From a virus (taxonomy: Duplodnaviria > Caudoviricetes): 56,847 nt of DNA. The stretch is from positions 1 through 56,847 of IMG/VR virus record IMGVR_UViG_3300020045_004368, one strand, 5' to 3'. The position numbers were made by a program, and so were the translations under genes. Positions 1 through 56,847 of this stretch are shown here, piece by piece; within the stretch, counting starts at the first letter, position 1, and the number at the start of each line of letters is the position of its first letter. The notes under the pieces are model-generated. The model did no database searches and was not told the origin of the DNA. It saw only the letters and a list, made by a program, of their open reading frames with translations.

Positions 1-115
1 GCGTTCGTTACTATTAGCTAGTGCGAGGTTTTCAATGTGTCTGAGGATAGCATGAGTTTTACCACTACCCATTATCACATCGAGTATCTCCACTTGTTGC
101 AGAGGGTATTTAGTA

Positions 116-346
116 TTAGTCTTCATTTACAATCTCCTGTATTTCATCGTAGAGTTTAAGTATCTTGGTCAGTTTAGCTGCCATGCGCAATTTCTTATGC
201 ATGACAGGTTTATCGCTGTACATCATCAAAGCCTGCCTGACAGCATTGCCGCTGATGGTCTTCCAGCGCTCTGCTATCTCTTGCACAGTGGCTTCACTGT
301 ACGAAATCTTGCCGTTGTCTTGGCTTCCGTCATCAATCTTGAGCAT
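116..346 (-). CDS. hypothetical protein
   Basis: 76-aa ORF with AGGA-like RBS upstream (GAGAGGAACCGATG on minus strand); no recognised motif. Confidence 0.45.
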   Translation of the reverse strand: MLKIDDGSQDNGKISYSEATVQEIAERWKTISGNAVRQALMMYSDKPVMHKKLRMAAKLTKILKLYDEIQEIVNED

Positions 347-667
347 CGGTTCCTCTCATCTTCAGAGTATGTATTATAGCAGCAACTAACAAAAAACACA
401 ACACCCCGATCACTTTCCTATCGAAAGCGCTTGCAAGTGATTGATTCGTAAGACTTATTTTTCCGGTTTGTATAACAAAGACAACCCCAACATCGACACC
501 GAACAGCAAAACAGCAGGATTATATGTTGACATTATGTACAGCTGTTGAATATCATATATAATAGTATATCAATAATCCACATACTATTATTAGCCAGCC
601 ATTATCAATATTGACGAACATTCTCACATAATCAATCATCACATAATGATTGCCTCATAATAGCTAT

Positions 668-1352
668 CTGCGCCCTGGGCGCTATATAAACGATTGTGCT
701 CACGCTTCAGGCTTCGCCTAGACTGCCCTTAGGAAAGCACACAATCAACCACCTGAAGCATGGGGGGCGTTATGGCCTACAAGCCCCCCTGTATTAAGTT
801 CCGCCTGTAATGGCGCAATGGTCTATAGCGATTCCTCTAGAGGAAGCCTAAGGGGATGGACGCTACCGCTATAGCTTTTACCCTGCGCCTGTAACGGCGC
901 ATATACAAGACGCTTCGCTTAGAGGGGCTAACGCTTCGCTAGTGCTGGACGCTTCGCTATTGTGTAAGGCTTTAGGGGTTGTGGTGGTAACAACCCTATC
1001 CCTTAGTAGTGCTCACGCTTCGCTAGCCCCTTGCACAAGGACTACCCTGGAAGCCTAGAGGCAGGCTAACGCCTAGCTATTCCCTCCCTTGTGTTCCTGT
1101 GTTCCCTTGTGTGCTAGCTGCGCCCAGGGCGCTATATAGCTCACCCTCTCGGGTGCATATGCCCTGCGCCTGGAACGGCGCATAAGCCCTTGAGCCTACT
1201 ACAAATAAACCCATTCCCTGTAGGGCTTTCCTGTGCTCATTATTTAGGGGCTAGGCTCTAATAAACATTGCCTAGGCAATTAGCTGCGCCCAGGGCGCTG
1301 TTATATCGGCCGGAGGCCGGGGGCTATGCCTGCGCCTGGAACGGCGCATAAG
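668..1352. repeat. non-coding cluster of interspersed palindromic repeats
   Basis: GCGCCC(A/T)GGGCGC at ~670, ~1120, ~1285; TGCGCC-TG(G/T)AAC-GGCGCA at ~884, ~1165, ~1331 (variant at ~802); ACGCTTCGCT at 910, 931, 949, 1015. Confidence 0.85.
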
Positions 1353-2289
1353 GGCACTAGGGCAGGCTAACAGACAGGGCACAAGGGCAAGGGCTAGAGG
1401 GAAAGGAAGGAGCGAGCTACAGGCGGGCAGCCTGTGGCGAGGGGCTGTTGTAGGGGCTGAGGCAGCAGCGTAGCTGGACACCCAGCGCAGCAGGTGACGA
1501 AGGGGGCTTAGGGGAGGGCCTAAGGGCTAACCTAGATGGTATACACAAGGGCTATGCATGAGGGCCGGCTAATAGACAAGGGCCGTCGGTTGGCTCAACT
1601 GCAGTTTAGTTAGTTGACATTATCAACTGTTGTATCCATACCACACTGCCCTCCCACCTAGCATCCCCAACAGCCTCCATCCCTCACCATCCTTCCCCTT
1701 TCCACCCTTCCACTACCATCAAACTGTACGCGTCAGCAGAAGGCTATCCTCTAGCTCATGTGCTCGGTGACAGCCTGCCTCCATCGCCTAAGGGCTAGGC
1801 TGAGGATGGTTAGTGGTTGTTAACCCCCGATAACCAAAATTACAAGGCTACTTAGACAACTGGTTACATGCCTTAGCGTGCCTCTGAAAGACTATTCCAC
1901 TGCATCATCCATGCCAGCGGCCAGCCTAAGCAACCCTCATGCCAGATGTCATTGGCACGCTTCCTGCCGTGTAACAGGCGACGCGTTTAAAGGGGCTACA
2001 GGAGGGGCCAGCAAGGGGTGGTGCAGGGTGGGTAGGCTGATGACATGATCGGCTGTTCTAGGGGCCTCAGGGGGGCTGGGAGTGGCACGATGGGAGGGGA
2101 GGCAGGAAAGGATATTTCCAGGTCTCCTGGCAGGAGGTGGGGTGGGCGTGGTTCCTTGTTTGGTAGCGCTCTCGTCCTTTAGCCTGTTTTTCATTCACAG
2201 TGCCTACACAACGGTGATCTCGCGGGATATCTTTTGCCAAAACAAAAAGGCGACCAGCCATAAGCCAGTCGCCCTTAAAAATTTTTAGC

Positions 2290-3222
2290 CTATTTTAGCG
2301 CCTTGCCGTATGCCAACTCCCAGCCTTCCCTGAATGCATCTGTTTCTCGGTATGCCTTCCATACATCGACACTCTTCCTACTTTTGGACTGATTACAGTA
2401 CCTGCACAACCACTGTCTGTTATCTATATTGTTCGACCCACCCAGCCGCAGAGCAACAATGTGATCCAGATGTCCGCTGTCGTAGTCTATGTCTTCACCA
2501 CACGATCCGCACTTGCTGCCTTGTGCTACCAGCAGGGCTTTCTCTTCCGCCTTGGTTGTAGACCCTTCCGCAGCAGCCAGCACTGCCCTTCGGTTTCTGT
2601 TCCTTAAAACTGTGCGTTCCTTATTATCCTTTTGGTAGGCTGTTGCCGCTGCCTTGCACTTATCTCTATTCTTCTGGTACGACTTGGCAGATTTGACCGA
2701 TATCATAACTCTCTTGGCAGTTTCAAAATGCTCGCTGTCAGTGTTCATTGCTGTGCGCCTACCAACAGAGATTGTGTCTGTATCATACTCGTTCCCGTCA
2801 TAGTACCTAATACGGAGCTGCGAAGGCTCTGCCCACCCAATGATCTCGTAAGTCATGTCAATTACGTCAACCACGTGCTTGCCAATATATTTGTGCCTCC
2901 AGTGCTTAGAGTCCTTTATGGCTTCAGCTTCCTTTCTTAACTCTTCTGCCTTTCTCTCTTCTTCCAGCTTGGCAATCCTTTTATCTTCGGCAACCCTCTC
3001 AGCCCTTGCCCTCTTCTCAGTCAGTTCCGCCGCCTGTCGTTCTGCAATCAGTTTCTGCCTGAGTACCCGATCTCGAACTAGCCCTCTGCGGATAGCACCG
3101 CTTTGCGCTACTTCTAAGTTTCCTGTGTTGTGAAACCTGACAACCACGTTCACACTGCTCTTGTACTCCACAACAGTGCACTGTCCGTCAAAGTTAGTGT
3201 TGTAGATCTCACCTACCTGCAT
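2290..3222 (-). CDS. HNH endonuclease with N-terminal putative DNA-binding repeats
   Basis: C-terminal CxxC...HLDHIVALRLGGSNNIDNRQWLCRYCNQSK is a canonical HNH motif; AGGAG RBS. Confidence 0.85.
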   Translation of the reverse strand: MQVGEIYNTNFDGQCTVVEYKSSVNVVVRFHNTGNLEVAQSGAIRRGLVRDRVLRQKLIAERQAAELTEKRARAERVAEDKRIAKLEEERKAEELRKEAEAIKDSKHWRHKYIGKHVVDVIDMTYEIIGWAEPSQLRIRYYDGNEYDTDTISVGRRTAMNTDSEHFETAKRVMISVKSAKSYQKNRDKCKAAATAYQKDNKERTVLRNRNRRAVLAAAEGSTTKAEEKALLVAQGSKCGSCGEDIDYDSGHLDHIVALRLGGSNNIDNRQWLCRYCNQSKSRKSVDVWKAYRETDAFREGWELAYGKALK

Positions 3223-3343
3223 AGCATTCTCCTAAGTTAATGTGCCTGTAGTCTACCATAGCCCTTGCATTCCTAACACCCTCGTAGCACAATCTCGGCC
3301 AGAGTTTGATGTGTTTTTCGTTTAAAATGAAGGAGCCTATACA

Positions 3344-3775
3344 ATGTCACCCTCGAATGATTTTGAAGCGTTTAGTGTGCAAACTCCGGCCGAGTTCAGC
3401 CGCTCGACAGCCAAATACGAAGCTGCTGTTGCAGAGAAAGCTGCGGAGCGAGCTTCTTGGGCCAAGCTGGAGCAAACACCTACCCATTGTGATGCTCTGT
3501 TCGCTGCCATCAACCGGGAAGCCAAGCTCAGGTTTTATTCAAGGATCGAACCTGCTACACCGAAGCGGATGATTACGATGCTGCGTAAGGCAGGCTTGGA
3601 TGGGCAAGCTATCAAGGGGTGTATTGGCCCTGAATGGCGACTCTCTGTTACAGCCACCCTGGAGCGCTTCATCCTCTCCAACAGCCTTGGGCTGTCCCTG
3701 CCTTTGTGGGCTGCTGTAGCCATGGTGTTGGAGCTTGATGGGAGGTATGTAGAAGCAGCCCTCAAGAAGCTGTAA
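3344..3775 (+). CDS. hypothetical protein (only rightward gene in the left block)
   Basis: AAGGAG RBS before ATG; followed by a hairpin terminator. Confidence 0.65.
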   Translation: MSPSNDFEAFSVQTPAEFSRSTAKYEAAVAEKAAERASWAKLEQTPTHCDALFAAINREAKLRFYSRIEPATPKRMITMLRKAGLDGQAIKGCIGPEWRLSVTATLERFILSNSLGLSLPLWAAVAMVLELDGRYVEAALKKL

Positions 3776-3780
3776 AGCAA

Positions 3781-3809
3781 AAAGCCCTGTAGCGTGAGCT
3801 ACAGGGCTT
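3781..3809. terminator. bidirectional intrinsic terminator
   Basis: AAAGCCCTGTAGC-GTGA-GCTACAGGGCTT between convergent genes. Confidence 0.75.
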
Positions 3810-3823
3810 CATTGTTTATGCCG

Positions 3824-4054
3824 TCAATGCCATGTTGCCTTATGGGGGGTATTGGCTTGTTCCAGCCAGAATTCTTCCCCTTCCATTGTGTAAGCCCAGA
3901 TGGAGAATGCACAAATGGCTTCATAAGCTGTGTAGGCGCCTAGGGCCTCTTCAACGTCTACAACACATGTCTGTAGGGCCATTGAGATGGCAACGTCTTC
4001 GTCGATGCCTAGGAAGATGAAATGCTGGATGAGGGTGTTGTATACGTCTTTCAT
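3824..4054 (-). CDS. hypothetical protein
   Basis: 76-aa ORF with ATGA overlap to the upstream gene and AAGGAG RBS. Confidence 0.65.
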   Translation of the reverse strand: MKDVYNTLIQHFIFLGIDEDVAISMALQTCVVDVEEALGAYTAYEAICAFSIWAYTMEGEEFWLEQANTPHKATWH

Positions 4055-4725
4055 TGCTTCTCCTTGTGAGTGGGCAGGGGTGCCCAGAATAGCACGGCGC
4101 GGGTGAGGGAGTCTCCGTCAAACCACCAACCGAATTCCTTGTTGTAATCTCCGATGCACACGGCACCAGATTCTGTCTCTACAACTACAAATGTGTCGTA
4201 TGGTGGCATGCGGTCGGCCACGTCAATCCAATGCATAGTGCCGCCCTCAGCGTAGAACCCATCAGAGCAGAGCCCAAGCTGTTCACTTTCTGCGTGGAGC
4301 TGTTCAGCGGCCTCTTCAGGCTTTTGGCTATGCCCTAGTTCCTTGTCAATGTAGGCGTCGAGCTCCTCCCTGCAATACCATCGCACATCCTCCATGCCCG
4401 GGTACTTGTCGCTATAACGAAGTACCTCCCCAGCGAACGGCTCGGATTTACTGTTGCGAATGTGCCGGTAGCGGAGAGCGTCTTGCTTGTACATGGCCAC
4501 GGTTGATTCATTAGCCCTCATTAAATGGCTAGAGAGCTGCCGATAGCCTTCAGCCACTCTCCATGCGTCATTCAGGCCAGCGCTTAGACGCGCATTCTCT
4601 GCTTGAAGATTCCTAAATGCTTCGGCGCACTTATCCAGCGCAGGCTGCCAGCGGCTATCAGGGCCAAGCTGCTCCCACATGCGGTCTAGGTCGTCTAGCA
4701 GCTCGTTGATGTCGTTCATTTCCAC
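4051..4725 (-). CDS. DUF551/Eaa-like domain protein
   Basis: C-terminal WIDVADRMPP...WAPLP pattern typical of DUF551; coiled-coil N-terminus. Confidence 0.65.
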   Translation of the reverse strand: MEMNDINELLDDLDRMWEQLGPDSRWQPALDKCAEAFRNLQAENARLSAGLNDAWRVAEGYRQLSSHLMRANESTVAMYKQDALRYRHIRNSKSEPFAGEVLRYSDKYPGMEDVRWYCREELDAYIDKELGHSQKPEEAAEQLHAESEQLGLCSDGFYAEGGTMHWIDVADRMPPYDTFVVVETESGAVCIGDYNKEFGWWFDGDSLTRAVLFWAPLPTHKEKQ

Positions 4726-4985
4726 TCCTTTAGGTATTTCTCGAACCGACGAACACTAGCTCTGACATCAACGTCCTCGTCCCAATATTCATTGACGAAC
4801 CATTGCATCTCTAGCAGCAACATGTCCACCCTGGCTTTCAGCTCGTCTCGTTCAGCGGCCAGCTTGCAGTGTTGCGCCCTAAGCAGCTTGAGGTCAGCCA
4901 TTGCTCGCCGCTCTGGGAGACTCTTAGAAAGCTCTGAGGCCCAAGCTGTATGCCACAGCGGCTTGTTCGTTTCTTCCATGTTCAT
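4716..4985 (-). CDS. hypothetical coiled-coil protein
   Basis: 89-aa ORF in operon, AAGGAG RBS. Confidence 0.65.
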   Translation of the reverse strand: MNMEETNKPLWHTAWASELSKSLPERRAMADLKLLRAQHCKLAAERDELKARVDMLLLEMQWFVNEYWDEDVDVRASVRRFEKYLKEWK

Positions 4986-4991
4986 TCTCCT

Positions 4992-5804
4992 TCACACAGA
5001 CCGGATGCTGGCCTCTAGAGTTGCAATCTCTTGCTTCAGCTTATCAATCTTCTGAGCGGCGATCTTTCGAATACATTCCATCTGCTCTACAACCATTGTA
5101 TTAGGCAACTCTACACCCCACCTTGCGCAACTACCGGCAAGGCGATCAAGATGGTTGCGATGAACGGGGGCCATTCCCTTGTACTTCCCCACCATCTCTT
5201 GCGTCAATTTTGCTGCCTTGGCCTTTGCCGCTTCCTCCCCACAGCACAAATAAACTTCCTCGGTCTTTGAGTATCCTGAACTAGAGGGCTTGTAGTAGAC
5301 CGAGCAGCGCACCTTCTTATCCCTGCCTTTCCAAGGCATGAGCTTCAGCAGGCCATACTCGTTTGCGGAGGCATACCCCTCAACAGTATCCCCGATTGGG
5401 ATAATCTCTACCTCGGGGTAATATTCGTGTACCGCGACATAGTGAGTCACCTCGCCTGACAGGAAAAGGTCCAACTCTTCAAGCCCTTCATGCTGCTTGA
5501 TCCGCCCCATTCGTTCTTTTTCGCTACGCTCGAATGCGGCCACTTCGCTATTGATGGCTTTAAGCTCTGCCCGCTTTTCAGTGATAGTTTTATCCAGCTC
5601 TTCAACCTTCGCGTGGAGCTTCTCAAGCGGAGGCGTAGAAAAACAATTGTCCCACGCCGTGATGTCTTTTGCGTACACCTCTCCATCCCCGACCACGTAG
5701 AGTGGTCGAACAAGGAACATGCCGTCAACCGTGGAGACGAACTCTCCTTCAACACCGTAAAGGTCATAAACCTTCTGGCCCTTAGTAAAATCAGTCATGC
5801 TCAT
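4992..5804 (-). CDS. hypothetical protein
   Basis: Long ORF; likely start at 5804 or 5798 behind AGGAG rather than 5918. Confidence 0.7.
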   Translation of the reverse strand: MSMTDFTKGQKVYDLYGVEGEFVSTVDGMFLVRPLYVVGDGEVYAKDITAWDNCFSTPPLEKLHAKVEELDKTITEKRAELKAINSEVAAFERSEKERMGRIKQHEGLEELDLFLSGEVTHYVAVHEYYPEVEIIPIGDTVEGYASANEYGLLKLMPWKGRDKKVRCSVYYKPSSSGYSKTEEVYLCCGEEAAKAKAAKLTQEMVGKYKGMAPVHRNHLDRLAGSCARWGVELPNTMVVEQMECIRKIAAQKIDKLKQEIATLEASIRSV

Positions 5805-6061
5805 TCTCCTGTTGCTGTAAGCGTGTGTAGATACAACGGTGCGGCCATTGACATCAGCATCTCGCGGGCAGAAGCTTGGTTGCCGTTCTCCAGCAAGTGC
5901 CTGCCAAGATAATACCACTGAATTGAGCTAGAGCTGCCAGAATCTTTGGCAACAACCTTGGCAAGCGAATCGAAGAACTCAGCTTGCTTGATGGTATCCA
6001 TGTCCCAGAAGGCTTGTGCCATCATCTCAGGCGTAATTTCAACATCAACAACAGATTTCAT
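5801..6061 (-). CDS. hypothetical protein
   Basis: 86-aa ORF with ATGA overlaps at both ends. Confidence 0.65.
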   Translation of the reverse strand: MKSVVDVEITPEMMAQAFWDMDTIKQAEFFDSLAKVVAKDSGSSSSIQWYYLGRHLLENGNQASAREMLMSMAAPLYLHTLTATGE

Positions 6062-6306
6062 TTGCTTCCTTTCGCCTCGCTTGAAGGCGGAAATGGTGGC
6101 TTGTTCTGCGGGGACGGAGGGTTAACGTTGCAATAGCTGTCCTCCAATCTTGCCTTGAAGAGCAGCGTATCGCTCCTAGCTGTACATACAGCCATTCGCA
6201 CATGCGAGCAATGTCCGCAGCCAGCGATGTGCAGCTCTTCGCAATAACGCTTCGCCAGCCATCGGACGATGAACAGCGGCATGAATTCAGCCCAAAAGCC
6301 TAGCAT
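6058..6306 (-). CDS. hypothetical protein
   Basis: 82-aa ORF tightly packed in operon. Confidence 0.5.
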   Translation of the reverse strand: MLGFWAEFMPLFIVRWLAKRYCEELHIAGCGHCSHVRMAVCTARSDTLLFKARLEDSYCNVNPPSPQNKPPFPPSSEAKGSK

Positions 6307-6307
6307 G

Positions 6308-6613
6308 TCATTTCCCCTTCACAACATTACGCAGCTTAGCATAAATGCTAGCCGCAGCCTTGCCGAGTTTGTAGCCATTGTGCCCGTAGTAGGGCTTTTC
6401 CTCCGGGACAACGACAGGCTTTGTAGGCTCCATGTAGAAGAATCCTCGCCCAGCCCGTGCATTGTTGATGGCCTTGACAAGCTCAGGGACAAACCAAACC
6501 AAGAACTTGGCAAACACCCAAGCTGCCCCTCCGATAGCCACCACAGGGCCTACAATGAGCCACGTGAACAGCATGTCATTGCCCTTAATCTTACGCGTGC
6601 CATAGCTGGCCAT
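6308..6613 (-). CDS. hypothetical membrane protein
   Basis: Hydrophobic stretch LFTWLIVGPVVAIGGAAWVFAKFLVWFV; AGGAG RBS. Confidence 0.6.
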   Translation of the reverse strand: MASYGTRKIKGNDMLFTWLIVGPVVAIGGAAWVFAKFLVWFVPELVKAINNARAGRGFFYMEPTKPVVVPEEKPYYGHNGYKLGKAAASIYAKLRNVVKGK

Positions 6614-6635
6614 GTCTTTCTCCTATTGCTTGAGG

Positions 6636-6971
6636 TTATTCTGCTTGGATGTAGACGGTATTCGACAGGATGCAATCTACGAACCCCGCCGATCTCTGCA
6701 ATACAGGCGAGCATGCATCACCTGAAGTGCCATCAAACACACAACCTTTGCAAGTATCGCCCAAAGCTTGCCGAACGCGGATGCCAACGATAACTCCGAC
6801 CTTACCTTCTGCTTCTTGGGCAGGTTTCTTGAGCTTGTCCATGAGCAGGTCGCGCTCATTGACCATTGCCTGTGCCACTTTGTAGCAGTAGCCGGCACTC
6901 TCAGGCCAAGGACGATCAGGCTTAAAGAAAAACGGCATGGCAGCCATGGCAAAGAGGTCAAGATCATCCAT
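6636..6971 (-). CDS. hypothetical protein
   Basis: Start at MDDLDL behind AGGAGAATGAAATG cassette. Confidence 0.6.
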   Translation of the reverse strand: MDDLDLFAMAAMPFFFKPDRPWPESAGYCYKVAQAMVNERDLLMDKLKKPAQEAEGKVGVIVGIRVRQALGDTCKGCVFDGTSGDACSPVLQRSAGFVDCILSNTVYIQAE

Positions 6972-7034
6972 TTCATTCTCCTGTTGCTGTGTTGATGACT
7001 CATTGTAGGGCTGTTTGATGGCCATACGCAAGCG

Positions 7035-7481
7035 TTATTTCGTCTGAGCGTCCAAAAGGAACTCTCGAATCTTGGCGTACTCCTGCATGCGCTTAACGTC
7101 TCTAGGCGTCATGTTCTTGATCCTCAGCGGGCTGCTGTTGTCAAGGTTGTCAGCCAGCTTGACACGCAAAGCAATGGGATTCTGAGCTGCTCTTTGAGCA
7201 GCGCTCATCTTGCTCTCGCCTTTTCGCTTCGTCAGGGCTTCAAGAGCTTCGATGATGTGCTCACCAAAGCCAACAGAACGAAGGCGCTCCAGCGGCCATT
7301 CAGGGCAATCCTCTGGAACATCGTGCAGGACCGCCACAATCATCTCGTCCACGGTAGCCATGTTGTGCATGACACGCAGAGGGTGGAGGATATAGGCTGT
7401 TCCTGCCTTGTCTACTTGCCCAAAGTGGGCGCTGGCAGCAATGCGAATGGCATGCGCCAGCAAGGTTTGTTCGTCTTCCAT
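7035..7481 (-). CDS. HD-domain hydrolase, RelA/SpoT (p)ppGpp-hydrolase-like
   Basis: AH.GQ.DK.G..YI.HP, VAVLHDVPED and VKLADNLDN motifs match the RelA/SpoT HD pattern. Confidence 0.8.
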   Translation of the reverse strand: MEDEQTLLAHAIRIAASAHFGQVDKAGTAYILHPLRVMHNMATVDEMIVAVLHDVPEDCPEWPLERLRSVGFGEHIIEALEALTKRKGESKMSAAQRAAQNPIALRVKLADNLDNSSPLRIKNMTPRDVKRMQEYAKIREFLLDAQTK

Positions 7482-7520
7482 ATGACTCTCCTGTTGGTTT
7501 GATTGTATCACATGCGAGCG

Positions 7521-8681
7521 CTATTTCTGCTTCAGCAGGTATTCATTGCTGATGGCCTTGAAGCTGCGGCCTGTTTGCAACGACGTGCAGACAATGCCTT
7601 CCCGCATGACGCCATTGTTCATTCCGGGACCAGAGGCCATGCCAAGGAAGAACTGGCAGGCGGGCGTATTGTTAGGAATGCTGTACACAGTTGGCAGCCA
7701 TGGAACTCTTTTAAGGTGCATCAGTGCGATGCTGGTTGGCTCTACCCACGGATGCTGGTATTGCTGCTCATCAATGTCAAACACACTGAATGCATACCAC
7801 TGGAAGTTGCTGACACGCTCATAGTTGCCCTGGATGCTGGGTGCTACAAGCTCCCCTTGCACAGCAACGCTGCTGCCATAGCGGAGAAGCTTCTCAAAAA
7901 TATTGTGCTCGCGCGCATAGGTGGAGAAGTGGTTGGTGCCATTGATCGGCAGGCGAACGTTACGACTGCACACAACAAAAATGGGCTCCTTGGGCTTCCC
8001 AATCATCTTGTCAGCAAGCTTCTTCACCTTGTGCCACAAGAGCTGCTTGCTGCCCATCTTGGACACCACTTGACGCTCCAACTTAGCCTCTTCTTCAGCG
8101 TAATATGGGCTTTCAGGGTAGAGGACAGCGCACGTCATGCTGGAGCCGTCAAGCTTGATGCTGACAGACAGCCCTTCGTTTGCCATGTCACGCAGCTCAG
8201 CTTCAGAGATGTTCTGGACGCGCTCTTGGTCCGTCTTGCGGAGCCAATAAGGGAATTCTCCGCCACCAGCCATACTCTTGCCTCCAGCATTGCCGGCCTT
8301 CTCCGTTTCGCTCTCCCATTTGACAATGCCAAGCAGCTCCGTAACGTCATCCCCGACACTGACAGAGCGGCCATTGAGTTCACTGAAGGAGAACACCGGC
8401 ATCAGCAAGCCTTGGCTGAGCTGCTTGCGGAGCTTGACAGTGCGAAGACGCATGCCACGCCGCGTACCCCAATTGGTGAAGCGGGGCTCAAATGAAGTAA
8501 AGGCCGGGTTGGAGCTATCAAGCCACGAATCAATCTCAAAGAAGACAGCAAGCTGGCCTTCAGAGAATTCGCCCTTCTTGACGACAACGTTCCAACCCAA
8601 GACATGGGCAGTTTCAATGCTGTCAGCACCTTCAATGGGTACAAGGCGGCTGACGGTTTGGATGCTTGCAAGTTTGCGCAT
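7521..8681 (-). CDS. ATP-dependent RNA ligase (DRB0094-like, N-terminal OB domain)
   Basis: RKLASI...GADSIE...GWNVVVKKGEF N-terminus; KTDQERVQN; KLDGSS motif I; QGEL; REGIV; FKAISNEYLL. Confidence 0.88.
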   Translation of the reverse strand: MRKLASIQTVSRLVPIEGADSIETAHVLGWNVVVKKGEFSEGQLAVFFEIDSWLDSSNPAFTSFEPRFTNWGTRRGMRLRTVKLRKQLSQGLLMPVFSFSELNGRSVSVGDDVTELLGIVKWESETEKAGNAGGKSMAGGGEFPYWLRKTDQERVQNISEAELRDMANEGLSVSIKLDGSSMTCAVLYPESPYYAEEEAKLERQVVSKMGSKQLLWHKVKKLADKMIGKPKEPIFVVCSRNVRLPINGTNHFSTYAREHNIFEKLLRYGSSVAVQGELVAPSIQGNYERVSNFQWYAFSVFDIDEQQYQHPWVEPTSIALMHLKRVPWLPTVYSIPNNTPACQFFLGMASGPGMNNGVMREGIVCTSLQTGRSFKAISNEYLLKQK

Positions 8682-8684
8682 AAT

Positions 8685-8897
8685 TTAATTCTCCTCGATG
8701 GTTGCTGCGATTTCCCACAGGTGAGGCCGCAGCGCGTCACATACATCCTTCCACAGGCTAGGGTCAGCCATCTCGTGGGTGTAAACTGGTCGGCCAAGAG
8801 TCACCTCAATGAGTCCGTGCACGTCCTCAAAAGGCCCCATCGAGATGCCAGTGAATGCTCCGATGAACGCTGCCTGTTCGCGGGTAAGTTTCTTCAT
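8685..8897 (-). CDS. hypothetical protein
   Basis: 70-aa ORF with AAGGAG RBS. Confidence 0.65.
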   Translation of the reverse strand: MKKLTREQAAFIGAFTGISMGPFEDVHGLIEVTLGRPVYTHEMADPSLWKDVCDALRPHLWEIAATIEEN

Positions 8898-9743
8898 TCA
8901 GCTCTCCTTTGCTTTGACACGCTTAAGCATAACACTAGCCACCTGTGGATTCTCAATAACCCTCTTGCTGATAAGGGTAAGGCCCTTGCCAGAGACATAC
9001 AACTTTGTGCCGACAGCAGGAGCACCGTTGGGTGTGTAATAGGTGTAGACGTTGGTCTTGAAGTGACCAGAGTCCACGTACTTCTGCATCGGCAGGTTGT
9101 CCTTCATCAGCATTTTGATGGTACGCAGAAACCGGTAGAGACCTGTGCGACCGTAGTTGAGGGCTTTAGATGCTTCAGTGAAGTCAAGCCAATTGGTACT
9201 GTCTGTAACGTCGTTGTAGAACTCCACCTTTGGTGCAGCTTCCTTGACTTCGTTGGAGAGCTGCAGCACTTGAGCTTGCTGCTTTTCAATCACTTCACAC
9301 TGTTCAATGGCAAGCTTCAATGCGTCCTTCAGTGTCGTAGGCACGTTAAACTGGTTGGCAGGGGCTTGCATCGCATAGCTGCCGGTTTTATGCAGAGCTG
9401 GTAGCACTTCAGAAGTAACCCACTTCTTGAAAGCTTTCGCACCAGGGAGACGGGAAGACAGAACAAGCGAGTACAGACCAGACTCTGTCAAGACGTTGAG
9501 TGGTTGAGACCCTCCAAGGGTATCTATTGAACATATGCCCTTTTCATCTTCATCCAGCCGCGCTGTTGCTTGTGCAGTGTTGGCAATACACAGAGCTGCA
9601 CAGACGTCTTTTGCCACAAACATGTGCTTGCCACCGACGGTAGCTACACGAAGGTCAATGCTGTGCTTTGGCGACAAGTGAAATGTAAATACGCTAGGAA
9701 TCTCTGCGCATGCATGCTGAGTGTTTTTGGTAATCTCATTCAT
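8898..9743 (-). CDS. Bro-N / ANT (antirepressor-like) DNA-binding protein
   Basis: FVAKDVC..L, LTESGLYSLVLSSRLP.AKAFKKWVTSEVLP (Bro-N); PKVEFY...P.Q.YVDSG.F (ANT/KilAC). Confidence 0.88.
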   Translation of the reverse strand: MNEITKNTQHACAEIPSVFTFHLSPKHSIDLRVATVGGKHMFVAKDVCAALCIANTAQATARLDEDEKGICSIDTLGGSQPLNVLTESGLYSLVLSSRLPGAKAFKKWVTSEVLPALHKTGSYAMQAPANQFNVPTTLKDALKLAIEQCEVIEKQQAQVLQLSNEVKEAAPKVEFYNDVTDSTNWLDFTEASKALNYGRTGLYRFLRTIKMLMKDNLPMQKYVDSGHFKTNVYTYYTPNGAPAVGTKLYVSGKGLTLISKRVIENPQVASVMLKRVKAKES

Positions 9744-9884
9744 TTCATTCTCCTTTTGGTTGGTTAATCGTTTGCAGCCATGTAGCCGTAAACGATGTCC
9801 AGATGGTACAACCACTGCATTTGCTCATGCAACATGAAGCAAGGAATGCTGTTGGCTGCAAGCAACAAGCTTATGCGCTTGAAC

Positions 9885-10067
9885 TCAGACACCTCGTACC
9901 TCCCGAAGCGTTGCAAGAGCATCTTCGTACGAGCAAAGCAGCTCGTGTAGAAGCTCAATGTCGCTGTCCGTCACCGTCAAGCAGCTCAGGACGCTCTTCC
10001 CGCTGGTGGGCATAAGCGGTGCCTTGGTTGCCAAGATGCGCTCAATCTCTTCTCGGTAGGTAGTCAT
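9885..10067 (-). CDS. hypothetical protein
   Basis: 60-aa ORF with GAGG RBS. Confidence 0.55.
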   Translation of the reverse strand: MTTYREEIERILATKAPLMPTSGKSVLSCLTVTDSDIELLHELLCSYEDALATLREVRGV

Positions 10068-10075
10068 TGCTTTCC

Positions 10076-10360
10076 TCAGGATACGTTCAGGGTGAGCACC
10101 AAGCGGCTAGGTACGCCGGTGATGTCGGTAACGACGCTTGCATCAGGCTGCCACTGCAGGTTCAAGTCTTTGAAAGCCCATTCAGGGTTTTCCTGCAGGA
10201 TACTGCCGACAAAGCTGTCCTCGAAGCCTGCATCGTAATACGGAAAGGCAGCGTCAAGCTCTCCGTCAACAACCATGCTTTTCACGAGGTCTTTGTGTTC
10301 ATCAGGAACTTCACTGAAAGGAATGCCGTAGATGACAACGGCCGAATAATTGATGCTCAT
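10076..10360 (-). CDS. hypothetical protein
   Basis: 94-aa ORF with AAGGAG RBS. Confidence 0.65.
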   Translation of the reverse strand: MSINYSAVVIYGIPFSEVPDEHKDLVKSMVVDGELDAAFPYYDAGFEDSFVGSILQENPEWAFKDLNLQWQPDASVVTDITGVPSRLVLTLNVS

Positions 10361-10542
10361 TTGCTTCTCCTTTTAGGCGTTTCCGCCACAACGTAATAAT
10401 CACACTTGACAGAACCTTCTGCACCTCGCTCAAAGGGCACTCCGTTAAAGACCACACTGTACAACGGGTGTGCAGGCGCCTTGTATCTGTAACAGCTCTC
10501 CCGCAGTGGGCACCCAACACCTTCACACTTTGTTGCTAACAT
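10357..10542 (-). CDS. small Cys-rich hypothetical protein
   Basis: TKCEGVGCPLRESCYRY...CDYY; start at MLATK behind AAGGAG. Confidence 0.65.
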   Translation of the reverse strand: MLATKCEGVGCPLRESCYRYKAPAHPLYSVVFNGVPFERGAEGSVKCDYYVVAETPKRRSK

Positions 10543-11317
10543 GCTTTCTCCTTTTGCTGGCCCAAGCAACAACACCTAAGCCAAGCATCATCATAGCGTA
10601 AGTCTCGGGCTCTGGGATAGGGGCCGCCTGACCTCCAACCCACCAGCCCCATCCTTCAGCGAAGTGTTGTGGAGGTCTTGGTGCGTCAATGTCAGGCCAG
10701 TATACAACACCAACAGGAGGCGGGATGTAACCATTTGGCGTTGTTACAGGTGTAAAGTCCTCGTGCGTCTCTGTCATGCTGGGCCAGTAGGGCTGCAAGG
10801 TCAGCTTGAAGCTTCCGTCACCACCTGATGGCGTCTCTTCAGGTGTGCTTGCTGGAGGCAGCATGTCAGCCAATGACACGTTGTTGCACTTGAGAGGCAC
10901 AACCACCACCCAGCGCTTGCCAGATGGCTCTGTCTCAATGTAGATGAGGGCTTGTTCTTTGTGCTCATCTGCCCACTTGGCCCTCGTCACCGCCCCTTTA
11001 CACACCTTGTTCATCTTTGACAGGCGGGGCTCGTTAGGGTCTCTCCAATGCATATCTCTGAGGTTGGTGTAGGAGGCTCGCTTGCCAACAATGGCATCCT
11101 TCGTGATGGTGGCGTAGTCATCCGGTTTCACCCATTTGAGCTTTGTGTAGAGCTTGCTCTTGGTGGCCTTATCCATCTCTGGGTAGCTGTCCAGAAGGCG
11201 TTCAATAGCCACGGGGTACACCCTGGCAGCCCCTGGGTTGTCCCACGAGCACGTAGGGCCTGCTAGGGCCGTGCATGAGGCTGTCGTGAGCATCAACGCT
11301 GTGATGGCTTGTTTCAT
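10523..11317 (-). CDS. secreted PEP-CTERM sorting-domain protein (resembles MHFG family)
   Basis: N-terminal signal peptide, CSWDNPG motif, Pro-rich linker, C-terminal PIPEPETYAMMMLGLGVVAWASKRRK (PEP + TM + basic tail). Confidence 0.85.
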   Translation of the reverse strand: MKQAITALMLTTASCTALAGPTCSWDNPGAARVYPVAIERLLDSYPEMDKATKSKLYTKLKWVKPDDYATITKDAIVGKRASYTNLRDMHWRDPNEPRLSKMNKVCKGAVTRAKWADEHKEQALIYIETEPSGKRWVVVVPLKCNNVSLADMLPPASTPEETPSGGDGSFKLTLQPYWPSMTETHEDFTPVTTPNGYIPPPVGVVYWPDIDAPRPPQHFAEGWGWWVGGQAAPIPEPETYAMMMLGLGVVAWASKRRKHVSNKV

Positions 11318-11396
11318 CTGTCTCTCCTGAAGCTGCGGATGAATGAATGTAAAGCGTACAGCACATCAGCGCACCCTCTGTTTGAGTGTAGAAAGC

Positions 11397-11426
11397 AAAA
11401 AGCCCGTGACTCTCGTCACGGGCTTC
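11397..11426 (-). terminator. intrinsic terminator
   Basis: AAGCCCGTGAC-TCTC-GTCACGGGCTT with A-run on plus strand (U-tract on minus) after the ClpP-like gene. Confidence 0.7.
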
Positions 11427-11430
11427 ATGG

Positions 11431-12033
11431 TTAGTCTTCTGCGCCTTCTTCCTCTTCAAACAGAGCAGCGATGTTGTCTTGCATCCGCTCCCAGCGTTCA
11501 ATCCAGCCGTCTCGGTCGAGCCAGATGTCCTTACCGTCAAGTAGGTCATCAATCTCGCTATCAAGCAGGAAGCCGCCATAGGCACTACGGATTACACGCT
11601 CCATATACTTCTCTGTGTGCCTCACTTCACCTCGCCAATCCGAATACTTGCCGGAAGACACCAGAGAGCCGTTATGAAGCAGCGAGCTGAAATTGTCAGA
11701 CAGGCTGAACTCATCAGCATTCAGCAGGATGAGGGTGCCAGCACTGTGAACACCACCAGAGGCTTTGACAATAATCTTGGCTTGGCAGGCGTCCATTGCT
11801 GACAGGAACGTGTCTGTGGCACCCAGGCAGCCTCCATTGGTAGACAGGTGGATGACGACAACATCTCCCTCACTGGCATTCTCAAGCACCTCAATGGCTG
11901 GAATGAATTGTTCAGCGCTCTCAATCTCGCCATACAGGTAAATGGTGTAAACACCCGTACCTGACGGAACAAACGAGACATGGAATTGATTGCTGCTGGC
12001 TTCCTCTTCAACGTTCATTTTCTTGCTTCGCAT
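11431..12033 (-). CDS. ClpP-like protease subunit
   Basis: IYLYGEI...IHLSTNGG...SAGTLI...LLHN...DIWL pattern of the ClpP/crotonase-like serine protease family. Confidence 0.8.
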   Translation of the reverse strand: MRSKKMNVEEEASSNQFHVSFVPSGTGVYTIYLYGEIESAEQFIPAIEVLENASEGDVVVIHLSTNGGCLGATDTFLSAMDACQAKIIVKASGGVHSAGTLILLNADEFSLSDNFSSLLHNGSLVSSGKYSDWRGEVRHTEKYMERVIRSAYGGFLLDSEIDDLLDGKDIWLDRDGWIERWERMQDNIAALFEEEEGAED

Positions 12034-12042
12034 ATAAGCTCC

Positions 12043-12822
12043 TTAGTCGTTGATGGGATTGTTATCAAACACCTTCACCCAGAACTTTGTAAGCCCTGAG
12101 CGAACAATGTCGTCAGCCGTGAAGATGACAGTACCAATGCCCGTGAGAGCCACATTCATGTCCTCTGTATCGAGGTAGAAGGGCCGCTCACGGACAACAT
12201 CACTGAGCCTATCATACATCCACTTCAGGCCACTAGAGCCCTTCAGATCCTGCTGACGCCAATCTCCACAGATGATGAGCTGAGAGTCTTCCTCAAGCCG
12301 GGTCAGGATGGCCTTCATTTCACGGATGGAGGCGTTCTGACCTTCGTCGAGGATAACAATGCTCTTGTTGTAGCTACGGCCACGGACATCTTCCAAGCCT
12401 TCAAGGATGAGCTTCTCGTTCTCAAGCATGTATTGGTAAGCACCGGGACCGACCACCATCTTGATGTTGTCAAGCATGGTTTGCATCAGAGGGGCAAGCT
12501 TCTCAAACTGAGAGCCCTTCTTGAAACCCACAGTTTTGCCGAGAGCCTCTGCTGGCCGAATGAGCACAATCTGGTTGATGTTACCCCGAAGGTATTCGTT
12601 GGCGGCGTGAATGCATGCCAGGAACGTCTTGCCAGTGCCAGCAGAGCCGCCAAGCACCACCATCTGCTTCTTCCGCAGCAGGTCAAGGGCCTTTGCTTGG
12701 TTGGAGGTCTTAGCCTCAATGTGGTAGCACTTGAGGGCACGAGCCACCTGAAACTTCTCAGGCTTGGCAGGCATGTCCACAAATGCCTCTGGTCGCTGGA
12801 AACGCTTTGCTTGCTTGCTCAT
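12043..12822 (-). CDS. phoH: PhoH family ATPase
   Basis: GSAGTGKT Walker A, LIRP, RGRS, ILDEGQN, LTRL, ICGDWRQQD, DIVRS. Confidence 0.93.
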   Translation of the reverse strand: MSKQAKRFQRPEAFVDMPAKPEKFQVARALKCYHIEAKTSNQAKALDLLRKKQMVVLGGSAGTGKTFLACIHAANEYLRGNINQIVLIRPAEALGKTVGFKKGSQFEKLAPLMQTMLDNIKMVVGPGAYQYMLENEKLILEGLEDVRGRSYNKSIVILDEGQNASIREMKAILTRLEEDSQLIICGDWRQQDLKGSSGLKWMYDRLSDVVRERPFYLDTEDMNVALTGIGTVIFTADDIVRSGLTKFWVKVFDNNPIND

Positions 12823-12938
12823 AGGGATTCTCCTTTGATGTGGACGACAACGATGTGTCTAGAACGGGCTGTAAGGGGCCTAGAAGGCGCTAAAGACGCT
12901 GTAGCCACCCTACCCCACGTCTAGCACCACTGAGAGGC

Positions 12939-13151
12939 TTAAAACGCCTCAGATTGCAGGAGGGCCGCTGTAGCCCGCATTTCATCAAGCCGCTTCCTTC
13001 CCCACTTAGCCAGCACAAAGTGGGACAGCGTTGCTCCTGGAGGAACCTCACCGCTGAAGAATGCGTCTACGAGGCTCTGATAGTAGCCAGCATCCTCCTC
13101 AGCGTCAATGACCCTTTGCTTTAGTTGGGCAATCGGGGAGCTGGCTGTCAT
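12939..13151 (-). CDS. hypothetical protein
   Basis: 70-aa ORF with ATGA overlap. Confidence 0.55.
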   Translation of the reverse strand: MTASSPIAQLKQRVIDAEEDAGYYQSLVDAFFSGEVPPGATLSHFVLAKWGRKRLDEMRATAALLQSEAF

Positions 13152-13390
13152 GCTGCGGCTTTCTTCAGCGCTTTGGCACTGCGAGCGTTGGCGCAGATGT
13201 CAGCACGAGACACAGGGTCTACGACAGCCGCAGAGCGCGTTACATGGGCCTCGTACATGTGCATGTAGGTGGTGGGTGGGTTGATGTCGTAATCGACCTT
13301 CCAGCCCGCTTCTAGGGCCTCTGCAAGCTGCTTCGTGTAGGCGATGAGGCTGTTAGCCAGAATTGGCTTGGTGACAAGGTGGTCAGTCAT
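13148..13390 (-). CDS. hypothetical protein
   Basis: Likely start MTDHL at 13390 behind GAGG. Confidence 0.6.
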   Translation of the reverse strand: MTDHLVTKPILANSLIAYTKQLAEALEAGWKVDYDINPPTTYMHMYEAHVTRSAAVVDPVSRADICANARSAKALKKAAA

Positions 13391-13508
13391 CTTCGTCCTC
13401 GTTGTTTGATGGGTATGAAAGAGCCTCGAACAAATCGTCAAGGAGGGAGGGTAGGTCCAGATAGCTCTCGTCTGAGCTGTCGTCCCATTCGTCGGAGAGG
13501 GTAGGCAT
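13383..13508 (-). CDS. 41-aa highly acidic peptide (below ORF-track cutoff)
   Basis: MPTLSDEWDDSSDESYLDLPSLLDDLFEALSYPSNNEDEDD; stop overlaps the next ATG (ATGACTGA); RBS weak. Confidence 0.45.
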   Translation of the reverse strand: MPTLSDEWDDSSDESYLDLPSLLDDLFEALSYPSNNEDEDD

Positions 13509-13553
13509 TGTTTTTGGTCATTGTCTCGGTTGTGTTGAAGAAGGCTTCAGCTA

Positions 13554-13640
13554 CTTAAGGATATACTTAAGTTATATCTTAAGCTACACTAATGAGCATA
13601 CTTAAGTATGTCTTTAAGTAATACTTAAGAATAACTTAAG
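13554..13640. repeat. array of CTTAAG palindromes with 11-12 bp periodicity
   Basis: CTTAAG at 13554, 13566, 13578, 13601, 13624, 13635 and TTTAAG at 13613. Confidence 0.85.
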
Positions 13641-13759
13641 GAAGACACATTAGTAAATATACTGAGCACTACCACCAGGACAAGAGAATTCGTTCAGAGA
13701 AATCCTCGCTTCGCTCGGTCTTTCTCTTCACTCTTCTCTTGTCCCTTGTCCCTAACGGG

Positions 13760-13787
13760 ATTGTAGTGTTGCTCTCAAGGTTGTCAA
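13760..13787 (-). promoter_or_regulatory. sigma70-like promoter for the leftward accessory operon
   Basis: TTGACA-16 nt-TACAAT on minus strand. Confidence 0.65.
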
Positions 13788-13860
13788 TAGCTTTGTTACA
13801 ATTTTTACAATTTTCTTGTGTTCCTGTGTCTATGCCAGCCGGGAGGCTGGGGCTTGTGCA

Positions 13861-13990
13861 GCGCTTCGCTTAGTTGTTAACGCTTCGCTGTGCCCTACGG
13901 GAGAGGCGCTTCGCTTAGTTGTGTCGCACAAAGCATAGGGTAGGCCCTGCCTGGTGTTCCTTGTGCTGCCCCGGCGCCCAGGGCGCTATA
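13861..13990. repeat. second cluster of the CGCTTCGCT and GCGCCCAGGGCGC motifs
   Basis: CGCTTCGCT at 13862, 13881, 13907 (also 13707); GCGCCCAGGGCGC at 13974-13986 followed by TATA as in the 670-1350 cluster. Confidence 0.8.
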
Positions 13991-14238
13991 AAGCCCTAGA
14001 GCCGCCCTTTGGTGCAAGACAAGCACCTGACATGCACAACATCGATTGCAAAGGCCCTGCGCCTCGTCCCCTGTAGGGTAAAATCGATTTGTTTGGGTCT
14101 ACCTACCCTGCCCTACATGCCCAGCCTCAGAGGCGCTTAAAAGGGCTGTAATCAGGCTTGTAGCTTCTTGTGCTCTGGTGTTGCATTGCTTCAGGTGTTG
14201 TGTCAAACTTCAGGCATCGAACACAATGAGGAGAGCCT

Positions 14239-14580
14239 ATGAGCAAACCAGTAGATTTGGTGAGGGAGCAGACACCCTCGTTTCTTGCAGACAGTGTGGA
14301 CCTGAAGGCAACAGCAAGGCTTCTGAAGGCAGCTTCTAAGCCTGCTGTAGATGCTCTTCTGGCTTGCCTCGAGTCCAGTGATGAGCGCATCAAGCTGTCA
14401 GCAGCTTCAAAGCTCCTTGAGTACGGTGTTGATGTTGCAAAGGCTGTGTCCCAAGACCAGCTTCAGCGGCTGGTGGCTGAGATTAAGCTCAAGCACAACC
14501 CAACCAACCGCCTCATTGAGGACAACAAACCCACAAACACTGTGCTGGTGGATTTCAGTACAATCCGTGAGATTGATTAA
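14239..14580 (+). CDS. putative terminase small subunit
   Basis: First gene of rightward morphogenesis block, upstream of TerL; helical composition; GAGGAG RBS; function is positional inference. Confidence 0.5.
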   Translation: MSKPVDLVREQTPSFLADSVDLKATARLLKAASKPAVDALLACLESSDERIKLSAASKLLEYGVDVAKAVSQDQLQRLVAEIKLKHNPTNRLIEDNKPTNTVLVDFSTIREID

Positions 14581-14592
14581 GGAGGCTCTGCA

Positions 14593-14775
14593 ATGCAATG
14601 GAATTATTTGCTCGTCAGCATCATTGGTGACGTGGAAGGCACTATGGATCGAGATGTTGCCCTTGAGTGTGCAGCCTTCGGTTGGACGGTGATTGACACG
14701 CAGCTCAATATGCGGCTGCACGTTGATGGCACCTACGAAGAGATTGAGGAAGTGGAGCACCCAGACAATTGGTGA
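14593..14775 (+). CDS. hypothetical acidic protein
   Basis: 60-aa ORF with AAGGAGG RBS. Confidence 0.55.
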   Translation: MQWNYLLVSIIGDVEGTMDRDVALECAAFGWTVIDTQLNMRLHVDGTYEEIEEVEHPDNW

Positions 14776-14776
14776 G

Positions 14777-14806
14777 TTGACAACGAAGACAAGCTGGTGC
14801 TACACT
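14777..14806 (+). promoter_or_regulatory. sigma70-like promoter for the tRNA pair
   Basis: TTGACA-18 nt-TACACT with TGn extended -10, 14 nt before tRNA-Thr. Confidence 0.6.
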
Positions 14807-14820
14807 ACGCTTGTTCAAAA

Positions 14821-14896
14821 GCCGGTTTAACTCAGTTGGTAGAGTAATCGCCTTGTAAGCGATAAGTCGTCTGTTCGAGTCAGACAACCGGCACCA
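14821..14896 (+). tRNA. tRNA-Thr(UGU)
   Basis: Acceptor GCCGGTT/AACCGGC, anticodon arm ATCGC-CTTGTAA-GCGAT, GTTCGAGT T-loop, encoded CCA. Confidence 0.93.
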
Positions 14897-14897
14897 A

Positions 14898-14987
14898 GGA
14901 TTGTTGGCAGAGAGGTTTATTGCACCAGTCTTGAAAACTGGAGGTGGCTAACGCTGCCCGAGCGTTCGAATCGCTCACGATCCGCCA
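14898..14987 (+). tRNA. tRNA-Ser(UGA)
   Basis: Acceptor GGATTGT/ACGATCC, anticodon arm CCAGT-CTTGAAA-ACTGG, long variable arm, GTTCGAATC, GCCA end. Confidence 0.92.
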
Positions 14988-15236
14988 GATACGTCCACAA
15001 GCATCGCAAGCTCACAAAATCCTAGAGATGCTTTCGCAGATGCTTGTGGACACCTTTTCAATATTCTCCAGCCTGCACATCAGCGCTGTTGCTCTCCTTC
15101 TCCTTGGGTGTTGGTGTGCAGACTAGAGAATATGTTTAATACGGCCCCTGCACTGCATGAAAATTGCGGGCGCAGGGGTTTTTCGTTTGTGCTGACAAAG
15201 GAGGACAAATGTTCGCACCAGAAAGTGGGTGGAGCT

Positions 15237-17837
15237 ATGGCTGAAGAGGAAATCAGGTTTCAGCCTTGCTCAAGGAAGCAGCAGCTAATTCTGCTGGATG
15301 ACAGTACAGACATTCTTCTGTGCGGTGGTGGTAGAAGCCTGTGCCTCCACGATAAAACAGCCCCTTAATTCGGTGAAACTCTCTCAGAGACAATACCGAG
15401 CGAAGCGAGAGCATAAGCTCTTGAACGTGTAACGACCAACCCGAAAGGGTGTACAGCTTAAGCAAGCTGGAAACAGGGGCCACCAAAATGGTGAAGATAT
15501 GGTCTGGTCTACACAGTGATGTGTAGCGGCTGGCTACGCCAGCGGGGATGCTCTAGCGAAGCGTCTTGAACAACCCCGGCAGGGGGTGGTAAGGCTCTCC
15601 GCCATGGGGAGAAGGTGCTGACGCCCACAGGGTTTGTCAACATCGAAGATGTTAGGGTAGGCGACAAGGTAGTCACCCACAAGCGCACAATCGAAACTGT
15701 CACTGACGTATGGCCGCAGGGTGTTGTTCAGCTCTACCGCGTGACGTTCGCTGATGGCCGCACTATTGACGCTTGTGGAGAACACCTCTGGCAGCATGAC
15801 GGCTGTGTGTCCAGCACGTTGGACATCAAGCAGCTTCTGGCTAGCGGAACGCCAGTGGCTATACCCGAGTACGGGGACAAAGGCAGCTTACCGATTGACA
15901 GCGTTGTTGCCATCGACAAAGACTACGCTACGTGCATTGCAATCAGTGGCCCAGACAAGCTGTTTGTCACCACCAATTACATTGTCACTCACAACAGCCA
16001 TACGTGTCTGACAAAGGCTCTGAAGTACATCAATGACCCGGCAGCACGAGTTCTCATTGTCCGACGTAGCTACCCAGCACTGAAGCTGTCTGGGGGCCTT
16101 GTAGACGAGTCTAAGGGCATCTACAAGCACTTCAAGGGTGTGTTCAAGATCCAGCCTCTAACTTGGGTGTTCCCCAACGGGGCCACTATCCAGTTTGCAG
16201 CTCTGCCTGATGACCTCAGCGAATGGCAAGGGTTGCAGGCCACCAACATCCTCGTAGACGAAGCGGCAGAGTTCACTCAGGAAGAAATCATCTTCCTTGT
16301 GTCTCGCTTGCGAGGGGCCAACTACAAGGGCCACTTGAATGTCCTGATGACATGCAACCCATCACGAGACAGCTTCCTATTCAAGTGGCTAGAGTATTGC
16401 TTGGACGAAGAGACAGGCATCCCGAAGCATGGCACAGAGGATATTGTTCGTCACTTCATTAACGTTGGCGGCAAGCTGTATTGGGCAAACTCTGAAGAAG
16501 AGCTTTGGCAGCAGAGTGGGAAGGGGCTTGGGCTGGTGCGGGGCAAGACGTTCAGGCCAATGACGTTCAGGTTCATCCCAATTACAATCAACGACAACCC
16601 TATTCTGTTGAAGAATAATCCTCAATACCTGAACAACCTGCTGAGCCAATCTCGGGTTAATCAGTTGAGGTTTTTGCACGGTTAACACATGGGCCGTGAA
16701 GCACAGCAATGTGTTTAAGAAAAATACGTGAACTCAGGGAACACCTCATTGAGACAATCCTGAGCCAAGTGGAGGCGAGAGCCTCTGAAGGTGCAACGAC
16801 CATCCCGTAAGGGAGTACAGCTCAAGCGAGCTGGAAGCGCGTATCCCCGTCAGTTGACGGGTGAAGATATGGTCTGATCTGCATGGTGACATGCAGCGGC
16901 TGGTGTAGGCCAGCGGGGACGCTCTAGCGAAGCGTCTTGAACAAAAGTCATGGACCGCCAAGCCTGATGGTGAAGGCTATTTCCGTCGAGAGTGGGTGAG
17001 CATCGTGCCACACCCTCCAGCAAACCCTACGGCCCGTGTACGCTCGTGGGACTTGGCAGCTTCAATCCCCTGCGAGAGCAGCCCCAACCCTGACTGGACA
17101 GCCGGGGTGAAGATGAGCAGAGACAAGTTTGGCGTCTACTACATTGAGGATGTCATTCGCTTCAGAAAGCTCACAGACGGCGTTCTGAGGGGCATTGCAG
17201 ACGCTGCTAAGGGTGATGGAGACGACACCACAGTGACCATCCCTCGTGACACAGGGGCAGGAGGGAAGACAGCCAACGCATTCTTCATGCGTACGCTGGC
17301 TGAGCAAGGGGTTGCTGTCAAGAGCGTTGTGATGAGCGGCCACTCAGGCAAGATTCAGCGGTTTAGTCCGTTCTGTGCTCTAGCCGAGAGTGGTGCTGTG
17401 CGCCTTGTGCAAGGTGAGTGGAATGAAGAATTTCTGGCAGAGCTTGAGAACTTCTCAGGGTCTAGAAACCAGAAGGACGATTGATATTGGTTGTCCTTAA
17501 ACCTGTCTAAGTCGGTGAACACCTCAGCCAGCCTGAGACAATACCGAGCCAAGCAAGGGCTGATGCTCTTGAAGGTGTAGAGGCCAGCTCGCAAGAGCGT
17601 AGAGACTAAGTAGTCTCGAAATGGCAGGCCCAGCGCAAGCTGGTGAAGAGATGGTCCCATCTGCATGGCGACATGCAGCATTCAGAGATGAATGGGCAAG
17701 AGCTAACGACCCTTGTTTAAGATATGCAAGTGGACGCAACCTCAGACGCGTTCAACACAATCTCCAAGCAGGTGGTGCTGCCAACATTCGCAGTCCCAGC
17801 CATGCAAGGAGCCTCCATCACACCGAGAGTGTCATGA
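15237..17837 (+). CDS. terL: terminase large subunit; join(15237-15332,15579-16682,16948-17481,17727-17837); 614-aa precursor, 480 aa after intein removal
   Basis: Splicing restores LLCGGG|AGGGK[intein]S (Walker A), ILVDEA (Walker B), TCNP, RFLHG|SW, SWDLA and KDD|QVDA nuclease motifs, all in frame. Confidence 0.93.
15333..15578 (+). mobile_element. group I intron 1 (terL Walker A), 246 nt, no ORF
   Basis: 5' exon ends in U and pairs with IGS GCCTCCAC (U.G at splice site); P3 GCCCCT/AGGGGC; GAAGATATGGTCTG core; terminal G; frame restored. Confidence 0.92.
15594..15995 (+). mobile_element. class 3 mini-intein (134 aa) in TerL Walker A
   Basis: Starts ALRHGEKVLT after GK, ends IVTHN before Ser; block B ACGEHLW, block F ATCI, block G VTHN give the Trp-Cys-Thr signature; no endonuclease domain. 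Confidence 0.88.
16683..16947 (+). mobile_element. group I intron 2 (terL), 265 nt, no ORF
   Basis: P1 CACGGT|TAA...GCCGTG; P3 ATACGTG/CGCGTAT; GAAGATATGGTCTG; ends ...AAAAG|TCATGG giving LHG-SW. Confidence 0.92.
17482..17726 (+). mobile_element. group I intron 3 (terL nuclease motif), 245 nt, no ORF
   Basis: P1 AAGGACGAT|...GTTGTCCTT; P3 CCTGTC/GGCAGG; GAAGAGATGGTCC core; ends ATATG|CAA giving DD-QVDA. Confidence 0.9.
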
Positions 17838-17899
17838 CAGAAGGGGGCAGAGGCGCCCTTTGCCCTACTTTTAATATTACTGACTCGCTGGTCAGTAAT

Positions 17900-17928
17900 T
17901 TGACAACAATTTTTTAGCCATGTATAAT
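17900..17928 (+). promoter_or_regulatory. consensus sigma70 promoter before portal
   Basis: TTGACA-17 nt-TATAAT. Confidence 0.8.
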
Positions 17929-17954
17929 TCCGTTCACTTCTAGGAGGACACAGA

Positions 17955-19430
17955 ATGCCCAAAAAAGCATTGTCTCCAGACCCTCAAGCTATTATCCCTA
18001 GAATGAGTTTGGGGGAACAAGGTGTTCTAGGTCTGAAGACGATTAACAAACGGATTATGGAAGAGACCACAGCGGCCTTCCGTTATCCACAATTCATCCG
18101 CACCGTGAACGAGATGCGCAACAACCCCACAGTGGGTGCTGCCATGAACGTCTACCGGATGATGCTGTCCCGTGTACAGTGGGACGTTGAGGCACCCAAG
18201 GGAGCCTCTGCAAAAGATAAAGAGCGAGCAGACGCTGTTCGCACAATGATGCACGACATGGAGCACTCCTGGGGAGCGTTCATTGAGAGCATCATCCCAT
18301 ACCTTGAGTATGGCTTCGCTGTTAACGAGATTGTCCTGCGCCGTCGATTGACACGTAATGGCTCAAACTTCAATGACGGCCTCGTAGGCCTTAAGAAGCT
18401 GGCTCCACGTAGTCAGGACACAATCGCTGGCTGGGTGTTCTCCGATAACGGGGACGACCTCATTGCCGTTGAGCAGAGTCTGGAGAATGTCCCTAACGCC
18501 TACAGGTTTCAACGCAAGCTGAACGAGGTGGGTCGCTTGGAGATTGAGCGAGAGAAATTCTTGCTGTTCTCGGCCTCTGCTGCCAAGGGCAATCCTGAAG
18601 GTAATAGCATCTACAAGAACATCTACCTTGCATTCAAGCAGCTCACGCTGTTGCAAGACCAAGAGCTTGTCGGTATTGCCAAGGACGTTCAAGGCATCCT
18701 GAAGATTGCCATCCCGCCTCGCTACCTAGACCCCAACGCTTCCACGGAAGACAAGGCCGCTGTAGCTGCCTTCCAGACAATCATTGAGAACTACAACAGC
18801 GGCACACAGCGTGGTCTGCTTGTTCCCAACATGATTGATCCTGAGTCCAAGCTGCCGCTCTTCACATACGACTTGATGGAGAGCAAGGGCTCGGCCAAGT
18901 ATGACACAGAGAGTGTTATCCGCAGGCTGCAAGGGGACATCCTCTCAGCCCTGAACGTAGACATTCTACGGCTTGGCTCTGAGGGCTCCGGCAGCTTCTC
19001 GCTAGCTGAACAGAAAAGCAGCATCTTGGCGCTTGCCATCGACTACCGGTTGAAGGAAATTGCAGAGGTGCTCAATAGCCACCTCATGCGGACCATCTAC
19101 CGAATGAATGGCTGGAACACTGAGAGTATGGCCAAGTTTGTCTACGCAGATGTTGACGAAGCTAGCCTGGAAGACTTCGCTAAAGCTGTGCAGCGCATTA
19201 TGTCTGTCGGGGGTGTCGAGTGTGACAGAGCCCTGTTCAACAGGGTTCGTGGCGTGCTGGGTATTCCTCTGCTGCCAGAAGATCAAGAGGTTGACAGAGA
19301 CCTACTTCCAGCCAATATGACAGGGGCGTCGTCCAGGGCAGGGGACGGAATGAAGTCACCAACAGGGAACGGTACCAGCACAGACCCGTTTGGTGATGAA
19401 GACCCTAGCGTAGCTAACAAGGATAACTAA
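17955..19430 (+). CDS. portal protein
   Basis: 491 aa directly after TerL; YGFAVNEIV, GNPEGNSI and GSFSLAE motifs typical of phage portals. Confidence 0.85.
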   Translation: MPKKALSPDPQAIIPRMSLGEQGVLGLKTINKRIMEETTAAFRYPQFIRTVNEMRNNPTVGAAMNVYRMMLSRVQWDVEAPKGASAKDKERADAVRTMMHDMEHSWGAFIESIIPYLEYGFAVNEIVLRRRLTRNGSNFNDGLVGLKKLAPRSQDTIAGWVFSDNGDDLIAVEQSLENVPNAYRFQRKLNEVGRLEIEREKFLLFSASAAKGNPEGNSIYKNIYLAFKQLTLLQDQELVGIAKDVQGILKIAIPPRYLDPNASTEDKAAVAAFQTIIENYNSGTQRGLLVPNMIDPESKLPLFTYDLMESKGSAKYDTESVIRRLQGDILSALNVDILRLGSEGSGSFSLAEQKSSILALAIDYRLKEIAEVLNSHLMRTIYRMNGWNTESMAKFVYADVDEASLEDFAKAVQRIMSVGGVECDRALFNRVRGVLGIPLLPEDQEVDRDLLPANMTGASSRAGDGMKSPTGNGTSTDPFGDEDPSVANKDN

Positions 19431-20296
19431 TGAGCAACGCTCACTCTCTGGCGAGGCTGAAAGCCTCGCTTTATAACGTCCCACACGCCATCACACCTGA
19501 GAGTATGGCTGTAGTGCTCGACTACCTTGATTCGCGTGATAACGTGTTCACGCCAGCTTCTGAAGTGAGGCTCCCCAAGAACCCCCTCAGCAATATTGAG
19601 GGCGTTGAAATCGAAGACGATTACAGCATGGGGATTGGCCTGCTTGAAGTGCATGGAAGCCTCACCTACCGCCGCGTGGAAACAATGTGCGGAGAAGCTG
19701 GCTCCAGCTACCAAGACCTTGTGGAAGACACAATGGAAATGGCAGAAGCTGGGTGCTCCATCATTATCATGGAAGTGGCCTCTGGCGGTGGCATGTGCTC
19801 TCATTGCTTTGAGACAGCACGTGAGATTAGGGCCATCTGCGACTCCTACAACATCAAGCTGATTGGCTATGCCGACGAGCAAGCCTGTAGCGCCGCTTAC
19901 GCGCTCTTGTGCATCTGCGATGTGGTGGTGGCTAACCCTTCAGCAGAACTCGGCTCTATCGGCGTTCTAGTGGCCCTCATGGACACGTCTGAAGCCATGA
20001 AGCAGGCAGGCCTGAAGCGCATCTTCATCACATCAGGAACCAACAAGGTTCCATTCGCTGATGACGGCACATTCAAGAAGAGCTTCCTTGACGGCTTGCA
20101 GGCAGATGTTGACAGGCTCAATATGGAGTTTGCAGAACACGTCAGTCGCTACACAGGGCTTTCCACCGAAACAATCATGGGCTTTGAAGCTGACACGTTT
20201 GACGCTGTTAAAGCTGTCGAGCTTGGCCTTGCCAACTCTGTGATGACCAGCAAGGAATTCGCAGAATATATTATCCGAGTCAAAGGAACACAATGA
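19430..20296 (+). CDS. prohead protease (S49 family)
   Basis: SGGG, ACSAAY, GSIGV motifs. Confidence 0.88.
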   Translation: MSNAHSLARLKASLYNVPHAITPESMAVVLDYLDSRDNVFTPASEVRLPKNPLSNIEGVEIEDDYSMGIGLLEVHGSLTYRRVETMCGEAGSSYQDLVEDTMEMAEAGCSIIIMEVASGGGMCSHCFETAREIRAICDSYNIKLIGYADEQACSAAYALLCICDVVVANPSAELGSIGVLVALMDTSEAMKQAGLKRIFITSGTNKVPFADDGTFKKSFLDGLQADVDRLNMEFAEHVSRYTGLSTETIMGFEADTFDAVKAVELGLANSVMTSKEFAEYIIRVKGTQ

Positions 20297-20844
20297 AACA
20301 AAACTCAGTGCTGCAAAAGCTGCTGAATAAACTTGCTCCTGTACCTGAAGCCACTAAAGCTGAAGACATTGTGCAAGCCGCCACAGAGGAAGCTTCTGTT
20401 GAGCTTTCAACGCTGAAGGCCGAGCTGGAAGCTGGTAAGGCTGAAATCGCCACGCTGGCCTCAGCCCTTGAAACAGCTCTCGCTGCTGTGGCTGAAGCTG
20501 ATAGCAATGTCGCAGCCATGCAAGCCAAGATGCAAGAGTTCACAGCTCAAATTGAAGCTGAAAAGCTGCAAGCTGAAGCCAAGCGTCAGGAAGCCCGCAA
20601 AGCTGCTGTTGAAGCTGCTGTGGGTACAGCCAAGGCTGATGGCCTGATGGCCGCTACAGCCGCCCTTGATGACGCAGCTTTCCAAGCTGTTGTTGATGCG
20701 CTGTCGCTGTCTGTTGAAGCAGAAGCCAACAGTGCCATGTTTAATGAAGCCGGGGCGAGTGCCGAGGCTGACGTTGATGCAGCCGGCGAGTCTGCTGAGA
20801 TGAAGATTATCAAAGATCGCTACAAATCAAAAGGAACTAAATAA
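20293..20844 (+). CDS. putative scaffolding protein
   Basis: Ala/Glu-rich coiled coil between protease and head genes. Confidence 0.65.
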   Translation: MKQNSVLQKLLNKLAPVPEATKAEDIVQAATEEASVELSTLKAELEAGKAEIATLASALETALAAVAEADSNVAAMQAKMQEFTAQIEAEKLQAEAKRQEARKAAVEAAVGTAKADGLMAATAALDDAAFQAVVDALSLSVEAEANSAMFNEAGASAEADVDAAGESAEMKIIKDRYKSKGTK

Positions 20845-21248
20845 TGTCAGTTTTTGCTACCGAAGGCAAGCGCTTCAGCGCTGTGTTTAAGCATGAGTAT
20901 GATCCCGCAGTGGCCTACTGCCGTGAGAGCGTCACCCTGAACGATACCACCAACCTGTCGCTGACAGTGGGTGCTGTGCTCGGCAAGGTGACTGCCACGG
21001 GCAAGTACAAGCTGTCGCTGTCGGCTGCTTCAGACGGCTCACAAACCCCTGCCGCCATTCTGATGGGCGGTGTGGATGGCAGCGATTCGCTGACGCTGGT
21101 GAGCGGTACAGATGCCAAGGCTGTCGTGGCTGTTCGTGGCCCCGTCATTGTTGCTGGTGAAGCCCTCACCATCGGCACAGGCCACACCATTGCTACCGTC
21201 AAGGCCGCTCTGCTGGCTGCTGGCGTGCTGGTGGAAACGTCACTGTAA
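20844..21248 (+). CDS. head decoration protein
   Basis: GAVLGKVTATGKY...DGSQTPAAIL motif of lambda gpD-like decoration proteins; precedes MCP. Confidence 0.82.
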   Translation: MSVFATEGKRFSAVFKHEYDPAVAYCRESVTLNDTTNLSLTVGAVLGKVTATGKYKLSLSAASDGSQTPAAILMGGVDGSDSLTLVSGTDAKAVVAVRGPVIVAGEALTIGTGHTIATVKAALLAAGVLVETSL

Positions 21249-21296
21249 TAATTTAAGGGGAGGCACAGCCTCCCTGATAAACAAGGAAATAATAAA

Positions 21297-22310
21297 ATGG
21301 CTATTACCCGCTCATTTACCGACTCGTTTGCCGTTGTTGACTATACGGAAGAACTGGTCAACATCCCCAACCAATGGGGCACCATCGGCCAACTCGGCCT
21401 GTTCCAAGAAGAGCCCGTGGCTGAGCACGTTGTCGTGTTCGAAGAAATCACCAAGGATGGTGCCCTGATTGTTGACCGTGTGCGCGGCGACCGTGGCTCT
21501 GTCGGCAAGGATGCTTCACGCAAGCTGCACACCTTCGCTGTCCCCCACTTCCCGTATGACGACTACATCAGCCCCCAAGATGTCCAAGGCAAGCGTGCCT
21601 ATGGCTCTGACCAAGCTGAGACTCTGGAAGCTGTGCGTGTCCGCAAGCTGGAGCGCATTCGTCAAAACCACGCGTGGACTCTGGAGTTTGCCCGTGCTCA
21701 GGCCATCACCAGCGCCACGGTGTACTCACCCAACGGCACTGTGAGCCAAAACTGGAACACCGAGTTCGGCGTCACCCGCGTGTCTGTGGACTTCGCTCTG
21801 GGCACCGGCACCACGGAAGTTCTGGCTAAGATTGAAGCTGGCATTGCCCAGATCCAAGACAATGCCTTTGGCACGCAAATCTCTGGCACCGTTGTGCTGG
21901 CGTCGCCTGAGTTCTTCGCTAAGCTGATTTCGCACGCGTCAATCAAGACAGCCTATCAGTATTACATGAGCACACAGGAGCCGCTGCGCCAACGCCTGGG
22001 TGGCGCTAACGCCCTGCATCGTCGCTTCGAGTTCGGTGGCACCACGTTCATTGAAATGCGTGACACATACGCTGGTCAGCGCCTCATCACTGCTGGTGAA
22101 GCCTTCATGGTTCCGCTGGGCACCGATGCGTTCCGTACGTACTTCTCGCCTGCCAACCGTTTCGGTCTGGTGAACACCCTGGGCGAACAAGCTTACGTCT
22201 TCGAAACTGCTGACCCCAAGGGCACGAAGATTGAGATTGAATCGGAGTCCAACTTCGTTAACGCTCTGCTGCGCCCTGCGCTGGTTGTGCGTATGTTCTC
22301 CAGCAACTAA
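21297..22310 (+). CDS. major capsid protein (lambda gpE-like)
   Basis: 337 aa, strongly biased codons; F.VPHFP.DD.I.PQDVQG.R and IESESN...L.RP patterns. Confidence 0.88.
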   Translation: MAITRSFTDSFAVVDYTEELVNIPNQWGTIGQLGLFQEEPVAEHVVVFEEITKDGALIVDRVRGDRGSVGKDASRKLHTFAVPHFPYDDYISPQDVQGKRAYGSDQAETLEAVRVRKLERIRQNHAWTLEFARAQAITSATVYSPNGTVSQNWNTEFGVTRVSVDFALGTGTTEVLAKIEAGIAQIQDNAFGTQISGTVVLASPEFFAKLISHASIKTAYQYYMSTQEPLRQRLGGANALHRRFEFGGTTFIEMRDTYAGQRLITAGEAFMVPLGTDAFRTYFSPANRFGLVNTLGEQAYVFETADPKGTKIEIESESNFVNALLRPALVVRMFSSN

Positions 22311-22328
22311 TCTTAGGATTAGCGCCCA

Positions 22329-22358
22329 AGGGCCTCTCCAGCAGGGGAGGCCCTTTTT
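22329..22358 (+). terminator. intrinsic terminator after MCP
   Basis: GGGCCTCTCC-AGCAG-GGGAGGCCC-TTTTT. Confidence 0.75.
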
Positions 22359-22377
22359 GCTTATAGAGGGAGGACAT

Positions 22378-22752
22378 ATGGCAACGATTGACCCAACGAC
22401 AGCTATCGGCAAGGTGAGGCTCCGCACAGGCGACTGGAGAGATTTGCAGCTTCTGAGCGATGCTGTGGTGCAAAGCGCTTTGACAGAGTGTGAGAATAAC
22501 ATTCCAAGGGCTTCTGCATTGTGTGCCCAATATATTCTTGGATTGCTGTCTGCAAGGACACACAGGAAGCTAGCACAGATTGAGACATGGGGAAATGAAC
22601 AGTTCGAGCAATACGTTCAATTCTTGCAAATGACCATTCTCAATCCCAATTTGATGACTATCAGCCCAATCCCGTACAGCCCTGGAACAGACACAGATCA
22701 TCCGCTGCTGGCTTTTGTGGCTGATTGGAACTCCACCTACTGCCAGTCTTGA
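22378..22752 (+). CDS. putative head-tail adaptor
   Basis: VRLRTGD...LLSD..V N-terminus; position after MCP; GGAGG RBS. Confidence 0.65.
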   Translation: MATIDPTTAIGKVRLRTGDWRDLQLLSDAVVQSALTECENNIPRASALCAQYILGLLSARTHRKLAQIETWGNEQFEQYVQFLQMTILNPNLMTISPIPYSPGTDTDHPLLAFVADWNSTYCQS

Positions 22753-22754
22753 TT

Positions 22755-23138
22755 ATGGATGATTTTGACGAAGTAGTGGTAGCCATGATGGATGATTATG
22801 GCACAGAGGCGATCTACCAAAAGAGTATCCAAGGGGCCTACAACCCGGAGACGGGCATGAGCATCTCCACCACGCAGCAGAGCATCAAGGCCATTCTGAT
22901 GGACCTCACATTGCAGAGCAATGGCTATAGCGTCAAGTGGGGGACAATGGTGCAAGCAGGGGACAAGGAAATCTACGTGCAGCCACCTGAGCGTATTGAC
23001 CACCACCCAGCGCTCGTCATTGACCCAGCCACAGACGCAATTGTGGTGGCTGGCGTGACGTACAAGGTAGTGACCCACAAAACGGTGAACCCAACAGGCG
23101 CTCACAACATTGTTCACACATTCTACGTGAGACGTTGA
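22755..23138 (+). CDS. putative head closure protein
   Basis: G.YNPETG...VQAGDK...YKVV pattern and position. Confidence 0.6.
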   Translation: MDDFDEVVVAMMDDYGTEAIYQKSIQGAYNPETGMSISTTQQSIKAILMDLTLQSNGYSVKWGTMVQAGDKEIYVQPPERIDHHPALVIDPATDAIVVAGVTYKVVTHKTVNPTGAHNIVHTFYVRR

Positions 23139-23482
23139 TGCAGCAGAAAAAGACAGACCTTCCGAATAGCATCTACCTACCGCATGTGGTGGCTGAGACG
23201 TTCAGCCCTTCAGGGCTTACAACGAAGATTGAAGTGGACACGACAAGTTCTGTACCGCAGGCCGTTATGCAAGGTGGGGTTGTGAGGTTCAGTAATTCAT
23301 CAAATCACCCTATAGCTATTGCATTCGGTAACAGCAGTGTTGTGGCTGAGGAAGCAACAGCTTTCGATATTCTCCCAAATACAGCAGAGCTTGTTACAGT
23401 GCCGAATGGTTCCACCCATTTTGCTGCTATTGTAAGCACAGGCGTACATACATTGAAATACACTGTCGTCAAGGCGACGTAA
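23135..23482 (+). CDS. hypothetical beta-rich virion-associated protein
   Basis: 115-aa ORF inside neck module. Confidence 0.55.
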   Translation: MMQQKKTDLPNSIYLPHVVAETFSPSGLTTKIEVDTTSSVPQAVMQGGVVRFSNSSNHPIAIAFGNSSVVAEEATAFDILPNTAELVTVPNGSTHFAAIVSTGVHTLKYTVVKAT

Positions 23483-23505
23483 GAGACACCACCCTCTCTC
23501 TCAAA

Positions 23506-23534
23506 TTGACCCTCCATTCCGTACATGTTATAAT
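23506..23534 (+). promoter_or_regulatory. sigma70-like promoter
   Basis: TTGACC-17 nt-TATAAT with TG extension. Confidence 0.7.
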
Positions 23535-23556
23535 ACCCGCCAATAAAGGAGCCTGA

Positions 23557-23988
23557 ATGGGAGTGTTTGCTGACAGCGTAAGAGATAGCGGAAGGCGAGC
23601 CCTTCTAGCTACCAATGATAAGGTGAATCAAATAGCTTATGAGCTGTTCACTAGCGTCATCAAGCTAACCCCCTCCCCCTCACACCCTGGCAAATTTGCT
23701 GAAGGCCATCTGGCTAACCAATGGTACGTAGAGTATGGTGGGTTCAGTGATGAGCTGTCCAGCGCTACATCGCCCAACGGAGCTGACAGCTTGGCTAGAG
23801 CCTCTGCTGTACGGACAGGCAAAGCATTTCTAGGCAAGGACGGCTCTGTCAGTCTGACAAACAATCTAAGCTACGCGTACAGAGCAGAAGCCCTTGGCTG
23901 GCCTGAAGCTGATGGCTGGGCTGGTGTGACAGGCCCCTACAGAATGGTAGGCACAAGCCTTCAGTATGTAGCCGCCAAATACAAGTGA
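23557..23988 (+). CDS. neck/tail completion protein (HK97 gp10-like)
   Basis: TP...G...NQW and LTNNLSYAYRAEALGW...P.RMV motifs. Confidence 0.7.
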   Translation: MGVFADSVRDSGRRALLATNDKVNQIAYELFTSVIKLTPSPSHPGKFAEGHLANQWYVEYGGFSDELSSATSPNGADSLARASAVRTGKAFLGKDGSVSLTNNLSYAYRAEALGWPEADGWAGVTGPYRMVGTSLQYVAAKYK

Positions 23989-23995
23989 GAAGACA

Positions 23996-24394
23996 ATGAA
24001 CAACATTCGAGCCTTCATGGAAGGCAAGCTTAGTGCATGGGCAAGTCAGCAATCTCCTGTCGTGCCTGTGGCCTACCAGAATGTAGCTTTCAATAAGCCT
24101 GCTGGCTCTAAGTTTGTTGAGTGCTTCTTGCTGCCTAACACAACCATTCAGAACGAGGTGGCAGGCAAGCGAGCAACAATGCTTGGCCTGTTCCAAGTGA
24201 ATTGTTGGGCACCCAAAGGGAATGGCATGCAACAAGCTGAGGCTATGGCTTACAGCATTGTCTCAGCTTTCCCAATGCTACCAAAGCTAGCTGTGAGCAT
24301 TGAAGCTACGCCTTCCATTGGCAAAGCTATTCTGGATGACAGTGGCTGGGTTATTGTCCCTGTCGTCATCAAATACCGCTACGAATCCTCGTAG
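23996..24394 (+). CDS. tail terminator protein
   Basis: VAYQNVAF.KP...GLFQVN...PKG.G...VPV.I.YR pattern. Confidence 0.72.
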   Translation: MNNIRAFMEGKLSAWASQQSPVVPVAYQNVAFNKPAGSKFVECFLLPNTTIQNEVAGKRATMLGLFQVNCWAPKGNGMQQAEAMAYSIVSAFPMLPKLAVSIEATPSIGKAILDDSGWVIVPVVIKYRYESS

Positions 24395-24414
24395 ACCATC
24401 CTAAAGGAAAATAC

Positions 24415-24771
24415 ATGGCTGTCATCGCCCTCACCACTGGCGTTACGTCTGCCTCAACGGCAATCAACGTCACTCGCACAACCCTTACAGCTTCAGACAC
24501 GCTGACGTTCCAACGCGGCGCTTCGCAGATTCTGAGCCTGTTCAACTCTACAGCATCGCCCGTTGTGGTTACGCTGACAGGCACAGCGCCTGCCACGCTC
24601 ACCCCTGATGGCTATGGCGGCTCTCTCGCTACAACAGGCGGCAAGGCCATCACAGTGCCTGCCAGCGGCCTCACCATCATCAATCTGGATGACATCTGGG
24701 CGTTCCTGTCAGGCACGGGCTCCGTCACTGTCACAGGTGGCACGGGCGTCATTGCTTCGCTGCACATCTAA
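24415..24771 (+). CDS. Thr/Ser/Gly-rich virion protein
   Basis: 118 aa, AAGGA RBS, upstream of tail tube. Confidence 0.6.
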   Translation: MAVIALTTGVTSASTAINVTRTTLTASDTLTFQRGASQILSLFNSTASPVVVTLTGTAPATLTPDGYGGSLATTGGKAITVPASGLTIINLDDIWAFLSGTGSVTVTGGTGVIASLHI

Positions 24772-24798
24772 TATCAACACAATCAATAAGGAATATTC

Positions 24799-25239
24799 AT
24801 GGCTGTCATGACCTCCGCTGGCTCAACGCTGGCACTCTCCGCTGCGGCTCCTGCCACAATCGATGCTGCCGGCTTCGGCGCTCTGACATACACAACAGTG
24901 GGTGAAATCACCGACCTGGGTGAAGTGGGTAAGGAATACAACGTCGTCAACCATTCACCCCTGGGCGACCGTCGTATCCGTAAGTTCAAGGGCTCCTACA
25001 ACAACGGCTCAATGCAGATCCAAATGGGTCGTGACGTTGACGATGCTGGTCAAACGCTGCTGCGTGCTGCTCTTGATTCGGACGCCAACTACTCGTTTAA
25101 GCTGACCCTGCAGAATGGCCGGAAAATGTTTTTCCAGGCACAGACGACGGCGTACAAAACTAGCATCGGCTCCGTTGACCAGATCACATCAGCTTCCACC
25201 ACCATTGAAGTGGTGTCTGAAATCGTCGAAGTGGCGTAA
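24799..25239 (+). CDS. major tail tube protein
   Basis: VGEITDLGE.G...KFKGSYN.G...DAGQ.LL siphovirus tube pattern. Confidence 0.8.
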   Translation: MAVMTSAGSTLALSAAAPATIDAAGFGALTYTTVGEITDLGEVGKEYNVVNHSPLGDRRIRKFKGSYNNGSMQIQMGRDVDDAGQTLLRAALDSDANYSFKLTLQNGRKMFFQAQTTAYKTSIGSVDQITSASTTIEVVSEIVEVA

Positions 25240-25389
25240 AGCTGCTGGCCCTCGCAAGAGGGCTTTCTCAATAAACTCTGCATACGCCCATGGTTTATTG
25301 AGAAAGCCGTCAAGGTAGCCTATCGGTCAGAGCTTCCCTGCATGACGCAGCAAACACCGGCCTAGCCCGGAAACAATCGGAGAAACAAT

Positions 25390-25809
25390 ATGAGTGAACA
25401 ATTGGTCCCGCTGTGGGGTGTAGTCAACAAGGAAACTGAAGCGCTGGAAGGTGTCACATACCTTGGAGGTGGTGCCGAGAAGTATGGCGTGACGCAGAAT
25501 GCTGGCGACTTTGCTTCAGCGTCTGCCATGGAGACAGCGTACCCGGCAGCAGCCAATGCGGGCAAGACGGCGACGGCCGGAGGCGTGGCTTATGTAGCCT
25601 CGGGCGGAATCTGGTCCCCGGTGTCAGGGGGGCCGATCACGGAGGCTCAAGCTATCAGCGGCTCGCTGGCGGGCGTTGCCATCGGCGAGGTTCGCACGTT
25701 GAGCAGCGGGGCGAACACCGGCACGCAGGTGCGTTGGTTTCAACCCATTGGCTTCTCGGCACCGGCTTGGTGCTGGGACGTCTATCCCCAATCAAAGTAC
25801 GAAGGTTAA
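25390..25809 (+). CDS. hypothetical protein
   Basis: 139 aa, GGAG RBS; inserted between tube and chaperone genes. Confidence 0.65.
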   Translation: MSEQLVPLWGVVNKETEALEGVTYLGGGAEKYGVTQNAGDFASASAMETAYPAAANAGKTATAGGVAYVASGGIWSPVSGGPITEAQAISGSLAGVAIGEVRTLSSGANTGTQVRWFQPIGFSAPAWCWDVYPQSKYEG

Positions 25810-25812
25810 ATC

Positions 25813-26910
25813 ATGGGACTCCCCGTAAATCAACGATTCACGATCGACCAAATCCTCCATATCGAGGGTGAAAACAGGTCTTTGCAGATAACCGGCTCGA
25901 GCATGTCAATTGCTACGGGCAGCGTAAATACCGGGGTATCGCTGCCCAATCTCCCGCCTAATCGTTGTGTTTTCGTTGAATCAATAACGGTCCATGCAAA
26001 TTTCTACTCTCGGGCGCAAATTAATTGGGGGGCCGGCATCAGGTCTGATGCAGCAAACTACCCGTATATCTACGTAAACACCGCGCCAGGGGTGACGACC
26101 GTAATCCCGATTCGCAGATTCATGCGGCAAGCTGAAATGGCCTACGGCATGATCGGCATCAATGTCCGCCAACTTCTTAACGCGGACGGGTCTGCTGCGA
26201 CAACTGCAATTACGGCGACCGGTAATCTTTCGCTTTCTGTCAGCGGGTACGTGATGTATGACGACCTGAACTTTTCAGCAGACAAAATCATCTTCTTCAA
26301 CGGTGATTCGATTTTCAACGGGACGGGCCGCACGAAAAAGTACGACATGTATGACTGGATGATCCGGAACTTCTACTCCGAAGCTGGCCAGAGCGTCCGG
26401 GCAACGATGTTTGCGGCAAGCGGATCGAATTCCAGTGAACACGAGGCATGGCGCTACGCCGGCATGTTTGATCGACCTCAGATTGATCTGTGGGTCTACG
26501 AACCCATGGTGAATGACGCTGTGCAGCTCGTCTCCGCTGCGGTGTATGGGTCGAATCTGCAAAAGGCGATTGACTACAAGAAGGCCAGATATCCGCGAGC
26601 AAAAATGCTGGTGCTTGGCTGCCATCCACTGCAACACGCGCCCAGCGAGGCCCAGGCCGTGCTGCTCAGGGTGGAAGCAGCGTCACGCGTCACTACAGCC
26701 GCGGACTCATTGGTCAAATTCTGTGACCTCGGGCAGCTCGGTACGACGTTCTCGACCAACAACGCCAACTACGCAGCGTCGGATGGTGTCGGGACAGGCA
26801 TCCATACCACTGCGCAGGGTGACGCTTTCATTTTCAACGGCAACATCTCCGCAGGCGGTGCGTTCAGTGGGATCAAGGCCTTCCTGACGGCTAACCTGCC
26901 GACCATCTAA
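25813..26910 (+). CDS. SGNH/GDSL-like hydrolase domain protein
   Basis: FNGDSIFNG (block I), ASGSNS, MVND, DG...IHTT..G (block V). Confidence 0.7.
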   Translation: MGLPVNQRFTIDQILHIEGENRSLQITGSSMSIATGSVNTGVSLPNLPPNRCVFVESITVHANFYSRAQINWGAGIRSDAANYPYIYVNTAPGVTTVIPIRRFMRQAEMAYGMIGINVRQLLNADGSAATTAITATGNLSLSVSGYVMYDDLNFSADKIIFFNGDSIFNGTGRTKKYDMYDWMIRNFYSEAGQSVRATMFAASGSNSSEHEAWRYAGMFDRPQIDLWVYEPMVNDAVQLVSAAVYGSNLQKAIDYKKARYPRAKMLVLGCHPLQHAPSEAQAVLLRVEAASRVTTAADSLVKFCDLGQLGTTFSTNNANYAASDGVGTGIHTTAQGDAFIFNGNISAGGAFSGIKAFLTANLPTI

Positions 26911-26955
26911 GCCCCTGCCGGTGAACATTGAGAAAGGGCAAGCCCTTTCTCAACA

Positions 26956-26983
26956 TTGACTTCCCCTCCCCATAAAGTATAAT
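26956..26983 (+). promoter_or_regulatory. sigma70-like promoter for tail chaperone/TMP genes
   Basis: TTGACT-16 nt-TATAAT just after hairpin 26928-26953. Confidence 0.65.
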
Positions 26984-27024
26984 CAAGCCTTGCCCACAAG
27001 GCTCCACAACATAAGGAATAAAGA

Positions 27025-27429
27025 ATGTTTGACATCAATACCCTGGCCCTCAAGGACACCTTCGAACTGCAGCTCACTCACCCTGTGTCTGGCGAGCTTC
27101 TGTTTGCTGATGAAGAGCGTACAAAGCCTGTCACCATCACGCTGTACGGTTCATCCTCAAAGCAATACCGCAATGCTCTTACGGCCATGCAAAACCGTCA
27201 GATCAAGCGCAGCTCTACCAAGAAGCAAGCCTCTGCTGAAGTGATGCGTGAAGAGAGCACAGAGCTGCTGGTGGCTTGTGCAGCCACTTCCAAGGAACTG
27301 ACCCTCAACGGCAAGCCTGTCAAGGCTGAAGCTGACTTTCGTGAGCTGTTCTCTGACACTCAATACTCATGGGTGCGTGACCAAGTGGACACAGCTCTTG
27401 GAGATACAGCCAATTTTTTGGCTCAGTAA
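27025..27429 (+). CDS. tail assembly chaperone (gpG-like)
   Basis: LQLTHPVSGE...ITLYG..S..YR...W...QV....D..NF; upstream of TMP. Confidence 0.8.
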   Translation: MFDINTLALKDTFELQLTHPVSGELLFADEERTKPVTITLYGSSSKQYRNALTAMQNRQIKRSSTKKQASAEVMREESTELLVACAATSKELTLNGKPVKAEADFRELFSDTQYSWVRDQVDTALGDTANFLAQ

Positions 27430-27899
27430 GTCAATGTTTGAAATTGTATGTAAGCCATCTCGGGTGGCTTCATGCAATCCCTGAAGGCGGGAAGAAATCC
27501 CGCTTAGCGACCTTTAAAGCCGTAGACGAGGAGCATCCCTCTCTGAAGCTCCCAGATATTGAGGAGCATTCAGCAGGCTACATTATTGGATTGCTGTACG
27601 AAGCGGGCCTCATGTCTACAAGCGGCATGGGGCCCGTTCCGCTTTCATGGGTAGAAATTGAACATTGGCTTCGTTGTACAGACAGAGAGCTTTCTTTATG
27701 GGAGAAGCTCATGGTGAAACAGCTCAGCGATGAGTATGTGAACGAGCTTTCCCTGGCTACGGACAGGCTTCGCCCAGCCCCTTACAGCCATGTAGTGGTG
27801 GATGAGATTGACAGGGACGCTGTTGCTTCCAAGATTATGGCTATTTTCGGTGGGCTTAAGAAGGCCCCTCCCTCTGAAGAACAAAAGGACACATTGTGA
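27414..27899 (+). CDS. tail assembly chaperone frameshift extension (gpT-like) via -1 slip at T TTT TTG
   Basis: Heptamer 27414-27420; the -1 frame is open from 27417 into ORF 27438-27899 (PLSWVEI..W motif). Confidence 0.75.
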   Translation, partial: FFGSVSQCLKLYVSHLGWLHAIPEGGKKSRLATFKAVDEEHPSLKLPDIEEHSAGYIIGLLYEAGLMSTSGMGPVPLSWVEIEHWLRCTDRELSLWEKLMVKQLSDEYVNELSLATDRLRPAPYSHVVVDEIDRDAVASKIMAIFGGLKKAPPSEEQKDTL

Positions 27900-30800
27900 C
27901 AATGGACGTATCCCGCCTCTCAATTGTCGTCGAAAGCGACGGCATCAAGGAGGCGTCTCTAGCCCTTGCTGGGCGCAATGGGCAAGGTGGGCTGGCTAGG
28001 GCTGCGGAGCAAGCTGAGAAGAGCGTACAGAAGCTCTCAGGCACGCTGGCGGCCCTCTCTAACGTGAACATGGGTGCCACCACTGCTGCTTGGGCTAACA
28101 ACCTAGGCTCCCTCAATAGTGCCTTTGCTCAGCTCGCTAACAGCGCTCGTGCCACGACAGCAGCTCTCTCTCAGAGCATGAAGGACATGGGCACGTTCAC
28201 GGAGGCCACAACACGCTCATCGAATGCTATTCGTCAGCACGCTGAACATAACACAGTGATGACATCCACCATCAAGGCGATGGCTACGGCGTTCTCCGTG
28301 TACACAACTATTGCTGCTGCCAAGAACGTCATTGAGACAGCGGACGCATGGCAGAGCATGAGCGCTCGCCTAAACATTGTCACAGGCTCAATGGAGAATG
28401 CCAAGAACGCTCAGGCTGATTTGTTCGATCTTGCGCAGAAGATGCGAGCCCCTCTTGAGGACACCACCAAGCTGTACACCCGCTTGTATCCCGTGGTTAC
28501 GCGCATGGGTGGCTCTCATGCTGACGCTTTGAAGCAGGTGGAGGGTGTAGCCCTTGCCCTGAAGCTGTCCGGAGCCACAGCAGGGGAAGCGTCTTCTGTC
28601 ATGCTCCAATACAGCCAAGCCATGAACGCTGGTCGCCTTAACGGAGCTGAGTTCAACTCAGTGGCTGAAGGCTCTCCGCTTATTCTGCGGGCTGTGGCTG
28701 CTGAGATGGCGGTTGGGGGTAAGACAGCGGAGGAGATGCAAGGTAAGCTGAAGAAGCTGGCCTCTCAAGGCAAGATCACTGCTGAGGTGCTGCAAAGCGC
28801 CATTACCAAGGCTCTGCCAAAGTGGCAAGAAGACTTTGCAAAGATCCCCATGACATTTGGGGATGCCATGACACGCCTTAAGAATGAATGGCTGCGTGCT
28901 GTAGGTGAAATGGGTGAGAGCACCAAGTTCAACCAAGAAATGGCTAAGGCTGTAGGCACAGTGGAGAAGCTCATCCCGCTGATTGCTAGCGGGCTTGGGA
29001 ATGCTTTCATTTCCGTCATGCAATGGGTGGAAGCCAACAGCAAGATAATTGGTCAAATCTGGGAACAAGTGGTTGGCATTGCCAGCGATGTGTGGGGCGT
29101 GGGTAAGCTGCTTGGAGGCTGGGTAGGCCACCTTGTTGGCATTGGGGAGGAAACCTCCGCAGTGGCTGTAGCTCTCTTCGGGGTGCGCATGCTGATTGCT
29201 GGCGGTGTAGACATCCTGAAGGTGTTTGGGTACACAGTGGCTGAGATTGGCATTGCCGTTGTCGAGCTTGTTGTTGCCCCATTCACTTGGGTTATGAAGA
29301 TTGTAGAGTGGATTACTGGCGGAGTTGGCAAGCTTCTCGGTGTGCTAGGTTCTGCTGCAAAAGCCTCTGGCCTTGGAGACCTTGGGCTCGGGGAAGCAGC
29401 TACAGCTCTCGCTGACATCTCCACCAGCATTCAGAATGCTGAAGGTAATATTGAAGCCACCTTCAAAGGTATGCACGACACCACTGGCAAGTGGGTTAAA
29501 GATTTGCAGGAAGGTAATGGTGAGCTTGACAAGCTGATGCGCTCAGGGGCTGACAAGGCTGTTGACATGAGCCCTCGCATTAAGGTAGGGGGACAAGACT
29601 TCGGAGGTGGTGGCAAACCTGCTGCCAAGGAGGCTGACGAGAAAGCAGCTAAAGCCGCAGCAGCTGCTATTGAAAAGCAACGTGATGCCATGGCCGAGCT
29701 TACGGCAAAGTACAAGGAGCAGCTTGAGATTCAAGATAGGCTGTCCAAGTTTGGCCTTGAGTATGATAAGCTTGGTCCTGCGCAGAAAGCTGTCATTGCC
29801 CTGAAGGAGCAGCTTAACAAGCTTGAAGTGTTTGGAGGCTCGGAGAGTGAAAAGAACTTTACCCGTGCCCAGCTTGCCACAGCGGAAATGACTGCTGGGC
29901 TGGAACGCCGCAATGCTCACACAATCGACGTTCTCAAGAACGAAGCGGCCCTGCAAGAAAAGGAAGAGACTAAGCTCAAGAGCATCAAGGACGAAGTGGA
30001 AGCCATGCGCATCAAGGTGGCAACCTACGGCATGGCTAAGGGCGAGGCAGAACGTCTTGAGGAAGTGGAGACCCGTAATCGTGTCGCCCAGCTTGAGGCC
30101 ATGCCAGAGCTTACAGCAGCTCAAGTGACTCTGATTGGGACGCTGAAGGAGCAACTTGTTGCCCGGGAAGCACTGACAGCAGAGGCCACGAAGTATGGTC
30201 AGCTTGAGATTGACGACAAGTTTGCCAAGCTGCTTGACCCGAAGAAAGCTGAGAAGTTTGGAGATGCTCTTGCAGGCAGCATGGGCAAGGCCGGTAAGGC
30301 TATTGATGGCGTTATCAAGGCCCTTGAGAAGCAATCTGTGCGTGAGTCCAAGATTCAAAAGCTGCGGGAAGTGGCGTCCGAAAGTAAAGACCTGCAGAAG
30401 CGTGAAAAGATGATGGAGAAAATCGGTGAAATGGAGGCCGAGAACACCATCACGCATTACGGAGACATGGCTGGAGCTGCCAAGCAGTATTTTGAAGAAG
30501 GTTCCCGGGGCTACAAAGCTCTTCAAGCGGCTGAGCAAGTGTTTAGGGCATTCGAGATTGCCATGCAAATCAAGAGCGCAATGACACAGATGGGGCTCAT
30601 CAATGCTGTCACAGCCGCCAAGGTTATTGGCGACCAGACACAGACAGCTTCTACCGTGACAGCCACGGCCATCCAGACTCAAGCCTATTTTGCCACAGGT
30701 TCTGCAGCAGCTACAGTTGGTGTTGTGAACCAAGCCTCTGGCGACCCCTACACAGCTTTCCCGCGTATGGCAGCTATGGCTGCTATCATGGCTGCACTTG

Positions 30801-33046
30801 GCTTTGCTACTGGTATGGTTGGTGGCGGTAACGAAGGGTCAGGCTCTGTCACCAATACCGGCACAGGGACAGTGCTGGGGGACAGTTCTGCTGAGAGCAA
30901 ATCTATTGCCAACAGCATTGGTTTGCTGGCGGATGTTGATACTCTCACGATGCAATACAGCGCTAAAATGCTGACCGCCTTGCAGAGCATCAACGACAAG
31001 ATTAGTGGCGTCACTAATGTCCTGCTCCGTAACGGCACCATCTCGACGGGCAGTAATCTCGATGTCAACCAGTACAATATCAAGAATGTTGGCGACCCAA
31101 TCTCCAATTCTCTTGGTATCAGCAAAAACATGGACCTGGGCGCGTCAGTGCTGGGTGCCATTGGTCTTGGCGGCTTGGTGTCTGGTCTGCAAGGACTGTG
31201 GGGAGGCGTCAAGCAGGAGATTGTCGGCGCTGGCGTAGAAATTGTCGGTAATCTTGCAGACGTTATTGCTGGTGGCGGTATGCAGCAATACGCCGACGTG
31301 GCTACCACCAAGAAGAGCTGGTTTGGACTGTCTAAGAGTACGTCAACATCTTCGGTTACAGGAGAACTTGACCAAGGTATCGCCCAGCAGTTTGGTCTTA
31401 TTCTTGGTGGATTCTCAGATGCCATCACTGCGGCTGCAACGCCGCTGGGAATTTCCCTGGATACTGTGGAATCAAAGCTCGCTACGTTTGTGGTGGATAT
31501 CGGCCGTATCGACCTGAAGGGGTTGTCAGGAGAAGACCTTCAAGAACGACTGGCTGCTGTGTTTGGCGCCGAGGGCGATAAGATGGCAGCGGCTGTGCTG
31601 CCTGGGTTCGAAGCTTTTGCCCAAGTTGGTGAGGGCTACCTTGAAACCATTGTCCGAGTTGCTTCAGGAGCGGAAAGCGCCAGCTACCAGCTCGGCCTAC
31701 TTGGCATCAGCATGGTGGCGCTGTCAGACCTTGCAAATACACAAGGTGATGTTGCTACAGAGCTTATCAGGCAGAGTATCGTCGCCGTAGAGAGCACACT
31801 TGCCAGCGGAGTTGATGAAATCATCTCAACATTCTCCGGCACGGCTGAAGAACTGATTGAGGTGTATAACCAACTCTCTGCGGCCCGTGACATGATGGCT
31901 GCTGCTGGGCTTGGCACCAACCTCACAACAGACCTCATCCGAGCTGCTGGCGGGCTTGAAGCTCTCAGTGATGCGCTGGAAAGCTACACCGAAGGTTTCT
32001 TCACTGAGACTGAGCAGAACGCTACCAAGCTCTCCAAGCTGCGCAGCGAGTTTGCCAAGCTTGGTCTCGAAACCCCTTCCACAACGACAGACTTCCGTGC
32101 TCTTGTGGATAGCCTGCAAGCTACAGGCGAGGATGGCACAGCATTGGCAGTGAAGGTGATGTTGCTGTCTGATTCATTCCTTGAGCTGGCAGATGCTGCT
32201 GACGAAGCTGTCAGTGCTGCCCGGGACAACCTGCAAGCTGCGTATGACGCTGAAGCTGAAAGCCTTACCAACCTGAAGGAGAAGTTTGAAGGCTTCTCCA
32301 GCTCGCTGGCAGACTTCAAGAACACGCTCATCACTGGTGACATGTCCACGGCTTCAAACGCTGAAAAATATGCCACCCAGCAAGCCCTGTACGAAAGCAC
32401 CAAAGCTGCTGCCCTTGGCGGCGATACTACAGCCATTGGAGAGTTTGAGTCTGTAGCAACAGACTTCCTGAAGCTCTCCAAGGAGATGTTCGCCTCTGGC
32501 GAGGGCTACACTACCAACTTCGCCGATGTCCTCGCTGCTACAACAGCTCTGGAAAGCTTCACAGCTTCTCGGGTGGATGTGTCTCAAGCCAGTCTTGACG
32601 CTCTCAATCTTCAGGTTGACGGCCTCATCACTTTGAATGAGAGCACGCTCTCTGTGGCTCAGGCCATCTATGAGCTGCAAGCTGCCATGGGTCTTGGCAT
32701 TGTCGCTGCAACAGGGGTGGATGGCTCTCATGCTGATGGCCTGTCCTTCGTTCCTTTTGACGGGTATACGGCCGAGCTTCACAAGGGCGAGGCTGTGCTC
32801 ACAGCGCAGGAGAACAAGGCTTACCAGCAAGGCAGCTCAAACAGCAATGCTGGCCTCGTGGAAGAGCTGCGTAGCCTTCGAGCACAAGTGGCCTCTCTGC
32901 AAAGCACGGTCCAAGAGCAAACAGGTGCTCTTGTCGTTGCCACATACGATGCTCAAGAGCAGAACGCTCAAGCAGTGGTGGCGGGCACACAAGACGCTAT
33001 GAGCGCTTCAGCATACACACAACGAGTGAAAGGAACTCTTGCATGA
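27896..33046 (+). CDS. tape measure protein
   Basis: 1716 aa, Ala-rich helical; QYSQAM.AG.L.G.EFNSV.E tape-measure domain; C-terminal GSHADGL..VPFDGY.AELHKGE.VLT. Confidence 0.92.
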   Translation: MTMDVSRLSIVVESDGIKEASLALAGRNGQGGLARAAEQAEKSVQKLSGTLAALSNVNMGATTAAWANNLGSLNSAFAQLANSARATTAALSQSMKDMGTFTEATTRSSNAIRQHAEHNTVMTSTIKAMATAFSVYTTIAAAKNVIETADAWQSMSARLNIVTGSMENAKNAQADLFDLAQKMRAPLEDTTKLYTRLYPVVTRMGGSHADALKQVEGVALALKLSGATAGEASSVMLQYSQAMNAGRLNGAEFNSVAEGSPLILRAVAAEMAVGGKTAEEMQGKLKKLASQGKITAEVLQSAITKALPKWQEDFAKIPMTFGDAMTRLKNEWLRAVGEMGESTKFNQEMAKAVGTVEKLIPLIASGLGNAFISVMQWVEANSKIIGQIWEQVVGIASDVWGVGKLLGGWVGHLVGIGEETSAVAVALFGVRMLIAGGVDILKVFGYTVAEIGIAVVELVVAPFTWVMKIVEWITGGVGKLLGVLGSAAKASGLGDLGLGEAATALADISTSIQNAEGNIEATFKGMHDTTGKWVKDLQEGNGELDKLMRSGADKAVDMSPRIKVGGQDFGGGGKPAAKEADEKAAKAAAAAIEKQRDAMAELTAKYKEQLEIQDRLSKFGLEYDKLGPAQKAVIALKEQLNKLEVFGGSESEKNFTRAQLATAEMTAGLERRNAHTIDVLKNEAALQEKEETKLKSIKDEVEAMRIKVATYGMAKGEAERLEEVETRNRVAQLEAMPELTAAQVTLIGTLKEQLVAREALTAEATKYGQLEIDDKFAKLLDPKKAEKFGDALAGSMGKAGKAIDGVIKALEKQSVRESKIQKLREVASESKDLQKREKMMEKIGEMEAENTITHYGDMAGAAKQYFEEGSRGYKALQAAEQVFRAFEIAMQIKSAMTQMGLINAVTAAKVIGDQTQTASTVTATAIQTQAYFATGSAAATVGVVNQASGDPYTAFPRMAAMAAIMAALGFATGMVGGGNEGSGSVTNTGTGTVLGDSSAESKSIANSIGLLADVDTLTMQYSAKMLTALQSINDKISGVTNVLLRNGTISTGSNLDVNQYNIKNVGDPISNSLGISKNMDLGASVLGAIGLGGLVSGLQGLWGGVKQEIVGAGVEIVGNLADVIAGGGMQQYADVATTKKSWFGLSKSTSTSSVTGELDQGIAQQFGLILGGFSDAITAAATPLGISLDTVESKLATFVVDIGRIDLKGLSGEDLQERLAAVFGAEGDKMAAAVLPGFEAFAQVGEGYLETIVRVASGAESASYQLGLLGISMVALSDLANTQGDVATELIRQSIVAVESTLASGVDEIISTFSGTAEELIEVYNQLSAARDMMAAAGLGTNLTTDLIRAAGGLEALSDALESYTEGFFTETEQNATKLSKLRSEFAKLGLETPSTTTDFRALVDSLQATGEDGTALAVKVMLLSDSFLELADAADEAVSAARDNLQAAYDAEAESLTNLKEKFEGFSSSLADFKNTLITGDMSTASNAEKYATQQALYESTKAAALGGDTTAIGEFESVATDFLKLSKEMFASGEGYTTNFADVLAATTALESFTASRVDVSQASLDALNLQVDGLITLNESTLSVAQAIYELQAAMGLGIVAATGVDGSHADGLSFVPFDGYTAELHKGEAVLTAQENKAYQQGSSNSNAGLVEELRSLRAQVASLQSTVQEQTGALVVATYDAQEQNAQAVVAGTQDAMSASAYTQRVKGTLA

Positions 33047-34515
33047 CAGACGCAGAATATGCAGCGTGGTTGAATAATGACGCTGCTATTCGTGTCCTGC
33101 TTGTAGAGGTGGAAGTTGGCTTGGCTGCGGGAGGAACCACCACCCGCTACCTTTCCAATAAAGGGTATGTCACAGAAAGTGGTGACGTCCCCGCCTCTAC
33201 AGGTTATATGGCACGTATTGTGGGTGGCGTTAAGTTCACCCAGAGCATGTCCTTGACAGGGGATGTCAGCCTAAGCTACGGAGACATTGAGCTTAACAAC
33301 TTTGATGGCTCCCTGGACACATGGGTAGACGACTTCTGGGCCAACAGGACAATCAAAGCCTACCTTGGTGATGTCACTTGGGCACGAGCAGAGTTTCGCA
33401 AAGTGTTTGACGGCATCACTACCGGCATCGATATGCGCAGCAGGACGCGCATCAACATCAAGATTAGTGACAAGCTCCAAAGGCTGAACACCCCTGTCAG
33501 CGAGGTGAAGGTGGGTGGCTCAGGGTCTCTGGCTGACAACCTTATACCCCTGTGCTTTGGTGAGGTGCATAACATTGAGCCTGTGCTCATTGACTCCACT
33601 ATCCTAGAGTATCAGGTACACCCCGGGCCTATTGAAAGTATTATTGAGGTAAGGGATAATGGCGTCCCTGTCAGTTTCACCCCCTACCTCGCTACAGGCA
33701 AGTTTAGGTTGGCTGGGTCTCCTGCTGGAACCATCACTTGCAGCGTTCAAGGCGACAAGGGCTCCACCTACGCTAATGATGTTGTAGGCATCATCACCCG
33801 TCTGGCTACGCAGTGGGGAAGTGTTTCTCAACGCTTTACAACGGCAGACCTAGACACTACGGCCCTGTCAGCCTTCCAGAGTGCTAACACAGCCCCTGTG
33901 GGCCTGTTCCTAGGCTCCAGGGCTAACGTACTTGAGAGCTGCAACAAGGTGGCTGCAAGCATCGGGGCTCGTGTAGTGATGAGCCAGACAGGGCTGCTGT
34001 CCATTGTCAAGCTATCTCTCCCGCAAGCCACAGCAGGCACCACAGTGACAGGGGCCTCAATCCTTGAGCATAGTTTGTCTGTGGGTCAGCTTGTCCCTGT
34101 TGTAGCTTCTGTGAAGCTTGGCTATTGCAAGAATTGGACAGTGCAGGATGGGCTGACGACAGGTATCCCGGCAGCGCATATTGCCCTGTATGCAGAAGAG
34201 TGGCTGACAATCACAAGGTCTGACAGTACAGCAGCAGCCAACTACAATCTGTATACAGACCCGACAATGGAAGAGACATTGTTGCTGACAGCTGTAGGCG
34301 CTATTGCTGAAACCAACAGGCGCTTGACGCTATTCTCGACACAACGTAAGACGCTTAAATTCACAGGCTTCTACTCACTGATTCAGGAGGAGCTTGGCAA
34401 GAGTATGACAATCCAGCATCCTCGCTTTGGATTGTCCAGTGGAAAAACAGGGCAAATCATTTCAATCTCCAAAGATTGGATGAACCCGCAGGTAGAATTT
34501 GAGGTAATAGTTTAA
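33043..34515 (+). CDS. tail tip/hub protein
   Basis: 490 aa after TMP; IPLCFGEVHNIEPV...YQVH...V.DNG motif. Confidence 0.7.
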   Translation: MTDAEYAAWLNNDAAIRVLLVEVEVGLAAGGTTTRYLSNKGYVTESGDVPASTGYMARIVGGVKFTQSMSLTGDVSLSYGDIELNNFDGSLDTWVDDFWANRTIKAYLGDVTWARAEFRKVFDGITTGIDMRSRTRINIKISDKLQRLNTPVSEVKVGGSGSLADNLIPLCFGEVHNIEPVLIDSTILEYQVHPGPIESIIEVRDNGVPVSFTPYLATGKFRLAGSPAGTITCSVQGDKGSTYANDVVGIITRLATQWGSVSQRFTTADLDTTALSAFQSANTAPVGLFLGSRANVLESCNKVAASIGARVVMSQTGLLSIVKLSLPQATAGTTVTGASILEHSLSVGQLVPVVASVKLGYCKNWTVQDGLTTGIPAAHIALYAEEWLTITRSDSTAAANYNLYTDPTMEETLLLTAVGAIAETNRRLTLFSTQRKTLKFTGFYSLIQEELGKSMTIQHPRFGLSSGKTGQIISISKDWMNPQVEFEVIV

Positions 34516-37500
34516 TGGCTACAGTGGTTAACGCACGAGATGTGCAAATCCCTTTGACACAGCCCCGCCTTGAGGTGGTGAGCCTGAGCAGCAATGTGCA
34601 GGTTGACCAAAGCAATGTGACAGGATTGGGCTTGGTTGTGGAGGGCACAAAGCAAATCTATCTGGCAGCAACAAGCCAGATTTTCCAGATCCCTAAGACG
34701 GGGAGCATTTCTCCTGCGTCAATCACAATCACAGCCTACACAAAGAACCTCGTCAACACGCCTACGTTCACCCTGGCTGCTGGCAGCATGTCTGTCACCC
34801 CTGCCCTTACAGCAGGTAGCTTCACATTCAATGCAAGCCAGCTCACCACAGATGTCGTCACCTTCCGTCTAACGCTTGTTGAAGACAGCAAGACCTATAC
34901 AGACGATTTGACGGTGTGCAAAGTGAGGGAAGGGGCTGACGCAATCAATGGCCTGCTTACCAATGAGAGCCACACGCTACCCGCAGACTCTGCTGGCAAC
35001 GTCACCAGCCATCTTGGAGCAGGCGGCCAGTTCAAGGTGTACCAAGGCATCAATGATGTCACCTCAGTTTGCACATTCTCCATTCCTGCTGGGGGCAATC
35101 CTGACAGCCTGACTTACAGCCTGACAGCCTCTGGCTCATCAGCAGGGACATTCGCTGTCACAGCCAACTACCCTGTTGCCAAGAGCCTCACCATTCTCAC
35201 CATCAGGGCTACATTCGGCACGCTGACGCTGGACAAAATCTTCACGCTGTCCAAAGCTTCAGCAGGGGCTGCTGGCTCTAATGGCACCAACGGAACTAAT
35301 GGCATCCGTGGCTCCAAGAGCTTCTACGTGCCCCTCAGCGGCTCTACAAACACCTTCAGCGATGCTCTGGCTACAACCACAGCATCCATTGACGGCGGTC
35401 CTGTGCGCAATGACACAGTGCAGCAATATAACAACTCAATGGGCTTCACTCAGACAAAGTTCTGGGACGGCAGCTCTTGGCTTGTTGTCAACGCTGTGGT
35501 GGACGGCAACCTGCTGGTGACTGGTACTGTCGGAGCTAATGCCATTGCGGCTAACAGCATCACAGGGGATAAGATTGTCGCCGGCAGCATTACAGCAGAT
35601 GACATTGACTCCCGTGGCCTGAGCATCAAGGATTCTAGCGGCAACATCATCCTTGCAGCGGGCACGGCCTTGCAGACAGCCTATGCACCTGCTGGCACGC
35701 TCAACAGCGAAGTGGCGGTTGGCGACAACTTGATCCGCAAGTTCGATTTCTCGACTGCGGGTGTCGGGGGGTGGAATGGCGGCGCAACGAACGAGGGCGG
35801 CACCAGCGCCATCGGCCTGAAAGAAATCTTCGTCCGCGCCCGGGACACGATGGAGGCGGACAACCAGATTCCGGTCATCCCGGGTGAGCGAATCTACGGT
35901 GGTGCGTTTATCTGGACTGGTGGAACGGCTCGCCAAGTCACCATCGGGATGTATTTCATCAATAGCTCCGGGTCGCCGTTTGCCTTCGAACATGTCGGCT
36001 CGTATCGACCACCTGGTCAAGCTGGCGGCTGGCTTCGAGGCAGTTTCGTCGTCCCCGCAGGTGCAGTCAAAGCGTATCCGTGGATTCAGATGGATGCTTT
36101 TGACAACTTCGGGTATGCGGCTATCAGCGGCATTTACCTGTCGCGCACTGAGCCGGGCGCGACTTACGGGGCACCTGCCGGCACATATGTTGGTAGTACG
36201 CTGGCCCAAACTGTTGAGAGCAATGCTTCCACAGCTCTGGCTTCGGTCCAAGCATTTGCGTCAGATAATGTCCTCTCTAGAGGAGAGAAGCCGCAGATGA
36301 TTATGCTGTGGAATGACATTGAGCAAGGTCTTTCCAGTATCACGCAAAGTGCCAACAACTACGGTATTGTGTCTGAACGAAACTCGTACACAAGTGCTGT
36401 AGATAATTTGGCAGCATATCTTAACGGACTGGCCCCGGCTTGGAACGACACCAACACAGATACTAACATCGTGGGAACTACTCTGCGTAGCTATTGGGCT
36501 GCTGTGGATAGTTCTTATGCCGTGCTGGTTGCTAAGATCAGCGAGATTGCTGGTCAGCGGGCTTCATGGAGTGGGGTTAGTGGTACAGGCAAGCCAGCGG
36601 ACAACGCCACCGTAGGCGCCCAGGCCGGCGTCAACTTGAAGGATTCAGCCGGGTCTACCTTGGTTGACGCTGCCATTAAGAACAGCGCCATTTCATCGGG
36701 TGTTAATCTGCTGTTTAATGCAGATTTTGACAATAACTTGGAGGGTTGGTATTTCAATGGCTCCTACGGACTGTCCCCCGCCAGTTGTGACAAAGGGGTA
36801 AACCTCAACAGCAACTGGAGACTTGCCCCTGCAGGGGCTGCGGGTACATCTGTCATGTGGATCAGCCAAGGGCCTCGTGTAGGGGATGACAGTTATTATT
36901 GGCAATACCTGTCTACACCAGTTCCAGTGACACCCGGCAAGAACTATGCAATATCTGGGTACACAGGGGCACACAGGTGCAGACTGTTGCTGTTCTACTT
37001 TCTGTTTGACTCGGCAGGTAATGTTGTAGGTCACGGGCATTCCAGTGATAGCCTGCAAGCTAATGACGAGGAAAAGCTCGGAGGCACCACCTTGGAGGGT
37101 TACAAACGGTGCTACCACAACCGCGTAATACCTGCCGATTGTGCTTACATCAGAGTAGCTTTGCGAAAGTATGATACAAAGGCTGGACAGTCTGATAGCT
37201 TCGCGTTCATTACACGTGTGCAGGTGGAGGAGGTGGGGGCTGACGCCATGCTTCCAGGGCCATGGGTGCCGTGCGGACTAATCGACCAGACAACGGTGCG
37301 AGTGCAAAACCCGATCACTACGTCTAACGTTTCCACATACATCGCTAACCTTGCAATTGGCTCAGCACAGGTCAGTAATGTGTTACAGAGCGACAACTAT
37401 GTTCCAGATGTCTCTGGTTGGATGCTGCGGAAGAGTGACGGATACCTGGAAGCTGGAAACGCCAAGTTCCGAGGGTCCATTCGCGGAGGGGCATACAACG

Positions 37501-38186
37501 GATGGGCATGGCCAGCCTCAGGTGGTACAGGTTATTATCTCGGCCCTGAAGGCTTGCTGCTAGGCAGCTACCATGATAATAAGTACCTTCAGGTCAGCTC
37601 AGACGGCAACATGTATATGCCGGGCATGCAGATCGAGAACAGCGTGCTCACGATCAGCCAAGTGGATGTCATTGACACGGTGAATATCCGGGGGCAGGCT
37701 GTGAGCCTGACAAGCTCAGCCTACACTGACAGTGAATCTACTTGGTCTTCCCTTGCGACAGACACTTGGCAAACAGTGCAAGAACTTTCGGTTAACGTTG
37801 CAACTAATGGAAAAGTTGTCGTTATGGCAGGGTGCTGTGTTTTCGCCAATGTGATTGGTGTAAAAACATCAGGCGGAACTGTGTGGGCTGAGGCAACGAC
37901 ACGCATGCGTGTTCTACGAGATGGCGTGGAAATTAGTTCATCCGAGGGTCCCTTCGCAAGGGAGACAGACACGGCAAGTTCCGGCTACGTGTCTGCATCC
38001 GCAACCAGTAGTGGAACGTTGAACATTGTCCCCTACACAGATACATCTGTTGCGGCAGGAACGCACACATACACTCTACAAGCCACAGCCACAGCCAGAC
38101 AGACAAGCGGCGATGCCATCACGTTTGTCATAAACACCTTGAAAGTGAAGAAAAGGGGCATCGTACTTATGGAGCTGAAAAAATGA
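34515..38186 (+). CDS. tail fibre / host specificity protein
   Basis: 1223 aa; collagen-like GSNGTNGTNG; DGNLLVTGTV/ITADDI repeats; two carbohydrate-binding-like modules; QSDNYV..VSGW.L..DG.LE motif. Confidence 0.8.
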   Translation: MATVVNARDVQIPLTQPRLEVVSLSSNVQVDQSNVTGLGLVVEGTKQIYLAATSQIFQIPKTGSISPASITITAYTKNLVNTPTFTLAAGSMSVTPALTAGSFTFNASQLTTDVVTFRLTLVEDSKTYTDDLTVCKVREGADAINGLLTNESHTLPADSAGNVTSHLGAGGQFKVYQGINDVTSVCTFSIPAGGNPDSLTYSLTASGSSAGTFAVTANYPVAKSLTILTIRATFGTLTLDKIFTLSKASAGAAGSNGTNGTNGIRGSKSFYVPLSGSTNTFSDALATTTASIDGGPVRNDTVQQYNNSMGFTQTKFWDGSSWLVVNAVVDGNLLVTGTVGANAIAANSITGDKIVAGSITADDIDSRGLSIKDSSGNIILAAGTALQTAYAPAGTLNSEVAVGDNLIRKFDFSTAGVGGWNGGATNEGGTSAIGLKEIFVRARDTMEADNQIPVIPGERIYGGAFIWTGGTARQVTIGMYFINSSGSPFAFEHVGSYRPPGQAGGWLRGSFVVPAGAVKAYPWIQMDAFDNFGYAAISGIYLSRTEPGATYGAPAGTYVGSTLAQTVESNASTALASVQAFASDNVLSRGEKPQMIMLWNDIEQGLSSITQSANNYGIVSERNSYTSAVDNLAAYLNGLAPAWNDTNTDTNIVGTTLRSYWAAVDSSYAVLVAKISEIAGQRASWSGVSGTGKPADNATVGAQAGVNLKDSAGSTLVDAAIKNSAISSGVNLLFNADFDNNLEGWYFNGSYGLSPASCDKGVNLNSNWRLAPAGAAGTSVMWISQGPRVGDDSYYWQYLSTPVPVTPGKNYAISGYTGAHRCRLLLFYFLFDSAGNVVGHGHSSDSLQANDEEKLGGTTLEGYKRCYHNRVIPADCAYIRVALRKYDTKAGQSDSFAFITRVQVEEVGADAMLPGPWVPCGLIDQTTVRVQNPITTSNVSTYIANLAIGSAQVSNVLQSDNYVPDVSGWMLRKSDGYLEAGNAKFRGSIRGGAYNGWAWPASGGTGYYLGPEGLLLGSYHDNKYLQVSSDGNMYMPGMQIENSVLTISQVDVIDTVNIRGQAVSLTSSAYTDSESTWSSLATDTWQTVQELSVNVATNGKVVVMAGCCVFANVIGVKTSGGTVWAEATTRMRVLRDGVEISSSEGPFARETDTASSGYVSASATSSGTLNIVPYTDTSVAAGTHTYTLQATATARQTSGDAITFVINTLKVKKRGIVLMELKK

Positions 38187-38791
38187 AGGTATATGTCACC
38201 GGAGCATATGGGCAGCAGATGAGGGCACTCTCTGTGGCAGATGAAGCCAGTGTGCTGCTCAACACAAGGGAGGGTGAAACGGTTGTGTATGAAGAACCTC
38301 CCTCAGAAAGCCACTGGTGGGACGGGGAGCAATGGCAAGGAAGGGGTGACAGCCCTTCCCCCCTTCACCTCTGGGATAGTCAAACACATACCTACTACCT
38401 CCCTGCAGCACCCGAAGTGGACATGGCGGCTCTGCGGCAAGCTAAGTGGGAGGCTATCAAGGCTCTTCGTTCTGCTGCTGAGGAATCTTCTGTGTTTGTC
38501 AACGGCAATTGGTTTGATGCTGACGCTTTAAGCCTTCAGCGCATCGCCGGCACCATCCAATATGCTCAGATTGTTGGAGGGGCCTCCGGCTGGTCCACCG
38601 TCTGGACTACAGCAGACAACAAGCCAGTCACTGTAGACATCAATGTCCTCACTGCTGTTGGGGTGGCTATTGGTAGGCAAGTGATGGCTGTGCATGCTTA
38701 TGGCAGGACTCTTCGAGAAGCCATTGACGCCACTACTACAGCAGAAGAGCTGGAAGCCATTGAATGGGCCTACACAAAGGATTTCCAATGA
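38183..38791 (+). CDS. tail fibre assembly chaperone (DUF4376-like)
   Basis: KWEAIK..R...FDAD..S..RI...WTTADN...LREAIDA.TT.EELEAI.W. Confidence 0.78.
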   Translation: MKVYVTGAYGQQMRALSVADEASVLLNTREGETVVYEEPPSESHWWDGEQWQGRGDSPSPLHLWDSQTHTYYLPAAPEVDMAALRQAKWEAIKALRSAAEESSVFVNGNWFDADALSLQRIAGTIQYAQIVGGASGWSTVWTTADNKPVTVDINVLTAVGVAIGRQVMAVHAYGRTLREAIDATTTAEELEAIEWAYTKDFQ

Positions 38792-39045
38792 GAGCCACAG
38801 ACAATGCAGCTTGGAGGGCTGTATATGATGCCGTGAGCTTGTGGCTCTGGAATGTCCTCATCGGCATTGACCAGCTTGCCAACGCCATCCTTGGCGGCTA
38901 CCCAGACGAAACCATAAGTTCTAGAGCAGCCAAGGCCAAGCATAAAGGCAAGCACTGGGGCTGCGTCTTATGCAAGCTCCTAGACCTTGTTGACAAGGGC
39001 CATTGTGAGGAAAACCTGGAAGCTGACGAAGGGGAGAAGCTTTGA
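38788..39045 (+). CDS. conserved phage hypothetical protein
   Basis: IGIDQLANAILGG.PDETISSR...LC..LD..D.GHC motif common near tail/lysis genes. Confidence 0.7.
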   Translation: MRATDNAAWRAVYDAVSLWLWNVLIGIDQLANAILGGYPDETISSRAAKAKHKGKHWGCVLCKLLDLVDKGHCEENLEADEGEKL

Positions 39046-39467
39046 TTGGAAAGCTCCTCGTATTAGCCCTTTTAGGTGGCTTCCACAGCCTGAGTTTAGG
39101 GGGTAAATCGACGATCGATGGCTTACCCACCCTACCCTACGTCCTCGACTCTCGCGTCGATTATAGGCTATGTGGAGAGGCGCCCCGGGACTCTAACAAC
39201 GTCATTGTACGCAGCAGCTCTGTGCTGGCAGCTTACAAGAGGCTCCACCCTTGCCCTGTGACGGGAAGCTCCACAGGAGCTTGCAAAGGATGGGCTGTAG
39301 ACCACATCATCCCTCTGGCTTCTGGTGGCTGTGACAGTGTCATCAATATGGCTTGGATGCCTGTGCAGATAAAGAGCTGCAAAGCTGATTGGTGCAAGGA
39401 CAGGTGGGAACGTACATATTACGGTAAGCCTGGAGAGGCACACGGCATCGTAGATGCAATCGAATAA
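39042..39467 (+). CDS. HNH-fold protein with N-terminal signal-like peptide
   Basis: HPCP.TG...C.GWAVDHIIPLASGGCDSVINMAW; hydrophobic N-terminus; TTG start. Confidence 0.7.
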   Translation: MIGKLLVLALLGGFHSLSLGGKSTIDGLPTLPYVLDSRVDYRLCGEAPRDSNNVIVRSSSVLAAYKRLHPCPVTGSSTGACKGWAVDHIIPLASGGCDSVINMAWMPVQIKSCKADWCKDRWERTYYGKPGEAHGIVDAIE

Positions 39468-39532
39468 GACAGAATATGAGCCACCAATATACGTGGTTCA
39501 TGTTTGTTGTTTAAAACATACAGAGGTGTATA

Positions 39533-40360
39533 ATGGCAAATCTGAGAATTGTATACAGTAACGCTGCCGACAGAAGCACACTGACAGCTTCCACAACAGC
39601 GGGAACGCTTGTAGCAGCCAACCTTCTTACAGACCGTAAGAGCGAAGTGTGGCGCAGCACAGGCAATACAGCCACACTCACAATGACGTGGACAACGGCT
39701 GAAACTGTGAGTGCTGTGGCTCTTCCGTTCTGTTCCTTGAGCAGCACAGCCACCATCCGTGTACGTGGCTACACAAACACAGGTGATGCTAGTCCTGTCG
39801 TGGACTCTGGCACCATCCTGGCTTGCCCTGGCAGCTACGGCAGCACATATTGGAATGGTCTGCCTTCTGGCGTCAATGCCTATGCTTATGGCGGGGCAGC
39901 TTGTAGCGACGTGTACATCACCCCTACAAGCGTCAAGAAGATTGTTGTGGACATTGCCGACACAGCTAACAGCTTGGGCTATATTGAAGCTGCTAGGCTG
40001 GTGGTGGGGGCTTATTGGAGCCCTGTCAATAACGTCGAATATGGCGTCAAGCTCAGCGTGGAAGAAGGCAGCAAGCATGAACGCTCAGACGCGGGAGACC
40101 TTCACACAGACAGAGGTTGCGTCTACAAAACCCTAAGCTTTGATTTGTCCCTCATGCCTACAACGGACAGGGATGTGCTATGGAAAGTGCTGCGTCTAAA
40201 CGGCATGAGCAAGGCTCTGTATGTCCAGCTCACCCCTGAAAGCTCTGACGCATCAGAGGAACAGATGTTCCAAATCTACGGGAAGCTTTCCCGCCAATCA
40301 TCCATTGCATACACGTTCCTTAATCAGTTTGCCACCCAGCTACAGATAGAGGAGGTGTGA
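39533..40360 (+). CDS. minor tail (distal-tail-like) protein
   Basis: NLLTD.KS.VWRS...GYIEAARLVVG.YWSP..N..YG...IYGKL...IEEV pattern. Confidence 0.6.
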   Translation: MANLRIVYSNAADRSTLTASTTAGTLVAANLLTDRKSEVWRSTGNTATLTMTWTTAETVSAVALPFCSLSSTATIRVRGYTNTGDASPVVDSGTILACPGSYGSTYWNGLPSGVNAYAYGGAACSDVYITPTSVKKIVVDIADTANSLGYIEAARLVVGAYWSPVNNVEYGVKLSVEEGSKHERSDAGDLHTDRGCVYKTLSFDLSLMPTTDRDVLWKVLRLNGMSKALYVQLTPESSDASEEQMFQIYGKLSRQSSIAYTFLNQFATQLQIEEV

Positions 40361-40746
40361 TGCCTTCCTCTTTCCAAGACACAATGGCAAACATTCAAGA
40401 ACACATTACAGCGAAACAAGAGCTTCTGCAAAGTGGCGTCATGACCTACATTGGTGTCATGGGTATCTCCATCTGGGCTGGCATCACCAGCTACTTTGAC
40501 AAGAAGGAGAAATTCAAATGGTCGGGGTTTATTGCCCACATCTCTAGCGCTTCATTTGCAGGGATGATGACCTTCTTTGGTTGCGATTATGCTGGCATCT
40601 CTGGCCCACTTATGGGCGTGCTGTGCGGGGTGTCAGCCCATATGGGCACGCCAGCCCTTATCAATCTGGCCATGCGTTCAAAGCTCGTGAGGAGCTTCTT
40701 GGTTAGCCCTGATGACAAGGAGGACAAGCATGCTGACAAAAGCTGA
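40357..40746 (+). CDS. holin
   Basis: Three hydrophobic segments, S.FAG and GV.AHMG motifs; directly before endolysin. Confidence 0.75.
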   Translation: MMPSSFQDTMANIQEHITAKQELLQSGVMTYIGVMGISIWAGITSYFDKKEKFKWSGFIAHISSASFAGMMTFFGCDYAGISGPLMGVLCGVSAHMGTPALINLAMRSKLVRSFLVSPDDKEDKHADKS

Positions 40747-41263
40747 GCTGCTTACCATCATGCCTTATGCCAAGGCACGTGTGGACAAATTCCTGGGGCC
40801 GCTGAATGAGGCTATGGCAGCTTACAACATCAACACACCTTTGAGGATGGCAGCCTTCTTGGCTCAATTGGGCCATGAGAGTGGGCAGCTTAGGTATGTC
40901 GTGGAGCTGGCCTCAGGGGCTGCCTACGAGGGCCGTAAAGCGCTCGGCAACACATCCCCTGGGGATGGGGTGCGCTACAAGGGCCGTGGCCTCATTCAGC
41001 TCACAGGCAAGGCCAACTACAAGCAACTCTCAGATGCTTTCGGCTTCGACTTTGTAGCATCACCAACAACACTAGAAGAACCTAAGTGGGCTTGCCTGTC
41101 GGCAGCATGGTTCTGGGACAGCAGGAAGCTCAATGCTCTGGCAGATGCCGAAGACTTCCTCACCATCACTAAGCGCATCAACGGAGGCACCAACGGACTA
41201 GCTGACAGGCAAGCTCTGTACAAGGTGGCCCTCTCTACACTCAAAGCAAAGGAAATGAAATGA
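40730..41263 (+). CDS. endolysin, glycoside hydrolase family 19
   Basis: AAFLAQLGHESG, YKGRGLIQLTGKANY, SAAWFW, ITKRINGGTNGLADR. Confidence 0.93.
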   Translation: MLTKAELLTIMPYAKARVDKFLGPLNEAMAAYNINTPLRMAAFLAQLGHESGQLRYVVELASGAAYEGRKALGNTSPGDGVRYKGRGLIQLTGKANYKQLSDAFGFDFVASPTTLEEPKWACLSAAWFWDSRKLNALADAEDFLTITKRINGGTNGLADRQALYKVALSTLKAKEMK

Positions 41264-41544
41264 GCAAGACAATTGCTATCATCGACCTGTTTCGCAAAGG
41301 CGAGGCTGTGGCCGACAAGGAAGTTTGGAAGCGTGGGCAAATCAATGCCACCGTTATTGCTGGCCTCGTGGTGGCTCTGGTGAACGTGGCTGCTGCCTAT
41401 GGAGTCCCCGTTCCGGCTGGCCTTAGCCCCGAGTTCGTGACAATGGCTGTCACAGGAATCATCGGCGTCGTGAACGTCGTGGCTACATACATCACCTCAG
41501 AATCTGTTGGCATCCTGCCTGCCAAGGAAGCTGAAGCACAATGA
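41260..41544 (+). CDS. two-TM membrane protein (lysis accessory)
   Basis: Two hydrophobic helices; follows endolysin. Confidence 0.6.
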   Translation: MSKTIAIIDLFRKGEAVADKEVWKRGQINATVIAGLVVALVNVAAAYGVPVPAGLSPEFVTMAVTGIIGVVNVVATYITSESVGILPAKEAEAQ

Positions 41545-41547
41545 AAG

Positions 41548-41642
41548 AAGCCCGTACAACGTGAGCTGTACGGGCTTATAAGAATTGTTGTGGACGCAGC
41601 TTAGTGCTGCTTGCCCCGCTGAGAAATCAACGGGGCTTTTTT
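41548..41642. terminator. paired terminator hairpins at the convergence of late and replication modules
   Basis: AAGCCCGTACA-ACGTGAGC-TGTACGGGCTT and GCCCCG...CGGGGC-TTTTTT. Confidence 0.7.
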
Positions 41643-41649
41643 ACGTCTG

Positions 41650-41934
41650 TTAGCCAGCCGTCCCTTCGTCCAGAGCTTCAAAGCATTTGCCAACCTCAGA
41701 CAGCTCCTTGGTCTTCTCGGCATATTTGGCCTTCAGATACTTGGACAGCAGGGTCTTGGGCAGGCCGGTGGTTTCAGCCATGGTCTCCACCACTTCCTTA
41801 AGCTGCTCCTTGGCACCCTCAAGGGTACGCAGATGAAGGAAGGCTTCTTGCTGGTAGGCATTGAATAGAGCAACATCAATCTCGATATTGGACGAGTCGA
41901 TGGTGACGAGGATTTTGTTGGTAGCTTCGGTCAT
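41650..41934 (-). CDS. small putative DNA-binding protein (T4 DsbA/GapR-like)
   Basis: Helical EQLKEVVE...TGLPK.LL.K..KA pattern; family call tentative. Confidence 0.5.
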   Translation of the reverse strand: MTEATNKILVTIDSSNIEIDVALFNAYQQEAFLHLRTLEGAKEQLKEVVETMAETTGLPKTLLSKYLKAKYAEKTKELSEVGKCFEALDEGTAG

Positions 41935-41952
41935 GTTGTGGTTTCCTTTTGA

Positions 41953-42102
41953 TTAGTTAGGGAAGTTGATGTGGACAAGCTTGTTGCCACAGAAAGAGTC
42001 ATTGGCACATGCAATGCGGTAGATGTCGAAGGTGGGCCCTTTTGACAGGAACTCAACGATGTCTTCGAAGACCCAGTAGCTTGCTTGAGCTTTGATTGAC
42101 AT
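41953..42102 (-). CDS. hypothetical 49-aa protein
   Basis: MSIKAQASYW...HINFPN fills the gap with TGATG overlap. Confidence 0.4.
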   Translation of the reverse strand: MSIKAQASYWVFEDIVEFLSKGPTFDIYRIACANDSFCGNKLVHINFPN

Positions 42103-42287
42103 CAGAAGTATCCTAGCACAGAGCCAAGAGGCATGGCGAACACGCCTACAACTCGGGCAATGAACAGCCCGGTGACAGCATCATCCAGTGTCATGAAGAT
42201 TTTGGCAATGTTGACTAGCCAGCCAGCAAAGGCAGCCACCCACAGCATAATGAACAGGGCTACAACGAGCCCTCGGAAAGCAAGCAT
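42102..42287 (-). CDS. small membrane protein
   Basis: GW..NI.K...ARVVGVF..PLG.VLGYF; start behind AGGAGAATGAAATG. Confidence 0.65.
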   Translation of the reverse strand: MLAFRGLVVALFIMLWVAAFAGWLVNIAKIFMTLDDAVTGLFIARVVGVFAMPLGSVLGYF

Positions 42288-42288
42288 T

Positions 42289-42504
42289 TCATTCTCCTTT
42301 GAATTGGTTGGTGATGCAAGAAGCACCAAGGTAGAGTTGAGGGACAGATCGATGGCCTTGGCCCTTCAGGAAGGCAAGAGCCTCCTTGTCAGAGCCAACA
42401 TCCACTTCATTGTAATCGACATTCTGCTGTTGCAGCTTGCTCTTCAGAACAACACACTGAGGGCAATTCGCTTTGCTGAACAGCGTGTATGCATTAGAAC
42501 TCAA
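42289..42504 (-). CDS. glutaredoxin (NrdH-like)
   Basis: YTLFSKANCPQC...GHRSVPQLY; likely TTG start at 42504 behind AAGGAG. Confidence 0.85.
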   Translation of the reverse strand: MSSNAYTLFSKANCPQCVVLKSKLQQQNVDYNEVDVGSDKEALAFLKGQGHRSVPQLYLGASCITNQFKGE

Positions 42505-43582
42505 ATTCTTCTCCTTCGTCAACATCATTTTGCAGAACATTCAAACTGTAGTTGGCTCCCACAGTCTCTTGCATGGCCGTCTGCCTCTTGTCAATGTCAA
42601 TGTAATTGGACATCCAAGGCAGAGGGTTGTTGGCAACCCAAGGGTGAGCAAGCTTAACGTCTAGCTCCTCCGCCACCACCTGGGCATTGTACAACACCCA
42701 TTCCTTGAGGAGCAAAGGGTTTAGACCAACAATGCTGCGACCATCAGCAAACAGGCTATCACTCCAAGCAAGCTCGCTAGCCACCACCTCGTGTAGCAGG
42801 CGAGAGACGTAGGAAGCATTGTTGGCCTTGGCAGAAGCTCCGCGGGGAGTGGCATGCTCAATGGCGAGCATAGCCTTGTCACCTTCAGCGTGGATGGTCA
42901 CTTCGTCAATCATGATCTTCTGAACAGCAGTGCCAATGCCTTGGAAGTAGCCTTGTTCCACAATAGCGAACGTGGCTGCAAAGGAGGCCATGAACTGTAG
43001 GCGCTCAAGCATGTACAGGGCGCACAGGGCCTTGTAGACGTATTGGTAGGCGTCTTCCTTGGTGGTGTAGCCAAGGGTGTACATGGCACCAGCGTAGGCC
43101 AGTTCATCAAACACAGTGTTGACGTTGCTGACTCGATTGAGTGTATTGGCATTGTCCATCACCATCCCAAACACCTCGTCTGGATTGGGAACACATTGCC
43201 GGACAATCTCGCTGTACGTCAGTGCATGAATAACCTCCATGTTGCTCACTTCGAGCAGGTAGTTCCACAGCTCAGAAGAAGTGACAAACGGGGCAAACAG
43301 AGGAGCAATGGCCCGAGCAGCAACAGAGTCTGCACTCCATTGGTAGCTCAGGTTGAGCAGCATAATGTCATAGACGCTCTTAGGGCAGCTAATGAGGTCA
43401 AGGCGGCTCTGCTGGAAATTGAACTCAGTCTCCACCCAGCGGCTACTCACCTGCCGCTTGTACAGCTTCTGAATCTCTGGGTAATGAACGTTGATGCTGT
43501 CATGAAGGGCCAGAGGCTCTCCAAGGAACAGACGATGCTCTTTAGTAATGTGGGCTTTGTTGTTGGCATTGAATACAGCCAT
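42494..43582 (-). CDS. nrdB: ribonucleotide reductase class I beta subunit
   Basis: W...E, DS, EVIHALTYS, E.LQFMASF, DE.TIH iron-ligand motifs. Confidence 0.93.
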   Translation of the reverse strand: MAVFNANNKAHITKEHRLFLGEPLALHDSINVHYPEIQKLYKRQVSSRWVETEFNFQQSRLDLISCPKSVYDIMLLNLSYQWSADSVAARAIAPLFAPFVTSSELWNYLLEVSNMEVIHALTYSEIVRQCVPNPDEVFGMVMDNANTLNRVSNVNTVFDELAYAGAMYTLGYTTKEDAYQYVYKALCALYMLERLQFMASFAATFAIVEQGYFQGIGTAVQKIMIDEVTIHAEGDKAMLAIEHATPRGASAKANNASYVSRLLHEVVASELAWSDSLFADGRSIVGLNPLLLKEWVLYNAQVVAEELDVKLAHPWVANNPLPWMSNYIDIDKRQTAMQETVGANYSLNVLQNDVDEGEEFEF

Positions 43583-43623
43583 TGGTTCTCCTTGTTAGGG
43601 AGGGCCTTTGGCCCTCCCGTGGT

Positions 43624-46121
43624 TTACAGCGAACAAGCCTCGCAGACAGGAGCCTCAGCGGCCTCCTTGACAGCTACGCTTGTAGAGCTGTTGATATAGT
43701 AGCGCGTCTTGGCTCCAAGCTTAACACGGGTAAGCCAATCAGCCAGCAATTGTTTCGTACTAAGCTCTCGGCTACCTTCATTGTCATACTTGATGTAGTA
43801 GTCTGCCGAGATGGCTTGGTCTGTGAAGCACTGGATGGCAGCATACATCTCTGCCATGTCTGTGGCTGACACATCCCATGCAAGCTCATAACTTCCAGCC
43901 AGCTTATCAGAGTCTGGGGCGATGAACAAATTCTTGTTGGTGCCAGAGGTCTTTACCAGCTTCAGAGCACGAACAGGGTACACAGAGTTGGTGTGACCAG
44001 AGGCCACAGCACTAGCTTCACAAGGCATGATTGCGCAGACGACACTGAAGCGGCCACCATACAGCTTCATCTCTTGACGATAGCCCTCCCAATCCAGCGA
44101 AGGGCTGACACCAAGCCGCTTCTGAATCTCAGCGTTGGCTGTGTCGATAGGAAGCCACCCATCAGCATACTTGGTGGCGTACCACCCATCAGCGGCTCCA
44201 CGCTCCTTGGCGAGCCTTGTAGACGCCTTGTAGAGCCAATAGGTGTGGCGTTCAGCGTGGTAGTAGATGTGACGCTTACCCTCAAGGCTTGAATACTTCA
44301 GCCCACGGCTAGCCATGTCGTAAGCCAGGTTGGTGATGCCAACGCCAATGTTACGGCGATAGGTGGCCGTGGCCTTCAGATGAGGGAACGGGTAGTCCAT
44401 CAAGGACAGCACATTGTCAATCATGAGGCAAGCATAGTAGGCTACGTCTTCATACTCTTCGTCCGTGGTAAGGCCAGCGGCAATGGCTGCAAGGCTGCAA
44501 AGGGCAATCTCGCCAGCGTCTTCGGAAAGATTCTCCTCGTAGAGCTGTTGGACACTTCCGTATCCTTTGGTTGGTAGGGCAATCTCTTGCATTGTTGTTC
44601 AAGACGCTTCGCTAGAGCATCCCCGCTGGCGTAGCCAGCCGCTGTACATCACTGTACAGATCAGACCATATCATAACCCGTTCTGGGCTCCTGCCGCTTC
44701 CAGCTTGCTTAAGCTGTACTCCCGTGAGGGATGGTCGTTACGCGTTCTAGAGAAGGTCTCTAGCTTCGCCCGGGATTGTCTACGAGAGGGGTTCCCCGGT
44801 TTCAACAGGTTTGCAACAAGCGTTCCCGCTTGAGGGTGCCAGATTAACACAGATTGCTGGAGTAAATCTTTTCCTTGAATGGCGTATGCCGGTTCAGTTC
44901 CTCCGTGTTGTGCTCATATACACGGCCAGTTTCCACAGCCTCCTTGAGCATCTCAATGGCAATGTTACGAGCCTTGATGATACGTTTTGGAATGCTCTTG
45001 TCAGCCAGCACACGCTCATACTCTACGACAAACAAGCTGGAAGGGCCGTACATGGCTTCATACAACTCAGGCGCATCCCCATAAGACACGAGCATCCAAT
45101 CCTCGTTCTTGGCGACTCGACGGGCAAACTCATTGTTGTAGCCAACAGAGTAGTCGATGTTCCTCACTTGCTTCTCTACGACAGTTTGAACGTTCTTGAG
45201 CTTCAGGAGGTCTTCAATCTCCGGGTTCAAGACGTTGTAATGCATGGTAGCAGAGCCGCCACGAGAGCCTTGCTTGTTGGCAGCCACAGCGCTCTGCGTC
45301 ATACGGTAGTAGGGGATAAGCCCTTGGTGGACAACAGCTCCAGCCCTCACCTTGTCACCAATGCTGCGGCTCTTGATGTGAGCACCAATGCCAGCTCCTG
45401 CACAGGTCATCATATAGGTGATGTAGTCAGCAGCAGCTAGGCTAGGCACAGTGTCATTGGTGGTGGTGACACAGCAGGAAGCGTAGGCTCGCTCAGGAGT
45501 TCCAAGGTTAACAGAGAAGGGGCTGGGCGCATTAATCTTCTTGTGAGCAAGGTAGAGGTAGAGCTTGCGGACATCCTCCATACGACGATCAGCAGGCATG
45601 CCGGCCATGTTGCCTAGAGCCATTCGCATGTAGACGAATTGAGGCGTCTCGTACACGTGCTTGCTGACACGATCAACGATGGCATATTTCTCCATCACTT
45701 GCTTGGTCTCAGTGAGCGTGGCTTGCAGGTCAAGCTGGTGGTCGATGAATGTGTCGCAATAGGCCAGCTCAGCCTCAGAGTAGGGCATCTTGTCCCACAT
45801 GCCTTTGTCGCTCATGAGGGTAGCCATGGCACCAACAGAGGGGATGCTGCGCCAATCGCCAAAGGCTTGCTTGTAGATGGCACCAATGTACAGGCGGCCA
45901 GCCATCTTAAGGTGGGCCGTAGTCTCTTGGTCAACACAAGCTGCAATCAGGGCATTATGCAGGTCTTCTGTGGTGCAGCCATCATGACATTTGCGGGTAG
46001 CCTCAAGGACGACACCACTCCAGTTGACGCCAATGCCAGAGGCCCATTCACCCCATTGGTTGAGCTTGTCAGCGTCAAACGGCACCAGAGCACCAGAGCG
46101 TTTCTTAATATTCACAATCAT
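43624..46121 (-). CDS. nrdA: ribonucleotide reductase class I alpha subunit; join(46121-44847,44589-43624), 746 aa
   Basis: IKKRSG ATP-cone-like start, ETPQ, ASCC, SNLC|QEI active site restored by splicing, DQAISAD, KTRYY, C-terminal CEAC. Confidence 0.93.
44590..44846 (-). mobile_element. group I intron 4 (nrdA active site), 257 nt, no ORF
   Basis: P1 GTGT|TAA...GCAC; P3 CCTGTT/GGCAGG; GATATGGTCTG; 50 nt identical to intron 1; ends ATG|CAA. Confidence 0.92.
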
Positions 46122-47002
46122 TTATTTTCCTTTAGGTTAGAGAGAATGTGGGCCACAACGTCCACCGTCCATCCGTTTCCAAGCATCTTGTACCGCTGTG
46201 CCGTAGACGCAGCAGATGTGTAGTGGTCAGGCACTGTCTGCAGGCGTTCCCACTCAATGGGGGTGAGCCTTGTCAGTACACCATCTCTAGTCACATACGT
46301 ACAGTTCCAAGACGGCTCCCCTCGCACTGTGAGGCATTTGCTCTTCTCCGTGTCGATAGAAATGTAGCCACCTTTGATCTTGACATCCTTGTACTTACGA
46401 AGCCAGGACATTCTACCTTCAGATAGTAGCGAAAGCTCTGGCACACCAAGCTCTAGGATGTCCGGGAGCTTTACTCCTTTGTCTTCAACAGGTCCGTATC
46501 GAATGTTGGTCCAATACAGTCTCGGACGGTTCTGAGCTGACAAAGCTGAAGAGTTTATCATGACGGGTTGTACACCAACATGATCTGACAGTTTATTGAC
46601 AACTTCCTTGGTTGTCTTCACGTTCTCTAGCAGCCACTTGACATCTGGGTTGTATGCTTTCACAGCTTGCAGCAGCTCCAAGAACTTGTAAAACAATCGG
46701 CTGCGAGGGTCGTCGAAGGCTTGCATCTTACCTGCTAGAGAGAAACCCTGACATGGGCTACCAGCCAAGACGAGGTCTATCTTGCCATCCACAATCACCT
46801 TACTGCCCTGCAAGAGCTTGCCGTCAACGTAGGAGAGCTTGTTGATGTCACCAATGTGTTCAACATCACTCCAATTGCTGGCAGACACCTTGATGGCGTG
46901 TTGGTCAATTTCTGATGCAACGTACCTGCCAACACTGATGCCGGCTCTGTCCAGGGCGAGCCTTCCGCAAGACATGCCATCAAACAAGCTGAGGACAATC
47001 AT
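46118..47002 (-). CDS. DNA cytosine-C5 methyltransferase
   Basis: LSLFDG, GSPCQGFS, LENV, Q.RPRLYW, E.ERLQ, LGNGW. Confidence 0.93.
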   Translation of the reverse strand: MIVLSLFDGMSCGRLALDRAGISVGRYVASEIDQHAIKVSASNWSDVEHIGDINKLSYVDGKLLQGSKVIVDGKIDLVLAGSPCQGFSLAGKMQAFDDPRSRLFYKFLELLQAVKAYNPDVKWLLENVKTTKEVVNKLSDHVGVQPVMINSSALSAQNRPRLYWTNIRYGPVEDKGVKLPDILELGVPELSLLSEGRMSWLRKYKDVKIKGGYISIDTEKSKCLTVRGEPSWNCTYVTRDGVLTRLTPIEWERLQTVPDHYTSAASTAQRYKMLGNGWTVDVVAHILSNLKENK

Positions 47003-47536
47003 TTATTTTCCTTTATATTTCCAAGGGGCTGGAGATTCTAGTTCTCCGGGATACCACAAGCTTCCGTCTTCCCGGAAGGGGTTGCCACGAATGCTATCAC
47101 GTTCTGCAATCATCAGTTCAAGTTGAAGGGCAATCTTGCTGGCGTCAGGCTCGTTGTCAGCAGCCACCCACGGCAAGTCATCAGCAATGCTGGCTAATCC
47201 TCCAGCACCGTCTGACAGGTTGTTCATCATCTGCATTAGTGCGTTGTCCCGCTTGCTGACAGCAACAAGGTACTCAGCAGATGAACACAGCTTGCTGCGG
47301 AGGAACTCTGGGTTAGACGAGACTTCACCAACAGCACGGAAGCCTACCATAATCTTACCATCTAGCGTTCGATGCTTGGCTGGGAGGTATTGGATTGGCC
47401 TAGCCATATTGAAACCAAGCTTGCGTAGATAGCTGTTGACAAGCTCGTCGTTCTCAATGTACAGAAGGTCTCGCTCAGTGAAGCCTGAGAGAGCGTCAAT
47501 TCGAAGGAGATCGTTAAAGCTGAAAACGCGGCTCAT
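47003..47536 (-). CDS. hypothetical protein
   Basis: 177-aa ORF, AGGAG RBS. Confidence 0.65.
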   Translation of the reverse strand: MSRVFSFNDLLRIDALSGFTERDLLYIENDELVNSYLRKLGFNMARPIQYLPAKHRTLDGKIMVGFRAVGEVSSNPEFLRSKLCSSAEYLVAVSKRDNALMQMMNNLSDGAGGLASIADDLPWVAADNEPDASKIALQLELMIAERDSIRGNPFREDGSLWYPGELESPAPWKYKGK

Positions 47537-47700
47537 GAGGGTTCTCCTAGATTATCAATGAAGTTAGTGGCAAGGGCTAGCTCGATCTCTTCAATGATAG
47601 CTTGCCAGCAGGCGGGACAGTCACATGAAGGGAAAGTGCCAATGAAATGTGTTGCTCTGGCGCCACAGATGTGGCAAGGGGCGATGTCAGGTGTAGTCAT
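47533..47700 (-). CDS. small Cys-rich (possible Zn-binding) protein, 55 aa
   Basis: MTTPDIAPCHICG...SCDCPACW; ATGA overlaps at both ends. Confidence 0.5.
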   Translation of the reverse strand: MTTPDIAPCHICGARATHFIGTFPSCDCPACWQAIIEEIELALATNFIDNLGEPS

Positions 47701-47969
47701 GTTGCCAGTCCTTGTAGTTGCAGGTAAGCCAGCAAGGCCGGCATTTGCTTATATGGGTAGGTTGTCGAGTAGTCTAGCGTGATTGAAGGCTGGCCCTCGC
47801 TATGTAGGATGAAGTATTCTTTATGCCAATGCATGTAGGGCTGGGAGGGTTCTTCAGCCACTTCAAATATGGATGGGAAGGGCTGCTGGACAACGAAGGC
47901 TACGGTTGCATCTGACAGGCAGACAAGCGTGATGGGTAGACCGCGCAAGGTGAAGTGGGCTTGCTGCAT
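47697..47969 (-). CDS. hypothetical protein
   Basis: 90-aa ORF in operon. Confidence 0.5.
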   Translation of the reverse strand: MQQAHFTLRGLPITLVCLSDATVAFVVQQPFPSIFEVAEEPSQPYMHWHKEYFILHSEGQPSITLDYSTTYPYKQMPALLAYLQLQGLAT

Positions 47970-47970
47970 A

Positions 47971-48552
47971 TTAGTCTGTTACCTCCACAACGTAGTTCAT
48001 AAGCGCGTCGTAGACGCGCGGGTCGATGACGGGCCGGTAGAGGGCCGCTACTCGGCGGGCTTCAGCTTCTTTGGCAGGCTTGTAGGCAGCAAAGGCAGCT
48101 TCAGGTGTGGTGAAGTAGCCTAGGCCACTTTGCTTGCCGTTGACGCTAAGTTGTACTTTAAACTTCTCCGTCTTAGCGTCCCAGCACACCCCGATAGGCC
48201 ATTCCCCTCTGGCTGCATCGCACTTGACAAGCAACGTATTCACAGCTCTAGGGACAAAGACACAAAGCTCAGGGCAATAGACTTTGTTTCCTTTGAGTAG
48301 AATGTCTTTGTCAAGCTGCCCAGCCTCATAACCAATCTGGTGCCTTGCCCATTCGATAAACTCGTGGCAGGAAGTCCATGTGTATGAGCAACCGATGTAG
48401 GCTGGCTTGTTGCGCTGGCGGCTTCCACCAACCTTGCAGCGCTGAGTCATGTCATGCCAATACCTGCCACCAACGGTTGGGTAATTCTTCCCGGCGACCA
48501 TCCCGGTCTGCATCCATTCACCATACTCGTTCTTGTAATCTTCAAGCTTCAT
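47971..48552 (-). CDS. free-standing HNH-like homing endonuclease with AP2-like C-terminus (copy A)
   Basis: W.DM.QRC, LDKDIL.KGNKVYCPE.CVFV...N, PIGV...F......GK...LGYF.T.EAAF.AY. Confidence 0.8.
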   Translation of the reverse strand: MKLEDYKNEYGEWMQTGMVAGKNYPTVGGRYWHDMTQRCKVGGSRQRNKPAYIGCSYTWTSCHEFIEWARHQIGYEAGQLDKDILLKGNKVYCPELCVFVPRAVNTLLVKCDAARGEWPIGVCWDAKTEKFKVQLSVNGKQSGLGYFTTPEAAFAAYKPAKEAEARRVAALYRPVIDPRVYDALMNYVVEVTD

Positions 48553-49480
48553 TATCCCCTCCATAAGTCTTAGCTAGCCAATCCAATCCCACAAACAGCG
48601 GGTCGTAACTACCGTTCCGGACATTATGCTTGAGCACTACACCGCGCCAGTGGGCATTGCCTTGGGCACCTTTGTACTCTTCTTCATGCATATAACACGC
48701 GCCAGCGATCAATCCCCACTGCTGGCTCCCGTCAGCCGGCAAGAAGCGGGTAGCCACGTCTAGTACCTGCCGGTGCCCCTGAGTAAAGCTCTGCCCGATT
48801 GTCTTGAGCATGTTGGCTGCCGTGCCAGACAACGGCTTACCGGTCAGCACGTTCTGGAAGAAATGAGCATATGCCACGCCATCAACAATCACAGGCTTTA
48901 AGAAGGGGTAGACCTCCCAGCCCGCCTCTTCGTAACCCAGGCTGTGCATGCCAAGAAAACCATGCAGCTCAGGATTCGCGTCAACATGGCGATCAATTCT
49001 AGCTTCGTGGTTGCCGAGCGTCAGTACCATCCGGGGATTGTACACCGGCTTACCAGCAGCCTGCTGCTGAGCTTGAAGTTCTCGCATTGGGGCGAGCAGT
49101 AGTTTCATCCCTTCTTTTGCGGCTGTAATATCTTCCGACACACGCCGACCCTCAGCAGACCGTTTGCCTTTGTCGTAGGACGACAGCGATGGCATATCTG
49201 CAAAGTCTCCAATGTTGACAATAACATCTGGGCGAGCCTTGACAATGTACTTGCCAATGTGGGTCAAAAAACTCGTGTCAATGCCCTGCTTCACCTGACA
49301 ATCAGGAATCAGCAGGTGCCGATTGGAATGCTTAGACGGCTCTTTGATTTTACCAACCCCCCTCAAATAATCACTCACCGTGCTCTTGCTAATCCCCAGC
49401 GCCTTGGCAATCTGCCGCCAGCTCATGCTGCCCTCGTTTGCCATTGCTTCAGCCATGCTCTGCCATTGTTGCTTGCTCAT
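48542..49480 (-). CDS. metallophosphoesterase with N-terminal HTH
   Basis: SWRQIAKALGISKSTVSDYL; IPD.Q, GDFAD, LGNHE, GH motifs. Confidence 0.85.
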   Translation of the reverse strand: MSKQQWQSMAEAMANEGSMSWRQIAKALGISKSTVSDYLRGVGKIKEPSKHSNRHLLIPDCQVKQGIDTSFLTHIGKYIVKARPDVIVNIGDFADMPSLSSYDKGKRSAEGRRVSEDITAAKEGMKLLLAPMRELQAQQQAAGKPVYNPRMVLTLGNHEARIDRHVDANPELHGFLGMHSLGYEEAGWEVYPFLKPVIVDGVAYAHFFQNVLTGKPLSGTAANMLKTIGQSFTQGHRQVLDVATRFLPADGSQQWGLIAGACYMHEEEYKGAQGNAHWRGVVLKHNVRNGSYDPLFVGLDWLAKTYGGDNEA

Positions 49481-50004
49481 AATTGCTCCTTGTTCCTGTT
49501 AAAAACTTCAGTCAGCGCTGCCCGCCTCTTAGCTGCATTGCTCAACTCATTGGCTGTGTACCCGTGCGCAGCCATCATCTGCACAATCTGCTTCACGGGT
49601 TTCTTGCTCCATTCAATCACCAGCTTCTCGATCTTGGCCTCATCAAAGCTTAGTCCGTGCTTGCTGGCATATGTATGAATGCCGTGACACTCCTTGCAGA
49701 CAATGCGCAGGTTGCTTGTCTCGCAATACAGGTTGTTGCAAAAGGCCCCAATGTCCGCCACAGAGAGAATGCTACCAGCGTCCACAGGGTAGTGGTCACA
49801 TTGGGTATCTTTCTGAGCAAACAAGCCTCCGCATATTGCGCATTTGTAGGAATACTTGCGCCTAGCTTGTGGCCCCTTGTAGGCCACTTGAGCAGCTTTG
49901 TAAGCCTCAGCTCGTGGAGGCCATCGTAGCCACTTTGAGCGCAAAGCTGATCGTATCCATGCCAAATATTGGCTCTCCGTCATCGTTCCCGAGCAGCGCT
50001 TCAT
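49477..50004 (-). CDS. HNH-family endonuclease
   Basis: YKCAIC...QCDH...NLRIVCKECH. Confidence 0.75.
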   Translation of the reverse strand: MKRCSGTMTESQYLAWIRSALRSKWLRWPPRAEAYKAAQVAYKGPQARRKYSYKCAICGGLFAQKDTQCDHYPVDAGSILSVADIGAFCNNLYCETSNLRIVCKECHGIHTYASKHGLSFDEAKIEKLVIEWSKKPVKQIVQMMAAHGYTANELSNAAKRRAALTEVFNRNKEQL

Positions 50005-50438
50005 TGCTTGAATTTCTGCAGGGTTTCCAAGGTCTTCAGCAGCTCTTCAGCGTCTTCCTCTGAGTCGATGTAGACGTTGTAGAGGAAGTCTGGTACAAGC
50101 ACCTCAAGGCTCTCGCTGGCAGGGTCAATGCTGATTTGACAGCCTTGCTCACTCATAAGGCGGAACGTGGCTGAGGCAGCCTTGCTGGGCTGAGCCTTTG
50201 GTGGATTGTAGGTGTCCGCAGATTCGTCAGTGAGGACGAACCCGCAAGGAATCCACAGCTTGTTCCGCAAGTTATTGCGGACAGCTTCTGCTGTGTACGT
50301 GGTGTCATAAGCCGCTGCGCCTACCATCTTAACTTCATGATACTCACTGCCGGCAAGCGGTGGGTAGCAGATGTATTCGCAGTTTTGCCTGTAGCCGTAG
50401 CTAACCTTGAACTTAAAAGGCTTGTCAATATCAATCAT
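50001..50438 (-). CDS. hypothetical protein with MIDIxKPF module
   Basis: Start behind AGGAGAATGAAATG; N-terminus paralogous to modules in 52926-53789. Confidence 0.65.
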   Translation of the reverse strand: MIDIDKPFKFKVSYGYRQNCEYICYPPLAGSEYHEVKMVGAAAYDTTYTAEAVRNNLRNKLWIPCGFVLTDESADTYNPPKAQPSKAASATFRLMSEQGCQISIDPASESLEVLVPDFLYNVYIDSEEDAEELLKTLETLQKFKQ

Positions 50439-50439
50439 T

Positions 50440-51402
50440 TCATTCTCCTTTGACATGCTTGGCAATCATGGCTGGAACATCCAGCCTGTCATTCTCAAAG
50501 CGCCTCATGTGGCACGCGTCAGCATACATCTGCATGATGGCTACAGCGTCCTTGGTGTGCTCTGTGCCGTCCCATGCCTTGTAGCTGACAGGCGCAGGAT
50601 ACCACGTTTCGTATTGCTTGTGGACAGCTTGAATGCATTCAGTGTCTGTCTTGCAATCATTCAGCAGCTTGTACGTGCTCATGTCGCCCCAGCGCTTACC
50701 TGAAAGCTCACGAGGGTAGTAGCCGTCTGCCGAGTCTCCGTTCACCCATTGTGCGTAGAACCACTTGCGGCCCTTTCCTTTGAGCTTCTTGTCGGCGGTC
50801 AGCCACAACCCCCCAAGCCCTCGAATAAGCTCTGGAGCCTCCATCTTGGTCCAGTCGTACAGCCAACCTTCAACGCCATAGCTATCCTTGTCCAAACTCA
50901 CTTGGATGATTTGCTGCTTCGTCTTCAAGCCAGCATGAGTCCTCATGGAGAGCATGTCGTCAGCCTCACAGCCTTCAGCAGCCACAGCTCCATAATGCTG
51001 AACAAGGTATTGCCGGCAAGCCTTGAGCTGCAATGGCCGCATGAGGTCGGCACGTTGTCCCTTATACTTGCTAGGAAGAGGCAGGTTGTCCCGGAAGTTT
51101 GTAGGGCCACTAATGTACAGCTCGGCTTTCACAGCGTCACAAGCTTCCATGATGTTCTTGAGGGTGACGTTGATGCTGTGCAAGGCATGACTAAGCTCTT
51201 CAGGCTCTTGCACGTCCTCGACAACGAATTCATCTTCCTCAAACAAGCCCTTGATGTGTGCCCTGAAGGCCGTCCTATGAGGGTGAGGCGTGGCCTTCCC
51301 TGTAGCCTTGTGGGTGGCAACAATGCTCCTAGTCTCGTTAGCTGCTGCTGCCCTGTAGGCAATAATGTCGCCGTCAATAACGGCAATTGTGTTCATTCCC
51401 AT
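50440..51402 (-). CDS. 5'-3' exonuclease (T7 gp6/RNase H-like)
   Basis: IDGDIIAY, NFR, YKGQR, EADD, SLDKD, GDSADG. Confidence 0.88.
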   Translation of the reverse strand: MGMNTIAVIDGDIIAYRAAAANETRSIVATHKATGKATPHPHRTAFRAHIKGLFEEDEFVVEDVQEPEELSHALHSINVTLKNIMEACDAVKAELYISGPTNFRDNLPLPSKYKGQRADLMRPLQLKACRQYLVQHYGAVAAEGCEADDMLSMRTHAGLKTKQQIIQVSLDKDSYGVEGWLYDWTKMEAPELIRGLGGLWLTADKKLKGKGRKWFYAQWVNGDSADGYYPRELSGKRWGDMSTYKLLNDCKTDTECIQAVHKQYETWYPAPVSYKAWDGTEHTKDAVAIMQMYADACHMRRFENDRLDVPAMIAKHVKGE

Positions 51403-51422
51403 GCGCTCTCCTTGTACAAATT

Positions 51423-51447
51423 AAAAAGCCCGCCCATTGGGCGGGCC
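51423..51447 (-). terminator. intrinsic terminator
   Basis: AAAAA-GCCCGCCC-ATT-GGGCGGGC on plus strand, just past the stop of the SSB-like gene. Confidence 0.7.
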
Positions 51448-51453
51448 TCGGCT

Positions 51454-52335
51454 TTAGAACGGGGCGTCGTCGTCAGAGTCTTCCACAGGGACGGGCTTAG
51501 GCGTCGCCTTAGGCTTGTCGGCAGGAGGCGTAGCTTGAGCCGTAGCCTGCGGCGTCACACTAGGAACACCAACAGACGCCTCCCATTCCTTGATAGCTCG
51601 CTCCATTGCGGAGCCTTCATAGTTGTGGGCTTGCTTGATCTGACGGATGAGGCCAGCGCGCAAGAACTTGATGTCAGCGGCAGTGGCATTCTCGAAAGTC
51701 ACCAGCTTAGCAGGCGTCTTCAGCTCAGCCACTTCCAGCATATTGCCATCATCATCCTCGGGCACCTCAGCACAGCCACGGAAGGAAACGTTCTTGTACA
51801 CAATCACCTTGCCGTCCTTGTCCAGCTTGCCGGCCTTGTTCTGCGTCTCCTTCACTTCCACTTGAATCATCAGCGGCTCACCCAGAAGCTGCTCAATGTC
51901 CATGCTCTCAATGATGCCCGGCTTTTTGATGGCCTTAGCCACCTTGGTGATGGGAGATGCAGGGTGCAGGCCCCACGGCTTGCCTTGAATAATCTTGCCG
52001 TCAGCGTCCTTCGGAGGCGTTGCAAGGAAGTTGATACCGGAGAACACGCCAGCAAACTCACGGTTCAGCGGGAGGCGGTAGTGGGCCTTGCCGATGGAGC
52101 CACCATAGTCAACGGTGTCAGCAACAAGGTCAACGAACACAGCCACTTGATGACAAGGCTTCTGTGGGCGGGTAGCGCCAGTGGACTCATCTACGAAGTC
52201 TTCACGGGGCTGAGTACCCATGTCAACGATGAGGCTGACGCGGGCTTTACGCAGGCCGGCACGAGGGACGGGACGGGGGCCGTTGTCGAACGAAGCGGAG
52301 GAAGCGGACTTAGCGTTTGCGGGAATGAATGCCAT
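51454..52335 (-). CDS. putative ssDNA-binding/annealing protein
   Basis: In replication cluster; Pro/Ala linker and acidic DSDDDAPF tail typical of SSBs. Confidence 0.6.
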   Translation of the reverse strand: MAFIPANAKSASSASFDNGPRPVPRAGLRKARVSLIVDMGTQPREDFVDESTGATRPQKPCHQVAVFVDLVADTVDYGGSIGKAHYRLPLNREFAGVFSGINFLATPPKDADGKIIQGKPWGLHPASPITKVAKAIKKPGIIESMDIEQLLGEPLMIQVEVKETQNKAGKLDKDGKVIVYKNVSFRGCAEVPEDDDGNMLEVAELKTPAKLVTFENATAADIKFLRAGLIRQIKQAHNYEGSAMERAIKEWEASVGVPSVTPQATAQATPPADKPKATPKPVPVEDSDDDAPF

Positions 52336-52364
52336 TTTGTAGTTCCTTTATGGTAGTGCGTTGT

Positions 52365-52664
52365 TTAACGCTTTTGGGCTGCGCTTTCAGCGCGGGAGGC
52401 AACAGCTTCTGCAAGCTGCTGTTTAAACTCTTCCTTGTTCAGCAGCACTCCGGTAAGCTCGTTGAAAGCTCCTTCGAAGATGTTGAACAAGGAAGACAGT
52501 GATTCTACATCAACAGGCTTGCCATTGCGGACAAGGCCATCAACAAATTGTGCAAGCAGGCATTGTGCAAGAACAAGGCAAGCTGTAGACGTGTCATAGC
52601 AGCTCTCAAGCACTTCTTGCACCTCAATGCATTGCTCGCTGATGTGTTGTTCAATGGTAGTCAT
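52365..52664 (-). CDS. hypothetical protein
   Basis: 99-aa ORF in operon. Confidence 0.6.
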   Translation of the reverse strand: MTTIEQHISEQCIEVQEVLESCYDTSTACLVLAQCLLAQFVDGLVRNGKPVDVESLSSLFNIFEGAFNELTGVLLNKEEFKQQLAEAVASRAESAAQKR

Positions 52665-52924
52665 TTATTTCCTTTCAGCTCGTCAATGAGCTTGGTGTCG
52701 TGGGCCACATGCGAGGCTTGCAGATTGATGAGCTTGCAAGCTTTCTCGTATTGCGCTTGCATTGATTCTAGCGTTATTTCTTGCCCAGCGTCAAGAATAT
52801 TTTCAACCATTTGAATGACAAAGGCTTGCCCAATGGCTTGCATGCGGAGGCTGTTGTCAGGCTCTGCATGCACAACGTCGCAGATGTTTAAGCAGAGCTT
52901 GGCGATGGATTCTTTGGTTGTCAT
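52661..52924 (-). CDS. hypothetical protein
   Basis: 87-aa ORF in operon. Confidence 0.6.
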   Translation of the reverse strand: MTTKESIAKLCLNICDVVHAEPDNSLRMQAIGQAFVIQMVENILDAGQEITLESMQAQYEKACKLINLQASHVAHDTKLIDELKGNK

Positions 52925-52925
52925 T

Positions 52926-53789
52926 TCAGCCTTTCGGTGCAGAGAGCGAGGTCAGGGCTTCAGCGTGCAGAAGTGCAGCCTCTTCGGTGGCGTGGGCGAA
53001 GCCGCGCTTAATCATGAGATGGTCAAAAGCATCACCGCACCAATTATCACATGAGGTAACGGGCTCTTGGAGGAAGAGGGCAGGGGAGTAGTAGGTGGAC
53101 CCCATGGCAGGTGCTTCCCGCATCGGCTCTGGCACGTCGTACTCACCAATACGAATGGTACGCGGAGGCTCAGGCTTGCGGCGGTATTCTACGGTGGGAG
53201 ACCACGAAGGATCTTTGTCAAGGGGTTGCCATGCGTCAACTTGACCTACGTATTGACCCTCCCACAGTTTCCACGGCTCTTCAGTGGTGAGTGCATCATG
53301 TCCGTATTGGATCATCTTGTCAGCGTGAACGTGTGCTTTGGTCATATCGACCTCCTTAGGTTGAACGGCTGCAGGTTCTTCGATAGGAACCCAAAAACCT
53401 TGGCGAAGGCAGCTAGCCACAAGGTCACGCAAGCAATAGAGGTAATCCTTCGGGCTGTCCTGCGGTGCCACTCGACAAGAGTCCTTGTCGTACGGAGTGC
53501 AGACAAACACAGCACCGTCATAATTCTTGAACTTGAATCGCTTGTCAATATCAATCATTTCATTCTCCTTGGGTTGAGTAGGGGTGGGCTCTTCGACAGG
53601 AATCCAAATTTTATCGATCAGACATTCGCGTACCAAGCCTTCATAGTACCTAGTACCTTCGGACAGAGAGCCAAGCTCCTTGACTCGATGCCAGTGGCCG
53701 CCACCATCATTTGGCGGGGAGCACACATATGTGACATCTTGATTTGCCCCATCTACAGTGAACTCGAACGGCTTGCTAATGTCAATCAT
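52926..53789 (-). CDS. modular hypothetical protein with two internal in-frame RBS/ATG sites
   Basis: Two MIDIxK modules plus an MTKAHVHA...EYRRKP module; internal AAGGAG+ATG at 53558 and AAGGAGG+ATG at 53345. Confidence 0.7.
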   Translation of the reverse strand: MIDISKPFEFTVDGANQDVTYVCSPPNDGGGHWHRVKELGSLSEGTRYYEGLVRECLIDKIWIPVEEPTPTQPKENEMIDIDKRFKFKNYDGAVFVCTPYDKDSCRVAPQDSPKDYLYCLRDLVASCLRQGFWVPIEEPAAVQPKEVDMTKAHVHADKMIQYGHDALTTEEPWKLWEGQYVGQVDAWQPLDKDPSWSPTVEYRRKPEPPRTIRIGEYDVPEPMREAPAMGSTYYSPALFLQEPVTSCDNWCGDAFDHLMIKRGFAHATEEAALLHAEALTSLSAPKG

Positions 53790-53803
53790 CTTATTCTCCT
53801 TGG

Positions 53804-54352
53804 TTACGCAGCCTCTAAGGCCTCAGCCACAGCTTCCTGAAGGTCAGCCAAGCTGCTGTCGTTGGCAATCTTCAGATCCGATGGGATGTAGTGTACGCCG
53901 CTTTCCGACACATGCGCAACAACTTTCTGCGCTGATTGTCGGCTGACGTGCCACACACGCCCCCCATTGCTCCTTACCATCATAGCTTCATTCTCAAAGC
54001 GAATGTCCGTTACGACGACGTTGAAGCCTTGCGCCATGTACTGGAGGATGGTCTCTTGGGCCAGCAAGGTCCACAGGTGCTCATGGACGAGCTGACGGCC
54101 CCACTCAGTGCCCAGGCTCTGCATTAGCTGTCGAGGACTCTTCCCCAACCAGTGTACTGGTTGCTCCTTTTGAGGGCCATCACACTGATAGGGACTGAGG
54201 ATGCGCATGGCAATCAAGGCATCCTTAAGCGGGCCTGCGAAGGAGACAGACCTCCAAGAGCTGTCTTGGAGGAGGAAGGAGGCCACAGTGTCTTTCCCGG
54301 AGCGTGCAGGGCCTGTAAGGCCGATGAGACTAGGAGCGTTAGATGAGGTCAT
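53804..54352 (-). CDS. deoxynucleoside monophosphate kinase
   Basis: IGLTGPARSGKDT, FA.PLK, SPRQLMQSLGTEWGR, VVTDIRFENEA, H.SE. Confidence 0.9.
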   Translation of the reverse strand: MTSSNAPSLIGLTGPARSGKDTVASFLLQDSSWRSVSFAGPLKDALIAMRILSPYQCDGPQKEQPVHWLGKSPRQLMQSLGTEWGRQLVHEHLWTLLAQETILQYMAQGFNVVVTDIRFENEAMMVRSNGGRVWHVSRQSAQKVVAHVSESGVHYIPSDLKIANDSSLADLQEAVAEALEAA

Positions 54353-54707
54353 TGTCGAGTGCCCTTTCGTATTTTAAGATATCTCTTTTGGTATAGTGGA
54401 TTGTGTTGGGGGTGACGAGAGTGTGCCCGTTAGTGTACAGCCATTCAAGCATATCAATAGCTTTCACCTTACGAATGGTGAGGCGGCCAACGCGAGAGCG
54501 CTTGTACACGTATGGGAACCCTTTGGGTATCTTGACAAGCTGGCTGAAGGCGACGGCGATGAAGCCGTCTCCGACAAGTAGGGCCTCAACACAACCAGCT
54601 ACGATGGAGGCCCAAGCTTCAGGGGTAGGGGCTGTGAGGGCAGCTTTATAGGAAGAGGGCAGCCGCCCACGTCTGTGGGCGGTGCCTTGAGGTAGCGGGC
54701 GAGTCAT
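54339..54707 (-). CDS. hypothetical basic protein
   Basis: 122-aa ORF overlapping both neighbours. Confidence 0.6.
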   Translation of the reverse strand: MTRPLPQGTAHRRGRLPSSYKAALTAPTPEAWASIVAGCVEALLVGDGFIAVAFSQLVKIPKGFPYVYKRSRVGRLTIRKVKAIDMLEWLYTNGHTLVTPNTIHYTKRDILKYERALDNDLI

Positions 54708-55288
54708 CAGTCGTCTATCTCCACAGTGTATGACATGAGCGCGTCTACGACGCGCGGGTCAAGGACGTGACGGTAGAGAGCCGCTACGCGGCTGGCTTCG
54801 GCTTCTTTGGCTTGCTTGTAGGCTGTGAAGGCAGCTTCAGAGGTATTGAAGAGTCCCAAGTAATTGGTTTTGCCGTTAATTCTAAGGTATGCCTTAAACC
54901 TCCCATTCTCTTTATCCTGGCACACTCCAATCGGCCACTCTCCTCTGTCTGCATTTCTTTTAACAAGCAAGTTGTTCACTGCGCTGTGGACAAAAACGCA
55001 AAGCTCTGGGCAATAGACTTTGTTTCCTTTAAGGAGTATGTCTTTATCCAACGCTCCAGTTCCATAACCTACTTGTTGTCTGGCCCACTCGATGAATTCA
55101 TGGCAAGAATTCCACGTGTAGGAACAACCAACATATGTTGGTTTGTTGCGCTGGAGGCTCCCTCCAACCTTGCAGCGCTGCGTCATGTTGTTCCAGTACC
55201 TACCGCCTACGGTGGGGTATTTCTTCCCGGCAACTGTACCAGACCCCATCCACTCTCCGTATTCATTCTTGTAGTCCTCAAGTTTCAT
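54707..55288 (-). CDS. free-standing HNH-like homing endonuclease with AP2-like C-terminus (copy B)
   Basis: Same 193-aa length and motifs as copy A; identical MKLEDYKNEYGEWM start. Confidence 0.8.
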   Translation of the reverse strand: MKLEDYKNEYGEWMGSGTVAGKKYPTVGGRYWNNMTQRCKVGGSLQRNKPTYVGCSYTWNSCHEFIEWARQQVGYGTGALDKDILLKGNKVYCPELCVFVHSAVNNLLVKRNADRGEWPIGVCQDKENGRFKAYLRINGKTNYLGLFNTSEAAFTAYKQAKEAEASRVAALYRHVLDPRVVDALMSYTVEIDD

Positions 55289-55298
55289 TTCATTCTCC

Positions 55299-56847
55299 TT
55301 AGTGAATGTCTCGCCAATTCCTACCCACTTTGCCCTCTCCTGCCAAAGGGATGTGCAGCTTCAAATAAGCTCCAGCCTTAACCATAGCTTGTTCCATCAT
55401 CAATCTCAACTTCTCTGCCACCTCTGGTGAGGTCTCGAATGTGTACTCGTCCTCGGTGTTCAAGACGCTTCGCTAGAGCGTCCCCGCTGGCTACGCCAGC
55501 CGCTGCATGTCACCATGCAGGTCAGACCATATCATCATCCCCGCCATGCGGGGATGCCAGCCGCTTCCAGCTCGCTTGAGCTGTACTCCCTTTCGGGATG
55601 GTCGTTGCACCTTCTGAAGCTGTCGCCTCAGCTTGGCTCAGGATTGTCTCAATGAGATGTTCCCTGAGTTCAACCGGTTATTCAATTGACATTGCTGCCA
55701 AAGGCCACCACAAGTTAATGGTAATACAAAACGCGAATCACCTTGCACCCGTCTAGCTCATAGTACGGCCTACCAAGTTCGTCCAGCTTCATCTCTCCCA
55801 GCATTGTATCCATGATGCAGCATGCTGTGTCCATAGCAATAGCCCCCAAGCTTTGTAGGATGGTGTTAGCAAGGCTGTGTTTTGAGCGTGTCTTGAGAAG
55901 TCTACCATCAATAGCTGGGACAACTTTCTTACCGCCCGTTGTTTCCCAATACTTGGTAAGATTTGTCACGAACTTGTCCAGAGACGGGTTGGCGTCCCAG
56001 AATGCCTTGTGCATCGTCTTACCTTGTGCTGGACGTGCTCCCACCATCTTTGCCAGCTTTTCCGGTGAACAACCATAGAGCAGAGCATAACCAGCAGCCT
56101 TAGCTTTATTTCTAAACGGCTTGAACGCCGGGTCGTCCTTACTAAAATCAGGGCTGGTGATGTCAAATTTAGCGGCCTCTGCAAACATAGCCACAGCAGT
56201 TTTACTGTGGACATCTCCTTTCAGAAGCTCCTCGGCATATGCTCCTCCATCATACCTGTACGTCATGTGGCCCGCACACCGTTGCTCAAGGCCGGCGCTG
56301 TCTGCACCAACAAGCACGTTGTCTCCTTGAGCGCAGAACAGGCTTCTGAATTCGTCACCGTACAAGCTGCCGCCTCCTGCTCGTGGTACGTTACACACTA
56401 CAGAATGGCATTGACGATGACTCACAGCAATCTTAGTGGCTGATGCCCCAATCCTGCCGTCAAAGGCCAGCCGAGCATTTGCCATCCACGATGTCAGCAC
56501 ACTTCGTCGGTTACGCAATGACAAAAACTTAACAACGTCCTTGATGAGCTGGCCCTCCATCGCCTGCAAATTGGGGCACAGCACACCGCCCTCTTGGATC
56601 TTGGGGCTCGTCTCAATCACCTTGCCTTTGTCATCCCGCATGGGCTTGCCGCTAGCGTCTTTCTGCAAGTTGTAGAATGTCGGCTCCCATCCGATGGAAA
56701 TCAGCCAGCTCTTGAAATGCTGCTGATCGCCAATAACCATCGGGAGTTTCACGTCTAGGGTTGTTTTGGGCTCGATAGCGTAGACCTTTCCATAAAACTC
56801 TACAGTGCCGTCATCCAGCACCTTTCCATTGTGCTTGGCAATGAAGC
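55299..56847 (-). CDS. polA: family A DNA polymerase, 5'-partial; join(>56847-55718,55451-55299)
   Basis: Motif A GADSAGLEQR, GDVHS, motif B RNKAK...YALLYG, NTILQS, motif C YYH|DE restored by splicing, C-terminal G.NW.DIH. Confidence 0.92.
55452..55717 (-). mobile_element. group I intron 5 (polA motif C), 266 nt, no ORF
   Basis: P1 TACCAT|TAA...GTGGTG; core nearly identical to intron 2; ends GAG|GACGAG. Confidence 0.92.

Follow-up and report, generated by a model that had tools for sequence, protein, structure and literature searches.

Group I introns interrupt td, nrdB and nrdD in phage T4, and Staphylococcus phage Twort carries three introns in orf142 and two in nrdE. Small introns without reading frames that fill phage terL, ribonucleotide reductase and polymerase genes are already published. 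The Jug jumbo phages are reported to hold 2513 introns of ~206 nt in 136 of 139 genomes, with terL in two to three pieces and metatranscriptomes supporting splicing for 37 of 76 (PMC12880540), and 45 introns in 37 genes have been described in the Bastillevirinae (PMC11878797). The portions of these two accounts considered here contain no analysis of the kinship of introns within one genome (PMC12880540, PMC11878797). The phage that we describe is of a lineage other than T4, Twort, Bastillevirinae, crAss-like and Jug phages, with a genome length of ~80 kb, and like all of these it has introns of IA2 type in conserved gene parts, a setting in which many are ORF-less. Unlike them, it has a module in four of its five introns that is seen in 0 of 83 relatives, and its terL holds three introns and, 15 nt from one, an intein. 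The present phage adds an evolutionary twist, namely introns that appear to be patchworks, their parts swapped rather than one element re-aimed.

T4 introns have reportedly been found to shuffle domains, with recombination of core elements within one genome giving rise to chimeric introns (the work is said to be that of Bryk and Belfort, Nature 1990). The same mechanism is proposed here; in T4 it was a laboratory observation, whereas here it would explain a natural mosaic pattern. In Cluster J mycobacteriophages, 156 bp of an endonuclease-bearing capsid-gene intron were reported to be 98% identical to part of a tail-gene intron, which is ORF-less and 265 bp long, and both introns splice (PMC3706429). 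Those introns reside in different phages, while here four partly identical copies occupy three genes of one genome. For eukaryotic rRNA, related introns at different sites have been presented as circumstantial evidence of guide-directed transposition (PMC1299323); unlike those introns, the present ones have guides that differ at every site, and introns of one genome do not group together in the 5' domain.

The window, by which we mean the whole stretch of 56,847 nt that was analysed, derives from an uncultured freshwater tailed phage (record ~70% complete) whose TerL is distantly similar to the PAK_P1/KIL group and whose PolA resembles that of an Ounavirinae phage. All five inserts proposed in a preliminary description of this DNA are genuine group I introns. 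The boundaries that we set by reading agreed with its range (15333..55717) and lengths (245-266 nt), and its central picture of related, ORF-less introns that interrupt conserved motifs in three essential genes held. On the plus strand, terL contains intron 1 (15333-15578, 246 nt) in the Walker A codons GGG|AGGGK, intron 2 (16683-16947, 265 nt) at LHG|SW and intron 3 (17482-17726, 245 nt), of a separate lineage, at KDD|QVDA. On the minus strand, intron 4 (44846-44590, 257 nt) splits NLC|QE of nrdA and intron 5 (55717-55452, 266 nt) splits YH|DE, motif C, of polA; all five junctions were as first proposed. With the Rfam model RF00028, the check named at the outset, introns 5, 2, 1 and 4 scored 86.1, 78.1, 59.2 and 51.7 bits, above the cut-off of 50 bits, and intron 3 fell just under it at 42.6 bits (E 7.8e-9 in a 3.1-kb search).

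In terL, exon 1 (15237..15332, plus strand) encodes 32 aa ending in LLCGGG, assigned by reading and by tblastn to the N-termini of relatives. Exon 2 (15579..16682, plus strand, 368 aa including the intein) matches Pfam Terminase_6N and is colinear with relatives from residue 172 onward. The mini-intein (15594..15995, plus strand, 134 aa) begins with Ala, ends with HN and is followed by Ser; it lies between the lysine and the serine of Walker A, 15 nt past intron 1, and its profile matches are weak (Hint_2, E 3.5e-4; intein_Nterm, E 3.2e-3). Relatives pass directly from TerL residue 38 to 172 without an intein, and a contig of run X2 carries an intein-less allele, GGGK|SHT, in which a single A separates 15592 from 15996. 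Exon 3 (16948..17481, plus strand, 178 aa) provides the nuclease domain (Pfam Terminase_6C, profile 2-141 of 155), and exon 4 (17727..17837, plus strand, 36 aa plus stop) begins QVDATSDAF and is colinear with relatives and with Pseudomonas phage KIL1. Both later terL junctions were spanned by one tblastn HSP in 78 of 80 related loci.

The nrdA gene consists of exon 1 (44847..46121, minus strand, 425 aa ending in SSNLC), with Pfam matches to ATP-cone (weak), Ribonuc_red_lgN and barrel positions 1-212, and exon 2 (43624..44589, minus strand, 321 aa plus stop), which continues with barrel positions 218-418. Without the intron, NrdA is colinear with its homologues across 746 aa, with 63% identity, and NLC|QE is contiguous in two related records (L128 and L129). 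In polA, exon 1 (55718..56847, minus strand, ending in VLYYH) has its N-terminus cut by the record end and matches Pfam DNA_pol_A as far as profile position 321 of 381; exon 2 (55299..55451, minus strand, 50 aa plus stop) covers positions 335-380. The nearest named polymerase, that of Pseudomonas phage vB_PsaM_M1 (50.6% identity to exon 1), is intron-less and followed by an unrelated HNH gene; YH|DE is contiguous there and in 11 related records. Once the introns are removed, all three proteins align colinearly with homologues that lack them, the kind of allele that the preliminary description had proposed to look for. No same-site intron was found at NLC|QE or YH|DE when each protein was used to search 25 related records, which gave 3 NrdA and 11 PolA junction comparisons. 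Five polymerase loci of named phages likewise lacked an intron at YH|DE, and three of the five have polA introns at other sites.

The introns are of the phage IA2 type, in which P7.1/P7.2 separate P7 from P3' and the P9-P9.1-P9.2 region is extended. When 15 family members were folded together, the consensus contained 49 pairs, 40 of them with compensatory changes, in helices P3, P4, P5, P6, P7.1, P7.2, P9, P9.1 and P9.2. As described, all five lie in phase 0 and four begin with an in-frame stop (TAA, TGA, TAA, TAA), intron 1 beginning with AGA; the preceding base is T and the last base G in every case. Each intron had also been assigned its own guide, pairing to the 5' exon with a U.G at the splice site. 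Measured as uninterrupted pairing from the U.G against 2000 shuffles, P1 was recovered in intron 2 (6 bp, equalled or exceeded in 70), intron 3 (9 bp, in 5) and intron 5 (7 bp, in 54), but the 4 bp of intron 4 are at chance level, and intron 1 forms 7 of 8 pairs with one U.U mismatch. Judging from the fold, each RNA would splice itself with guanosine, its own guide pairing to the 5' exon, and splicing would restore the Walker A loop and nuclease motifs of TerL, the NLC-E active site of the reductase and motif C of the polymerase. The proposal that DNA synthesis and packaging depend on one splicing activity gained no support, each intron being its own ribozyme.

We then compared the introns by domain. 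The reported 50 identical nucleotides of introns 1 and 4 (15525-15574 and 44643-44594) are exact. Their tails are identical at 42 of 42 positions, other tail pairs among introns 1, 2, 4 and 5 share 86-90%, and no tail among 83 external introns exceeds 79% identity to them. Motifs of the P7.2 stem and the tail are present in 4 of 5 window introns and in 0 of the 83; intron 3 has neither the shared tail nor the P7.2 signature. Trees were built from short alignments (93-147 columns) fitted to an HMM made from the five window introns, which may favour them, and in the 3' domain introns 1, 2, 4 and 5 formed a clade (87/83 with 21 rows, 94/89 with 67 rows). The pairing of introns 1 and 4 persisted with the tail (100/96) and without it (99/94). 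Omission of the tail left introns 1, 4 and 5 together at 98/83 and the four-intron clade at just 69/0. Placing intron 1 with same-site introns in this domain was rejected (AU p 0.0023). By sequence comparison, the genome-specific element can be identified as the 3' module, the P7.2 stem plus the P9.1-P9.2 tail, of introns 1, 2, 4 and 5.

The 5' parts pointed elsewhere. Intron 3 is just 52-54% identical to the other four and joins the same-site KDD|QVDA introns of another phage (L012) and of KIL1, both with an HNH-type reading frame, in a 5' clade at 97/94. For the 5' part of intron 1, the closest sequences are introns that related phages carry at the same site (L004, L030), and its identity to Walker-A-site relatives is 77% and 70% in P1-P3 and 78-80% in P4-P6. 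At LHG|SW, the site of intron 2, L012 has an intron of 1013 nt with an HNH reading frame, and intron 5 is nearest to terL introns of the L075 type in P2-P3 (80%) and P8 (85%). Identities in such lineage-specific blocks are modest (66-80%). Introns 2 and 5, which had been called nearly identical through the core, are 77% identical overall (206/268) and indeed 90-98% in P4-P6, P7-P7.2 and P7'-P9, but this likeness is not genome-specific: a capsid-gene intron of an unrelated contig (L154) matches intron 5 at 82% (155/190), and introns 2 and 5 score 79% (205/259) on that alignment. Between introns 2 and 5 the helices P2, P3 and P8 are dissimilar, and these differences are fully compensated. With 56 rows, the 5' tree required five changes of the window label for five rows, and a branch at 99/99 parted introns 1, 3 and 4 from 2 and 5. 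A 5' clade of the four genome-mates was rejected with 26 rows (AU p 0.0025) and 28 rows (p 0.0054) but not with 56 (p 0.168), and the rejection is therefore not robust. Members of the wider family, which is cosmopolitan among uncultured phages, are seen at eight or more terL sites of related phages, as well as in capsid, RNA polymerase and polymerase genes of other phages.

Several histories could produce shared tails on dissimilar 5' domains. The tails could be an assembly artefact, made by repeat collapse or chimeric joining; the record is a metagenome assembly, and contigs of other runs end at the shared tails. We consider this extremely improbable: the same introns occur on contigs from four runs of four studies, shared tails continue into the correct exon (nrdA exon 2 in runs X1 and X2, polA exon 2 in X6), run X3 yielded a contig of 49 nt consisting of the shared stretch at a depth of 35.8 against ~10.7 for its flanks, and all exon pairs are in frame and give colinear proteins. 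Five independent homing acquisitions with no exchange, the 3' module arising by convergence under a common constraint such as genome G+C content or a common host or phage splicing cofactor, are a more serious possibility, though still a poor one. Composition (window 52.6% G+C, introns 51-56%) could drive parallel changes, and one P7 pair (GACCA/UGGUC) is C-G in all five introns, including intron 3, and in 4 of the 83 external ones, of which 70 have U-A. Convergence would nevertheless have to account for 50 consecutive identical bases in introns 1 and 4, loops and unpaired positions included, whereas relatives form the same P9.1 and P9.2 helices from other sequences.

The first option of the preliminary description was one scaffold multiplied within the lineage and re-aimed at new sites by a change of guide. 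Copies would have moved by reverse splicing into an mRNA that was then reverse-transcribed and recombined, or else by illegitimate recombination. The grouping of four introns in the 3' domain agrees with it, as do the lack of same-site introns for NLC|QE and YH|DE in the records examined, the 56-row AU result and apparent ectopic moves among relatives: one terL intron (L013) carries a Walker-A-type guide (GCCUCCAC) at another terL site whose exon likewise ends in GGUGGU, and two introns at different terL sites of L075 are sisters (94/87). Such re-aiming is unlikely, however, since a guide change needs P1 alone and the compensated differences extend to P2, P3 and P8; in addition, the 5' part of intron 1 is nearest same-site introns of other phages, intron 3 is a different lineage, and the core likeness of introns 2 and 5 is equalled in an unrelated capsid gene. 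It may still apply to the nrdA and polA introns, for which the records examined gave no same-site relatives. The "one family" view holds only in part, in that all five are related and four share the 3' module, with intron 3 standing apart; intron 3 and the 5' part of intron 1 join same-site introns, and the 3' domain groups the four genome-mates. We regard as moderately probable that the introns had separate 5' origins within a cosmopolitan, reticulate family and later exchanged the 3' module in one genome. Intron 3 would stem from a lineage that carries an HNH-type gene and homes at KDD|QVDA, the gene being absent from intron 3; the 5' part of intron 1 would be orthologous to Walker-A-site introns; and intron 2 resembles the endonuclease-bearing intron at its own LHG|SW site in P1-P3. 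Recombination or gene conversion between copies would have swapped the 3' module among introns 1, 2, 4 and 5, while P1, P2, P3 and P8, helices that have to fit the exon or one another, stayed with their own lineage. Homogenisation by gene conversion, originally a second option, fits best for this module and does not extend to intron 3.

Trans homing is exemplified by T3 gene 5.3 with the phage PhiI polymerase and by cyanophage psbA. In this collaborative arrangement, a free-standing endonuclease and an ORF-less intron share one conserved site (PMC3984707, PMC2988022). The statement that homing needs an endonuclease and that none of the five introns encodes one was correct for the introns, but it overlooked three free-standing HNH-type genes in the window. 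One of them, an HNH-family/AP2 gene (54707..55288, minus strand), begins 10 nt past the polA stop, so that an ORF-less polA intron has a candidate gene directly downstream, as in collaborative homing; unlike in that arrangement, no endonuclease gene lies next to terL or nrdA, and the polA neighbour is a partial PHROG match. It hits phrog_953, "HNH endonuclease", at E 3e-51; the HNH-like genes match only the C-terminal half of the profile (positions 215-389 of 420) and contain no Pfam HNH domain, and the AP2 match of the polA neighbour is under the Pfam cut-off. This gene is a candidate homing endonuclease acting in trans, and spread to cognate sites would most likely rely on endonucleases of this kind, with three HNH-type genes at hand and one behind polA. 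Its product is distantly similar to the reading frame in the KDD|QVDA intron of L012 (BLASTP E 2e-5), and a paralogue, 76% identical, lies at 47971..48564 on the minus strand.

The five inserts all matched the Rfam group I model (RF00028), as their preliminary description as group I introns had led us to expect. Against the curated cut-off of 50 bits for this covariance model, the polA intron (I5, 55717-55452), the second and first terL introns (I2, 16683-16947; I1, 15333-15578) and the nrdA intron (I4, 44846-44590) scored 86.1, 78.1, 59.2 and 51.7 bits, which places four of the five above the cut-off. The third terL intron (I3, 17482-17726) scored 42.6 bits, below the cut-off, with an E-value of 7.8e-9. 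The boundaries, set by reading the sequence, give introns of 245-266 nt that all lie in phase 0, follow a U at position -1 and end in G, and four of them open with an in-frame stop, all as previously described. A search over the window with an HMM built from the five introns returned no sixth copy. The RNAalifold consensus of 15 family members contains 49 pairs, 40 of them with changes on both sides, in helices P3, P4, P5, P6, P7.1, P7.2, P9, P9.1 and P9.2. The pseudoknotted P7 and the misaligned P8 are absent from this prediction, and P7 was read by eye as GACCA/UGGUC. Phage-type introns of subgroup IA2 carry the extra hairpins P7.1 and P7.2 between P7 and the 3' strand of P3. The hairpins typical of this subgroup had been noted before, and two covarying hairpins (alignment columns 155-166 and 170-185) were indeed found 3' of J6/7-P7, ahead of the 3' strand of P3. 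Short blastn matches linked the introns to the td and nrdD introns of T4 (32-36 nt, 92-94%) and to Twort. By these hairpins and this likeness the introns fit subgroup IA2, an assignment that follows the general definition of the subgroup rather than a subgroup model.

Each intron had also been said to carry an internal guide sequence paired with its own 5' exon. This was the case for I3, I5 and I2, whose P1 helices of 9, 7 and 6 bp, counted from the U.G pair, were equalled or exceeded by 5, 54 and 70 of 2000 shuffles, respectively. In I1, seven of eight positions pair and the helix is broken by a U.U mismatch; the same pairing occurs in the I1 orthologues, and in one of these (L030) an exon change is matched in the guide. 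For I4 the pairing is weak, a P1 of 4 bp being at chance level.

Intron-less alleles were sought in related phages, and the joined TerL, NrdA and PolA proved colinear with their homologues. A single HSP spans both the LHG|SW (I2) and KDD|QVDA (I3) junctions in 78 of 80 related terL loci, the two exceptions being L012, which is interrupted at both sites, and L022, which covers the second only. At the Walker A site of I1, the GGG...K motif runs directly into SHTCL in 15 loci. For NrdA, colinearity with L128 (63% identity) and L129 extends through 746 residues, the I4 junction reading SNLC|QEI in the former and SNLC|MEI in the latter, and the YH|DE junction of I5 in PolA is uninterrupted in 11 related records and in Pseudomonas phage vB_PsaM_M1. 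PolA exon 1 and NrdA exon 2 used as queries gave no confirmed relative, and relatives were obtained instead from whole-record searches. Pfam profiles extend over the junctions. The exon junctions would be restored by the predicted guanosine-dependent self-splicing, for which the colinearity of the joined exons is indirect support.

Introns of the same family were found in other phages. Of the 80 terL relatives, 50 were scanned with RF00028 over their entire records, and the remaining 30 were searched with nhmmer on their terL loci only. Matches at E 0.001 or better occurred in 16 of the 50 records, nearly all within or beside terL. Four of the 13 records that were at least 90% complete had a match, and there was none in the whole records of the complete near relatives G006, G009 and G010. 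Reading of the loci placed introns at the I1 Walker A site itself (L004/L080, L007, L030, L016, L017, L021), one codon 5' of it (L011, L014, L032, L042/L043), further 3' in the P-loop (L015, L074, L075), at WQG| (L012, L013), at SQLTR| (L028, L032) and at a third terL site in the Walker B region (L075). L012 carries an intron of 1013 nt at the I2 site, where P6 contains an HNH frame, and one of 794 nt at the I3 site, where a frame occupies the P9.1 loop. A cultured Pseudomonas phage, vB_PsyM_KIL1 (L132, KU130126.1, 3396-4243), has an insert of ~770 nt exactly at KDD|QVDA with an annotated hypothetical gene; its annotated terL stops at KDD, and an unannotated exon with the sequence QVDATSDAF follows ~770 nt on. 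KIL1 therefore seems to have an endonuclease-type intron at the I3 site, and its annotated terL seems to lack the last exon; a further intron lies at TIN|DNP. At L013:3338-3580, the intron at the WQG-equivalent site has the guide GCCUCCAC, which is typical of Walker-A-site introns. The exon beside it likewise ends in GGUGGU, and the insertion has the appearance of an ectopic transfer to a site resembling the usual target.

Beyond terL relatives, the 19-nt P9 hairpin of I2, I3 and I5 was present exactly in at least 113 IMG/VR contigs (loci L137-L216). The flanks were checked at 17 of the 21 best-scoring new loci, and the hosts were capsid genes, T7-type RNA polymerase genes and terL, the capsid genes being of four kinds (SU10-type, Mu gpT-type, Phage_capsid_2 and P22-type). 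HNH_3 frames were present in two of the introns at the checked loci, one of them with an AP2 domain, and most others were frameless. Among named phages, blastn with I5 and I4 gave partial core matches only, covering at most 74% of the query, the longest at 66-77% identity. No same-site intron was found at NLC|QE in nrdA or YH|DE in polA among the relatives examined. The polA introns of Bas93, BOESR1 and 4HA13 lie near residues 250-270 of the partial PolA, at other sites than I5. The closest terL relative with a polymerase gene (G050, L100/L111) has a weak RF00028 match of ~790 nt in polA between residues 176 and 186, again differing from the I5 site.

Alignment of 88 family members to one HMM allowed identities to be compared block by block. 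Overall, I2 and I5 are 77% identical, I1 and I4 69%, and I4 and I5 69%, and I3 is 52-54% identical to the others. In the tail of the intron (P9.1-P9.2, 42 columns), I1 and I4 agree at 42 of 42 positions, and the 50 nt that they were described as sharing are an exact match. Other pairs within I1, I2, I4 and I5 are 86-90% identical in the tail, compared with at most 79% for external introns. The P7.2 stem motif together with two tail motifs occurs in four of the five window introns and in none of the 83 others. Exact-match searches from which records of the window genome were possibly excluded found neither the shared tail in viral or metagenome contigs outside the window nor the P7.1-P7.2 block in metagenome contigs outside it. 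The near-identity of the I2 and I5 cores, to which attention had been drawn earlier, is real (90% in P4-P6, 92% in J6/7-P7.2 and 97% in P7'-P9), but it was dropped as a genome-specific signal once the wider set contained outsiders equally alike. In P4-P6, an intron in a capsid gene (L154) shares 91% identity with I5, the overall value being 82%; for P7'-P9 the figure for L173 is 97%, and L161 and the I2-site intron of L012 reach 93% in J6/7-P7.2.

By sequence identity, the lineage-specific blocks point away from the genome-mates. P1-P3 of I1 is 77% identical to L004 and 70% to L030, both at the I1 site; P1-P3 of I2 is 68% identical to the same-site L012 intron versus 62% to I5; and I5 is 80% identical in P2-P3 and 85% in P8 to terL introns of the L075 type. 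The corresponding blocks of I4 have no match above 72%. Family-wide, the median identity is 0.68 for introns of the same genome (15 pairs), 0.63 for the same site (40) and 0.60 for neither (347), so that the edge of genome-mates is slight. One P7 pair has the C-G form (GACCA/UGGUC) in all five window introns, I3 included, versus four of 83 external introns, 70 of which have U-A. This common form may reflect either conversion or adaptation to composition, and it extends to I3 although I3 otherwise belongs to another lineage.

The trees, from which rows with too few filled columns were left out, bear on the alternative posed in the preliminary description, in which the introns cluster either by insertion site or with their genome-mates. 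In the 3' domain, I1, I2, I4 and I5 form a clade with branch support of 87/83 (21 rows) or 94/89 (67 rows). I1 and I4 are joined at 100/96 with the tail; without it, support is 99/94 for I1+I4 and 98/83 for I1+I4+I5, and only 69/0 for all four. Constraining I1 to group with same-site introns in this domain was rejected (p 0.0023), constraining I2 with its L012 counterpart (p 0.039) or all five together (p 0.048) was marginal, and constraining I3 with the I3-site introns of L012 and KIL1 was not rejected (p 0.42). In the 5' domain, I3 and these two same-site relatives form a clade (97/94), a 99/99 branch parts I1, I3 and I4 from I2 and I5, and with 56 rows the window label needs five changes for five rows, that is, there is no clustering. 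AU tests against the four-intron clade in this domain gave p 0.0025 and 0.0054, but 0.168 with 56 rows; the absence of a single four-intron clade in the 5' domain is therefore suggestive, not settled. A single clade of all introns at the I1 site was rejected (p 0.00076), so that more than one lineage occupies a single site and the family as a whole is reticulate. In L075, the introns at two separate terL sites (55-281 and 555-790) are sisters in the 5' domain tree (94/87) and 71% identical overall; no other pair is as clean a candidate for an intron that was duplicated to a new site in its own genome.

On the simplest account, the five introns have separate histories, and the 3' module (P7.2 stem plus tail) was exchanged among I1, I2, I4 and I5 inside the window genome, recently so for the terL copy I1 and the nrdA copy I4, which are separated by 29 kb and oppositely oriented. 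The exchange would be gene conversion or domain shuffling between dispersed repeats. P1, P2, P3 and P8 would have kept their own sequences; mixed recombinants would lose the exon pairing or the P3 pairing. Shuffling between T4 introns was reportedly seen in the laboratory by Bryk and Belfort in 1990. For I3, an endonuclease frame may have been lost, or may have been gained by its two same-site relatives. The earlier proposal was that one scaffold had been retargeted to new sites or homogenised by conversion. The second of these options fits the 3' module of I1, I2, I4 and I5 best; a single retargeted scaffold is not supported by I3 or by the 5' blocks, whose origins appear to be separate. Retargeting of one scaffold is possible for the nrdA and polA copies because no same-site relatives were found for them, and it is favoured by the L013 intron, with its Walker-A-type guide at another terL site after an exon ending in GGUGGU, and by the sister introns at two terL sites in L075. 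If the two processes were combined, then the dispersed ORF-less introns would be a concerted family, in which ongoing conversion over 29-40 kb, also between opposite strands, keeps the 3' module common and the nrdA and polA copies were seeded by guide-directed ectopic insertion of terL-type introns. We consider this combination unlikely, although seeding of polA from terL fits with the lineage-specific helices of I5 being nearest to terL introns of other phages. If it is true, the population, seen in at least four freshwater studies, would let the transposition of group I introns to new sites, a hypothesis of long standing, be followed between strains.

The recurrence of this population rests on public metagenomes. 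Parts of the terL region are present in 20 public DNA runs, which belong to 10 studies and bear the label freshwater or aquatic metagenome; no RNA run was listed for the region. I1, I2 and I3 recur on contigs of four runs, one from each of four studies, most of the sequence being 95-99% alike. Contigs also read from the shared tail into nrdA exon 2 (runs X1 and X2) and polA exon 2 (X6), and in X3 a 49-nt contig of the shared stretch has ~3 times the depth of its flanks. No contig in the four runs joins exons across any intron, an observation on contigs that cannot show the absence of intron-less alleles.

That no intron encodes a homing endonuclease, as stated before, holds for I1-I5, which are too short and are overlapped by frames of at least 60 aa on the opposite strand only; the same-site introns of L012 have HNH-type frames, and the KIL1 insert has its annotated hypothetical ORF. 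The genome does, however, contain three free-standing HNH-type candidates: an HNH/Endonuclease VII-type gene (2293-3222, minus strand) and two 76% identical paralogues of PHROG family 953 (54707-55288 and 47971-48564, both minus), each with a weak AP2 match. The two paralogues are distantly like the frame within the I3-site intron of L012, and a PDB sequence search with the HNH-like protein gave a weak AP2 match only (E 0.021). The gene at 54707-55288 starts 10 nt 3' of the polA stop and ~160 nt from the I5 site, and polA is the only intron gene adjoined by such a candidate; terL and nrdA are not. Reviews describe such an arrangement as collaborative homing (PMC3984707 and PMC2988022), with cleavage by the HNH-type product being putative here. 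The intron-less polymerase gene of vB_PsaM_M1, the nearest among named polymerases, likewise has an HNH gene behind it, one that is unrelated.

Single phages whose terL, RNR and polymerase genes hold numerous small ORF-less group I introns are already published. For Jug phages (PMC12880540), an average of 18.5 introns per genome is given, terL is split into two or three parts, and metatranscriptomes show splicing; crAss-like phages are mentioned there as well. Comparable intron-rich phages are described for the Bastillevirinae (PMC11878797). Cluster J mycobacteriophages resemble the window in having related introns in different genes (PMC3706429). In a literature search that took in few subscription journals, no study was found in which the exchange of modules among the introns of a single natural phage genome is analysed. 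A 2014 review (PMC3984707) reports no direct evidence for transposition by reverse splicing and names ectopic mobility as a future topic. For the unsettled question of how group I introns reach new sites, this genome offers a compact example from nature. A single phage lineage that recurs in public freshwater metagenomes allows comparison of same-site orthologues that have or lack endonuclease genes, of copies in three unrelated host genes and of a module exchanged recently.

The P-loop of TerL is interrupted a second time. A 134-aa insert (15594-15995, plus strand) at the Walker A Lys-Ser junction, 15 nt 3' of I1, is missing from relatives, starts with Ala rather than Cys or Ser and ends in HN followed by Ser; its Hint_2 and intein_Nterm matches are weak and below cut-offs. 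With its absence from homologues, its weak Hint-type matches and HN before Ser, we take it to be a mini-intein, and the P-loop coding stretch is consequently broken once at the RNA level and once at the protein level. L011 and L023 also have inserts at this position, in L011 together with an intron. An X2 contig joins 15592 to 15996 via a single A and is precisely intein-less, with the sequence GGGK|SHT; natural populations are accordingly polymorphic for the intein. Polymerase genes of three related records (G006, L112/L121; G014, L109/L118; G025, L113/L119) are open over 1074-1165 aa, with ~0.8-1.1 kb free of stops between the two parts of the PolA match, and these splits are probably inteins. 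In uncultured phages, terL, nrdA and polA can be in up to four pieces plus an intein, and gene callers then miss or truncate them; the unannotated last terL exon of KIL1 appears to be a result of such splitting.

The window, a whole IMG/VR virus record of 56,847 nt, has no end repeats and an estimated completeness of 70%. Its Pfam matches give a tailed-phage layout of terminase, Mu-type portal, S49 protease, capsid protein E and a long tail module, followed on the opposite strand by RNR, cytosine methylase, dNMP kinase and family A polymerase. Identity to Pseudomonas phages of the PAK_P1/KIL type is 47-48% for the nuclease domain of TerL, that of PolA to Pseudomonas phage vB_PsaM_M1 (Ounavirinae) is 50.6%, and megablast of 18 kb of the window gave no match to named phages. 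Two tRNA genes, the second with a long variable arm, lie just 5' of terL (14821-14984, plus). A phage-encoded protein (10526-11317, minus) ends in a PEP-CTERM sorting motif (E 1.1e-7), with an RNA ligase carrying a PHA02142 OB-fold nearby (7524-8681, minus), and the sorting motif may hint at the host group.
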